Shown: one piece after another, positions 1 through 64,000 of the stretch
How the letters are laid out: every line of letters starts with the position of its first letter
How positions within the stretch are numbered: position 1 is the stretch's first letter
Assembly: GCA_965220745.1 (NCBI GenBank)
Contig: CBDCQT010000010.1
Span: forward strand, 288,001 to 352,000
Reading direction: 5' to 3'
From: Alphaproteobacteria bacterium
Lineage (GTDB): Bacteria > Pseudomonadota > Alphaproteobacteria > UBA828
DNA: 64,000 nucleotides
The notes under the pieces: model-generated
The model's input: only the letters and a program-made list of their open reading frames with translations
Databases searched by the model: none
What the model was told of the DNA's origin: nothing
Translations under genes and position numbers: made by a program

Positions 1-503
1 CCATCTTCACCGGCATGGGCAGCCTCTCCTACGGCGAGCTCGCGGGCGAGCGCATGCAGCTCGGCCTGCTGCTCCACGACCCGGAGGAGGAGCACGACTG
101 CTTCAGTGACAACACCCATGCCTCGCACTACTACGACGCGCTCGGCATCCAGAACATCTATCTGGGCACCTACGAGCGCATTGACGGCTCGGTGGTGCAG
201 GGCCCAAGCGTTTCGGACCTGGTCGCGGCGGTATCGCCCGATGCCGATGCAGCGCTGCGCTCACGGCTCGACGCCACCATGGCAGCGATGGGCGAGGTCG
301 TCGCCGCGGCCGAGGGCGGCGAGGCCTACGACCAGCAGATCGGCGAGGGCAACCCGGCGGGCAACGCACGGGTTCAGGCGGCGATCGATGCGCTGACGGC
401 GCAGACGAGCGCGATCGAAGGCGCGGTCGCGACGCTCAACCTAGCCGCAATCGACTTCGAAGGCTCGGACAGCCTGGACGATCCCGAGGCCGTGTTCGAG
501 TAA
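1..503 (+). CDS. Imelysin-family (iron-regulated protein A-like) protein, C-terminal part; 5' end outside window
   Basis: GMGSLSYGELAGERM...DPEEEHDCFSDNTH motif typical of imelysin/peptidase M75 proteins; frame is open from the window start. Confidence 0.85.
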   Translation, partial: IFTGMGSLSYGELAGERMQLGLLLHDPEEEHDCFSDNTHASHYYDALGIQNIYLGTYERIDGSVVQGPSVSDLVAAVSPDADAALRSRLDATMAAMGEVVAAAEGGEAYDQQIGEGNPAGNARVQAAIDALTAQTSAIEGAVATLNLAAIDFEGSDSLDDPEAVFE

Positions 504-659
504 GCGCTTTCCCGGCGGTCTGCTGAGCAGAGCAGCACGGCAGACCGGGGCCGCCCCGCTCAACCCCCTGCGGGGCGGCCCCAAGCCGGTCCATCCGCTC
601 TATTGCCGCAGGCGGCGAGCACCGCCTCGGCGATGACCGGACTGCACAATACTGGCTGC

Positions 660-1652
660 TCAGGCGCCGCGCTCGTCCATACCCAGCAGGTTTCGGGGCA
701 CCTCGCCGTCCAGCCATCGGCGCACGTTGCGCGCGCCCTGGCGCATCGCCTCAACCTGCGCGCCCGCCACGCTCGCCGAGTTATGCGGCGCGGCGATCAC
801 GTTGGGCAGGTCTAGGAACGGGTGGTCGATGCGGAACACGCCATGCCGTACCGGCTCGATCCACCACGATTCTAGGCACGCGAAGAACCGCTCGTTTTCG
901 ACCAGATGGCGATAGAGCGCGGCCTGGTCGATGATCTCGCCGCGCGCGACATTGACCAGGATCGCGTCCTCCTTCATCCAGCCGAGCTCGCGTGCGCCGA
1001 TCAGCCCCGCCGTCGCACCCGTCAGCGACATCGAGACGACGACGACATCGGCGCGGCGGAGCACATCTTCCAACGCCGCCACGGTGCCGATGAACGCCAC
1101 CTCCTCGTCGGTCTCGCCGCTGCGGTTGATGGCGTGGATCTCGGCACCCAGCGCCCGGAACAACCGGGCCGCAGCGCGCCCTGCGCCGCCGAAGCCGACA
1201 ATCGCGCAAGCCGCTCCCTTGAGCGTCTTGTTGTCGACGAACTGGTTGAACCGTCCTTCCCGCATCTCCTGGTGCTCGACTGGCAGACGCTTGGCCGCGG
1301 CCAGCGTGATGGCCAGCACGAACTCCGCCATCGGGCCGGCGTAGGCGCCCGCGTTCGAGGCAATGGGCAGATCGCGCGGGAAGAGATGCAGCGGCACGTG
1401 ATCGACGCCTGCGGTCAGGAGCTGCACGAAGCCGAGCGACGTCATCGCTGCGACATCGTCGGCCGTGATCTCGATCCGGGGATTCAGGGCGATCAGCACA
1501 CGCGCCCGCGCCCGCGCCGCGTCCCAGCTCTCAGGCGAGAGATCGGGTTTGAAAAGCAGTTCGGATCGGGAGCCGAGCCGCTGGCGGTAGGCGGCGCGCG
1601 CCTCCGGCGGCGGGTCGTGGGTGACGAGAATGCAGGGAGGAGTCGTGATCAT
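660..1652 (-). CDS. D-isomer-specific 2-hydroxyacid dehydrogenase (NAD-binding)
   Basis: IVGFGGAG Rossmann motif, LVNVARG, NVIAAPHN catalytic His. Confidence 0.9.
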   Translation of the reverse strand: MITTPPCILVTHDPPPEARAAYRQRLGSRSELLFKPDLSPESWDAARARARVLIALNPRIEITADDVAAMTSLGFVQLLTAGVDHVPLHLFPRDLPIASNAGAYAGPMAEFVLAITLAAAKRLPVEHQEMREGRFNQFVDNKTLKGAACAIVGFGGAGRAAARLFRALGAEIHAINRSGETDEEVAFIGTVAALEDVLRRADVVVVSMSLTGATAGLIGARELGWMKEDAILVNVARGEIIDQAALYRHLVENERFFACLESWWIEPVRHGVFRIDHPFLDLPNVIAAPHNSASVAGAQVEAMRQGARNVRRWLDGEVPRNLLGMDERGA

Positions 1653-1861
1653 CCGGGAAGGGCCAGCGAGCGGATGGGTGCGCCGAGGATGTATAGCAGA
1701 CCGCCCGCGTCAGGGCTCGCTTGAGCACGTTTAGCGGCCGCAAAGGACGTCGGCAGGCGTGGTCACGGGGCGCTGCGGGCGGGTGAGGCGCCGGGCGCAT
1801 GTCAATTAACCAAAAGGGGCTAATCGTTGACTTATAGTTCATATGGGAATACCTGAATTGA

Positions 1862-2731
1862 ATGATCGACCTGGATACCAAGCAGCTTCATTCGTTCTTG
1901 CGTCTTGTGGAGACTGGGAGCTTCTCCAAGGCTGCCCGGCAGATCGGCTGCTCGCAGGCCACGATGTCGGTTCGGATCCAGAAGCTGGAGGAAGCATTCG
2001 GCGCCCTGCTGTTCGAACGGGGCCATCACGAGGTGAGCCTGACGGCGGAAGGGCGTGATCTGCTACCCGACATCCGTTCGCTCGTCGATCTGCAGGACCG
2101 AGTGGTGCGGCGTTTGCAGTCCAAACGGGTCATCGGCGAGGTCAGACTCGGCATTGCCGAGGGCTTCGAGACGGCGCTTCTGCCGGAGCTTCTCGGCTAC
2201 ATGCTGCGGAACCATGCCGCCGCCGAGCTCGACATCCATTGCCTGCCGAGCTGGCGGCTGCAGCAGATGACCGAGGCCCGTTCGCTGGATCTCGCCGTCG
2301 TCGCGTTGACCGAGGAGGCGCCGGCGGAAGCGGTGCTGAGTCGCCCGCAGCTTCATTGGGTGTGTGCGCCCGGCTTCGCGCTCGACCCTTCAATGCCGGT
2401 CCCGGTCGCCTGGAATACGGACAACTGCTTCCTGCAGGCCGCGGCGGCGACTGCGCTCGAGGATCGGGGTATCGCCTATCGCGAGGTGCTGCGCAGCGCC
2501 GACCCGCGGATCGCCCTGGCTGCGGTCGAAGCCGGAATGGGCGTCACCGTCATGGCCGAGGGGACCATACCCAGGCCATTGAGCGTGATGTCCATGTCCT
2601 CGACCCTGCCGCCGCTGGGCAGGGGCAGCATCCAGTTGCTGGAGGGGCCGGCCCCTCAGTCCGAGGCAGTCGCAACGGTCAAGCGGCAGATCGAGCGCGC
2701 GTACAGGGAGGCCGAAGCAGCGGCCGCCTGA
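1862..2731 (+). CDS. LysR-family transcriptional regulator
   Basis: N-terminal HTH GSFSKAARQIGCSQATMSVRIQKLE plus substrate-binding domain; divergent from the dehydrogenase. Confidence 0.95.
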   Translation: MIDLDTKQLHSFLRLVETGSFSKAARQIGCSQATMSVRIQKLEEAFGALLFERGHHEVSLTAEGRDLLPDIRSLVDLQDRVVRRLQSKRVIGEVRLGIAEGFETALLPELLGYMLRNHAAAELDIHCLPSWRLQQMTEARSLDLAVVALTEEAPAEAVLSRPQLHWVCAPGFALDPSMPVPVAWNTDNCFLQAAAATALEDRGIAYREVLRSADPRIALAAVEAGMGVTVMAEGTIPRPLSVMSMSSTLPPLGRGSIQLLEGPAPQSEAVATVKRQIERAYREAEAAAA

Positions 2732-2835
2732 CGGGCGCCACGCGGGAACACCCGCCTCCCTTCCTCTCTCGGGTTCTCACGTCACAATGCGCCCAGCGTC
2801 GCGTCTGGGACGAGTGACGCCGCACGCCGCGCACC

Positions 2836-3687
2836 TTAGACGACCCGCACCTTATCGCCTCTCTTCACCGTGCCGCCCCGGATGACGAAGCCGTAGACAC
2901 CCGCGCAGGGAAGCGACTCGCCGTCCAGCACGGGGACGGGGAGCGTGTTGTGCTCGACCAGGGTGCGGAGAACTTGTGGGTCTTTCTCCAAGCTCTCCTG
3001 CGCCAGCGTGGGCACGGAGCAGCGCGGCGTCGGGTCGGAGATGCGGAGCCGTACCTCGTCGCCGATCGCGAGCTCGCGCCCGACCCAGTCGTTCTCGACG
3101 AAACCCGTCTGGCCATCGGGAGTCGCGATCGTCACATTGGGGCGAAAGCGGCGGGCACTGAACTGGGAGGCGGGGCGGAGCTCGGCAAGGCGCGCCATCG
3201 TTGCCGTGGTTATGAGGTGGAGCGCCGCATAGTCGGAGAACCGGCCCGCCATCATCAGCTCGCCGATATCGACGATGGTCTCCTCGTCGGCGAGCGGGTC
3301 GAGGCGTTCGAGGCTGGGCGCCTCTGGCCGCTTCGTCGTGAGCGTGACCGGCCGCCCCAGGGTCTCGGAGAGGCGGGCATCGGGGGCGCCGCCGTCGCTC
3401 AAAATCGCTGTGCCGTCGGGCCAGACGATGCGCACCGGCGGAAGCGGCGCGCCTGGCTGGGGTGGCACGACGAAATCGGCGGCAAGCGCCATCAGACCGG
3501 CCCACTTCTTCGGAGTCTTGGCGCTCCCCACCCGGCCATTGGCCTTGTCGATCACCGCATAGGCGCGGTCGCCCAGGATGCCGCCCTCGGTAATCAGCGC
3601 CTCGTCGATCTTGGTGCCGGCCATCGACTTGACCGGATAACGCCAGAGCGCCTTGACGGTGCCGCCGCTCGTTCCTTGCGATGCCAT
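2836..3687 (-). CDS. MOSC domain-containing protein
   Basis: LWRYPVKSM, GDRAYA, RRFRPN, PTPRC motifs; ATG at 3687 follows an AAGGAAAGG RBS. Confidence 0.9.
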   Translation of the reverse strand: MASQGTSGGTVKALWRYPVKSMAGTKIDEALITEGGILGDRAYAVIDKANGRVGSAKTPKKWAGLMALAADFVVPPQPGAPLPPVRIVWPDGTAILSDGGAPDARLSETLGRPVTLTTKRPEAPSLERLDPLADEETIVDIGELMMAGRFSDYAALHLITTATMARLAELRPASQFSARRFRPNVTIATPDGQTGFVENDWVGRELAIGDEVRLRISDPTPRCSVPTLAQESLEKDPQVLRTLVEHNTLPVPVLDGESLPCAGVYGFVIRGGTVKRGDKVRVV

Positions 3688-3736
3688 GATCGCCCTTTCC
3701 TTGCTGCCAGTGAGTCGTCGTTCGGGAGTGCCCACA

Positions 3737-4213
3737 TTATGGGGCGAGGAGGTCGTGGCTCCGGTGCCAGTCCTCGAGCGACTGATCGGGATACTCAGGA
3801 TAGTGCGGGTCGCGCTTGCCCGACGGAATCCTGACCCAGCCGGGCGCGTAGTCCACCATGATATGGCAGCGCTCGGGCGGTGCCGGCAGGGGCGTGTCGA
3901 TGGCCGACGCGAAAGGATGGATCAACTCCGGCCAGCGCGGGTCCCAGACCCAGAGAGCGCTGCCGCAGTGGCCGCAGAAGCGCCGCTCCGCCGGGCTCTC
4001 GCTATCGTCCTCCAGCCTTGCACGATAGACCTTGATGGAGCGTTTGCCCGTGACGCTCAGCGTCTCCGCCTCGCCGCCGAGATTGATGGCGTAGCCGCCG
4101 CCACCTGCGGTCTTCCGGCAGATCGAGCAGTAGCAAAACATGTAGGGCTGCGGCGTCTTCGACTGGAGCGAAAACCGCACCGCTCGGCAGTAGCACGAGC
4201 CTTCCAGCAGCAT
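3737..4213 (-). CDS. GFA (CENP-V) family Zn-binding protein
   Basis: EGSCYC, CYCSICRK and RRFCGHCGS cysteine motifs. Confidence 0.92.
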   Translation of the reverse strand: MLLEGSCYCRAVRFSLQSKTPQPYMFCYCSICRKTAGGGGYAINLGGEAETLSVTGKRSIKVYRARLEDDSESPAERRFCGHCGSALWVWDPRWPELIHPFASAIDTPLPAPPERCHIMVDYAPGWVRIPSGKRDPHYPEYPDQSLEDWHRSHDLLAP

Positions 4214-4246
4214 GGGTTCCTCTCCCTGTTTGCGCTCTCGCGGGCG

Positions 4247-4885
4247 CTACATGGCCTTGGAGAAGTCTCCGGTGGCCGGGTTCATGGTCCAGAGTTCACC
4301 GTGGGCGATGTCGAACCAGGCACCATGCAGGCTAAGCCGCTCGCGGTCCTCCAGGATCGAGACGCACGGGAATGTCCGAAGGTTCGCGATCGAGTGACGG
4401 ATGGAAGCGCGCTCAAGAGCGGTCTGCCGCTCGGCGTCCGTTAGTAGACCGCCGGCTTCGATCTCGCTTGCGGCGGGGCCGAGCAGCTTCATCCACTTGC
4501 CGATGAAATCGCCCGGAGAGAGCGGTTCCGCCGCCGGATGCAGCACCGCACTGATACCCCCGCATCGGCCGTGACCGAGCACCACGATGTGCCGGACCCG
4601 TAGGCTCTGCACGGCGAACTCCAGCGCGGCCGAGGTACTTTCGTAGGCGCCGTCCGGCTCATAAGGCGGCACCAGATTGGCGACGTTGCGGACGACGAAG
4701 ATCTCGCCCGGTGCCGCGTTGAAGATGGTCTCCGGCGCCGCGCGGGAGTCGCAGCAGGCGATGATCATGACCTCGGGTTTCTGCCCGTCCTCGGCGAGCG
4801 AGCGGTAGCGGGCGTGCTCCCGGGCGTAGCGGTCGTCCTTGAACGATTGGTAGCCGTGAAGGAGCGAATGCGGGAATTCGGTCAT
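4247..4885 (-). CDS. Beta-class carbonic anhydrase
   Basis: CCDSR, VRNVAN and GHGRCGG zinc-ligand motifs. Confidence 0.95.
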   Translation of the reverse strand: MTEFPHSLLHGYQSFKDDRYAREHARYRSLAEDGQKPEVMIIACCDSRAAPETIFNAAPGEIFVVRNVANLVPPYEPDGAYESTSAALEFAVQSLRVRHIVVLGHGRCGGISAVLHPAAEPLSPGDFIGKWMKLLGPAASEIEAGGLLTDAERQTALERASIRHSIANLRTFPCVSILEDRERLSLHGAWFDIAHGELWTMNPATGDFSKAM

Positions 4886-4986
4886 CGGAAGCCAGCCGTA
4901 CTCGTCAGCGCGTGGTCGGCCGGCGGGCAGTCGTGGGTGCGCCGTGCCGATGACGACCCTGCCGGCAATTACAGGCTAACGCCACT

Positions 4987-5073
4987 CTATTTCATGGACC
5001 GATCGACGTGCTCTGAGCGCCAGCGCGGGATCAGCATGCGGATCAGCGTCGATCCCTTGTCGATGAAGGTGTG
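4987..5073 (-). pseudogene. Displaced native 3' end of the cytochrome b561 gene at 30761-31294
   Basis: Reads HTFIDKGSTLIRMLIPRWRSEHVDRSMK*; joins in frame to ...AALK at 30803 through the 11-bp repeat, giving the family-typical ALKHxFIDKxxTLxRML. Confidence 0.9.
5063..5073 (+). repeat. Left att core, ATGAAGGTGTG
   Basis: Identical 11-mer at 30792-30802. Confidence 0.9.
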
Positions 5074-5390
5074 ACAACTTGCAGGCAGGACTAGCTCTCG
5101 GTTACACATCTGATCAGCGTTGCGATCTCCTCCAATACTGTCCATTTTACAGACACTTGGACGTCTTGTCAACGGATTTCGCGTGGAGAGACGGGGTCCA
5201 TAAGGCAGAATCCTCGATAGCTCGATAGTTGCATTCGGGGACTTGACGTATTTCATTCGAATGCGGGCGACGCAATCTGGTTGTACTCTCTCGAAGCCCT
5301 TGCAGAACTTGATTTTTCAATCCATAACACATATGTAACGTTGTCTCTGGCAGCTATCGAGCCGGTAGGCGAGGCGTTGGCACATTTCGC

Positions 5391-5455
5391 GCGTATTGCG
5401 CGCGTAATACGCAGCAAAATTTGCCCACCTTATGGCGACACAGGCACGACACAGG
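5391..5455. promoter_or_regulatory. Candidate oriT / RHH operator region
   Basis: Near-perfect palindrome GCGTATT-GCGCGCGT-AATACGC (5391-5412) and direct repeat CGACACAGG at 5436 and 5447 (11-bp period), directly upstream of the RHH genes. Confidence 0.45.
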
Positions 5456-5479
5456 AGGTCATACCGTGGGGCGGACGGC

Positions 5480-5806
5480 ATGAGCGGGGCAGCCGAGGGG
5501 CGCAAGCGGCAGCGCGCCATGATGGCCACAGACAGCGACTGGCAGGCGCTCAAGGAGCGCGCCGACGCTGCCGGTATGGATGTCTCGCGCTTCATTCTTG
5601 AGCGTCTGACGGCGCCTGTTGCGGTGCCGGCAGATCCGGTCATGACGCGCGATCTCGCGGTCGCAGTGGCGCGGATCGAGCGCATGGTCAGGGTGCTCTA
5701 CGAGGTCGAGAAAGAACGCGTCGAGGGTTCCGCAGGGGCGGATACCTGGCAGGCTCTGGTGCGCCGTGCCGGTGCACGGATTAATGCCGAGGAGGCACTC
5801 GGGTGA
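5480..5806 (+). CDS. Ribbon-helix-helix protein (MobC/TrwA-like) 1
   Basis: AMMATDSDWQALKERADAAGMDVSRFILERL fits the RHH pattern; GTGA overlap with next gene. Confidence 0.75.
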   Translation: MSGAAEGRKRQRAMMATDSDWQALKERADAAGMDVSRFILERLTAPVAVPADPVMTRDLAVAVARIERMVRVLYEVEKERVEGSAGADTWQALVRRAGARINAEEALG

Positions 5807-6162
5807 CGGCAATCGAGGGAGGCGGGAAGCGGGAGATTGCGCGCATCCGCAGCATCTACTGCTCGCCGGAGAACCGCGCATTGATCGGACGCCGGGCCAA
5901 GGAGGCGGGGATGAGTTTCTCGCGCTTCATGATCGCCTGCGCGCTTCATGGGGCAGACGCCGACGACGACGAGGGTCCTCGCCTTGTCCTGTCCGAGGAT
6001 GAGCAGCGGCAGCTACATGAGCGCGTGGCGCTTCTTGACCGGTGCAACGAGGCGCTGCTGTCGCGTCTGCCGGGGACGGAGATATCGGCGCTCGGCGCAC
6101 TCGCCTTCCTGGTTCGGGAAGCTCGTACCGGGTTCGGCGACGAGAGCGGGGACGGTTCATGA
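5803..6162 (+). CDS. Ribbon-helix-helix protein (MobC-like) 2
   Basis: RSIYCSPENRALIGRRAKEAGMSFSRFMIACAL; ATGA overlap with next gene. Confidence 0.75.
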   Translation: MTAIEGGGKREIARIRSIYCSPENRALIGRRAKEAGMSFSRFMIACALHGADADDDEGPRLVLSEDEQRQLHERVALLDRCNEALLSRLPGTEISALGALAFLVREARTGFGDESGDGS

Positions 6163-6605
6163 GGCGGCGTGGCCGGCGCCTGCCGAAGGCGTACTCGCTC
6201 TCCTGCACCGACAGCGATTGGGGACGCGTGCGGGTTCTGGCCGAGCGAAAGGGGCTCTCCATCTCACGCTACATGGTCGAGTGCGGGCTCACCGTGGACC
6301 CGACGACAGAGCCTGAGCCGCTGCCCCGGCTCGTGCTGGACGAGGCGGAGCAGCGCACCCTTCTGGACCATGTGACCGCCATTGCGGAGCGCACGGTGGA
6401 GGCAGAGACGGACGAGGCGGTGATGACGAGGGTGCGCAACTCTCTCGCCTTCCTGGCCGAGGAGACGATGCGAACCATGATGCGCGACGGCCGCGAGGAG
6501 GAGCTGCGGGCAACTCTGACAGAGCTCTTCGGCGAGCAGGTCGCAGCGGCGACCGGCGACCGCCTCCGCGCGCGCACGAGCGTCGAGAGTCCGGGCTCGC
6601 AGTGA
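6159..6605 (+). CDS. Ribbon-helix-helix protein (MobC-like) 3
   Basis: YSLSCTDSDWGRVRVLAERKGLSISRYMVECGL; shares PRLVLxExEQRxLxxxV with RHH 2. Confidence 0.75.
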   Translation: MRRRGRRLPKAYSLSCTDSDWGRVRVLAERKGLSISRYMVECGLTVDPTTEPEPLPRLVLDEAEQRTLLDHVTAIAERTVEAETDEAVMTRVRNSLAFLAEETMRTMMRDGREEELRATLTELFGEQVAAATGDRLRARTSVESPGSQ

Positions 6606-6696
6606 TGGAAGGGCGCCCCGCCGCCGGTTGTAGGAGACCGACTCCATACCGGGAGTTCGGGCCAGTGGTGATTGAATTCAAAGCCGGCGGGGCGCA

Positions 6697-9600
6697 TCAG
6701 AGTTCGAGGCCCATGTCGATGTCGCGCTCTATTGCCTTGCTGGCTTCGAGTTCCTGCTGACGGCGTTCGATCTCGGCCTTGTCCGATGCCAGGGTGGACT
6801 CGATCCGCGCCGACATGCGCCTGAGGTCGTCCTCCGCGCCCGGCCGGCTGTCGAGATGCGTGCCGAAGGTCTCGGGATCGTCGAGGATGCGGCGGCAGCC
6901 GTCGAGGGCGCGCTGGGCGTCCTCGCTCCATTCTTTGTAGCCGGGATCCTCGGTGACATGGGCGCGCTTACTGGCAGCGATAGCCGCGTGCTCTTCCCGC
7001 TGCCGGATCGAGGCGGCGGCCGCTGACAGAGCCCGGTCCAGGAAGCGCTCCGCAGCCTTGCGGTTCTCCTTCGTCGCCTCGTCCAGGACCGTCTCCTTCT
7101 CCGCAGGCGGTTGCCGGGGAGCTGTCTCCGCCGAGACCGAGGTCGAGTCGGGGGTCGAGACCGAGGTTGCGACCTCGAACTGCTCGCCGATGGCCTTGAG
7201 CGCCGACATCTCCCCGGCAGGGGCGGTCTCCAGCGCCTCGATCAGCGCCTCGCGGTCGTCGGTCAGCAGCACCACGTTGTCGCGGGCGCGGGTCAGCTCC
7301 ACATAGAAGGTCGCCTGATCGGCGACTCCCCCGCGCTCGGTATCCAGGACGGCGATGGCCCGGTCGCAGGTGATTCCCTGGGCAGCATGCACGGTCGACG
7401 AGTAGGCATGGTCAAGGTGGTGAAGCTGAGAATCGTCGCGGGTCATGACGATCTCGCGCCCGTCCCGGGTGCGTATCGTGACGTTCACCCGTCGGATGGA
7501 CAGCACTTCGGCATGCTCACCGTTGATCAGGCTTCGCGCGGGATCGTTGCGGGTCCAGCGCACCCTGTCGCCGGCCTTGAGCACCATCGGCCGGGTCTCG
7601 AAGAGATCGAGGCGGTAGCGGATATAGCCGGAGGGGTCGATGGTGCGCTCCTTGCCGCCGGGAAGGGTGAGCACGACGCGCTCGTCTCCCACCTCCGCCA
7701 CACGGCAGGCATCGCCCGCCTTCGCACGGACGCCGTAGACGTCGTGATGGAATATGGCGACGTCGCCCTCGCGGTAGTTGGCGATATCGCCCTTCTGCGA
7801 GCGGGTCAGGTGGAGATTGACGTAGCGCTCGATCTCCAGCTCGGGGCCGTGCAGCACTCCTTCGTCTTCGAGGCCGTGGCGGACGGCGGCGTTGATCTCG
7901 GCTCTGAGCTCGTGCGTGGGCGCGAGGATGGCCGTTCCGGGCCGCAGGTGAGGATCGAGGTCGAGCCAGAGTTGCGCCGCCTTCCTGCCGAGCTCGTCGC
8001 CGTCAGTCTCCAGGACGCCGTTGCCGAGTTCTTCGACCGCAAGGCGCGGCTCGTCCGCCACCATGTGCAGCACCGCCTGCCGCAGGTCCGCGTCGCGCTG
8101 GCGCACCACCTCGTCCATCCTGGCGGTGGGCATCCCTGCGTCCTGCAGCAGGGCGAAGGGCTGGCCGGCCTCGACGGCCCGCAGCTGCCTGCGGTCGCCG
8201 ATCAGCGCGAGCCGCTCCACGCCGGCCTCGACCGCGACCCGCGTCAAGGCCCGCATCTGGGTCGTGCCGACCATCGACGCCTCGTCCAGGATCAGCAACG
8301 AGCCGCCCAGGGCCTTGCGGGCATCCTCCATTTTCTCAGGGGCAGCGATGCCGTCGCCCACGTCGCGGTAGCGCGTGAGGAACCACTGGAGAGTGCGCGC
8401 CGGGATGTCGGCTTCGCCTTCGAGCACGCGCGCGGCGCTCGCCGAGGGGGCCAGTCCGACGATCTGCCGCCCGGCCAATTCGGCCACAGCACGCAGCATG
8501 GTGGTCTTGCCGGAGCCCGCATGGCCCTGCACCCCCACCGTGACATGAGGCGACAGCAGGATTCCGCGCACGGCATCGCGCTGGCCGGGGTTCAGCCCGG
8601 CAGCGTCCAGCCGCGCCTCCACCGCCTCTGCCGGCGCCAGGCCGTGTCCGGCGTTCAGGCCGGCGCGCATCCCGGCAATGATCTCGCGCTCGGCGTTGCG
8701 CGCCCGATCGGTGACGAAGGCCAGGTCTGCTCTCCGCGCCGTCGCTTCGATCAGGTGCCCGTCGCGACGGAGCCGGGCGATACCGGCGTCCAGCGCGTCG
8801 AGCGAGTGCCTGCCGCCCCCGTGGGCCAGCGCCCAGGCGCGCAGGTCGTTGGCGGAGAATACCGTGCGCCGCTCCTCCAGGTGCTCCACGGCCTGCCGCA
8901 CCACCGACAGTGCCGACGGAGCCGCTCGCGCCTCGCTCTGTAGAAACGCCGACGCTTCGACGCCGTTGCGGCCGCGCGCCGTGTCGCGATCGCGTGCGGG
9001 GCCGAGTTCCTGCGCCCGCGCCTGCCAGGTCTCCTGCAGGACCTGCCGGTCGGGCTCCGCCTTGCGACGCCGCGTATAGAGCGCGGCCTGCTGTGCTCTC
9101 GCTGGCGTGTTCTCCCAACCCCGCTCCTGCATGTAGTCCAACAACTCGCGGCGGCGGGTCGAGAACGCGTCCAGCATCGGCTTGCCGTAGCCCGCGATCT
9201 CGAACCCCGGCATCCTGCCCACCAGCGTCGGCACCGTGGCGTAGCCGATTTTCTCGAGCCCCATGCGCAGCTCGTTCCGGTAGTAGGCGCCGATGAGAAG
9301 CTTCGACCGCTCGACGGCGGTGAACTCGGCGCTGCGCCACTCCCCGTTCCGGCCGCGGGTCATGTTGGCGATCACGGCGTGCGTGTGCAGCTGCGGGTCG
9401 AGGTTGCGGCTTGCGAGATGCCGGAAAGTCGCCGCAGCCATGCCGTCGGCCTCCACCCTGGGCCGGCGCCCGGTTGCCGGGTCGTAGCTCCGGGTCTGCA
9501 ACAGCTCGGTCTCGATGAAGCCCAGCGTGGCGCGTACCGCCTCGTCGTGCGCCCTCACCACCCGCGCGCCGGTCTTCGGGGCCGCGTAGACCAGCGCCTC

Positions 9601-9891
9601 CAGGGATACTGACTTCGGCGCCGAGAGGGTCACGTCCACGCCTGGCCTGTGCTGGTGCTCGCCGTCACGCAACCGCCCGAGGCGAATATCGGTGCCGGGC
9701 ACGTATCCGGCCAGGAGTTCATCGAAGCGCTTCGGCTTCACCGGCCCGTGCAGGCCCATCAACGCCGCCGCCTCGCCGTACCAGCCGCTCGCCTTGCGGT
9801 GCTCCGGGTCTCCCTTCGCGTAGTAGCCGTCCGCCTCGAAGTAGTGCACCGTCGTGGCGGCAGCCTTCAGGCGCGTGACGGTCGCGACCAT
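6697..9891 (-). CDS. MobF (TrwC/TraI-like) relaxase-helicase
   Basis: N-terminal YFEADGYY tyrosines, DVTLSAPKSVS, DPQLHTHAVIAN HUH motif, QGHAGSGKTT Walker A, LDEASM, HAAQG, YVELTRAR. Confidence 0.95.
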   Translation of the reverse strand: MVATVTRLKAAATTVHYFEADGYYAKGDPEHRKASGWYGEAAALMGLHGPVKPKRFDELLAGYVPGTDIRLGRLRDGEHQHRPGVDVTLSAPKSVSLEALVYAAPKTGARVVRAHDEAVRATLGFIETELLQTRSYDPATGRRPRVEADGMAAATFRHLASRNLDPQLHTHAVIANMTRGRNGEWRSAEFTAVERSKLLIGAYYRNELRMGLEKIGYATVPTLVGRMPGFEIAGYGKPMLDAFSTRRRELLDYMQERGWENTPARAQQAALYTRRRKAEPDRQVLQETWQARAQELGPARDRDTARGRNGVEASAFLQSEARAAPSALSVVRQAVEHLEERRTVFSANDLRAWALAHGGGRHSLDALDAGIARLRRDGHLIEATARRADLAFVTDRARNAEREIIAGMRAGLNAGHGLAPAEAVEARLDAAGLNPGQRDAVRGILLSPHVTVGVQGHAGSGKTTMLRAVAELAGRQIVGLAPSASAARVLEGEADIPARTLQWFLTRYRDVGDGIAAPEKMEDARKALGGSLLILDEASMVGTTQMRALTRVAVEAGVERLALIGDRRQLRAVEAGQPFALLQDAGMPTARMDEVVRQRDADLRQAVLHMVADEPRLAVEELGNGVLETDGDELGRKAAQLWLDLDPHLRPGTAILAPTHELRAEINAAVRHGLEDEGVLHGPELEIERYVNLHLTRSQKGDIANYREGDVAIFHHDVYGVRAKAGDACRVAEVGDERVVLTLPGGKERTIDPSGYIRYRLDLFETRPMVLKAGDRVRWTRNDPARSLINGEHAEVLSIRRVNVTIRTRDGREIVMTRDDSQLHHLDHAYSSTVHAAQGITCDRAIAVLDTERGGVADQATFYVELTRARDNVVLLTDDREALIEALETAPAGEMSALKAIGEQFEVATSVSTPDSTSVSAETAPRQPPAEKETVLDEATKENRKAAERFLDRALSAAAASIRQREEHAAIAASKRAHVTEDPGYKEWSEDAQRALDGCRRILDDPETFGTHLDSRPGAEDDLRRMSARIESTLASDKAEIERRQQELEASKAIERDIDMGLEL

Positions 9892-9897
9892 GGCTGC

Positions 9898-20356: not shown

Positions 20357-20411
20357 ACTTGACGGCGGGTTTCGACGACACTTGACGGCGGTTCCGACGT
20401 TACTTGGCGGG
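20357..20411. repeat. About 2.5 tandem copies of a 22-23 bp unit (ACTTGACGGCGG..TT.CGACG), probably IS21-type terminal repeats
   Basis: Units start at 20357, 20380 and 20402; lie downstream of the IstB remnant. Confidence 0.5.
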
Positions 20412-20654
20412 ATCGTGGCCTTGTCGGCGCGCTGTCTGCTCCGGAACTGGTGCCGGGGGTGGTTGCCTCCCTGGTGTTTTCGTGGGGGCTGGCCGGAGGC
20501 CAGCCCGGAGCAGGCGTAAGCGAGCCTGTTTTGTTCTGCAATGCGTTGCGGGGCACGCTGGCAAGCCCCTTCATCGAGCATGCTGGCGCGCGTACTCCGC
20601 CTGACGGCCGGGGCTCCCTCGATGCGGCTTCCTCCTTCGAGCGGCGGGGGTGTG

Positions 20655-20905
20655 TTGCGCTCTGGCAGGCGATGAGGATGGACTTGCGCGCGTGGCGGGC
20701 CTCGACGATCTCAAGCAGGTCTCGGCGGCCCTCTGCAGAAAAGCCATGGAGGTTCCAGTCGTCGAGGAGGAGCAGGTCGACCCTTGCGAGGCGCTTCATG
20801 AAACGTTCCTGTGTGCCCTTGTCGCGGGCGCGGGCCAGCGCCGCGACCAGTTTGGGGACGCGGCGGTAGAGGACGGAGCGCTTCTGGCGGCAGGTCTGGT
20901 GGGCG
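20655..20905 (-). pseudogene. istB: IS21-family IstB ATPase fragment
   Basis: LYRRVPKL...LARVDLLLLDDW...RRDLLEIVEARHARKS; Walker A degraded; boundaries approximate. Confidence 0.8.
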
Positions 20906-21079
20906 GAGCGTGCAGGCGACGAATGTCTTATCGGCGCCGGAATGCGCCTTGATCGTCGAACGATCACCGAAACGGGCCCCAATGCTCATCCGTCATGCAG
21001 GTTGCAGAACGTCGTCGCGGCCACCATCTACATTAGGGACCATACGCAGATCAAAGCGCTGCCGGCAGACCGATCGGGT

Positions 21080-21240
21080 GATGGACATCGACATCGCCGC
21101 AAGCACCATTGAGGCTGCGCTTTGCCAGCTCCCTGAGGCGCTTGTGTAGGGGGAGAAAATCAAAGCGTCTGCCGAGCGCTGCGAGATTGCGCCGAGCACG
21201 GCGCATCGCTGGCGCCGCCGCTTCCTAGCGGCGGATAATC
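21080..21240 (+). pseudogene. IS1595-like transposase fragment
   Basis: ALV*GEKIKASAERCEIAPSTAHRWRRRFL HTH segment with internal stop; boundaries approximate. Confidence 0.55.
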
Positions 21241-21368
21241 AGGCGCGTGAGTGGCTTGCCGGAATTGTCGAGCAGGCGGCGGAGGCCAGACCACGCCTGC
21301 GAGTTGCAATTTGAGCCTTACAAGGGGCTCAGCAGGCCACGTAAACATAGAGTCGAAAGGAATACACA

Positions 21369-21600
21369 GATGACGTACCAATTGTTTGGTGAAATATTGA
21401 GCACACTCCTTATCGCAGCAGCAGGTTATTTTGTTAAGCAGAAATTCGACATACAGATTGAACGCATTCGATCTGATTTCTCTGAAAAACTTTCCCAGTT
21501 CCGAATTCGAGAAAGTTACCTCCACAGAAGGCGGGTCGAGGCAATTGAAGAGGTATACAATATGGCAATGGATGCCGAACACAGCTTGCAATTTTTTGGG
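21369..21600 (+). pseudogene. Truncated AT-rich hypothetical gene with N-terminal TM helix
   Basis: MTYQLFGEILSTLLIAAAGYF...; abrupt switch to high GC at a T6/G8 run near 21595. Confidence 0.5.
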
Positions 21601-21639
21601 GGGGTGCGCCGGGGCTTCACCTCGCCACCCTCCGTTCGA

Positions 21640-22028
21640 GGGCCTCGCGTTCCGCTTTCAGCCATGCGCGGTGCCTTCCCGAGCCAGGCGCGGACCGCCA
21701 TCACGCCGGCGTCTGCGTCCGCACGGTCCAGCACGCGCTCGGCAAGCTCCAGGAGCTCGGGCTGATCGTGTGCACGGGCGGCATGCGCTCCCGGCGCGGC
21801 CGGCTGGTCGCCGTCTGGCGCATCGTGCTGGCCCGGCTAAAAGCGGACATGGTGTCCGGTCTAAGAGTCAAACCAACAAAGAAACAACAGGCTCGGCAAG
21901 GAAAGAGCGCGCCGCAGGCAGCCTGGGACGCGCTCTCGGCGCAGTACGGGTGGGCAACGCTTATGTCGTGGTCTTCGGGGGCGATTGAAGCCGCTCTCGC
22001 ACGTCGCGAGGGACTTGAGCGTCTATAG
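21640..22028 (+). pseudogene. Winged-HTH replication-protein remnant (phage/plasmid)
   Basis: FPSQAR.. then, after a frameshift, AGVCVRTVQHALGKLQELGLI (HTH_36-like). Confidence 0.55.
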
Positions 22029-22257
22029 CATCGGCCAGAACAAGCCTCGCCCACTCGCTTCGGCTCCGCTGAAACAAGCCGCCTTTCCTGGCGTGGTCGA
22101 TACACGCCAACATCGTCGGGCTGACGCGCACCAACAGAGTTTCCGACAGGGCTGCGCCGGGCGCGGGCGACGCCTTCGCCTCAAGAGCTTCGCGCTCCGC
22201 TGCCAGCTTGGCGCGGCGCCGCTTGAAATAGTCGCCGCGATCACGTTTCTTGGTCAT
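21961..22257 (-). CDS. Small DNA-binding protein, CopG/RHH-like
   Basis: LLVRVSPTMLACIDHAR...SRSEWARLVL. Confidence 0.55.
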   Translation of the reverse strand: MTKKRDRGDYFKRRRAKLAAEREALEAKASPAPGAALSETLLVRVSPTMLACIDHARKGGLFQRSRSEWARLVLADAIDAQVPRDVRERLQSPPKTTT

Positions 22258-22265
22258 TTTGTTTC

Positions 22266-22928
22266 TCAGAACATTCTAAAGCCGTCATTATGACAAAGCT
22301 CTAAATCATGTTCGATTAGCCTCCACAATACCTCTTCATTATCGCTGCCAGGACCATCGTATACCCTGCGTAACTTAGAATCTCTGATCCGTTTCGCATT
22401 TTTGAGTTTTTGTCGTATTGGCAGAAGTTTTGCTGACTTGATATTCTTTAGTTTCGTAAAAGCATCCTCGAATCGGTCATGGCAAGCCGCGCTTTCTTTG
22501 CGGCCTTTCTCGTAGCAGCGATACATCTCATTGGCTTTGTTCGCAGCGTCCAGTTCACAATTACCGGAAGACGATCCATATCTCTCCCGTACCTTCTCCC
22601 AATCGTTACATCCAAGAGTTTCCTTCAAATCCTTTAGAGCCCTGTCGCGTTTCTCCAGACAGTTACCTTTATCCTTCCATGCTCTTCTGCTACAGTTATT
22701 CCTTTCCTCCTCGGCTTTGTTGAGTTGCGCATTTGCCTCTCTCTGGATGGGTCGGTGTTTTTCTTCAATAGTCTTTACGTCTTGCCTATACTCGGCCATG
22801 ATTTCCATATAAGATATGCAAGTATCGTCAGATTGAGAATGTGATGTATCGGCAAATCCAATGCATACTAAAAGGGTTATTCCATACAAATAGAGTTTCG
22901 TCCATCGATTACCTTTGGGAAAGGTCAT
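22266..22928 (-). CDS. Hypothetical secreted Cys/Lys-rich helical protein
   Basis: Signal peptide after MTFPKGNRW; low GC; 8 nt from the next gene. Confidence 0.65.
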   Translation of the reverse strand: MTFPKGNRWTKLYLYGITLLVCIGFADTSHSQSDDTCISYMEIMAEYRQDVKTIEEKHRPIQREANAQLNKAEEERNNCSRRAWKDKGNCLEKRDRALKDLKETLGCNDWEKVRERYGSSSGNCELDAANKANEMYRCYEKGRKESAACHDRFEDAFTKLKNIKSAKLLPIRQKLKNAKRIRDSKLRRVYDGPGSDNEEVLWRLIEHDLELCHNDGFRMF

Positions 22929-23439
22929 GCTGCTCCTCCATCCTCGCGCCGGCATTAGAAATAGAAAAACCCGAAACCCGGTTCCTCCGATTCCTGCTCT
23001 TCCTCCGAGTAAAGCTCCGCTTGCACGTAAAGCATCGCCATCAGTACCATCCTTTGCGCTGCCGGCTTGCCATATTCGGACGCACTGCGCTTGTTCAGCT
23101 ATGAGGCTGTGTGCTGCGAAATGCAGACAGTCTTCCATCGTCTCTCGTTGCTCGATTGGCGCGTTATCCACAATCCGCTACACGTACCAGATGTGTCCTC
23201 CAGCGCTCACGCTTGGCTATCCCACACCTCGCTATTGACGCCATCTGCGAGCTTCGCGATCAGGCCGGCAAGGCTGAGGTCGAGAATGGCGGCAAGCTGC
23301 ATCGTCTCGCCAGGGGTGAGTTCAACGCCGCGCTCTTCGTTGCGAGCGCGGCGTATCTCTTCGATGATCTTGTGCGAGGACATGTCATGCTCTTCGATTA
23401 CGTTGACAATGCGCACGTGATACATCAATGCCGCACCAG

Positions 23440-24247
23440 GATCAATCAAGAGTCGCTCGATTACATGCGCGACGCTGCCGAACGGGCGCGAGGATCGTCC
23501 GGCAACGAAATGCATTTCCGGCAGTACGACCTCATTCAGCCGGTCGATGCAGAGAAACAGGTGATCGTCCAGGTGCGCGACTACCGACAGTGCATCGTCG
23601 AGAACGCGCCGGAGCTCGCCAGCGATATCGTGGTCGGTATCGACCTAGGCGGCAGCGTCAGCATGACGTGCGTCGCGGCCTACAGCCTTGCAACCAAGCG
23701 CCTGAAGACATGGGGCGCCTTCGGCGACGATCCGCCGCTCTCGGTAAGGGCGAAGGCGGACCGCAGGGGGAGCCTCTATGACAGGATCGTGCGCGAAGGT
23801 GAACTACGCACGTGCCCGAGCCGCATCACGCCTGTCATACCGTTCCTCAAGGACGCTTTAGCGGAGCTCGGCGCCGTGGGCAGGATCACCGCGATCGGTG
23901 CTGACAGGCACCGGCGCGCGGAAGCGGAACAGGCGTTTTCGGAGGCGGGGTTGCCGCGCATTGCTGTCATGTGGCGCGGCCAGGGCGCCAGCGCCACGGC
24001 GGACGGAAGCCATGATGTGCGCGCCTTCCAGCGCATGATCTTCGATCACCGGATGGTCACGCGGGGCAGCACCATGCTCGAAAGCGCGGTCGCGTCATCC
24101 GTGCTGCGCTTCGACGGCGCCGGCAACCCGGCGCTCGACAAGGCCGCGAACAACACGCGGATCGATGCGCTCTCGGCTTCCGTGGTCGCGGCCGGCCTGG
24201 CGGAGCTCGTCAGGCCGGCGCCGCTGCTACAGGTGCACGTGCTATGA
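23440..24247 (+). pseudogene. Phage terminase large subunit, C-terminal nuclease half only
   Basis: VGIDLGGS..SMT, ADRHR, ALDKAANNTRIDALSA; no ATPase domain upstream; left boundary approximate. Confidence 0.75.
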
Positions 24248-24555
24248 GCCGCCATCACCGACACCGCGAGCGCGGCTACGTCCCTCCCTTCCTGCGTCTC
24301 TGTGTGCTCGATCGGGCGGACTATGCCTGCGAAAGCTGCGGCACGCGCGGCCGGAAGCTCGAAAGCGATCACATCATCCCGGTCGCGGACGGCGGCGAAA
24401 CGACCATGGAGAACCTGCAAGCGCTCTGCCGGGATTGCCACCTGGCGAAGACGCGGCGGGAAAGCGGCACGTCGGAAGCGACTATCGAGTGGACGCAGTT
24501 CGCCAACCGGAGCGATTTCGAGCGCAGGAAGGACCGGCGCCGTGCCTCCGTATGA
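24244..24555 (+). CDS. HNH endonuclease (phage packaging-associated type)
   Basis: CESCG...SDHIIP..GG....NLQALCRDCH; ATGA overlap with the terminase stop. Confidence 0.9.
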   Translation: MSRHHRHRERGYVPPFLRLCVLDRADYACESCGTRGRKLESDHIIPVADGGETTMENLQALCRDCHLAKTRRESGTSEATIEWTQFANRSDFERRKDRRRASV

Positions 24556-25341
24556 TCGCGTGATCCGCTATCTGCCGATCAACCGGACGCCGACGCTGCC
24601 GATCACCGTTGACGGCTCAAGCGACGGGCTGTCGCTCGTCACGCGCCGCAACCCGACGCTCGGCAATGTCTCGTAAATTGTGCTACAAAAGGACGGCATC
24701 GACGTGACCAGCGGAACGCTCGCGGGATGATCGGCGCGGGGAGCGTCGTGAAGATCGATCAGGGTATCTACGAGCTCGCGGAAGCGATCGATTTTCAGGT
24801 GCTTGCCGCCGCCGCCCGGCCGATCAGTTCCCACTCCGCATCGGTAGCCATGACCGCGCGCTAGCGCCGTCCGCCGGCATCCTCCCTCATCGTGGCAAGC
24901 CGCCCGTAGGGACCTGCATCGATAGGGACACGCGGCCACTCATTGATGCACACTATATCACTTAAATCCTATGGTATTCCTCGCATCTGAGTATATGTGC
25001 CGCCATTGTGTCCTCGCAGAGCGATTCCCATCCAACACTGAAGCCATACCAGTGCTAAACGGCGGTGGCATGTCTAATACGAGAGGCTTGCCGCCGCGCC
25101 CATCAATCACCTTGCGCGGCCAAGGGCCCTCGCTTACGCTCTGCTCGGGCTGGCCAACGGCCAGCCCCCGGACATCACCAACGGAGGGGCACCACCGCCA
25201 CATCCGGGCGATGAAGCTGGCCCAGCATGTGCCCGCAGCGCGGTCAAGTGTTCCCGGAGTCTGTGAAACCTCATCAGACATGCCAAGTGTAATCGAAGCG
25301 GAGAGAATTGGATCAGCCACGGCACTCCAAGAAGACAGTAG

Positions 25342-25725
25342 ATGACACAGCAGTTGACATTTGTTGAAGTAGAAAGGCATGTCGTGCGCGTCGCTGACGT
25401 TGTACGCGTGTCCGCCGAGCACATCACAACCAGAGCAGAGACTGATGAAGTTTTCCACCATAAGGATGAGGAAGAACAAAAGGAGCGCGCGTACCAGAGA
25501 GGAAGCGGAAGTTGGCTTGAACTGGTAAAGCGTAATACAGTCAATCTCGATCCCCTTTACGATCCTGATGATGATCTATTTGGCTCCAAAGGTAATATTA
25601 TTGAAACAACTTATCGCGTAACTCTCCGCACCCAATGGGTTGTGGTACTTTGCAGAGGTCGCCCCGTCATATTGCATAAACGCTCTTCCTACAACAAACT
25701 GATGAATGCCATGGGAGTAGACTAG
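25342..25725 (+). CDS. Hypothetical protein
   Basis: 127-aa ATG ORF in low-GC cargo; no recognisable motif. Confidence 0.5.
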   Translation: MTQQLTFVEVERHVVRVADVVRVSAEHITTRAETDEVFHHKDEEEQKERAYQRGSGSWLELVKRNTVNLDPLYDPDDDLFGSKGNIIETTYRVTLRTQWVVVLCRGRPVILHKRSSYNKLMNAMGVD

Positions 25726-25919
25726 GCCCTGCGCCCATACATTAATTGTCGGGAGGACCAAGTAATGACCTTAGCTTCTACATTGCGAGAGCACGACGAC
25801 GAAGTGCTACGATCTATAACCTACTATTTGTTCCTCTAAATAGAAGGAGTTATTGTCTTCAGGCCGATAAGAAGTCAGCTCGACGTGTCGAGTCTTGCGA
25901 TATTATCGAGAGGTGTAAA

Positions 25920-26366
25920 GTGTTGAAACTCCGTTTAATCAAGAACGACGTTGAATGCAATAGCCTGTTGAGTCATGGCGTCTACGTTTTTCAATGCAAG
26001 GAAACCAAGGAAATTCTCTATATCGGAAGCGCCTATAAGCAACCCCTAGCAAAGCGGTTTTCTCAGCATTTTGACTCAGGGGATACCGGCGCGACTTTTT
26101 ACCGAAATTGGAAAAAGGATAACCCTTCGAAGTGTTTTGATGAATTTGAGGGCGTTCTTAGAAAATGCAGAATTAAGATTATTTGTGTTGATGACGCCTG
26201 TGATGTGGCTGAAACTGTCTGTGAACTCGAGCATGCCTTACTAAGAAAACTGGATGCGAAATACAACAGGAAGAAACCGAAGTGTACTCGAAAAACGATA
26301 CCCGATGAATGCCTAAGGGAGATTGCCGACTACATTACGAATTGTACAGACATGGTAATAGCCTGA
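25920..26366 (+). CDS. GIY-YIG nuclease family protein
   Basis: GVYVF...ILYIGSA...LAKRFSQH...ELE...YN; GTG start after GAGAGG. Confidence 0.85.
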   Translation: MLKLRLIKNDVECNSLLSHGVYVFQCKETKEILYIGSAYKQPLAKRFSQHFDSGDTGATFYRNWKKDNPSKCFDEFEGVLRKCRIKIICVDDACDVAETVCELEHALLRKLDAKYNRKKPKCTRKTIPDECLREIADYITNCTDMVIA

Positions 26367-26415
26367 CAGTTGCCGCTCTAGGCAGAGTGGTGGATCAGGC
26401 GGCCTTCAGGGCGGC

Positions 26416-26904
26416 TTGGGTAGGTTAGAAGTACAGGCGCCCGTCTCCGGTGTGGTATTCGGTCTGGCGGTGTTCGCACCGGGGGAGGTGGTGCGGCCGG
26501 GCGAGCCGATCCTGAAGATCGTCCCGGAAGATGCCGGGCTCGTGGTGATTGCACGGGTCGACATGATCGATGTGGACCAGGTGTGGCCGGAGCAGGAGGC
26601 AATGCTGCGGTTCTCGGCGTTTCCGGCGCGGGAGACGCCGGAGATAGCCGGTCACGTGGTCCGGGTGTCGGCGGACGCGGTGCGCGACGGCGAGACCGGC
26701 CTCTTCTGGTACGAGGTCGAGCTCGCCATGGACCGGCCGGCTGGCTCCGGCGGGGAGGCGCAGCCAAGCCGCTCGTTCGGCAGTCTGGAGGTGACGCCCG
26801 GCACGCCAGTGGAGGTGCTCATCCGGACAGAGGAGCGATCGGTTGTGAGCTAACTGTTGGAGCCGGCGACGGACTCTTTCCAGCGCTCGCTGCGCGAGGA
26901 GTGA
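26416..26904 (+). pseudogene. HlyD-family type I secretion adaptor, C-terminal fragment with premature stop
   Basis: APVSGVV...GEVVRPGEPILKIVP...PGTPVEVLIRTEERSVVS*LLEP...SLREE; TAA at 26851 where Tyr is usual. Confidence 0.85.
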
Positions 26905-26919
26905 GCGGGGACTGCGCGG

Positions 26920-27363
26920 AATGTACAGCTCCGCTGGCGACACCATCGAGATCCCGCTGGTCAACGACCTGCGCGAGATCGCTGGCGTGGCGGCGCACAG
27001 GCCGACGAGTTCTGTTCGGCCCGGGAGATTGCTCCGGAGATGGCCTACCCGGTCAATCTTTCGATCGACGAGTTGCTGAGCAATACCATCGGCTTCGACG
27101 ATGACGAGACCCACCGTATCGCGGTCGTCGTGCGGCTGGAGCAGGAGGCGCTTGTCGTCGTGATCGTCGACAACGGCGCGGCGTTCGATCCGACGCGGAT
27201 GTCCGAACCGGATATCGAGGCGCCGCTCAAGGATCGCGACCTGGGCGGCCCCAGCCTGCTGCTCGTCAACCGGACGATGGACCGCGTCGTCGACTACTAC
27301 CGGCGGGCCGGCTGCAATGTCGTCACCCAGACCAAGAACGCGGCCGCGGTGTCGAAGGCATGA
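26920..27363 (+). pseudogene. RsbW-like anti-sigma factor / HATPase, frameshifted
   Basis: IPLVNDLREI (other frame), then VNLSIDELLSNTI, DNGAAFDPT, degenerate GGxGL. Confidence 0.75.
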
Positions 27364-27414
27364 CGCCGCCGACGCGGCATCAATACGCGGTCTTCCCGCA
27401 CTGGAGCAATGGAT

Positions 27415-28295
27415 CATGGACATCTGCATCACACATCTGCATCACACGCACGCGCTGCTGCAGGAAGGCCCCCGCTCGGGTCCGGTCAGGGTCGGCTGGC
27501 TGCTCAACCAAGCGCGCGGCGGCATGATTTACCAGTCGCCCTCGCGGGTCCGCTCGGCGGAGTTGAACAGGCGCCACGCCAAGTCGGCCTCGTGCTGCCC
27601 GGCGATTCTGGGACTCGAGAACCGGTAATTCGAGGTGGAATGCCCCTTAGACCTGCACCTCGCCTTCGCTCGCGACAAGGACGGCAAGCCGAGACTCTAC
27701 AATGTCCTAGTGTATTGACCGAGAAGTTCGTTGCATAAAATGTCAGGAATTTGTAGGTGTAATCAATATGTTGGGTGTTCGCGAAACTCAGGATCGGGAC
27801 ACTAGGCGCGAAGCCACCGGTGCGCGCGAACAATCTCGCCGCGCCCTTAACGCCACCGGCGAGGCGGAATGGCGCTATCCGGACCACCCGACGATCCAGA
27901 TCAGCCTACCCTACGTGTTCGTTGCCGACGAGCCCGTCTACCTCTCGCAGGTCGCGCCGATCATGCACTACCGTGCCGAGCCGTGGCCCGGCACGATCTT
28001 CGGGGGCCGGTTCCCCATCGACGTCTGGCCGCGGCCGCTGCTGTGGGCCTTCGAGTGGCACGATGTCGAGAGGGAGCTGAAGATCGCCCGCGCCGCGCCG
28101 CTCTTCTACTGCTAGTTCGAGACCCTGCATCAGGACCGCCCGATCCAGTTCGTGGAAGCCGAGCGCACGCCGGTGCTGACGGAGCATCTGGAGCACATTT
28201 CCGGGGCGATGGAATTCGTGAACCAGAGTTTCTCGCTGTTCAGGACGGCGGAAGAACGTCGCCCCATGGCGCTTATAGTTTCCAGAAAGCACTGA
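27415..28295 (+). pseudogene. Hypothetical gene with stops, a frameshift and a MITE insertion
   Basis: KSASCCPAI...*FEVECP...GGRFPIDVWPRPLLWAFEW...LFYC*FE; removing the insert restores YNVLGAKPPVR. Confidence 0.7.
27707..27805. mobile_element. MITE-like insertion (91 bp) flanked by a CTAG duplication
   Basis: CTAG at 27707 and 27802; imperfect inverted ends TGTATTGACCGAGAAGTTCG / TGTCCCGATCCTGAGTTTCG; AT-rich interior. Confidence 0.75.
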
Positions 28296-28380
28296 ACGGA
28301 GCCGGCTGAACCAGGGAATTTCATTGCCTGTGTATATGGCTCTGAAAGTGAGACGCGGGATGGCCTCACTGTATGGTGGC

Positions 28381-29541
28381 TCATTCCCGCTCTCTGGCCA
28401 CACCGCAATGCAGTTCCCGCGCGATAGCGGCGCCGATGCGTTCCGCCGCCGCCTCGGTCTCCCGGTCTCCGACGTGAGCGTAGCGCAGCGTCATGCTCGG
28501 GCGCTTGTGGCCCAGCAGGCGGGAGACAACCGGTAGCGGGACGCCCTGCAGCACGGCGTGGCTGGCGAACGTATGTCGAAGGTCATGAAGGCGCACATCC
28601 TCAATGCCGGCTTCCTTGCGCGCCAAGCGCCAGAGCGGCAGGTGATGCGAGAGGGGCCGTTCGGGACTCCTTGGCGCGGGGAAGACGTAGACGCTCTCCG
28701 ACCGCGGCTGCCCCTCCAGGACGGCGCGCGCCTGCGCATTCAGAAAGACCCTCCGCGGACCAGTTTTGGCATCCGTCAGATTGAGCGTGTCACCGTCCAC
28801 GTCCTGCCAGCGCAGGGTCAGGATCTCGCTCTTGCGGCAGCCGGTCAGCAGCAGAAGGCGGATTGCGTCCGCCTGCCGCGCGCGCGCCGGCCGCGCGCCG
28901 GTGAGACGATCCAGCGCGCCATGAAGCCGGCCGACTTCATCGCGCGAGAGGAAGCGGGTGAGCTTCGGGCGGGGGTTCCACTTGATGCCGTGCGCGGGGT
29001 TCGTCCGGATATGGCCGCAGACAATCGCATGGTTCAGGACCCGGCAGAGCAGGTTCAACGCCCTGTTGGCCGCGCCCGGTGCGGTCCGGCTGCACTCGTC
29101 GAACCAGCTGGTCACGCCGGCCCGGTCGATCCGGTCCAGCGGCACCGGGCCGAAGGCCGGAAGCAGGCGCCTTGCGACGGCCCTGGCCTGTGCCTTTCTC
29201 GTGGACGGCTTGCCCCGGTCGAAACACGCCTTGCCCGGACCCACGGCGAACTCCCCGAACGTCGGGACCGCTCTGCCTTCCGGCCTGCCGGACCGCGCCC
29301 CGGTCTCGATGGCGAGGCACCCGGCGCGTGCTTCGTCGACGCTCATCAGCGCCGCGGGTCCCAGAGTGATCCTGCGTGCATCGCCCTCGCCCTTCCGGCG
29401 ATACACGAAGCTTCGGTGTCCCGAAGGCCGCACCCGCACACCGAGACCCGCATGACAGGTGTCCCAAACCGTGTACTCGCGTGCGGTCGGTGCCAGCTTG
29501 CCGACGCTGACGTCGGTCAGACGCCGCCTCTTCGCGGCCAT
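28381..29541 (-). CDS. Tyrosine recombinase/integrase with N-terminal arm-binding domain
   Basis: GLGVRV..SG.RSF arm domain; TGCRKSE, AKTG, HDLRH, LGH, LRY: complete R-K-H-R-H-Y set. Confidence 0.95.
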   Translation of the reverse strand: MAAKRRRLTDVSVGKLAPTAREYTVWDTCHAGLGVRVRPSGHRSFVYRRKGEGDARRITLGPAALMSVDEARAGCLAIETGARSGRPEGRAVPTFGEFAVGPGKACFDRGKPSTRKAQARAVARRLLPAFGPVPLDRIDRAGVTSWFDECSRTAPGAANRALNLLCRVLNHAIVCGHIRTNPAHGIKWNPRPKLTRFLSRDEVGRLHGALDRLTGARPARARQADAIRLLLLTGCRKSEILTLRWQDVDGDTLNLTDAKTGPRRVFLNAQARAVLEGQPRSESVYVFPAPRSPERPLSHHLPLWRLARKEAGIEDVRLHDLRHTFASHAVLQGVPLPVVSRLLGHKRPSMTLRYAHVGDRETEAAAERIGAAIARELHCGVARERE

Positions 29542-29544
29542 GTC

Positions 29545-30669
29545 TCAACCCTCCAGTGCGGCGCCGACGGTGTCGGCCGCATCGCGCACCATGGCGTCTG
29601 ACAGGTGGGTGTATTTCAGGGTCGTCGCCGGATTCTTGTGCCCGAGCAGCCGGCCGATGGTCAGCACCGTCTCGCCCTGCGCCAGCGCCATGCTGGCGTA
29701 CGTATGACGGCAGTCATGAAGGCGGACATCGTGCAAATCCGCTTCGGCCCTCACGCGATACCAGACCATATCCACCGCCTCCGCGCTCAGAGAGCTGTCC
29801 GTTCTTGGCGATGGAAAGACCCAGGCTGCCGTGCGAGGCAGGTTGTCGAGGATGGCGCGCGCGGCGGACGAGAGCCAGATCGTGCGCGGTCCGACTTTGC
29901 TGTCGGGCAGGAACAGCTTGCCCTCGCGGTAGTAGCGCCACTTCAGAGTGACGATTTCGCCCTTTCGGCATCCGGTGAGCAGCAGCAGTCGTATGATCGC
30001 CACAGCCTGAGGATGATTGGCTTCGTAGTGCTCCAGCACCTCGCCCAGCCGGCGTATCTCCGCGGTCGACAGGTAGCGCTCCCGCCCCTGCCGCCGGTAT
30101 CGCTTGATGCCCTTGCAAGGATTGGTGCCCTCCGGCCGGTAGCCGTAGACTTCGGCCTGACGCATGATGACGGAGAGGATGGGGGCGGATCGGTCCGCCG
30201 CCACCGGAGTATTGTGGAGGGATGCAAACCATTGCTTGACGTCCTGGGCGGCGATGTCAGTGATCAGGCGTCCCTCGAACCAAGGCAGGATCTGGTTCCG
30301 GTAGTAGCCCCGATTGACGCTGAGCGTCGACGGCTTCCAGTTCCGGGCGTAGCGCCGAAACACTTCTTCGGCGACGGTCTCGAACGGGGTGTCCGGCAAA
30401 ATCGCAGCGCCCTCGTCGTTTCCGTTCCGGATCGAGGCCAGCATGACCCTGGCCCGTTCACGGGCATCGTCGACGCCGATGGAGCCGGACTGGCCGACGA
30501 TCCTCCAGACGCGACAACCATTGTGCTGGCTATGGATGAAGTAGCGCTTGTTGCCCGAGGGCAGTACCCTGACGCCGAAGCCCTTGAGTTCGCGGTCGCG
30601 AACGTCGTATGCGGACTTTCGGGGTTTGAGCGCGTCGACGCGGCGTTGACTGAGGCGAAGTGTTGCCAT
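29545..30669 (-). CDS. Tyrosine recombinase/integrase with N-terminal arm-binding domain
   Basis: GFGVRVLPSG arm domain; TGCRKGE, SKVG, HDCRH, LGH, LKY; ATG after GGAGG. Confidence 0.95.
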   Translation of the reverse strand: MATLRLSQRRVDALKPRKSAYDVRDRELKGFGVRVLPSGNKRYFIHSQHNGCRVWRIVGQSGSIGVDDARERARVMLASIRNGNDEGAAILPDTPFETVAEEVFRRYARNWKPSTLSVNRGYYRNQILPWFEGRLITDIAAQDVKQWFASLHNTPVAADRSAPILSVIMRQAEVYGYRPEGTNPCKGIKRYRRQGRERYLSTAEIRRLGEVLEHYEANHPQAVAIIRLLLLTGCRKGEIVTLKWRYYREGKLFLPDSKVGPRTIWLSSAARAILDNLPRTAAWVFPSPRTDSSLSAEAVDMVWYRVRAEADLHDVRLHDCRHTYASMALAQGETVLTIGRLLGHKNPATTLKYTHLSDAMVRDAADTVGAALEG

Positions 30670-30760
30670 TGGCTTTCCTCCTGCGTTCCGAGTTGCAGCC
30701 GGGGCCAAGACACGAACCGATTCCGCGTCTTCCGGCCAGAGCAGGAGGAAAAAAGCAACG

Positions 30761-31294
30761 CTATGTCAGTACATTAGCACCGAAGGTGCGCATGAAGGTG
30801 TGCTTGAGGGCCGCAATGGCGTGAATGCCGACCAAAGCGATGCCGCCGTAGGCCAGGTAGTAGTGGAGATCGATGGCGAGGTCACGGGCACCGGTGGATA
30901 CGTCGAAGAACGCCGGCACCTCGAAGAGCCCGAACATGTCGATGCCCGCACCCTCGGAGGTCGAGATCAGATAGCCGGTGACCGGCAGCACGACCAGAAG
31001 CGCACCGAGCATCCAGTGCGTGGCGGTGGCGCCGGCGCGTTCGTAAGCGCGTACCTCGGGCCCGTAGCCGGGTTTGCGATCGACCAGCTTCCAGCCGAAC
31101 TTGGCCAGCGCGAGCGCCAGCACCACGATTCCGATGGCCCTATGGAGTGCGAGGGAGTCGTTGTACCAGGGATCGTAATAGGTGAGCCCCACCATCCAGG
31201 CGCCGAGCCCGACGAGGCCCGTGAAGACGATGGCGATGGACCAGTGAAAGCCGATGGCGACGAGCCCGTAGTGGTCTCGACCGCTTCGCCACAT
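30761..31294 (-). CDS. yceJ: Cytochrome b561 (YceJ-like); last 10 codons supplied by the island
   Basis: YG...FHW, LHR, LHY, IHA heme-ligand His pattern; downstream of yceI. Confidence 0.88.
   Translation of the reverse strand: MWRSGRDHYGLVAIGFHWSIAIVFTGLVGLGAWMVGLTYYDPWYNDSLALHRAIGIVVLALALAKFGWKLVDRKPGYGPEVRAYERAGATATHWMLGALLVVLPVTGYLISTSEGAGIDMFGLFEVPAFFDVSTGARDLAIDLHYYLAYGGIALVGIHAIAALKHTFMRTFGANVLT
30792..30802 (+). repeat. Right att core, ATGAAGGTGTG
   Basis: Identical to 5063-5073. Confidence 0.9.
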
Positions 31295-31329
31295 GACCGC
31301 TCCCTACGGAAGGCGGAACCCCGCAGGCG

Positions 31330-31905
31330 CTAGTTGCGGGTGCCCTCGATGAAGAGGAAGAGCTCCATGGATTCGGACGCGGGCCCCAGGTTGTAGCCCA
31401 TGCCGAATTCCTTGCGGGTGATTGTCACCGTGCCTTCGAAGCCGGCGCGATAGCCGCCCCAGGGGTCTTTGCCCTCCCCCACCTTCTTGACGGCGATGGC
31501 GATCGGCTTGGTGACGCCGTGGAGCATCAGGTCTCCCGTCATCACGCCGCTCTCGGCATCGCCCTCGTAGCCGGTGCTGACGAAGGTGGCGGTGGGGAAC
31601 TCATCGATGTTCAGAAAGTCCGCTGAGCGCAGGTGCTTGTCGCGCTCCGCGTGGTTGGTATCGACGCTGGCCGTGTCGATCTCGACCGTGATCGACTGAG
31701 CCTCCGGCCCTGCCTCTGAATCGAACGTGAAGCTGCCCGAAATCCTCTCGAAGGTGCCGATCATCCAGGACACGCCGACGTGTGAGATCTTGAACTGAAC
31801 GAAGCTGTGGCCCGAATCGATCGTGTAGTCGGCGGCCTTGGCGGCTGGTGCCGAGAAAGCCAGGATGGTTGCGGCCAGGGCAGTCCCGAGAGTGCGTTTG
31901 AGCAT
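31330..31905 (-). CDS. yceI: YceI-family periplasmic polyisoprenoid-binding protein
   Basis: Signal peptide, YTID.GHS, SVDTNHAERDKHLRSADF, DPWGGYRAGF. Confidence 0.95.
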   Translation of the reverse strand: MLKRTLGTALAATILAFSAPAAKAADYTIDSGHSFVQFKISHVGVSWMIGTFERISGSFTFDSEAGPEAQSITVEIDTASVDTNHAERDKHLRSADFLNIDEFPTATFVSTGYEGDAESGVMTGDLMLHGVTKPIAIAVKKVGEGKDPWGGYRAGFEGTVTITRKEFGMGYNLGPASESMELFLFIEGTRN

Positions 31906-32000
31906 GGTTCAAGCGTCCTTTCGACTGATTGTTGTCGTTGCCAGGGACTCCCTAAGTGAAATTAGCCCGTCTCCCTCCAGCATGACCAGGGAGGCGTCGT

Positions 32001-32267
32001 TCACGCCTTCTTGTCCCCGGTGCGCGGCAGGTCGATGACCCGGCCGCCGTCCTTACGCGGATCGAAATCGTATCCTTTGCGCACCTCGACGTTGCGCAGG
32101 ATGACTTCGAGTGCGGTCGTGTCGAAGGGATCGACGTCCATCGGCGCGGCGTACTTCGACTTGAGACTGTGCAGCATCTCGCGCTCGTTGGGCATGAGGC
32201 TCTCCTCGACCGCCTCCGCCGCTTCGATCAGACGCTGGAGCGCGACATGGGCGACCAGTTCGACCAT
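32001..32267 (-). CDS. Hypothetical protein
   Basis: 88-aa ORF with RBS-like GGGAAGGG, co-oriented with neighbours. Confidence 0.65.
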   Translation of the reverse strand: MVELVAHVALQRLIEAAEAVEESLMPNEREMLHSLKSKYAAPMDVDPFDTTALEVILRNVEVRKGYDFDPRKDGGRVIDLPRTGDKKA

Positions 32268-32305
32268 CGCTCAAGCCCTTCCCTACTGGCCCGCCTCGGC
32301 CCGCG

Positions 32306-32809
32306 CTACTTCTGCCAAGTGCAGTCCGCGATCATGGCGACCCAGTTGTCCGGCATATAGCCGACATCGTAGGTGCAGCTGCCGCTGATGCCGGCGTAGA
32401 CGCCGGTGCCGCCCAGAATCTCCATGGTGCCGGGTCCGCCGCCGCCCGTTTCGACGTTGCCCGCACGACGTTTCGAGTGGGTGTACCACGTGTCGCCCGA
32501 GGGCGCGGTCATCGTGCACGGCGCGTCGAGATCGATGCCCGCCTCAGTGCTCTTGGCAAAGACCACGCACGTGATCCGTTGATGCGTGCCCGCGACGAAC
32601 GGGCCGCCGCTGCTCTCAAGGACGGTGACCGACCCCTGAAGCGGGCCGCCGGTGTAGCGCGCATCGCCGTGCTCGATGGTGGTGTAGTCCTGCACGTAGG
32701 TTCGGATGATGCGGAGGCTGCCGCTCTCCTCGGCCGCCGCGATGTGCGCCGCACCCAGTATCGCTGCCCCGGCGACAAGCGCAGCGGTCATCTTCGTCGC
32801 TGAAACCAT
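32306..32809 (-). CDS. Hypothetical secreted beta-rich protein
   Basis: Signal peptide; GGTG.YAGISGSC motif; 4 Cys. Confidence 0.7.
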   Translation of the reverse strand: MVSATKMTAALVAGAAILGAAHIAAAEESGSLRIIRTYVQDYTTIEHGDARYTGGPLQGSVTVLESSGGPFVAGTHQRITCVVFAKSTEAGIDLDAPCTMTAPSGDTWYTHSKRRAGNVETGGGGPGTMEILGGTGVYAGISGSCTYDVGYMPDNWVAMIADCTWQK

Positions 32810-32951
32810 CCCACAGTCCTCGCTTATCGGATGATCGGTGACGGGATGGTACGGGGCCGGGCATCGCCGGCACAACCGCAGCAGCGACACTGCAGCAGCG
32901 GCTTGATCTGGATGGACGGTCGAAAATGCGTGCCGTGCGGGCGGCGTGCCC

Positions 32952-33569
32952 TCAGTCGTCGTCCGCGCCCTTGCTGCCGCGCCCGCTCAGAGCGTCGAGC
33001 TGGGCCTGCATCTTGTCGAGCCTGTCGAGAACGGCGCCGACATCGACCGACTCGTCGCCGTCTCCGTCGGGCTTCGGCTCCTCTCGACGCTCGCCCGCGG
33101 GATAGCCCGAGAACATCTCCATGGTGCGCTGCATCAGCGCCATGTTGCGCTCGGCCATGGCCTCGAACTCGTCGACCGGGAACATGCCGCCGAAGCTGTC
33201 GTTCATCCGCTTGCGCATGTCTCCCTGATTGCGCGCGAAGGTCTCCATGGCGACTTCGAGATAACGGGGGACGAACGCCTGGACGTTGTCGCCGTAAAGC
33301 TGGATCAGCTGCCGCAGGAAGCTGAGCGGCAGCATGTTCTGTCCCTTGGCCTCCTGCTCGACGATGATCTGGGTCAGCACCTGGCGGGTGATATCGTCGC
33401 CGGACTTCGCATCACGGACGACGAAGTCCTGGCCGTTCCGCACCATGTCGCAAAGGTCGTCGAGGGTCACGTAGCTGCTGGTGGCGGTGTTGTAGAGCCG
33501 GCGGTTCGCGTACTTCTTGATTGTAATGGTCGCTTGAGCCGCCTCGTCGCCCCCATCGGTCGCGGCCAT
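32952..33569 (-). CDS. phaR: Polyhydroxyalkanoate synthesis repressor PhaR
   Basis: IKKYANRRLYNT.TSSYVTL, DAKSGDDITRQVLTQII, LRQLI..YG. Confidence 0.95.
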   Translation of the reverse strand: MAATDGGDEAAQATITIKKYANRRLYNTATSSYVTLDDLCDMVRNGQDFVVRDAKSGDDITRQVLTQIIVEQEAKGQNMLPLSFLRQLIQLYGDNVQAFVPRYLEVAMETFARNQGDMRKRMNDSFGGMFPVDEFEAMAERNMALMQRTMEMFSGYPAGERREEPKPDGDGDESVDVGAVLDRLDKMQAQLDALSGRGSKGADDD

Positions 33570-33589
33570 CTCCCCGGCCCCCGCTCGGG

Positions 33590-35329
33590 CTATTCAGCCG
33601 CCTCCGGCAGCGGCGCGTCCTCCCCGTAGCGCGCGACCCAGGCTGGCTCGTAGCCGTAGTCCCGCGTCGCAGCCTCGGCGCTAACGTAACCCTCCAGCAC
33701 GTCCTCCACGACGGCGCGGGGGTCGCGCTCGCGCGGCTCGCCATAGCCGCCACCGCCCGGCGCCTTGACCGAGACCCGCTCGCCGGGGCGGATCGGCACG
33801 TTCGAGTACTTGGTGGTCGAGACCTTGCCGAACGCCTCGCCCACCGTGGTCCAGCGGTTGCCACCCTCTTTCTGATAAAGCGTGGCGCCCGCGATGCCCT
33901 CGCCGCCGCCGTTCAGACCCCAGGCGACCTTCTTATGCTTGTTGGTCATCTGGCTGATCATCACGTCGCCGGTGCACAGCATGGTCTTGGAGATGCTCAG
34001 GCCGCCGCGATGGGCGCCGGCCCCGCCCGAATCCGGGCGCAGCGCATATTCCTCCACGATCCACGGGAAGCGGGTCTCGAACACCTCGGTCGGCGTGTTG
34101 GCGCAGTTGCCGTTGATCGAATCCGTGGCGTCGTTGCCATCGGCGAAGCTGCGCCCGCCATAGCCGACATAGGAGAAGTCGAAGGCGCCGATGGGCTCAT
34201 CGTTGCGCTCATCGTAGCCGCCGAAGACGAAGCATCCGTGCGTGGTGCCTTCCGAGGCCATCACGCGATCGGGCGCCGCCGGCGCCATCGCGCCCAAAAT
34301 GATGGCGACGATGAGCGGATGGGTCTCGGTATTGCCGCCCACCTCGGAGCCCGGATAGTCAACGTTCATCACGGAGCCGGCGGGCGCGATCACCCGGATC
34401 GGACGGAAGCAGCCCGAGTTCTTCGGGATAGTCTGATCGGTGAGATGCAGCATGGCGTTGTAGGAGGCCGACCAGGCGACGCCGAGGGTGGCGTTGATCG
34501 GACCCAGCGCCTGCGGCGAAGAGCCGGTGTAGTCGATCACCACCTCGTCGCCCTGGACATGGACCGCGCAGCGGATCGTGTACTCCTTGTCCTCGATGCC
34601 GTCGTCCTCGAGCCCGTCTTCGAAGCGGTAGCAGCCGTCGGGGAAGGCCCGGATCTCGGCCCGCATTCGGGCCTCCGAATAGTCCATCAGGTCGATGACG
34701 GTGCGCTGGAAGGTCTCGCGTCCGTACTTGCCGATCAGCTCCTTCATCCGGGTTTCGCCAAGATCGACGGCGGAAATCATCGCCCTGATGTCGCCGTAGT
34801 TCTGGCGCGGGGTGCGGACGTTGGCGAGCATCAGCTTCCAGACCTCGACCACGTCCTCGCCCCGCTTCTTGATCTTGACCGGGGGCACGCGCAGGCCCTC
34901 GTGGAAGATTTCGGTGGCCTCGCCGGGAAAGCCGCCGGGAACCATGCCGCCGACTTCGACGAAATGGCCGATGGCGACAGCGAAGCCCATCAGCTCGCCG
35001 TCAACGAAGATCGGCTTGAACATGGTGTGCTCGGGCGTGTGCAGGCCGCCGCGGTAGGGGTCATTGTGGACGATGACGTCGCCCTCGTCGATCTCGGAGA
35101 GCGTGATCTCCTTCACCATCGAGCGAACCAGCAGCGGCACACCGCCGATCTGGGCAGGGCAGAACTCGGCCACGGCGATCATCTCTCCTTCGGTGTTGGC
35201 CAGCGCGCAGGTGAAGTCCTCGGCCTCGGAGAAGATCGTGGAGTAGGCCGTCTTCTGCACGTTGACGCCCATCTCGCGGCAGATCGCGACCATGGCGGAT
35301 TCGATGATGTTCATCGTGACCATGTCCAT
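33590..35329 (-). CDS. Hydantoinase B/oxoprolinase family subunit (copy 2)
   Basis: NDPYRGGLH, GHFVEVGG..PG, EG..VPP, PGGGGYG. Confidence 0.93.
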   Translation of the reverse strand: MDMVTMNIIESAMVAICREMGVNVQKTAYSTIFSEAEDFTCALANTEGEMIAVAEFCPAQIGGVPLLVRSMVKEITLSEIDEGDVIVHNDPYRGGLHTPEHTMFKPIFVDGELMGFAVAIGHFVEVGGMVPGGFPGEATEIFHEGLRVPPVKIKKRGEDVVEVWKLMLANVRTPRQNYGDIRAMISAVDLGETRMKELIGKYGRETFQRTVIDLMDYSEARMRAEIRAFPDGCYRFEDGLEDDGIEDKEYTIRCAVHVQGDEVVIDYTGSSPQALGPINATLGVAWSASYNAMLHLTDQTIPKNSGCFRPIRVIAPAGSVMNVDYPGSEVGGNTETHPLIVAIILGAMAPAAPDRVMASEGTTHGCFVFGGYDERNDEPIGAFDFSYVGYGGRSFADGNDATDSINGNCANTPTEVFETRFPWIVEEYALRPDSGGAGAHRGGLSISKTMLCTGDVMISQMTNKHKKVAWGLNGGGEGIAGATLYQKEGGNRWTTVGEAFGKVSTTKYSNVPIRPGERVSVKAPGGGGYGEPRERDPRAVVEDVLEGYVSAEAATRDYGYEPAWVARYGEDAPLPEAAE

Positions 35330-35359
35330 GACGGGTTCCTTTCTCTGTCCCCGTTCGGG

Positions 35360-37099
35360 TTATTCAGCCGCCTCCGGCAGCGGCGCATCCTTACCATAGC
35401 GCGCGATCCAGGAGGGATCGTAGCCGTAGTCCCGCGCCGCAGCCTCGGCGCTGACATAGCCCTCCAGCACGTCCTCCACCACAGCGCGGGGGTCGCGCTG
35501 GCGCGGCTCGCCGTAGCCGCCACCACCCGGCACCTTGACCGAGACACGCTCGCCGGGGCGGATCGGCACGTTCGAGTACTTGGTGGTCGAGACCTTGCCG
35601 AACGCCTCGCCCACCGTGGTCCAGCGATTGGCGCCTTCCCCTTGATACAGCGTAGCACCGGGCAAGCCATCAGCGCCGCCGTTCAGCCCCCAGGCGGTCT
35701 TCTTGTGCTTATTGGTCATCTGGCTGATCATCAGCTCGCCGGTGCACAGCATGGTCTTGGACGTGCCCAAGCCGCCGCGATGAGCGCCGGCCCCGCCCGA
35801 ATCCGGACACAGCCCGTACTCTTCGACGATCCACGGGAAGCGCGTCTCGAACACCTCGACCGGCGTGTTGGCGCAATTGCCGTTGATGGAATCGGTGGCG
35901 TCGTTGCCATCGGCGAAGCTGCGACCGCCGTAGCCGACGTAGGAAATGTCCAGGGCACCGAAGGGCTCGTCGTTGCGCGCATCGTAGCCGCCGAAGACCA
36001 GGCAGCCGTGGGTGGTGCCCTCCGAGGCCATCACGCGGTCCGGCGCCGCCGGCGCCATCGCCCCCAGGATGGTGGCGACGATGACCGGGTGGGTCTCGGT
36101 ATTGCCGCCGACCTCGGAGCCCGGATAGTCCACATTCATCACGGAGCCGGCCGGCGCGATGACCCGGATTGGGCGGAAGCAGCCGGAATTCTTCGGAATC
36201 GTCTGGTCGGTCAGGTGCAGCATCGCGTTGTAGGAGGCCGACCAGGCGACGCCCAAGGTGGCGTTGATCGGACCCAGCGCCTGCGGCGAGGAACCGGTGT
36301 AATCGATTACCACCTCGTCGCCCTGGACGTGGACCGCGCAGCGGATGGTGTACTCCTTGTCCTCGATACCGTCGTCTTCCAGCGCGTCCTCGAAGCGGTA
36401 GCAGCCGTCGGGGAAAGCCCGGATCTCCGCCCGCATCCGGGCCTCTGAATAGTCCATCAGGTCGGTGACGGTACGGCGGAAGGTCTCGCGGCCGTACCTG
36501 TCGATCAGCTCCTTCATCCGGGCTTCGCCGAGATCGACGGCTGAAATCATCGCCCGGATGTCGCCGTAGTTCTGACGCGGCGTGCGGACGTTCGCGAGCA
36601 TCAGCTTCCAGACCTCGACCACGTCCTCGCCGCGCTTCTTGATCTTGACCGGCGGCACACGCAGACCTTCGTGGAAGATTTCGGTAGCCTCGCCGGGGAA
36701 GCCGCCCGGCACCATGCCGCCGACCTCGACAAAGTGGCCGATGGCGACGGCAAAGCCCATCAACTCGCCACCGACGAAGTACGGCTTGAACATGGTGTGC
36801 TCAGGCGTGTGCAGGCCGCCCCGGTAGGGGTCGTTGTGGACGATTACGTCGCCCTCGTCGATCTCGCTGAGCGAGATTTCCTTCACCATCGAGCGGACGA
36901 GCAGCGGCACGCCGCCGATCTGCGCCGGGCAGAAATCGGCGACCGCGATCAGCTCGCCCTCGGTGTTGGCCAGCGCGCAGGTGAAGTCCTCGGCTTCGGA
37001 GAAAACCGTGGAATAGGCCGTCTTCTGGACGTTGACGCCCATTTCGCGGCAGATCGCGATCATGGCGGATTCGATGATGTTCATCGCAACCATGTCCAT
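35360..37099 (-). CDS. Hydantoinase B/oxoprolinase family subunit (copy 1)
   Basis: Same motifs and identical length (579 aa) to the adjacent copy. Confidence 0.93.
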   Translation of the reverse strand: MDMVAMNIIESAMIAICREMGVNVQKTAYSTVFSEAEDFTCALANTEGELIAVADFCPAQIGGVPLLVRSMVKEISLSEIDEGDVIVHNDPYRGGLHTPEHTMFKPYFVGGELMGFAVAIGHFVEVGGMVPGGFPGEATEIFHEGLRVPPVKIKKRGEDVVEVWKLMLANVRTPRQNYGDIRAMISAVDLGEARMKELIDRYGRETFRRTVTDLMDYSEARMRAEIRAFPDGCYRFEDALEDDGIEDKEYTIRCAVHVQGDEVVIDYTGSSPQALGPINATLGVAWSASYNAMLHLTDQTIPKNSGCFRPIRVIAPAGSVMNVDYPGSEVGGNTETHPVIVATILGAMAPAAPDRVMASEGTTHGCLVFGGYDARNDEPFGALDISYVGYGGRSFADGNDATDSINGNCANTPVEVFETRFPWIVEEYGLCPDSGGAGAHRGGLGTSKTMLCTGELMISQMTNKHKKTAWGLNGGADGLPGATLYQGEGANRWTTVGEAFGKVSTTKYSNVPIRPGERVSVKVPGGGGYGEPRQRDPRAVVEDVLEGYVSAEAAARDYGYDPSWIARYGKDAPLPEAAE

Positions 37100-37141
37100 G
37101 ACCGGTTCCTTTCCTCGCCCGCGTGCGGGCTCCGATAGGGG

Positions 37142-39181
37142 TCAAGCGCGGCGCGCGATCTCGCCGATCAGAATATTGCCGTAACGGTCGATGCGCACCG
37201 GCTGGCCAGGGCGGATGACCGTCACCGAGGCGGGCTCCTCGATCAGCGCCGGACCCTCGAAGCGGTGGCCCTCGCGGAGTTGGGCGCGGTCGTGGACCGG
37301 CGTCTCCGCCCAGCCTTCCTCGAACAGAACGCGGCGCGTGGCCGCCGGCTCCGGCTCGCCTTCGGCCTCGCCGATCTCGGCGAGCTGCAGCTTGTCGGTC
37401 ACCGACACTGCCGTGACCTTGACCGAGGTCATCTCGATCTTCTCGCCGGGAATGTCGAAATTGAAGCGGTCGTGGTGCGCCCGATGGAACGCCTCCCACA
37501 GCCCCGGCATCGTGCCGTCGTCGAAGCGGTCGAAGGCGATGGGCACGTCGAGCTCGTGATTCTGCCCGAGATAGCGCATCTCCAGCGAGCGGTGGATCTC
37601 GATGTTCTCGGTGTAGCCCTGCTCCTCGAGCGCGGCGATGCTCTCGCGGATCAGGTCCGAGAGCACGCGGTTGGCATGATCTGCGTCGAAGGCTGCCGAG
37701 GTCATCTGTGCCGTCCGCTCCAGGTCGACCCTGGCGTCGGTCATCAGGAAGCCGAAGGCCGAGAACTGGCCCGGATGGTTGGGCACGATGCCGCTCGGGA
37801 TGTTGGCGTGGACCATGAGGTCGGCGACGTGGACCGGGCCTGCGCCGCCGAAGGCCAGCAGTGTGAAGTCGCGCGGGTCGAGGCCGCGCTCCGTCAGCAC
37901 CGAGCGCAGCGCCCCAATCATGTTGTTGTTGGCGATCTGCACCATGGCGAGCGCGGTTGCTTCGACCGGCCTGTCGATCGCCGACGCGACCTCCGAGATG
38001 GCCTTCGACGCTGCTCCTGAGTCGAGCGCCATGGCGCCGCCGAGGAAGTTCGCGGGATTGATGCGCCCGAGCACGAGGTTGGCGTCGGTCGCGGTCGCCT
38101 GGGTGCCGCCGAGGCCGTAGCAGGCGGGCCCCGGATTGGCGCCCGCGCTCTCAGGCCCCATACGCAGCATGCCGCCCTTGTCGATCCAGGCCAGCGAGCC
38201 GCCGCCCGCACCCATGGTGCGAATATCGATCATGGGAATCTGGATCGGCAGGCCGAACTCGATCTCGAAGCTCGTGGTGAAGCTCTCGGTACCGCCGACC
38301 ACGGTGGAGACATCGGTCGACGTGCCGCCCATGTCGAGGGTGACCAGGTGATCGACGCCGACGCTGCGGGCGATCTGCTTGGCGCCGACCACGCCGCCGG
38401 TCGGGCCGGAAAGGGTCATCTGGATGGGGTGACGGGCGGCCCCCTCCAGGGTCATCTCGCCGCCGTTGGATCTGATGACCGCGATCTGGCGGGTGATGCC
38501 CTTCTCATCGAGACGCGCCCGCATGGCGCCGAGATGGTGGCCCACGACGGGCTTGATGTAGGCGTCAGTGATGGTGGTGGACGAGCGCTCGAACTCCTTC
38601 CACTTGGGCAGCACCTCGTAGGAGATGCTGACCGGGATGTCGGGGCACTCTTCGGCGACGATTTGCCTCGCCGTGCGCTCATGGTCGGGCGTGACGAAGG
38701 AGAAGAGGAAGTTGATGGCGACCGCCTCGACACGACCGAGCGCCTTGATCTCGCGGGCGATGGCGCGAACGCGCTCAGTATCGAGCGGGTGGTAGACCTC
38801 GCCCCGCGCCAGAATGCGCTCGTCCACCTCGTAACAATGGCGCCGCTTCACCAGCGGCTTCGCCTTGACCCAGGTGATGTCGTAGTGGCTCTTGCGCTTG
38901 CCCCGCTGGATGAAGGGCACGTCGCGAAACCCGGTGGTCGTCAGGTAGGCGACCGTCGCGCCCTTGCGCTCCAGGATCGCGTTGGTGGCGATGGTGGTGC
39001 CGAAGCGGATGTTGCCGATGCCGCCCACGTCGCCGGAGCGGTCCAGCCCGTCGACGATGCCGTCGATGGGGTCGGCCGGAGTGGACAGCGTTTTCCAGAC
39101 GTCGACGGCCTGAGTCTCGGGGTCGTAGCGAACGAAGTCCGTGAAGGTTCCGCCCACGTCGATCCCGACCAGATCGCTCAT
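37142..39181 (-). CDS. Hydantoinase A/oxoprolinase family ATP-binding subunit
   Basis: IDVGGTFTD, GTTIATNA, SGPTGG, DMGGTSTD, GAGGGS. Confidence 0.93.
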   Translation of the reverse strand: MSDLVGIDVGGTFTDFVRYDPETQAVDVWKTLSTPADPIDGIVDGLDRSGDVGGIGNIRFGTTIATNAILERKGATVAYLTTTGFRDVPFIQRGKRKSHYDITWVKAKPLVKRRHCYEVDERILARGEVYHPLDTERVRAIAREIKALGRVEAVAINFLFSFVTPDHERTARQIVAEECPDIPVSISYEVLPKWKEFERSSTTITDAYIKPVVGHHLGAMRARLDEKGITRQIAVIRSNGGEMTLEGAARHPIQMTLSGPTGGVVGAKQIARSVGVDHLVTLDMGGTSTDVSTVVGGTESFTTSFEIEFGLPIQIPMIDIRTMGAGGGSLAWIDKGGMLRMGPESAGANPGPACYGLGGTQATATDANLVLGRINPANFLGGAMALDSGAASKAISEVASAIDRPVEATALAMVQIANNNMIGALRSVLTERGLDPRDFTLLAFGGAGPVHVADLMVHANIPSGIVPNHPGQFSAFGFLMTDARVDLERTAQMTSAAFDADHANRVLSDLIRESIAALEEQGYTENIEIHRSLEMRYLGQNHELDVPIAFDRFDDGTMPGLWEAFHRAHHDRFNFDIPGEKIEMTSVKVTAVSVTDKLQLAEIGEAEGEPEPAATRRVLFEEGWAETPVHDRAQLREGHRFEGPALIEEPASVTVIRPGQPVRIDRYGNILIGEIARRA

Positions 39182-39238
39182 GGTGCCCTATCCCGTCGGC
39201 CTGTGGGTTGATCGAATGCGTTGCGCGGTGCCGCGCGC

Positions 39239-39454
39239 TCAGCCGGTCTCGTGGATGCCCTGCTTGGGAAGCGGAATGCGCGGCTGCTCGACACCGTCGG
39301 CCCGCGCCGTGAACCACTGGACGCACCAATCGGAGCAGAAGAGCTGGTCCTTGCCCTTCACCGTAGCGGAGATGCCCTCGTCGTAGATGAGCACGCCGCA
39401 GTTGTCGCACTTCACGTAGCGCTCGATGTAATACCCGTTGTCGGAAAAGCGCAT
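39239..39454 (-). CDS. 71-aa Cys4 metal-binding protein (TRASH/YHS-like spacing)
   Basis: ATG after GGGAGGGAG; CDNCG...FCSDWC. Confidence 0.75.
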   Translation of the reverse strand: MRFSDNGYYIERYVKCDNCGVLIYDEGISATVKGKDQLFCSDWCVQWFTARADGVEQPRIPLPKQGIHETG

Positions 39455-39580
39455 GCCGTCTCCCTCCCCGTCCGGCTCCGGCGGCCGGCCCTCAGCAAGC
39501 GGGCGGAGTGTGGAGAGGAAGGCCGTGCGAGTCAACGTTGTGCAGTGCACCAGCCAGTTGCTGGCGACCCTCTCTCGGGC

Positions 39581-42500
39581 CTATTCCGCGGCCTCGTCCG
39601 CTCCAGGGTCGTAGCCGTAATCCCGCGCGGCGTCGGCCTTGGTCAGGTAGCCGCGGCTGAGATCGGCGGCGACACGTGGGCGCGAACGCGCAAGCGGATC
39701 GCCGAGACCGCCGCCGCCTGGGGTTCGCACCTGCACTGTATCGCCCGGCGCCAGGTGGTAGCCCTCGCCCTTGGAGAGATGGGGGGGCTCCTCCACAACA
39801 TTGCCGCGGCGGACTTCGATTTGATTGCAGGCGCCCGGCAGGCCGCCCGCGAGCCCATGCGGACCGGTGCGGCCGTGGTCCATCATGAAGGACGCCTTGG
39901 CTTCGCCTCGTAGCAAGCGCACGCGGTAGCTCACGCCGAATCCGCCCCGGTGCCGCCCGGCACCGCCGGAACCCTCTCGCAGCGCGTATTCCTCGAACAG
40001 GATGGGATAGTGCTGCTCCAGGATTTCGGCCGGCTGGGTCTTGGAAATGCCGACAGACGAGCAGCCGTTGGTGAGGCCGTCGTCCTCCCACCAGCCGCCG
40101 TAACCGCCGCCCGAGAAGATGTACATGACGTAGCGGCGCCCCTCGGCAGGGTCTTCGCCGCCGAGACTGAAATTACCGCTGGTGCCCGCGGGCGCGGCGA
40201 ACATGCGTTCCGGCATGGCCTGGCCCATGGCGCCGAACACCGCCTCCATGATCCGCTGCGCCGTCTCCGCCGCGCAGCCCGAGACCGGCCTCGGGTACTC
40301 GGCGTAGAGGAAGGTGCCGTGAGGCGGCGTCACGTCGATGGGGCGGAAGCAGCCGGCGTTGATCGGCACGTCCGGGAAGATGTGCTTGATCGCGCAGTAA
40401 ACCGAGGCGAGCGTCGTCGCCCAAACCGAGTTGACCGGCCCCCGGCAGAGCGGGCTGGAATCCGATAAGTCCACGCTCAGGTCGCCGCCCTCCACCGTGA
40501 CCCTTGCGCGAACTTCCAGCGGTGCATCGTCGACACCGTCGGAATCCATGTAGCTGGAAAAGACATATTCGCCGTCGGGGACGGAGGCGATATGGGCGCG
40601 CATCCGGCGCTCCGAACGCTCCTTGAGCACCTCGATGGCGGCGTTCACGGTCTCCTCGCCATGCTTGTCCAGAAGCTGGGTCAGGCGGCGCTCGCCCACC
40701 GAGAGCGCGCCGATCTGGGCACGGATATCGCCGATGCGCTCCTCCGGCACGCGGATGTTGGCGAGCACGATCTGCATGATGTCGTCGTCGAGCACGCCGC
40801 GCCGGTGGAGCTTGACCGGTGGCAGCCTGAGGCCTTCCTGCTGGATCTCGGTCGCCTGGGAAGGGAAGCCGCCCGGTACCATGCCGCCGGTATCGGGCCA
40901 GTGGCCGGTGTTGGAGAGATAGGCCCAGAGCCGGCCCCTATAGAAGAAGGGCTTCACCATCTTGACGTCCATCAGATGGGTGCCGCCGAAATAGGGGTCG
41001 TTGACCATCACGATGTCGCCGGGCTCCAGGTCGTCGCGCGCCTCGATCACCGCCTGGGTGGTGGATTGCATGACGCCGAGGAAGATGGGCAGGCCGAGCT
41101 CGCCCTGCGCGATGATCTGACCGGTTTCGGGATCGTAGATGCCATTGGAGCGGTCGAAGCCCTCCGAGATCACCGGTGAGAACGAGGTGCGCTGGTGCAC
41201 CAGGTCCATCTCGCTCGAGACCTGCTGGAGGCCGCTCTCGATCACCGCAAGCGTGACCGGGTCGAAAGCGCCGGCGGCACCGGCTTGAGCCTCCTCCTTG
41301 GCTTGGGGCACGGTGAGGACAAGGTTGCCGAGGGCGTCTGAACGGGCCTCCGAACCGGGCTCTACCAGGATCGTGGTGTCGAGCTGTTGGATGACTGCAG
41401 GCCCGGTTAGCGCCGCTTCGGCCGGCAGCCGTTCGCGCTGATAAATGGGCGTATCGATCCAGGCGCCGTCGAAGTAGACCGGGCGGGTTTCGACCAGCGC
41501 CGCTTCCAACGTCGTTCCGGTCCTGTCGGCCGCGAGCGTGAGGTCGAGCGGCGGGCGGATGCCGCGCACGGTGGTCCGCAGGTTGACCAGGATCGGCTGC
41601 ATTTCCGGCAGCACAATGTCGAAGCGCTCGCGGTAGAGCGCCGCGAAGGCGTCGCGGACGGCCGCCGCGTCGAAACCCCCGTCCCCCACCGACACGCGGA
41701 AGACATGACTCTGCCCGCGGTAGAAGAGGTCCGCCTCGTGCGCCACCTCCACGGCAGCGACCGTCACGCCCTCCTGCGCGAGCAGGGCCCGGCCTTCCGC
41801 CGCCTGCTCTGCGAGGATGCGATCAGCCGCCACCGCGTCGACGTCTTCCAACGGCTGGTGCAGGGTGCGCACGAAGTCATGGCGCACGTCGGCGAGCACG
41901 CAGCCGAGCGCCGACGTGATGCCGGGGTAGCGCGGCACCAGCACGTGGGGCACGCCGAGCTCGCGGGCGATGGCCGTGGCGTGCATCGGCCCCGCGCCGC
42001 CGAAGGCGAAGAGGGCGAAGTCGCGCGGGTCGTGCCCCTTGTCCACGGAGACCAGCCGCGCCGCGCCCGCCATCTGATGGTCTACCACGCGCAGGATCGC
42101 GGCCGCGGCCTCCGCCTCGTCGAGGCCGAGCGGGTCCGCGATCCTTTCGCGTACGATCCGGCGCACCTCGTCCACGTCTGGCGGGCTGTCGAGGCCGCCG
42201 ATGGCGCCGGGGTCGATGCGGCCAAGCAACAGGTTGGCGTCGGTCACCGTGGGCTCCTGCCCGCCGCGGCCGTAGCAGATTGGCCCCGGCGCCGCGCCCG
42301 CGCTCACAGGGCCCACGCGCAGGATGCCGCCCTCGTCGACCCGCGCGATGCTGCCCCCGCCGGCGCCGATGGTCTGGATGTCCACCATCGGCACGCGGAG
42401 CGGCATGCCGTAGGCGATGTCCTTTTCGGTCGTCGTGACCGGCACGCCACCCTGGACGATGGCGATGTCGAAGCTGGTGCCGCCCATGTCGCAGCTGATG

Positions 42501-43348
42501 AGGTTGGGAAAGCCGGCAGCGGCGCCCAGGTGGGCGGCAGCGATGACGCCGGCGGCCGGCCCCGACATGACCGTCTGCACCGCCTTCTCGCCGGCGATGC
42601 CGGCGGTCATCATGCCACCGTTGCCCTGCATTACCAGCAGCTCGGACTCGACCGCGCCGGTCTTGAGCCGGCCCGCAATACGTTCGAGATAGCGGGTCAT
42701 GATGGGCTGGATGTAGCCGTTGAGCGCGGCGGTGCTGCCTCGCTCGAACTCCCGCACCTCGCGCAGGATGTCGGAGCCCAGCGTGATCAGGGCATCGGGC
42801 CAGACCTCACGGGCAATCGCGCCGGCCCGTCGCTCGTGATCGGGATTGAGGTAGGCGTGGACGAAGTGAATGACCAAAGCCTCGGCACCGGCCGCGCGCG
42901 CCGCCTCGACTGCCACACGGACCTCGTCTTCGTCGAGCGGGGTGACTACAGCGCCCGAGGCGTCAATCCTCTCCGCCACCTCGAAGCGGCGCTCGCGCGG
43001 CACGATGGGGGCGAAGCTGCCGAACATGCCCCACGGGTTGGGCCGCGTGCGCCGGCCGAGCTCCAGCGTGTCGCGAAAGCCCTGGGTGGTGACGAGCGCG
43101 CAGCGCACGCCCTTGCGCTCCAGCACGGCGTTGGTTCCGACCGTGGTGCCGTGAACGACCGTCTCGAACCCGCCTGCCGCCTCGCCGAGCGCGGCGAGGC
43201 CAGCCATGAAGCCGTCCGACTGGTCCGCCGGGGTGGACGGCACCTTGGCGATGCGCATGGCCGCCGAGTCCGGATCGACCAGCAGCAGGTCGGTGAAGGT
43301 GCCGCCGACATCGACCCCGAGTCGGCCGCGCGCGGATGCCTCACTCAT
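39581..43348 (-). CDS. Fused hydantoinase A+B / 5-oxoprolinase-like protein (~1255 aa)
   Basis: DVGGTFTD, DMGGTS, then DPVTL, NDPYFGGTH, GHWPDTGG, TPGGGG; ATGA overlap with the upstream gene. Confidence 0.93.
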   Translation of the reverse strand: MSEASARGRLGVDVGGTFTDLLLVDPDSAAMRIAKVPSTPADQSDGFMAGLAALGEAAGGFETVVHGTTVGTNAVLERKGVRCALVTTQGFRDTLELGRRTRPNPWGMFGSFAPIVPRERRFEVAERIDASGAVVTPLDEDEVRVAVEAARAAGAEALVIHFVHAYLNPDHERRAGAIAREVWPDALITLGSDILREVREFERGSTAALNGYIQPIMTRYLERIAGRLKTGAVESELLVMQGNGGMMTAGIAGEKAVQTVMSGPAAGVIAAAHLGAAAGFPNLISCDMGGTSFDIAIVQGGVPVTTTEKDIAYGMPLRVPMVDIQTIGAGGGSIARVDEGGILRVGPVSAGAAPGPICYGRGGQEPTVTDANLLLGRIDPGAIGGLDSPPDVDEVRRIVRERIADPLGLDEAEAAAAILRVVDHQMAGAARLVSVDKGHDPRDFALFAFGGAGPMHATAIARELGVPHVLVPRYPGITSALGCVLADVRHDFVRTLHQPLEDVDAVAADRILAEQAAEGRALLAQEGVTVAAVEVAHEADLFYRGQSHVFRVSVGDGGFDAAAVRDAFAALYRERFDIVLPEMQPILVNLRTTVRGIRPPLDLTLAADRTGTTLEAALVETRPVYFDGAWIDTPIYQRERLPAEAALTGPAVIQQLDTTILVEPGSEARSDALGNLVLTVPQAKEEAQAGAAGAFDPVTLAVIESGLQQVSSEMDLVHQRTSFSPVISEGFDRSNGIYDPETGQIIAQGELGLPIFLGVMQSTTQAVIEARDDLEPGDIVMVNDPYFGGTHLMDVKMVKPFFYRGRLWAYLSNTGHWPDTGGMVPGGFPSQATEIQQEGLRLPPVKLHRRGVLDDDIMQIVLANIRVPEERIGDIRAQIGALSVGERRLTQLLDKHGEETVNAAIEVLKERSERRMRAHIASVPDGEYVFSSYMDSDGVDDAPLEVRARVTVEGGDLSVDLSDSSPLCRGPVNSVWATTLASVYCAIKHIFPDVPINAGCFRPIDVTPPHGTFLYAEYPRPVSGCAAETAQRIMEAVFGAMGQAMPERMFAAPAGTSGNFSLGGEDPAEGRRYVMYIFSGGGYGGWWEDDGLTNGCSSVGISKTQPAEILEQHYPILFEEYALREGSGGAGRHRGGFGVSYRVRLLRGEAKASFMMDHGRTGPHGLAGGLPGACNQIEVRRGNVVEEPPHLSKGEGYHLAPGDTVQVRTPGGGGLGDPLARSRPRVAADLSRGYLTKADAARDYGYDPGADEAAE

Positions 43349-44301
43349 GGGTTGCCGCCTGCGCCCGTCTCGGGCGCCGGCAGCCCCAGGCCCTCCATTG
43401 CATCGCGCATCAGCTCCAGCGCCATGCGCAGCAGGCGGTAGGAGGCCTCGGCGGTCATGAAGGCGGCGTGGGGCGTCAGCGTCACGTTCTCCAGCGCCGC
43501 CAGGGGATGGCTCCCGTCGATCGGCTCGTCGGCGAAGACATCGAGCCCGGCGGCGCGGATCCTGCCGTCCCGCAACGTGTCGATCAGGGCCGCCTCGTCG
43601 ATGACCGCGCCACGCGCGGTGTTGATCAGCATGGCATCGGGGCGCATCAGGGCGAGGCGGCGCGCGTCGATGATGCCCCTGGTCTCGTCGTTGAGGCCGA
43701 GATGAAGCGAGACAACGTGGGATTCCGCAAGAAGCGCATCGAGGGTCTCGACCGGAATGCACTGCAGGTCTGCCGGCAGGCCGCTCCGGTTCCAGGCGAT
43801 GACGTTCATGCCAATCCCGTTGCCGAGGCGCACCATCTCGCGGCCGACGCCGCCGGTGCCGACCACGCCCAGGGTCTTGCCGGCGAACTCGACGCCGTCC
43901 AGCGTGCGCCAGGAGCCGGCGCGTAGCGCGCGATCCATCCGCGCGGTCTGGCGGCCGCAATCGAACATGAGCGCGAGCGCGTGCTCGGCCACGGTGACGT
44001 CGCCATAGCCCTTGATGGTGCGCACCTCGATGCCGAGCTTTCGCGCCGCCGCCACGTCGATGTAGCTCGAGGCGCCTGTGCCCATGAAGACGATGACCTT
44101 CAGCGCGCGGCAGGCGGCAAGCACGTCCTCCGGCATGTAAGTGTGATCGTTGATGACGCCGACCGTATCGCCGACGTAGGCCGCGACGTCATCGCCCGGC
44201 ACGTCGTCGATGGTCATGGCCAGGTCGGGGACGATCGCCTTGAGCTCGTCGTCGTAGAGCTCGGCCAGGAACGAAGGACAGTCGAAGAAGATCGCGCGCA
44301 C
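43345..44301 (-). CDS. D-2-hydroxyacid / phosphoglycerate dehydrogenase-like protein
   Basis: VGTGGVG, INTARG, AGLDVF, LTPHAA. Confidence 0.9.
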   Translation of the reverse strand: MRAIFFDCPSFLAELYDDELKAIVPDLAMTIDDVPGDDVAAYVGDTVGVINDHTYMPEDVLAACRALKVIVFMGTGASSYIDVAAARKLGIEVRTIKGYGDVTVAEHALALMFDCGRQTARMDRALRAGSWRTLDGVEFAGKTLGVVGTGGVGREMVRLGNGIGMNVIAWNRSGLPADLQCIPVETLDALLAESHVVSLHLGLNDETRGIIDARRLALMRPDAMLINTARGAVIDEAALIDTLRDGRIRAAGLDVFADEPIDGSHPLAALENVTLTPHAAFMTAEASYRLLRMALELMRDAMEGLGLPAPETGAGGNP

Positions 44302-44381
44302 CGCTCGCCTCCGGGATCGCTATGTGCGGCCGATTGTAGCAGGCACGGTAGCCGCGAGCGCGACCGGGCGTGCGGCGCCGA

Positions 44382-45389
44382 TCACGAGGCGCCCTCGGCA
44401 CGCCGCGGGGCGCCGGCCGTACGGCGCCGGGCGCCGGTGTTGACCAGCCAGATGCCGACCACCATGCACGCGAGCGCCCCCCACACCCAGATGCTGAGGG
44501 ATTCGTCGAAGAGAATGAGCGCCCAGAAGATGCCAGCGGCCACCACCAGATAGTTGAACTGGGCGAAGAAGACCGCGCCGGCGCGCCGCGTTACCTCCTG
44601 GAAACAGTAGAAGGTGACGCAGTGGATCCCTGCGGCCCAGGCCATGCCGGCAATGCCCGGCCAGCCGGCATCGGCGAAGAGATAGGGGCCGTCCGCCACC
44701 AGCATCACCGGCAGCATGACGACCGCGGCGGCGAGCAGGATGCCGCAGGCGAGCGCGAGCGAGTGCGTCTGCGGCGGGCGGTAGGCGGCGGCCACGACGT
44801 TGGAGCCCGCAGCCGCGATCGCAGCCACCAGCGCCACCAGCATCCAGACCCAGGCGCCGGCCTCTGGCAGGCTCTGCTCGGGCAGCACGATCAGCAGCAC
44901 GCCGCCTGCGCCGAGGGCGAGGCCTGCGAGGCTCAGCGCCTCGAAGCGCTCCATCCGTATGGCGAAGGACATGAGATACGTGACCCCCGGCACCAGGGTC
45001 AGCACCAGGGTGATGACCCCGGCCGGAAGCTCGCGGGCGGCGAAGGCGGTCGCCAGCACCGGCAGCATCACCGCGAGCAGAGCGAGGCGAAGGTATTGCA
45101 GCAGGTGTGCCCGGCTTACGGGCGGCAGATTGCGGGTGACGGCACCCACGATCAGCAGCGCGAGGCCGGCGAAGAGCGCGATCCAGAAGGTGTAGGCGAA
45201 GACCGGGAAGGAGACCCCGGCCGCAAGCTTGTTGGCCGAGAAGATGCCGCCGTACGAGATGCCGCCGAGGAGGAGCAGCAGCGTGGGCACGATGAGCGCG
45301 CGTCCGCGCAGGCGTCCCGTATCGGCCGTGCCTCTATCCGGCGCGCCGCCTTGGTTGGCGTTATTGTTCTCTGACGGCGCTGCCGGCAT
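44382..45389 (-). CDS. DMT/EamA family transporter
   Basis: About 10 hydrophobic helices in two EamA-like repeats; start uncertain. Confidence 0.85.
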   Translation of the reverse strand: MPAAPSENNNANQGGAPDRGTADTGRLRGRALIVPTLLLLLGGISYGGIFSANKLAAGVSFPVFAYTFWIALFAGLALLIVGAVTRNLPPVSRAHLLQYLRLALLAVMLPVLATAFAARELPAGVITLVLTLVPGVTYLMSFAIRMERFEALSLAGLALGAGGVLLIVLPEQSLPEAGAWVWMLVALVAAIAAAGSNVVAAAYRPPQTHSLALACGILLAAAVVMLPVMLVADGPYLFADAGWPGIAGMAWAAGIHCVTFYCFQEVTRRAGAVFFAQFNYLVVAAGIFWALILFDESLSIWVWGALACMVVGIWLVNTGARRRTAGAPRRAEGAS

Positions 45390-45487
45390 CGGCCGCACGG
45401 TAGCGGCGAGGTGTGGGCCTTGGCAAACCCGTGCGGCGGGTCTACATCGTCGATGTTGGTCTATGCACCGTATTGAAGGCGCGAGCG

Positions 45488-45718
45488 ATGGCGGACCTCA
45501 CAGTCCGAAACGTCAGCAGGGAAATGGTCGACGCCCTCAAGCGCCGCGCCGCCGACAACGGACGGTCCGTGGAGGCGGAGCACCGGGAAGTGCTGCGTTC
45601 GGCCCTGCTAGGAGAGAACCAGGACTTCGCCGCGCGAGCGCGAGCATTACGGCAACGGCTACACTCGTCGGTCGACAGCGCCGAGGCGATACGGGCAGTG
45701 CGCGACGGTGCGTCATGA
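45488..45718 (+). CDS. FitA-like ribbon-helix-helix antitoxin/regulator
   Basis: MADLTVRNV...LKRRAADNGRSVEAEHREVL. Confidence 0.85.
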   Translation: MADLTVRNVSREMVDALKRRAADNGRSVEAEHREVLRSALLGENQDFAARARALRQRLHSSVDSAEAIRAVRDGAS

Positions 45719-46938
45719 TCACCTCGCTTCGACTCATCGACTTCAAGAACTTCGCCGACGAAACGTTACGCGTTGGCCCCTTCACCGTCATCGTCGGAGC
45801 CAATGCCAGTGGCAAGAGCAACATCCGGGACGCATTTCGCTTCCTCCATGGCATTGGACAGGGCTATACGCTCGCCGAGATTATCGGCGGAAAACACGCC
45901 GGCAGACCGTTCGAATGGATGCCGATTCGGGGCGCTCCACGTGAAATTGCGCGGGTGAAAGACGATGTCTTCGCACTAAGCGTGATGGTAAAGCGGGAAA
46001 ATCTTGAACTAAACTATTTTGTTGGTCTAGCTCCACAATTGCTTGGAGACAGTGGCCTTAGAATCGGAAGAGAAACTCTGAAAGTCGGGGATTCAATAGT
46101 ATACAGAAGAGCAATGAAGAATTTCGAAGGAGAACTTGCAGATACATTCCAGTCTGTTGAAGATTTGTTTCGAAATGACCAACCAATACTAACTCAAATC
46201 CAAAAGCTGACAATTGGTCAGACCTCTCGCAGTCCTGTTAATGAAACATTGGAATCTCTGGCCAACATTCGCTTTCTTGATCTGGTGCCGGATCGCATGA
46301 GGCAACCCTCGATTCCGGGCCTGACCGTCTTGGGTGACAGTGGAGAGAATCTGCCCACCGTCCTGCAAGCGCTGTGCGCAGATTCCAAGAGGAAAGAAAC
46401 ATTTGCCGCGTGGACCCGCGAGTTAACTCCCATGGACGTCAAAGACTTCGACTTTCGCGAAGGTCCGGACGGCAAAGTGCATCTAATCATCAAGGAAAAG
46501 AGCGGCCGTGAGATATCCGCCCATAGCGCGTCGGACGGTACCTTGCGTTTTCTCGCAATGCTTGCCGCGTTGCTCGGCCCTGACCCTGCACGCCTCTACT
46601 TCTTCGAGGAAATCGACAACGGCATCCATCCCTCGCGGCTTCACCTGCTGATCGATTTGATCGAACGGCAGACCGCAAAGGGCCAGACTCAGGTGATCGC
46701 CACCACCCATTCGCCGCAACTGCTCTCCATGATCGGCGACACCACGTTCGAGAACACGTCCGTCGTCTGTCGTCTTGAGGATACGGAGGATGCCATCATC
46801 CGTCCGGTCGCCGATCTGCCCAACGCTCGAAAACTGCGCACGGACCAAGGATTGGGGCAGCTTCTTGCCGGGGGCTGGATGGAAGACGCGCTTGCCTTCA
46901 CCGAAGAGAACAAAGATTCGGGAATGGACCCTGAATGA
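45715..46938 (+). CDS. ABC/SMC-like ATPase (AAA_21 type)
   Basis: GANASGKS Walker A, SDGTLR signature, FFEEIDNGIHP Walker B, TTHSP; ATG overlaps the FitA stop. Confidence 0.9.
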   Translation: MITSLRLIDFKNFADETLRVGPFTVIVGANASGKSNIRDAFRFLHGIGQGYTLAEIIGGKHAGRPFEWMPIRGAPREIARVKDDVFALSVMVKRENLELNYFVGLAPQLLGDSGLRIGRETLKVGDSIVYRRAMKNFEGELADTFQSVEDLFRNDQPILTQIQKLTIGQTSRSPVNETLESLANIRFLDLVPDRMRQPSIPGLTVLGDSGENLPTVLQALCADSKRKETFAAWTRELTPMDVKDFDFREGPDGKVHLIIKEKSGREISAHSASDGTLRFLAMLAALLGPDPARLYFFEEIDNGIHPSRLHLLIDLIERQTAKGQTQVIATTHSPQLLSMIGDTTFENTSVVCRLEDTEDAIIRPVADLPNARKLRTDQGLGQLLAGGWMEDALAFTEENKDSGMDPE

Positions 46939-47504
46939 AGGTTCTCATCATTCCCGAAGATTTCCGCAACGATCAACATTTGCTGAAGCCTTTGTTCGAA
47001 AGGCTCTTTCGATCCATCGGCAGGCGAAATGCGCGTGTCCGCGTTTGCCGGGAGCCACTGCTCGGCGGCGTTAGAGAGGCACTTAAGTCGGACCGCTTGG
47101 CACAGATCGTAGACCGCTATGATGGAATGATAGATATCTTCATTCTGTGCGTTGACCGCGATGGCGACGAGGGCCGGCGTCAAAGGCTCGACGACATCGA
47201 GGCGGAGTTTGGAGAAGACCGGAGCTTCTTCGCCGAGAACGCCTGGGAGGAGATCGAGACGTGGGTTCTGGCCGGCTTGAATTTACCTGCAGACTGGGCT
47301 TGGGCGGACGTTCGCGCGGAAATCCACGTCAAAGAACGGTACTTCAACGTTCTGGCTAGGGAGCGGGGCATCGCCGACCGCCCCGACGGAGGCTGCGAAG
47401 AACTCGGACGAGAGGCCGCGCGGCGTATTCCCGCGATTCGACAGAAATGCCCGGAGGACTTCGACGCTCTTGCCCGGCGCATCGAGGCCGAAGTCGCTGC
47501 GTAG
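46935..47504 (+). CDS. ATPase-partner protein, TOPRIM-like (DUF4276/RloB-like)
   Basis: IIPED..D, VDRD, EEIETW acidic pattern; ATGA overlap. Confidence 0.65.
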   Translation: MKVLIIPEDFRNDQHLLKPLFERLFRSIGRRNARVRVCREPLLGGVREALKSDRLAQIVDRYDGMIDIFILCVDRDGDEGRRQRLDDIEAEFGEDRSFFAENAWEEIETWVLAGLNLPADWAWADVRAEIHVKERYFNVLARERGIADRPDGGCEELGREAARRIPAIRQKCPEDFDALARRIEAEVAA

Positions 47505-47528
47505 GGCCCGCGGCGGGCGATCACGGCA

Positions 47529-48674
47529 TTAGAAACACGCCTCCAACAGCTTCCGCGTGTTCTCCGCCGTCATGGGGACCGGGTTGCCGCCCGCCGTGGG
47601 ATCGTCGAGTGCCATGGCGGTGAGGTCGTCCAAACGGTCGGCGGTGACGCCCATCGCGCTCAGCGTCTTGGGGATGCCCAGGGTCTCGCGCAGCTCCAGC
47701 ACCCGGTCATGGAAGGCCGGGTAGCCGCCCTTGATACCGAGATAGGCGGCGGCATGCGTGAGCCGCTCCTCCACCGCCGGCCGGTTCATGTCGAGCACGT
47801 AGGGCATGACACAGGCGTTGGTGGTGCCGTGGTGAGTGTCGAACACCGCGCCCACCGGGTGGCTCAACGCGTGAATCGCGCCGAGGCCCTTCTGGAACGC
47901 GGTCGCCCCCATGCTGGCGGCCGCCATCATGTGGCCGCGTGCCTCCAGATCGCCGCCGTCGGCGTAGGCGCGGCTCAGGTTCTCGTGGACGAGACGCATC
48001 CCCTCCAGCGCGATGCCCTGCCCCATGGGGTGATAGAAGGGCGAGCAATAGGCCTCCAGGCAGTGGGCCAGGGCGTCCATTCCCGTGCCTGCCGTGATCG
48101 GCTTCGGCATGCCGACGGTAAGCTCGGGGTCGGCGATCACAACCACGGGCAGCACCTTGGGGTGGAAGATGATCTTCTTCACCCGCGTCTCGGAGTTGGT
48201 GACGACGCTGGCGCGGCCCACCTCGGACCCGGTGCCGGCGGTGGTGGGCACCGCCAAGCTCGGAGCGATGGCATCCGCGTCCGCGCGGGTCCACCAGTCG
48301 CCCACGTCCTCAAAATCCCAGACCGAGCGGGTCTGGCCGGCCATGAAAGCGACCATCTTGCCCAGGTCCAGCGCCGAGCCGCCGCCGAAGGCAACCACGC
48401 CGTCATGGCCGCCCGCACGATAGGCGGCGACGCCGGCATCGAGGTTCTTCTCGGTGGGATTGGGGTCGACCTCGGTGAAGGCCGCACGACCGAGACCGCC
48501 TTCCTCCAGGATATCAAGGGCAGCCTGCGTCATCGGCAGCGATGCCAGGCCTCGGTCGGTCACGAATAGCGGCCTTTGGATGTTTGCATCGGCGCAAGCG
48601 GCCGGTAGTTCCGCAACGCGGCCCGCGCCGAAGCGAATGGCGGTGGGGTAGGACCAGTTGGCGGTGAGCGTCAT
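47529..48674 (-). CDS. Iron-containing alcohol dehydrogenase
   Basis: GGGSALD, PTTAGTGSE, DALAH, HALSH, HHG. Confidence 0.93.
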   Translation of the reverse strand: MTLTANWSYPTAIRFGAGRVAELPAACADANIQRPLFVTDRGLASLPMTQAALDILEEGGLGRAAFTEVDPNPTEKNLDAGVAAYRAGGHDGVVAFGGGSALDLGKMVAFMAGQTRSVWDFEDVGDWWTRADADAIAPSLAVPTTAGTGSEVGRASVVTNSETRVKKIIFHPKVLPVVVIADPELTVGMPKPITAGTGMDALAHCLEAYCSPFYHPMGQGIALEGMRLVHENLSRAYADGGDLEARGHMMAAASMGATAFQKGLGAIHALSHPVGAVFDTHHGTTNACVMPYVLDMNRPAVEERLTHAAAYLGIKGGYPAFHDRVLELRETLGIPKTLSAMGVTADRLDDLTAMALDDPTAGGNPVPMTAENTRKLLEACF

Positions 48675-48721
48675 GGCGTGACTTTCTGGACGTTGGGGAA
48701 GCCCGGCGCAGTGGACCCGGA

Positions 48722-49252
48722 TTAGCCGCCCTCTGGCAAGGCCGCTCTCGATACCGCCTCGGCGACGACCGCGAGGGGCAGGATGAGCTTGAGCGGATCG
48801 TCGAGCAGGGGCACGGCGCCGAACCGCTCATACCACCGCACCGCGTTCCGGTCCTTAGCGTCGATGGCAAGAGCGACACCCCCCACCTCTGCCGCGACGG
48901 CAAGAGCCCGCACGCCGGCGGCCAGCAGCAGGTCGCCTCCGAGCCCCCTGCCCTGCACGGATCGATCGATCGCGAGGCGCGCGAGGCGAAAGACAGGCAC
49001 ATCGTAGCGGCCGAGCTTTCTAGTCAAGGCGCCGGGCACGTCGGCGAACGCGATGGCGCCGGGGCTGATCGTGTAGAAGCCGAGCACGCGAGCCGGCGCG
49101 GCCGGAGACACGGCAACGAAGGTCTTGGCGCCGCCTGACTCGTGGTTCTGCCGGGCGTAGCGGCGGAGATAGGTGTTCAGGTCCTCATCCCCGCAATCGA
49201 AGCTCTTGCGGTCGTGATGGCGGCCGATCGGCTCTTCCCGCCAGTCCAGCAA
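48722..49252 (-). CDS. GNAT acetyltransferase toxin (TacT/AtaT-like)
   Basis: FDCG...LN.YL, RLAIDRSVQGRGLG, WYERFG. Confidence 0.9.
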   Translation of the reverse strand: MLDWREEPIGRHHDRKSFDCGDEDLNTYLRRYARQNHESGGAKTFVAVSPAAPARVLGFYTISPGAIAFADVPGALTRKLGRYDVPVFRLARLAIDRSVQGRGLGGDLLLAAGVRALAVAAEVGGVALAIDAKDRNAVRWYERFGAVPLLDDPLKLILPLAVVAEAVSRAALPEGG

Positions 49253-49257
49253 CGGGC

Positions 49258-49536
49258 TCAGGAGCGTGCAGCGCGACGCCGTGCGGCTGCCATCAGGGCG
49301 GGGGTTGGCTCAGGCGGATTCTCGAGGAGCGCCAGCACGCGCTCGCTGTCGCGCTCGGAGAGAACGATACGTTCGGCGCGATCCACCGCTTCCCGCGCGG
49401 CGGGCAGCGCGTTGCGCATGATGAAGCTGGTGAGGTCCAGCCGCTCGTGAGCGGCGGCGGCACTCAGCAACCGCTTCTCTTCGCTGGTCGCCCGAAGCTC
49501 GATGCGCTCCTCGCGCGGGGCGGTGTTCGCCGGCAT
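49258..49536 (-). CDS. DUF1778 (TacA/AtaR-like) antitoxin
   Basis: ERIELRAT.EEK..L..AAA, IVLSERD....ALLENPPEP.PAL. Confidence 0.92.
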   Translation of the reverse strand: MPANTAPREERIELRATSEEKRLLSAAAAHERLDLTSFIMRNALPAAREAVDRAERIVLSERDSERVLALLENPPEPTPALMAAARRRAARS

Positions 49537-49631
49537 GACCCCCTCGACGACGTCCCTGACGTACGGATGACATACGGACAATTCGGCGTCCGTCAAGTCC
49601 TAATCGTTTGCCGCATGAGCCGCCTGCAGCG

Positions 49632-50768
<1,137 letters not shown>

Positions 50769-51107
50769 GGGCGCCTCCACGCCACGCAAGAGTGTGATAC
50801 GGGAGGAGACCGGGGGCACACAAGCGCCGACTGTCGCTGCCCTGACACTGCCGGGGCCGTGGTCACGCTCCCCGTCCGCGATCAGCGATACTTATGGAGC
50901 AGCCAAGAAATCGATATTGGAGTTGATGGCGGTGTTGGCTATACGATTCCAACATAGGAGATCGACTCGAGGGGAGGAAGCGCGATCGAATAGGGCTTAG
51001 AAATCGGTACAAATGCCTGAAACAAGTCGGAAATTTGGCATCACCGACTTGTGCTGAAATGGATGCAAGTGCTGCGTCAATGATGCTGTTTATCGGGGCT
51101 TGTTTGC

Positions 51108-52665
51108 ATGGGCGCTTACGACATCAGCGACGGAGTTGCAATCACCGGGTATGGCTACCGGTTGCCCGGCGGCATTCACTCGGACTCTGATTTCTGGCGC
51201 CTGCTCGCCGAGCGCGAGATCGTCCAGGAGCCGATCACCGATCGCTACGGCAAGGGTCATCTGCCCATCGGTGAATTCTCGGGCCCGGGGCGCCTCGCGA
51301 GCCCTTACGAGGGGCTGATCCGAGACGAAGAGGAGTTGCTCTTCGACCGGACCTTCTTCGGCATGTCCCACAACGAGCTGCGGCAGACCGAGCCGCAGGT
51401 CAGGATGCTGCTGAATTGCGCGTGGGAGGCCATCGAGCACGCCGGCTGGGATCTTCACTCCTTGCGCAACAGCCCCACCGGAGTCTTCATCGGCTCTCAG
51501 GTTCCGGCCGTGTCCAACTGGCGGCCGCAGCATGGCGTCACGGAGAATTCCGTCTCCGGCATCAGCCTCGCGATGCTGGCCAATCGGGTCTCCTACCACT
51601 TCAACCTCATGGGATCGTCCGCGACCTATTGCACGGCGTGCTCCGCCGGCGTGAGCGCCCTGCACGCGGCGATGAACTCGCTGGCGTGCGGCGATTGCGA
51701 CCAGGCGCTGGTCGGCGCCGTCACCTATCTCGGCAGCGCCAGGATGAGCAGCGGCTTCAACCTCATGGGGGTCATCAGCCCGGAGGGCAAGTGCCATTCC
51801 TTCGATGCCGAAGCCAACGGCTACATGCGCTCCGAAGGCTCGTTCGTCTTTGCCATCAAGCCCCTGGCGGCGGCCGAGCGGGACGGAGACCCGATCTATG
51901 CCGTGATCGAGGCGACCGCGGTCAACGCGGCAGGGACGGCCGACGGTACCCAGGGTCTCGCGCCGGGCCGGTTCATCAGCGCACCCACCCACCACGGCCA
52001 GGTGGCGCTGATGCAGGAGGCCTCGGCTCGCGCCGGCCTCGCTCCTCTCGACTTTGACTACATCGAGGCGCATGCGACCGGGACCGCTGTCGGCGATCCC
52101 ATCGAAGGCAACGCCATCGCGGAGGCGTTCGGCGGCGTCGAGCGCGAGGTCCCGCTGCGGGTTTCCAGCGTGAAGAGCAACGTGGGACACATGGAGGCTG
52201 CCGCTTTCCACTGTGCCCTGCTCAAGGTCGTTCTGATGATGCAGCGGCGCACCTTCGCGCCAACATCGAGCAACTTCCAGGTGCCCAATCCGGAGATCGA
52301 CTTCGATTCCTGCCCCATGCAAGTGCAGACGGAATGCGAGTCGTTCCCCGACCATCCCGTGGTCGTCGGGATCAACTCGTTCGGCTTCGGCGGCGCCAAC
52401 GGCCACTGCGTGGTGCGCGAGTACCGGCCGGCATTGTCCAAGCTCTGGTCGGTGCCGCTGGCGCCGCAAGCGGGCTTCATGGTCCCGCTCTCGGCACGCA
52501 CGCCCAAGGCGTTGACCGAGAGCGCGCGCCGGCTGCGCCATCTGCTCGACGAGCAGCCGATGGACCTTTACGCGCTGGCTGGCAATCTCAGCCGCCGCCG
52601 CACCCATTTCGCCGCACGGACCGCGTTCGCGGCGCGCAGTCTGCCCGAGCTGACCAAGGCGCTAG
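51108..52665 (+). pseudogene. Type I PKS/FAS (SwfA-like), KS domain; 5' part of IS-interrupted gene
   Basis: CTACS, EAHATGT, KSNVGH, NSFGFGGANGH; frame runs into the IS and stops at 52697. Confidence 0.9.
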
Positions 52666-54278
52666 CCCGACCTATTCATGGACTGCCTTGCACTTGAGTT
52701 TCGATTGACGGGTCGCGTCGGGGCCTGACGCGGTTTGGCGCCGGGATCTGAGGTTGTTCGCTGCTGGGTTGAGGGTTTATGGAGCCTGGGTGATCGGGGC
52801 ACGCCGCCCCGTCGCTCAGGGGCCTGCTGCGGCGAGGCGACCTGCGAGCAGGCGGAAGAGAGCGGCGTCGGGACAGGCCGAGGCGAAGTGGATGCGGACG
52901 CGGGTGGCCTTCTCGATGACGCGGGCGCCGATCTTGAGGAGGCGCAGCCTGAGGGTTGCGAACTCTGCGCGGGCGAGGGGCGCGGTGCGGGGGATGGCGT
53001 CGCGCAGCGCGAGCATGAGCCAGTAGGCTGCGGTGTGCAGGACCAGCCTGAGCTGGTTGGCGAGCGGGCTCTGGCAGGAGGTGCGGTCCGAGGCGAGCTG
53101 GCCCTTGTGCATCTTGATCAGGTTTTCGGCCTGGCCGCGGGCGCAGTAGATGTCTTCGTAGAGGTGGCGGGGCTCGCCCTTGAGCGAGGTGACGACATAG
53201 CGGGCATCGAAGCCGCGCGTACTCGCCTCCAGCCGGGCCACGACCCGGCGTTCGCGGTCCCAGGAGCGGGCGGCGTAGGCGAAGGCGGCGAAGCTGCGCA
53301 TCCTGTCCGCGCCGGCCTCGGCGCGGCGCACCCGGACGTCGTCGGCCACCTCGTAGGCGAGAGCGTGGAGCGCGCGATTGCCGGCGAGGCCGAAGATGTA
53401 GTCGACCCCGTTCTCCTCGCACCAGGCCATGGCTTGCGGGCGGCCATAGTGGCTGTCTCCCCGGAAGACGATCCGGGTGTGCGGCCAGTGGCGGCGGATA
53501 CGGCCGACCAGATGCTTGATGAGGGTGCGGACCTCGGGCCCCGACGGCGTCTTGCCCGGACGCAGGAGAACCGCCACCGGCTTGCCGCTCTCCACATGAT
53601 AGACGTGGACGGGGAGGAAGCAGCGCGTGTCGTAGTAGGCGTGGAAGAGCGAGAGCTGCTGGTGACCGTGCACCGGATCGCAGGTGTCGTCGATATCGAG
53701 GGTGATGGCGGCAGGTGGGGCTGAGAAGGAGCGGCAGAAGAGATCGACCAGCGCCGCCGTCATGCGCGCCACCTCGATGCGAGAGGGCGCGTTCTCCAGG
53801 CGGCTCATGGTGGGCTGGGAACAGAGGTCACGGCCGTTCTCCGGCGCCTTCCCTGAGGCCAGCTTGAACAGCGGGTCCGTGCGCAGCGCGTCGCAGTCGT
53901 CGGCATCTTCGTAGCCACACGCAATGGCGAACATGCGGAAGCGCAGCATGGCCGAGAGCGAGTGGACCACCTGCGCCTGCTTGCGCCGGTCGCGGATGCA
54001 GCCCGCCAGGGTCTCGGCGAGACCTAAGCCGCGTTCCGCTTCGCGCAGCAGGACGAGGCCGCCGTCCGACGAGATCAGGCCGCCGTCGAAGGCGGCGCTC
54101 ACCTTCTTGCGCGCGACGGCTGGCAGATCGAAGGGGAGAAGGCTATCGTCGGTCATGGCGGGCGTGGCATTTTCGTTACTCGGAGAGGAAGACGCCTCGA
54201 CAACGAATTCCTATCCGATGGCAACGGCTTACGCTACGTCCGCCACCCCAAAACCAGACCCGCCACGAATAATCCGGG
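52666..54278 (-). mobile_element. IS1380-family insertion sequence with CTAG target duplication
   Basis: Imperfect IRs CCCGACCTATTCATG / CCCGGATTATTCGTG; CTAG at 52662-52665 and 54279-54282. Confidence 0.92.
52816..54156 (-). CDS. IS1380-family transposase (DDE_Tnp_1_4)
   Basis: FDGG.ISSDGG, GYEDADD, SQPTMSRLEN, LDIDDT, RGDS, YCARGQAENLIK. Confidence 0.95.
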   Translation of the reverse strand: MTDDSLLPFDLPAVARKKVSAAFDGGLISSDGGLVLLREAERGLGLAETLAGCIRDRRKQAQVVHSLSAMLRFRMFAIACGYEDADDCDALRTDPLFKLASGKAPENGRDLCSQPTMSRLENAPSRIEVARMTAALVDLFCRSFSAPPAAITLDIDDTCDPVHGHQQLSLFHAYYDTRCFLPVHVYHVESGKPVAVLLRPGKTPSGPEVRTLIKHLVGRIRRHWPHTRIVFRGDSHYGRPQAMAWCEENGVDYIFGLAGNRALHALAYEVADDVRVRRAEAGADRMRSFAAFAYAARSWDRERRVVARLEASTRGFDARYVVTSLKGEPRHLYEDIYCARGQAENLIKMHKGQLASDRTSCQSPLANQLRLVLHTAAYWLMLALRDAIPRTAPLARAEFATLRLRLLKIGARVIEKATRVRIHFASACPDAALFRLLAGRLAAAGP

Positions 54279-54282
54279 CTAG

Positions 54283-57200
54283 ACACCTTCGTGGAAGAGG
54301 AAGCCCCCATCGCCACGGCGGAGGAGGGCGAGCAGCGGCTGGTCATGGTGTTCGCCGGGCAAGGGACGCAGTGGGCCGGTTGCGGGCGCGACCTCTACGA
54401 GGCCCATCCCGTCTTCCGCCGCGCCATCGATGCCATCGACGAGCATTGGCGCGCGCACGCGAGCACTTCGTTGCGCGAGGCCTGCTTCACGGCTCCCCAA
54501 GATGAGCTCGACGAAGTTCAACTCGCCCAGCCCGCTATCTTCATGATTCAGTGCGCGCTGGTGGAACTGTTCAAGACCTGGGGCGTCTATCCCGACTGCG
54601 TGGTGGGACACAGCTCCGGCGAGGTAGCCGCGGCGTACGCGTGCGGCGCGCTTTCGCTCGCCGATGCGACGCGCCTGGTCTACCACCGCGCTACCCTGCA
54701 GCAGCGTGTGGCCGGCTCCGGTCGCATGCTGGCCATCGGCCTCGACCGGCCGGGCGTGGAGGACCTGCTGGACGGGCTGGACATCCCCTTCCGCCTCGAG
54801 GGCGACCGGTCCGTCCAGGTCGAGATCGCCTGCGAGAACGCACCGGCGAACACGGTGATCTGCGGCCGTGAAGACGACCTGCAGCCGGTGATCGAGGAGT
54901 TGGATCGGCGCAACCTCCAGAACCGGCTGATCCCAGGCAACATCGCCTTCCACTCCCGGGCGATGGACGTCATCAGGGACGATGCTTTCGACGCCCTCTG
55001 CTTCCTTGATGACCGTCCCTTCGACTCCGAGGTGCCATTCATCTCGTCGGTGACGGGTGCCGAGACGGAGCGGCTGGACAGCGCCTACTGGTGGTCCAAC
55101 ATCCGTCAGGCGGTCCGCTTCGCCGCGGCGATGGAGACCGTCAAGCGCGACCATCGGCCCGACGTGGTGCTGGAGCTCGCGCCTCACTCGGCCCTACAGC
55201 CCATCGTCGCGCAGTGCCTGGAAGACGCCGTATCGCCGCCCGTTTCCATTCCGACGCTGATGCGGGACACCGATACCTGCCTCGGCTTTCATGAGGCCCT
55301 GGGCAACCTCTTCAAAACGGGCGTGTCTCTGGACTTCCCGGCGCAGTATCCGCGCCCCGACCCCATCGTCCATCTACTGCCGGGGCACCCGAGAGACGAG
55401 CAGAAGACCGTCGACGACAGGCTGGACGACGAGTTTTTCCTGAAACAAGGCGACTACGCGCACGGCCCGCTGGTCGGCCACCGGATCGCGAGCGACCACC
55501 TCCTGTTCGAAGCGCGGCTCTCCGAGGCGGCCTTTCCGTGGCTGGCGGAACACCGTGTCCATCACGCGTCGATCATGCCGGCCGCCGGCTATATCGAGCT
55601 GATATTGCAGGCACTCGGCGGCGTTCCGGTCCATTTCGACGTGCTCGAGTTCCTGCAGCCCTGTCCCATCCCGAGGACACCTGTCAGGCTGCAAACAGCC
55701 CTTTATCCGGTTCCCAATTCCGACGGTGAATTCACCTTCCAGATTTCGACGTTGCCTTACGAGGTTGATCCGAAGAGCGAGCTGCACTGCCGCGGAAGAG
55801 TGCGCCTGATCAGCACGCGACCCGAGCTGGACGCACCGGAAACCCTGTCGGACCTGGACACGTCGGGCTACGAACCTCTTCAGTATGCGGCCGACGACGA
55901 AATCTACGAGCGTTTCGAAGTGGTTCTCGGGGAAACCTTCCAGTACGGCCCCCACTTCAGGAACATTCGGAAGCTCAGGCGTGAGCGGGAGACCGGCCGG
56001 CTCCTGCTGGATGTCGGGGTCGACGAGACGCTATGGACGGGCGCAAGAGAAGAGGGATATGTCTCCTTTCCGCCCCTCCTCGACGGCGGGCTACAGTCGT
56101 TTCTTTACGACCTGATGCTCGGCGCCGATCGTTTTGCCATTCCCCTGCGGGCCGAGAACGTGACGTTCCTAGGCGCGCCGACGGTGCCGCGCCTCGTTTG
56201 CCAACTGACCTATCCCGGCGGCAAGCGCTACGAGGTCGATGACAAGGGTCAATACAATGTTCCCAACGGCGAGTGGGTTTCCGGCCGGTTGAACTTCTAC
56301 GACGAGGCGACCGGTGCACTCAGCCTTCACGTCGAGAAGTACATCTCCTTCATCTCGTATCCCAGGCGAGTCGACCTGCCGCACAGCAAGCACCGTATCG
56401 CGTGGCAGCCGAAGTTCGTCGCCGATGGCCGCGCGATTGCGGAGCGGCTGCCCAAGGGCGAGATCGAACCATCGGCCCTGCTGGCCGCCCTGGAGCGGGC
56501 AGACGACACCGGCGGCGCCATGCGTGCCTGCCACGCACTGGAGTTCGCGGGCTCCAGGGAGCCGGAGCAGACGGTGCTTCAGACGTGCGTCGACCATCTA
56601 TCGCGGGAGGAGGCGCAAAGCGAGTTCTGGCTCGTCGCCGACGATGAGGAGGGCGCGCGGACGTGCTTTGACGCCTTCCATGCGCAAGACGCCGCGCTGC
56701 GCTTCGACTGCCTCGATCCCGGCGCGCCGCAGGCATCCGCGCTCGATACCGGCCTGCTGCGCTCCGGTGCGGCGGAAGTCCTGTTCCTCCACCACGATGA
56801 GGATGCGTTTGCGCCAGAGGACTGGCGGCTCTGGCGGGAGGTGGCGGTTGCGGGTGGATTGGCGCTGGTTTCCCACGCGGACAGCGCGATCATCGAGCCC
56901 GGCGCGGGCTGGACCGCGCTGAGGACGGGCCGGCGCGCGACGCTGCTTCAGGCGCCGCCGAAGCGCACGGACGATAGGAGCGAGACGCCTCTGCCGGCTC
57001 CCCGCTGGGTGATGGGGGCGCCCGATAGCCTGGCGGGGGCCTGGGCAACCTTGCTCGACGATCCTGCGGTCTATCCGATCCCCTTCGACAGCCTCTCGTC
57101 AGGCGACATCTTTGAGGTCGAGACGTGGCCGCAGGCGACGGACGTGCAGGCGATCGATGTGTTCTGCGACTGGGATCCGGAGGACCCGACCGGCGAGCGG

Positions 57201-59792
57201 GCGGTCTCGCAATTCGTCGCCCTGATTCAGTCGCTGGTGCCCTACAGGATGGACCAGGCCAGTTGCCAATGCCGCATCACCGTGGCGACCCGCAAAGCGG
57301 TGTTCGAGGCGGAAGATGCGCGCGGGAGCGCGCTCTGGGGGGCGGTGCGCACCATGGCCATGGAGGTCGGCGAGGAGGCCCAGCTCGATTTCCGCCTGGT
57401 GGATCTGGGCGCCGCCGATGATCTCGAAACGCTGGCGTGGATCGCGCGTCACGACCTGCGCGAGCGGGAGCTTGCTGTGCACGAAGGCCAATTGTGGGCG
57501 CCGCGCGTCGTAAGCAATCGTGATCAGCACCCGCGCGTCCCTGCCGGCGAAGACCCGCCCTATCGGCTCTTCCTGGATAACGCGGGGCAGATCGCCGGCC
57601 TTAGGATGAAGACCTACGACCCGCCGCCGCTGGCCCCGCACGCCGTGGAGATCGACGTCGCCGCGTCGGCGCTCAACTTCCGCGACGTCATGGTGACGCT
57701 CGGGCTGCTTCCGGCACTGGCCTACGAGCGCTCGGCGCTGGGCCGCGAGGTCGGCATGGAGGCGAGCGGCGTGGTCCGCCGCGCCGGTACGGCTGTGGAA
57801 GAACTCGAGCCCGGCGATGAGGTGGTCTTCGTCGACGGCGGCTGTATCGCCAATCGCACGGTGGTGGGGCAGCACCGCGTGTTCCCCAAGCCTGCGGGCC
57901 TTAGCATGGAGGAAGCCGCGTCGTCGCTCTCGGTCTACGTCACCGCCTACTATTCCCTGATTCACCTGGCCCGGCTGCGCAAGGGCCAGCGCGTCCTGAT
58001 CCACTCGGCCATGGGCGGCATCGGACAGGCAGCCATCGCGCTCGCGAACAACGTGGGCGCCGAGATCTACGCAACGGCGGGGAGCGAGAGCAAATGCAAC
58101 CAGTTGCTCGCGCTGGGAGTCCGGGCGGCCTTCGATTCCCACAGCGAGGATTGGTACGACGGGCTGATGAAGGCGACCGGCGACCAGGGCGTCGATGTCG
58201 TGCTGAACTCGCTCGCCGGCCGCCACGTTGCGCTCTGCCTGCAGGCGCTGAGGGCGGGCGGCTGGCATTGCGAGATCGGCAAGGTCGACATCTATGCCGA
58301 CAGCGCCCTCGGGCTCCGCGTCTTCCGCAAGAACCTGCGCTTCGCGGCCATCGATCTCGACCGCCTGATGGTGGACGACCCGCTGCTCTCGCGCGAGCTC
58401 TCCCAGGCCTGCCTCGACCTGCTCGATCGCGGCGTGGTGCCGCCGTTGCCGGTCACCGTCTTCTCCTATGGCAACTACGCGAAGGCGCTCCGCCTGATGA
58501 CCTCAGGCCAGCATCAGGGGAAGCTGGTGCTGAAGGCGCCGCCGGCGTCCACCGCCCCGGACTTCCCGATCGATGACCGGCGGCCACTGCTGGACCCCGA
58601 CGCGACCTATCTCGTGACCGGCGGCCTGGGCGGGTTCGGCCGGCGGCTCTTGCCCTATCTCGTGACGGCCGGCGCGCGCCATCTCACTCTGATGGACCGC
58701 GACCCCGAACGCCGTCGCAGCGAGTATTGGCTGCGTCACTCCACGACTCTCGCGGACGTGGGCGAAGGAGTCGAAATTGACCTGGTCCAGGGCGACGTTG
58801 CGATCGAGGCCGACGTGCGCCGCTGCGTCGCCAACGTGAAGAAGCCACTCAAGGGTGTGTTCCACCTCGCCGGCGCGCTGGACGACTGCCTGCTGGCGGA
58901 TCTGACGGCGCAGTCCATCGCCCGGGTCTTCGCGCCCAAGGCCAACGGCGCGCTCCATCTCCACCGTGCCACCCAAGGGCTCGCCCTCGATCACTTCGTC
59001 ATGGTGTCGTCGCTCTCGTCGGCGTTCGGCAATCCGGGTCAGATCAACTACGGCGCCGCCAACGCCTTCCTGGACGGCCTCGCCGCCTGCCGCCGCCGGC
59101 AAGGGCTACCGGCCCTCTCCTACAACCTGGCGGCGGTCGCGGATGCGGGCATGGCCGCGCGCAACCTCGGCCTGCTGCGATTGATGAAGGCCGCCGGCAT
59201 TCCCCCGGTGAGCAGCTATTGCGCCATCGCCAACCTCGACTATGCGCTCCGCACAATGAGCGATAGCGACCACCTGATCACCGCGCTCTTCAAGCGCGTG
59301 CTCTGGAGCGTCGATTCCCCCGACTATATGCGATCCGGCCGCCTGATGAGCAATCAGGATGCGTTCGCGGTCGGCACCGACGAGCAGCTGACGGTGGACG
59401 GAGTCATGGCGCAGATCGCGGCCAAGGTCGCCGAGCTCTGCGGCCACGACGAAGGCGGTCTGGAAGAGCCCCTCTCCAGCTTCGGGCTCAACTCCATCTC
59501 CGTCGCTGAGTTGGGGGCATTCATCCAGAGCGAATTCAACTTCCAGGCGAGCGCGCTCGAGTTGATGACCACGGCCTCGTGCCAGTCGCTGGCGCACGCC
59601 ATCGTCTTCGGTACAAAGAGCGACGAGGAGGCGGAAGCCGAGATGGACGGTGAAGACATCGACGATACGCCCCTCACGGCGCAGCGCCGCGTTCACCGCA
59701 GGCCCTCGGTGTTCGCCAGCCCGCCCGAAGACCACTTCCCGCAAGCGCCCTGTTCCGGAAAAGGCGCCGTGGGAGCCCTGGCCGCCGAGTAG
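54283..59792 (+). pseudogene. Type I PKS/FAS (SwfA-like) 3' part: AT-DH-(degenerate MT/linker)-ER-KR-ACP
   Basis: FAGQGTQW, GHSSG, AFHS (AT); EHRVHHASIMP, LLDGGLQ (DH); IHSAMGGIG (ER); TGGLGGFG, NYGAAN (KR); GLNS (ACP); frame is open, with an in-frame GTG at 54291. Confidence 0.9.
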
Positions 59793-59854
59793 CGCGATCC
59801 GGCGGCAGGGGAGCGGGCTTCGAATCGGCGCAGTGAGTATCAAGGCAAGGCAGC

Positions 59855-62350
59855 ATGGCCGACGCATGCGTTGCTGACCGGGCGGTGCCGCCTCTTATCG
59901 GCGAATTGCCGCCCCAATGCCGCAAGGACGTGGACGCGCTGCGTCGCGTCGTTCACGAGACGCTCGCGCAGGGTGCCCCAGCTGCAGCGGTGTCCCCAAA
60001 CGACTTTCAGGAGGTTTTTCTGACCGGCGCGACCGGTTTCGTAGGACGCTTCATGCTGCGCGAGCTCCTGCGGCAGAACGATCGGTTGATCGTGCACTGC
60101 CTGGTCCGTGCCGAGAGCGCCGAGCATGGGCTGGGGCGGATACGCGACGCACTGGAGTGCGCCGAGGTCTGGGAGGAGGAGTTCGCTCCGCGGCTGCGCG
60201 TGGTGCCCGGCGACGCCTGCGAGGAACGCTTCGGTCTAGGCGAGCCCGCGTTCGACGAGCTCTGCCGGCGGATCGACGCGGTCTACCATCTTGCCGCCAA
60301 CGTGGGCCTGGTCCTGTCCTACGCCGATATTCGCGAGGAGAACACGCTCGGCCTTCGTTCCGTGCTTGAGCTCTGCTTGCGGACCCGCCTCAAGCATCTG
60401 TTTTACGGCTCCACCATGGGAATTTTCCCGGCGTATTTCTGTGATTTTGGTGGAGAGCACAGCCGCAGCCGCATCGACGATCAGATGCAGCCCGACCTCG
60501 CCGACATGAAAATGACCTTTCCGCTCGGCGCCATCGGGTATCCGTGGAGCAAGCTGGTGGCCGAGAGAGGTGTGCTGTTCGCGCAGGCGGCGGGCGTGCC
60601 GGTCGCGATCTTTCGCCTGCCGCAGATGGGGCTTTCCAGCACGGGGTATACGCAAGCGAACGACCTTCCAGCCCGCCTGTTTGCCGCCGCGACGCAACTG
60701 GGAAAGGCACCGCATGGCTTTTCCATACAAAGAAACGCCGAGCCGGTCGACACGGTCAGCGAAATCTGTACGGCGATCTCGCTCAACCCCAACCGCCGCT
60801 TCACCATCTACCATTGCTGCGATCCAGAGCCCCCTTACGAAGATCTAGAGGTCGCCGATCTAGGCTACTATTGGCAAAGCGTTCCCTACGCATCCTTCAG
60901 ACGTTCGTGCCAGGCCCTCGGAGAGGAGTCTCCATTGCGCGGCCAGTGGGTGCTGATCGACCATTTCGCGCCCTACTGGTTCAGCGAGGACAAGGCCCAG
61001 CGCACGGCGATGGTCTGCGACCGCGCCATTCGGGCGGACTGCCCCCGCCCGATCAAGTGGCCGGCACTGCTGATACGCCATGCGCGTTCCTACGACTGGG
61101 TCAGGCGTCATCGGGAGGGATGGCCCTATCCGATTCCGCAGGGCCACCTGGACTTCGACGGTCTCATCGCTCAGGCAGAGCGCTTCGCCCAACGAATGGG
61201 CGTGCCCTTCGAGCCAACCTACCCTTCGTGGATGCGCGCCGGCCTCCAGCAACTCGTGGAGGCGCTGAAATCGCCGGAGGCCGGACTGCGGGACACGCGG
61301 CTCAGCCACATCATCTACGGACTGACCCGCGCACTCCGCAGCAATGCGGCGCTCGCCCGCGAACGGCGGCAGCACCCCGAGATCGAGCAGGAGCGGATCA
61401 CGCGGCCGGTCTTCATCGTCGGCATCAACCGCACCGGCACGACTTTTCTGCATCGCCTGCTGTCGCGCGATCCGCGCTTCTGGGCGCTACGGCGTTACGA
61501 GTTGACCGAGCCGGTGCTGCCCACTGGCGAGTATGCCACCGTCGCAGGCACGGCCGACGATCCCCGCCGGGCCTACGCGAAAGAGCTGTTGGGCGCGACC
61601 AATGTCGTCGATACGCTCGCTGGACTCCACCGCACCGATATCGACGAGCCAGAGGAGGACTTGTGGATACTCTGGCTTACCTTCTCGACCTGGATATTTG
61701 CGACCGCGTATCACGTACCGGCCTATGGCCGTTGGCTCGCAGAAACCGGGTCACGCAATGCCTACGCGCATCACCGGCGCGTCATGCAGCACTTCACCTG
61801 GCAGCGGCGGCAACGGGAGTCGGAAGGAGAGCGGCACTGGCTGCTCAAGATGCCTTTTCATCTCATAGAATTGGAGGTGCTGCTGGAGACCTACCCGGAT
61901 GCCGTCTTCATCCAGACCCATCGCGAGCCCGTCGAGGTTATGGGCTCGTGGAACAGTATAGTGGAGCGGATTCGAGGCTTTTCCACCGATCCGCGGCCTC
62001 CGCACGAGGCCGGCGCCGAGCAGTTGGCCTTCATGAGTGGCGTGCTGAACGGCGCGATGCAGTTCCGCGCCTCCAAACCCGCGCTCGAAGAACGCTGGGT
62101 CGACGTGCGCTATGTCGATCTGGTCGACGATCCGATGGCGGTCGTGAACGACATCTACGCGCGCCTCGGCTGGCCCCTGGAGGCGGCCTCCGCCCGCGCC
62201 ATGCAGGAGTGGCTCACGCTCCAAGAGGAGCAACGCCGGCAAGAGCCGCGGCACGAGTATCAGTTGGAGGACTACGACCTCACGCCGGAGGGCGTGAACG
62301 AGGCATTCGCGCCCTATCGCGAGTTTGTCGCGGCGCTCGGCATCGTGTGA
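59855..62350 (+). CDS. Thioester reductase - sulfotransferase fusion (SwfB-like)
   Basis: FLTGATGFVG, YHLAA, GYPWSK (R domain); VFIVGINRTGTT PAPS loop, LLKMPFH, THREP (sulfotransferase). Confidence 0.9.
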   Translation: MADACVADRAVPPLIGELPPQCRKDVDALRRVVHETLAQGAPAAAVSPNDFQEVFLTGATGFVGRFMLRELLRQNDRLIVHCLVRAESAEHGLGRIRDALECAEVWEEEFAPRLRVVPGDACEERFGLGEPAFDELCRRIDAVYHLAANVGLVLSYADIREENTLGLRSVLELCLRTRLKHLFYGSTMGIFPAYFCDFGGEHSRSRIDDQMQPDLADMKMTFPLGAIGYPWSKLVAERGVLFAQAAGVPVAIFRLPQMGLSSTGYTQANDLPARLFAAATQLGKAPHGFSIQRNAEPVDTVSEICTAISLNPNRRFTIYHCCDPEPPYEDLEVADLGYYWQSVPYASFRRSCQALGEESPLRGQWVLIDHFAPYWFSEDKAQRTAMVCDRAIRADCPRPIKWPALLIRHARSYDWVRRHREGWPYPIPQGHLDFDGLIAQAERFAQRMGVPFEPTYPSWMRAGLQQLVEALKSPEAGLRDTRLSHIIYGLTRALRSNAALARERRQHPEIEQERITRPVFIVGINRTGTTFLHRLLSRDPRFWALRRYELTEPVLPTGEYATVAGTADDPRRAYAKELLGATNVVDTLAGLHRTDIDEPEEDLWILWLTFSTWIFATAYHVPAYGRWLAETGSRNAYAHHRRVMQHFTWQRRQRESEGERHWLLKMPFHLIELEVLLETYPDAVFIQTHREPVEVMGSWNSIVERIRGFSTDPRPPHEAGAEQLAFMSGVLNGAMQFRASKPALEERWVDVRYVDLVDDPMAVVNDIYARLGWPLEAASARAMQEWLTLQEEQRRQEPRHEYQLEDYDLTPEGVNEAFAPYREFVAALGIV

Positions 62351-62424
62351 CTCTGCCGCTACCGCTCAACTAACATGAGTAATGGACTACCTCACGTGAC
62401 CGGGCCTGTGTGGGCAGGGGGCAC

Positions 62425-63849
62425 ATGACAGACCGTCTCGATCATGCTCCGGCCAACACTTCCGCCGCGGGATTTGCGACCGTGCGACCGCCGGAGGTGG
62501 CGGGCGCCTTCTACCCGGCCGATCCCGGCGCATGCGCCGATCTGGTGACGCGCTGCCTCGATGGCGCCCGACCGGCGCCACCGGGCGAGCCCAAGGTGAT
62601 CGTGGTTCCTCACGCCGGCCACGTGTATTCCGGCCCCATCGCCGGCACCGCATACGCGCCCCTCGCGAAACGGAGCGACCGCATCACGCGCGTCGTGATG
62701 CTGGGGCCCGCGCATCGCGTGGGCTTCGCCGGCGTGGCGACCGCCGCCGCCCACGCCTGGGCCTCGCCGCTCGGCACCGTCCCGGTCGACTGGCCGGCGA
62801 TGAAGCCCCTGCTTTCGCGGCCTGGCTTTCGCGTTGCCGATGCCGCTTTCGAGCGGGAGCACTGCCTGGAGGTGCAGCTCCCCTTCCTGCAGCGGGTACT
62901 GGATGATGTTGCGATCGTGCCGGTCCTCGTGGGCGACGCGAGCCAAGACGAAGTGGCTGAGATACTGAAGGCGCTCTGGGGTGGGCCGGAAACGCTGATC
63001 CTGATTTCCACGGACCTCTCGCACTTCCACGACTACGACGCGGCAAGACGGCTCGATGGCGAGACCACGAGACGGATCGAGCTCATGCAGCCGAAGGAGA
63101 TCGACGGCGAGCGCGCCTGCGGCTACCGGGGGCTCGGCGGCGCGCTCAAGCGTGCACAGGAACTCGATCTGCGGGTCACGGCGCTGGATGTCCGCAATTC
63201 CGGAGACACGAGCGGGACCAAGGACCGCGTGGTGGGCTACGGCGCCTTCGCGATGGAATACGCCGAGTCCGCCCGGCTCTCGGACGACGACCGGGATCGG
63301 CTTCTCGACGCCGCGCGGGCCTCGCTCGCTTTCGGGGTGGAGAACGGCCAGCCGAAGGCCGCGACTCTCGACGCCGACCTGTCGCCGGCGCTCAGGGCGA
63401 TGCGAGCCTCATTCATCACGCTCAGGGTCGCGGGCGAGCTCAGGGGCTGCTGCGGTACGATCGCCGCGCGAGAGCCGCTGCTGCTTGATGTCGCCGCCAA
63501 CGCCTATAAGGCCGGCTTCGAAGACCCGCGCTTCGGTCCGATGACGGCGGCGGAGCTTGGCGGAATCGATGTCAGCATCTCGGTGCTTTCGACTCCGCGC
63601 CCGATCCGCTTCGCCGATGAGGCCGACCTACTGCGCCAGATCAGGCCGGACCACGATGGCCTAGTCCTGGAGGACGGCGACCACCGCGGCGTGTTCCTGC
63701 CCAGCGTCTGGGAGCGCTTTCCGGTCGCCGCACAGTTCGTTGACCAGCTCAAGCGCAAGGCCGAAGTCGCGCCCGACCACTGGTCTCAGAGCTTGCGCGT
63801 TTCCCGTTTCACCGCAGAAAGTTTTGGCGGGCCTTTCCGCGCGGGCTGA
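62425..63849 (+). CDS. amrB: AmmeMemoRadiSam protein B (Memo-like) fused to protein A (AMMECR1)
   Basis: VRPPEVAGAFYP, PHAG.VYSG, EHCLEVQLPF, STDLSHF, VVGYGA; then LRGCCG, DPRF, GVFLPSVW. Confidence 0.92.
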   Translation: MTDRLDHAPANTSAAGFATVRPPEVAGAFYPADPGACADLVTRCLDGARPAPPGEPKVIVVPHAGHVYSGPIAGTAYAPLAKRSDRITRVVMLGPAHRVGFAGVATAAAHAWASPLGTVPVDWPAMKPLLSRPGFRVADAAFEREHCLEVQLPFLQRVLDDVAIVPVLVGDASQDEVAEILKALWGGPETLILISTDLSHFHDYDAARRLDGETTRRIELMQPKEIDGERACGYRGLGGALKRAQELDLRVTALDVRNSGDTSGTKDRVVGYGAFAMEYAESARLSDDDRDRLLDAARASLAFGVENGQPKAATLDADLSPALRAMRASFITLRVAGELRGCCGTIAAREPLLLDVAANAYKAGFEDPRFGPMTAAELGGIDVSISVLSTPRPIRFADEADLLRQIRPDHDGLVLEDGDHRGVFLPSVWERFPVAAQFVDQLKRKAEVAPDHWSQSLRVSRFTAESFGGPFRAG

Positions 63850-64000
63850 GGCCACTGCCAAGAACATCGATGGCGTGCAGAAACAGGGACGACCGCCTCC
63901 AAGCTATGGAGGCAGCCGTCCCCCCTCGCTGGGCCCGCGTTCTGTCCTGGGCCCGGTCCCTCGTGTTCGTCTACGTGTGGAGCCTGGAAGCGTTCGCGAC

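Follow-up and report, generated by a model that had tools for sequence, protein, structure and literature searches.

A putative integrative mobilizable element with two coupled P4-type integrases in the 3' end of yceJ

The window, which is the whole stretch of 64,000 nucleotides analysed here, contained an insert of 25,729 bp bounded by an 11-bp repeat within the 3' end of the cytochrome b561 gene yceJ. The gene content of the insert reads as that of an integrative mobilizable element (IME), with its own integrases, att repeats and relaxase and without a coupling protein, VirB4 or other mating-pore genes of its own, and relatives showed the corresponding empty site. Overall, positions 5074-30791 are probably an IME that was inserted in the yceJ 3' end by two integrases acting jointly (Int1 and Int2) and is mobilized by its relaxase via a helper. 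The preliminary description had also proposed an IME with precise boundaries that carries a relaxase and lacks a type IV secretion system (T4SS) and a coupling protein, and this classification was upheld. The coordinates of the features are as in Table 1.

Table 1. Features of the island and its flanks in the 64-kb window.
Feature	Position	Strand	Evidence or remark
Detached native yceJ 3' end, 28 codons and stop	4987..5073	-	Translation HTFIDKGSTLIRMLIPRWRSEHVDRSMK*
Core copy, relaxase-side (far) junction	5063..5073	.	Minus strand reads CACACCTTCAT; these 11 bp are where the aligned flanks of relatives overlap
Far-end non-coding arm	5074..5431	.	Conserved terminus, ACAAC... in the inward direction; long blocks kept in sibling islands
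Sub-terminal repeat AGCGTTGC-N4-TCCTCC	5116..5133	+	Points inward; partner at 30744-30762
NikA-like ribbon-helix-helix mobilization protein 1	5432..5806	+	PF21983, E 1.2e-4, below cut-off
NikA/MobA-like mobilization protein 2	5803..6162	+	PF21983, 33 bits (cut-off 27)
Conserved 187-aa ORF of the mobilization module	6042..6605	+	Weak NikA-like signal, PF21983 E 0.0016
MobF/TrwC relaxase fused to RecD-like helicase, 1064 aa	6697..9891	-	PF08751, 250.6 bits (cut-off 25)
ORF travelling with the relaxase	9898..11187	-	49-56% identical copies beside two sibling relaxases
Cargo region	10963..25725	.	Profile searches
Ankyrin/peptidoglycan-binding/MORN protein	10963-12942	+	Cargo
Four ORFs without family match	12947-16994		Cargo
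Ser/Thr kinase	17426-18928	-	Cargo
Trypsin-like protease	19490-20332	+	Cargo
IstB fragment	20308-20982	-	Cargo
Terminase-large-subunit-like ORF	23111-24247	+	Matches C-terminal part of profile only
HNH nuclease	24244-24555	+	Cargo
GIY-YIG ORF downstream of Int2	25746-26366	+	Profile match; in region 25746..28403
Three ORFs without family match, downstream of Int2	26425-27432, 27504-27887, 27906-28403	-
Int2, second gene of the pair, 386 aa	28381..29541	-	Arm-DNA-bind_3, Phage_int_M, Phage_integrase
Int1, first gene of the pair, 374 aa	29545..30669	-	Arm-DNA-bind_3, Phage_int_SAM_3, Phage_integrase; ATG at 30669
Int-side (near) end	30670..30791	-	Conserved in six islands of the genome and in 79/79 fetched loci
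Hairpin GCACC-TTC-GGTGC	30777-30789		Within the near end
Core copy, Int-side junction	30792..30802	.	Repeat count and flank alignments of relatives
yceJ (cytochrome b561) as now read	30761..31294	-	PF01292, 81.3 bits (cut-off 30.1)
yceI, upstream partner of yceJ (context)	31330..31905	-	PF04264, 151 bits

The 11-bp repeat ATGAAGGTGTG was present in exactly two copies in the window, both on the plus strand and identical in sequence, against a chance expectation of 0.02 copies, and none of 100 shuffled sequences contained two or more. These are the two att repeats that the preliminary description had named, and no others were found in the window. Logan contigs of four runs from one sample, which is probably the source, ended at the same 11 bp and continued into both island ends. 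Five more copies of the 11-mer were found elsewhere in the genome, all unoccupied, and the core is thus insufficient for insertion.

Removal of the insert rebuilt the target gene. The last 10 codons and the stop codon of yceJ as now read (30761-30791) were island DNA, and the occupied gene ends in ...AALKHTF followed by MRTFGANVLT and a stop. The same HTFIDKGSTLIRMLIPRWRSEHVDRSMK tail that is detached at the far junction continued yceJ in 16 of 16 congeners. All 16 same-genus genomes holding the gene (11/11 fetched loci and 5/5 additional congeners) had an uninterrupted yceJ with a native ...KHTFIDKGSTLIRML...-type tail, and none had a yceJ ending natively in MRTFGANVLT. The aligned left (3737-5073) and right (30792-31905) flanks met in 9 of the 11 congener loci and overlapped there by the core, with an overlap of 11 nt in eight loci and 9 nt in L005. 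The carbonic anhydrase gene adjoined yceJ in seven loci (L002, L003, L005, L007, L008, L010 and L012), the GFA gene came directly after yceJ in L004, L006 and L009, and for L011 the tail alone was recovered. The empty site, the precise ends and a tail foreign to the relatives therefore agree with what had been claimed from the window, and the claimed adjacency of yceJ and carbonic anhydrase in island-free relatives was seen in 7/11 loci, with GFA instead in three. In addition, yceJ aligned with E. coli cytochrome b561 (PDB 5OC0) as far as the KH of KHTF. The conserved His pair of the last helix was present, with IHA...KH aligned to LHA...AH, and the His of KHTF, a presumed heme ligand, matched a conserved His of 5OC0.

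The relaxase exceeded the curated cut-offs, with 241 bits for NF041492 MobF (cut-off 100) in addition to the match in Table 1, and its helicase part gave 160 bits with AAA_30. Mobilization protein 2 matched NF041264 MobA with an E value of 7.8e-7, which is below the cut-off of the model. Copies of mobilization protein 1 (75-76% identical) and of the 187-aa ORF (58-63% identical) were found in the same two other relaxase modules of the genome. The ORF travelling with the relaxase had no match in Pfam, NCBIfam or PHROG and Atlas scores of at most 0.82, a lead only; its true start is probably further downstream because only residues 127-428 were conserved. Scanning of 41 ORFs produced no T4SS or coupling-protein family above cut-off, in agreement with the earlier claim of a relaxase without either; one T2SSE match below cut-off lay over the ATPase region of the relaxase. 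All coupling-protein matches of the genome (PF02534, PF10412) lay outside the island (C10:293074-318791). Three models detected no VirB4 in the assembled genome: PF03135 and PF12846 had no match anywhere, and TIGR00929 gave two weak matches only (29 and 28 bits; cut-off 643), at two coupling-protein loci of contig C13. The assembly, with a marker-gene completeness of 99.96% and possibly with plasmids missing, thus holds no helper mating pore at hand. About ten island ORFs had no family match, and these might be read as transfer genes too divergent to recognise in a self-transmissible conjugative element. Such an element is extremely unlikely, as these ORFs were not common to the sibling islands and the part of the 25.7 kb not taken up by known genes is too small to encode a full mating-pore set. 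Nothing in the island is VirB4-sized, since no ORF is longer than 430 aa except the relaxase, the ankyrin protein and the kinase. Assignment to the integrative and conjugative elements was rejected, as a VirB4-type ATPase, a coupling protein and mating-pore genes were not in the element.

Int1 and Int2 are, from their domain matches, both P4-type (DUF4102 arm-binding) tyrosine integrases with arm, SAM-like core-binding and catalytic domains all present, and Int2 starts 3 nt past the Int1 stop. Six Int1/Int2 pairs were found in this genome, one with a stop inside Int2, and one locus showed three integrase genes in a row, the third being Int2-like. Among 79 related loci fetched from other genomes, Int2 came directly after Int1 in 73; the contig was too short in two and Int2 was absent in four, two of them on long contigs (L038 with a truncated Int1, and L033 with Int1 followed by a second Int1-type match). 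All 67 full-length pairs had an Int1-Int2 gap of -4 to +3 nt and kept the catalytic R, K, H, R, H and Y (R, K, H-x-x-R, H, Y in the catalytic domain) in both proteins, and the pairwise identities of Int1 and Int2 were correlated with r = 0.93 (2211 locus pairs), although the related loci are kin and counts over them overstate independence. The first genes and the second genes formed separate clades (SH-aLRT 95 and 97), both of which included the pair on the Shewanella oneidensis MR-1 megaplasmid; the hosts were mainly Alphaproteobacteria. In 64 loci, the 2.5 kb downstream of Int2 contained no third conserved gene, and no Xis-like gene was recognised in the island.

From this pattern, Int1 and Int2 most likely act together. 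A single P4-type integrase is enough for many islands, and one of the two, most likely Int1 beside the junction, might integrate and excise the island while the other serves for directionality, regulation or a second target or is redundant. The identity of just 37% between the proteins, the unpaired L038 and L033 and the stop in one Int2 of the genome are consistent with such a division. We nevertheless consider it unlikely, as the six catalytic residues are in both proteins, the genes are translationally coupled and co-divergent, and their order is kept across two deep clades, a gammaproteobacterial plasmid included; retention of the nucleophile Tyr would be unexpected in a paralogue with a purely regulatory task. 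Accretion of islands in tandem at a single att site is common, and the locus with three integrase genes in a row is in line with it, but for this island two independent elements, each with its own integrase, do not match a gap of 3 nt, a constant gene order and co-divergence across 67 pairs. A search with a 21-nt pattern, allowing 3 mismatches, also gave the right junction only and no third core copy inside the island, and a tandem origin is highly unlikely. For joint action of Int1 and Int2, the XerC/XerD pair may serve as a model. XerC and XerD are paralogous tyrosine recombinases that are both active and paired, each on its own half-site. Unlike Int1 and Int2, Xer proteins have no arm-binding domain and are encoded by chromosomal housekeeping genes, and membership was rejected with 44-60 bits for the NCBIfam models against cut-offs of about 330.

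The end next to Int1 was common to all members and consisted of an ACACC core, a spacer of 6-8 nt (7 nt here) and a small hairpin. ACACC was located 6-8 nt before the hairpin in 68/79 junctions and ACAC in 75/79, compared to 1/79 in a control window. This near end also contained TAA, TGA and TAG stops in three frames and a TGCAA motif ahead of the Int1 start. At the far end, the conserved blocks were derived from an alignment of 8 sibling regions, and the terminus beside the flank GGTGTG was clear in four of seven fetched congener siblings (L101, L102, L103 and L106), with near-variants in L105 and L107 and no clear terminus in L104. Integrase arm sites, oriT and a nikA operator may lie in the far-end arm. 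The sub-terminal pattern occurred only twice in the window, in inverted orientation, and in none of 100 shuffles.

The G+C content over 15-23 kb was 49-60% compared to about 67% in the flanks, and no counterparts of the cargo were found in 20 congeners apart from short repeats. The kinase matched PADLOC PD-T4-6 (E 1.1e-28) over the kinase domain only (residues 17-191 of 500, profile positions 12-186 of 427). The ORFs downstream of Int2 (25746..28403) were not conserved in other members (64 loci).

Evidence that the family has moved recently came from relatives. A sibling island in congener G011 occupied a site that is empty in this genome (C13:770461-770470), with its two junctions differing at 2/10 core positions. 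Close sibling islands were located at other sites in congeners, and 12 of 14 locus pairs with Int1 identity of at least 90% lay in different flanks. In the organism itself, the contigs of the four runs from one sample showed the occupied form only, with neither an excised circle nor an empty site, and a metagenome scan with the near end and core gave no match. These contigs, the lack of VirB4 in the genome and the broken cargo (the IstB fragment and the partial terminase-like ORF) would fit a stranded remnant, one that entered a single time and has since lost the ability to excise or transfer in this host. That reading is improbable: the core copies are identical, Int1, Int2, the relaxase and the NikA-like ORFs are all full length, close siblings occupy other sites, one of them empty here, and rare excision would not be visible in contigs.

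For the preferred reading of a mobilizable island, the following course is proposed. The island would enter the yceJ 3' end by site-specific recombination within or beside the 11-bp core, CACACCTTCAT on the minus strand. Int1 and Int2, encoded by the two-gene operon at one island end, would together catalyse this step. The island's own site would comprise the relaxase-side terminus and, at the integrase side, the ACACC core, the 7-nt spacer and the small hairpin. The integrated end would give yceJ a substitute tail of 10 residues with a stop codon, and excision would produce a circle and return the native tail to yceJ. The MobF relaxase with the NikA-like helpers may then nick the circle at a candidate oriT in the conserved far-end arm, and, as the island encodes no coupling protein or mating pore, the circle would leave the cell by way of those of another conjugative element. 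It is also conceivable, and we propose it tentatively, that Int1/Int2 are an obligate two-protein recombinase, similar to XerC/XerD, that needs a minimal ACACC core and a few target bases and leaves the core-adjacent spacer changeable between insertions.

The closest known IMEs are those with a target at the end of a protein gene. SGI1 inserts in trmE and the dusA islands insert in dusA (PMC6531882, PMC4482086). As in these, a tyrosine integrase module at one end, short direct repeats and a relaxase without mating pore are combined with a conserved protein-coding gene as target. The preliminary description had contrasted the protein-gene target with the tRNA targets of many islands; the protein-coding target stands, and 3'-end insertion of this kind is not unusual in these islands. 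Unlike SGI1 and the dusA islands, the island has two coupled integrases, a MobF/TrwC relaxase with NikA-like helpers and yceJ as target. The family, which the preliminary description could not assign, can now be described from sequence features as islands with a coupled P4-type integrase pair and a conserved ACACC-spacer-hairpin end, and no published description or name for this two-integrase module was found in the literature searched.

Several systems with more than one recombinase were compared from the accessible parts of their descriptions. Tn554 also has two tyrosine recombinases side by side at one end and target-specific non-tRNA insertion; one of its recombinases is ordinary and the other large, TnpC is encoded in addition and a mobilization system is lacking (PMC10214605). 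The island is unlike Tn554 in its integrases of equal size (374 and 386 aa), both arm-binding, in the lack of a conserved third gene (2.5 kb in 64 loci) and in its relaxase module, and it was set apart from this family on the basis of that description. Strand-biased circularizing integrative elements (SE) share two catalytic tyrosine recombinases in one operon at the left end, imperfect terminal inverted repeats and a short spacer beside a conserved end motif that records the site (PMC10214605). In the same partial description, SE have the order intA-tfp-intB-srap with tfp-srap synteny detected only in Gammaproteobacteria, are termed putatively non-mobilizable and do not leave an empty site behind. 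The pair here is unlike SE in genes 3 nt apart, no tfp or srap equivalent, mainly alphaproteobacterial hosts and the presence of a relaxase; the gap of -4 to +3 nt in 67/67 pairs leaves no room for tfp, and SE membership was rejected as the intA-tfp-intB-srap operon and a conserved downstream gene were absent. GInts, with site-specific integration and imperfect flanking repeats (PMC5385486), and RITs are likewise cargo-carrying islands in which several tyrosine recombinases are encoded at one end. Their three recombinase-type genes (plus ginD in GInts), as given in the accessible descriptions, differ from the two found here and in 73/79 loci, and membership in either was rejected. If Int1/Int2 proved to be an obligate two-protein recombinase, the family would fall between classical site-specific islands and transposons, as a further multi-recombinase class beside Tn554, SE, GInt and RIT and, since PMC10214605 describes the others as putatively non-mobilizable, the sole class among these with its own relaxase.

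Removal of the 25.7-kb insert from the 3' end of the cytochrome b561 gene yceJ rebuilt the target gene, and the insert was precisely bounded by two copies of the 11-mer ATGAAGGTGTG. This repeat had been reported at both junctions in the preliminary description, and these were found to be its only two copies within the window (0.02 expected by chance; two or more copies in 0 of 100 shuffles). The present yceJ reads ...AALKHTF and then MRTFGANVLT* on the minus strand, and the cut-off native tail is HTFIDKGSTLIRMLIPRWRSEHVDRSMK*. The yceI-yceJ DNA was used as a query against 41 related genomes and was found near full length in 16 of the 20 congeners; the match in G017 was just 25 nt long, and none was found in G002, G003 and G012. 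yceJ was uninterrupted and had its native tail in all 11 fetched yceJ loci and in the five remaining congeners, giving the predicted empty site in 16 of 16. In 9 of the 11 loci the left-flank and right-flank alignments of the window joined and overlapped by the core (11 nt in eight loci, 9 nt in L005), with the exact 11-mer in L002, L007, L008, L009 and L010. Two findings had been named beforehand as refuting an insertion, a native MRTFGANVLT ending in relatives and a missing yceJ-carbonic anhydrase adjacency in island-free ones. The ending was sought and occurred in 0 of the 16 congeners, and the carbonic anhydrase gene adjoined yceJ in 7 of the 11 loci, with the GFA gene directly adjoining in three.

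Logan contigs from four runs showed matches ending at the same 11 bp and continuing into both island ends; the four runs belong to one sample, probably the source, and hence are not independent. A search of these runs against the locus of the closest relative produced no contigs spanning the empty site, and contigs drop rare forms. There were 0 matches in a metagenome scan whose query, the 25-nt near end plus core, also fits a circle junction. Five further exact 11-mer copies without an island were found in this genome (C5:268627, C6:137785, C7:123185, C10:787498 and C13:294983, prefixes denoting its contigs), with about 0.8 expected from base composition, which indicates that insertion depends on more than the core.

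Features of the island and its flanks in the window
Feature	Position	Strand	Description
Carbonic anhydrase, GFA and MOSC genes	left of island	minus	
Native yceJ tail, cut off	4987-5073	minus	
Core copy, left junction	5063-5073		11 bp
Far-end arm	left end		358 nt, non-coding
Two NikA-like genes	after far-end arm		ribbon-helix-helix
Third small ORF	beside NikA-like genes		conserved; weak NikA-like signal
MobF/TrwC relaxase-helicase		opposite to NikA-like genes	1064 aa; above NCBIfam curated cut-off
Conserved ORF	next to relaxase		429 aa; no family matches
Cargo	between relaxase module and Int2		about 15 kb
Cargo protein			ankyrin/peptidoglycan-binding/MORN
Cargo Ser/Thr kinase	17426-20332 (with protease)		matches PADLOC PD-T4-6 models over kinase domain only
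Cargo trypsin-like protease	17426-20332 (with kinase)	divergent from kinase	
Inverted repeat	20484-20524 / 25129-25169		41 nt, 80% complementary
Recurring cargo stretches	20661-20929, 21139-21272, 24801-25063		
Cargo IstB fragment			
Cargo terminase-large-subunit-like ORF, then HNH nuclease			
Cargo GIY-YIG ORF			
Several cargo ORFs			no family match
Int2	28381-29541		P4-type integrase
Int1	29545-30669		P4-type integrase
Near-end arm	Int1 to right junction		122 nt
Island end with stops	30761-30791	minus	TAA, TGA, TAG
Core copy, right junction	30792-30802		11 bp
yceJ, cytochrome b561	30761-31294	minus	PF01292
yceI	right of island		

The first and second integrases of the coupled pair, Int1 and Int2, each carried Arm-DNA-bind_3, core-binding and catalytic domains, shared 37% identity and were 3 nt apart. 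Six pairs of this type in the same gene order were present in this 4.8-Mb genome, with Int1-type identities of 100, 81, 78, 61, 61 and 61%. Five more distant tandem pairs (C8:8385-10760, C9:25019-27360, C10:806726-809100, C13:706056-708359 and C3:182277-184643) formed a second lineage in which first and second genes were again in separate clades. Upstream sequences were common to the C8 and C9 copies of these distant pairs, and a short motif thereof was also found in the C10 copy. Of the 11 tandem pairs, 10 had no tRNA gene within 3 kb, and targeting of tRNA genes was rejected.

With one genome scanned per species, 285 loci were found to encode an Int1 relative; 79 of these were kept, mostly from Alphaproteobacteria MAGs with several loci per genome; at least eight loci of the Int1/Int2 type lay on one chromosome of a relative. 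Int2 directly followed Int1 in 73 of the 79 loci, while the contig was too short in two and Int2 was absent in four. The 67 full-length pairs had gaps of -4 to +3 nt, kept all six catalytic residues in both proteins (67/67) and showed correlated pairwise identities of Int1 and Int2 (r = 0.93). In a phylogeny of 29 integrases, the first genes formed one clade and the second genes another (SH-aLRT 95 and 97), and the Shewanella oneidensis MR-1 megaplasmid pair fell within both clades on long branches. Further coupled pairs in cultured bacteria were found on a Vibrio europaeus plasmid and a Sphingobium plasmid, and all three plasmid matches opened (Shewanella, Sphingobium, Vibrio) had two overlapping genes, each annotated merely as integrase. 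The 2.5 kb downstream of Int2, compared over 64 loci, had no further conserved gene, and neither yceJ nor yceI was near the integrase pair in any of the 79 loci. Close Int1 relatives (E ≤ 1e-100) were found in 4 genomes, this one included, in an even sample of 401 genomes of the class with four candidates scored per genome, and therefore the close family is patchy but locally abundant. The module has expanded in certain Alphaproteobacteria, marine ones and associates of sponges or corals.

A common near end beside Int1, comprising the hairpin GCACC-N3-4-GGTGC and then TAA, was present in six islands here and in 79 of 79 fetched integrase loci, and further stops beyond the TAA occurred in most near ends. 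Outside the hairpin, at a distance of 6-8 nt, ACACC was present in 68 of the 79 junctions and ACAC in 75, compared with 1 of 79 for the control window; the spacer was 7 nt in 46 junctions, and the window core copy contains the ACACC. The far terminus on the relaxase side recurred in sibling islands of congeners, abutting the flank GGTGTG, clearly in four of seven and as near variants in two, and GGTGTG is the same motif as ACACC on the opposite strand. The first 5.7 kb inside this terminus had 78-88% identity to the congener siblings, with long conserved blocks within the far-end arm. The sub-terminal motif AGCGTTGC-N4-5-TCCTCC had just two copies in the window, one inside each end and inverted, a significant occurrence. 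Pairwise alignment of the two ends gave no significant terminal inverted repeat (an equal or higher score in 110 of 500 shuffles). A third att copy inside the island was sought and none was found. Before the Int1 start, TGCAA was strongly enriched (155 copies over the 79 ends, 7.6 in shuffles), although the ends are kin and do not count as independent events. Overall, the integrase pair is coupled, co-diverging and doubly catalytic and has a conserved end, and on evolutionary evidence joint action of Int1 and Int2 is fairly probable.

At the window's own island end next to yceJ, stops closed all three frames within 29 nt. Among 84 ends (79 fetched loci and five own-genome ends), the three frames were closed within 30 nt in 45, compared with 25 of 1680 controls made by shuffling; here too the ends are kin and do not count as independent events. 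The conserved island end closes reading frames entering from the flank.

Signs of recent movement were found at other islands. A sibling island in the congener G011 occupied a site at which this genome has no island, and both its flanks mapped to C13 with a 10-nt overlap; the far junction was the same as the empty site and the near junction differed at 2 of 10 positions. A second G011 island had a 12-bp repeat starting CACACC, and an IS630-type transposase gene in this genome has an island inserted in its end. Among the 14 locus pairs with Int1 identity of at least 90%, 12 were in different flanks (flank identity ≤0.50), and the spacers of these 12 were identical or differed mainly next to ACACC. 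Far-end sequence was too weakly conserved for BLAST to find the far ends of this genome's other islands, and a k-mer repeat hunt produced a plausible pair only for the island with integrases at C12:182707-184958. This island, of about 46.6 kb with a 10-bp repeat, is inserted in a ~150-bp element (C12:138327-138454 and 185076-185101) that has a perfect palindrome at its end; comparison with the congener G006, which lacks this element too, did not show an empty site. A suggested placement of the island at C5:128459 in a PhyH-type gene was dropped, having no Pfam support. A 3.7-kb insert relative to a congener's flank was observed at C13:766705-770411, with an internal repeat identical at C13:845699 and C5:11333. 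Far-end-type termini with a GGTGTG flank and then a nikA-relaxase module were also observed at C10:42745 and C12:276790; no matching integrase pair was found at the expected place, and these are possibly decayed or rearranged islands.

The G+C content of the cargo was reduced to 49-60% over 15-23 kb, and no counterpart was found in the 20 congeners apart from short repeats. In this low-G+C cargo, the PD-T4-6-like kinase and the protease form a possible defence pair. The 4.6-kb internal segment bracketed by the inverted repeat contains the IstB fragment, the terminase-like ORF and the HNH gene and may be a nested element. The three recurring stretches had many copies across congeners at about 80-85% identity, with eight copies of 20661-20929 listed in G018, and look like IS or MITE remnants. 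For the 429-aa ORF, Atlas scores of at most 0.82 gave a lead only as to function.

The relaxase module came without a pore. A relaxase without a T4SS or coupling protein had been noted from the sequence, and both parts held, as the MobF/TrwC match was above cut-off and no island ORF scored above cut-off for a T4SS or coupling-protein family. Coupling-protein matches were found at four genome loci, all outside the island, and at least 12 genome loci matched the MobF relaxase. No significant match to a VirB4-type ATPase (PF03135, TIGR00929, PF12846) was found in the assembled genome, which places the helper pore outside the assembly, possibly on plasmids missing from it or on incoming elements. 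In the proposed cycle, the Int1/Int2 pair would recombine the two core copies and release a circle, the relaxase and its NikA-like helpers would nick a putative oriT in the far-end arm, and a foreign coupling protein and pore would export the strand. In the new host, the pair would direct insertion of the circle to an ACACC site followed by bases matching the island spacer.

Mobilizable islands in the ends of conserved genes are of an ordinary kind, and this is one of them. Among examples of the two-integrase module, for which no published description was found, it is the cleanest complete one to date, with both ends resolved to the base, the empty site in 16 congeners and the module tied to a relaxase system. 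The full-text literature search, with subscription journals and supplements outside its scope, brought up no paper describing coupled P4-type integrase pairs or islands in cytochrome b561 genes. The portion of PMC9229058 available on Shewanella integrases covers integron integrases only, and the places in PMC8138268 that mention tandem or paired recombinases contain nothing on the coupled-pair arrangement. In cultured bacteria coupled pairs have gone unnoticed, annotated as plain 'site-specific integrase'. If the pair is one recombinase acting on a very short core, this would explain landing in ordinary genes and not tRNA genes, finders seeking a single integrase beside a tRNA gene would tend to miss such islands, and a new compact recombinase pair would be available for study.

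By its sequence-level features the island would be classed as an integrative mobilizable element, and it lacks the defining features of an integrative conjugative element. XerC and XerD models scored far below cut-offs on the integrases, so the pair resembles XerC/XerD only by functional analogy. The known elements with more than one tyrosine recombinase are Tn554, SE, GInt and RIT (PMC10214605, PMC5385486). As far as these elements are described in the portions of the two sources available, the island family has no equivalent of the tfp, srap, tnpC or ginD of SE, Tn554 and GInt, and differs from three-recombinase elements in having two. By the same descriptions, it is set apart from Tn554, SE, GInt and RIT by its two equal-sized arm-binding integrases and by its own relaxase.
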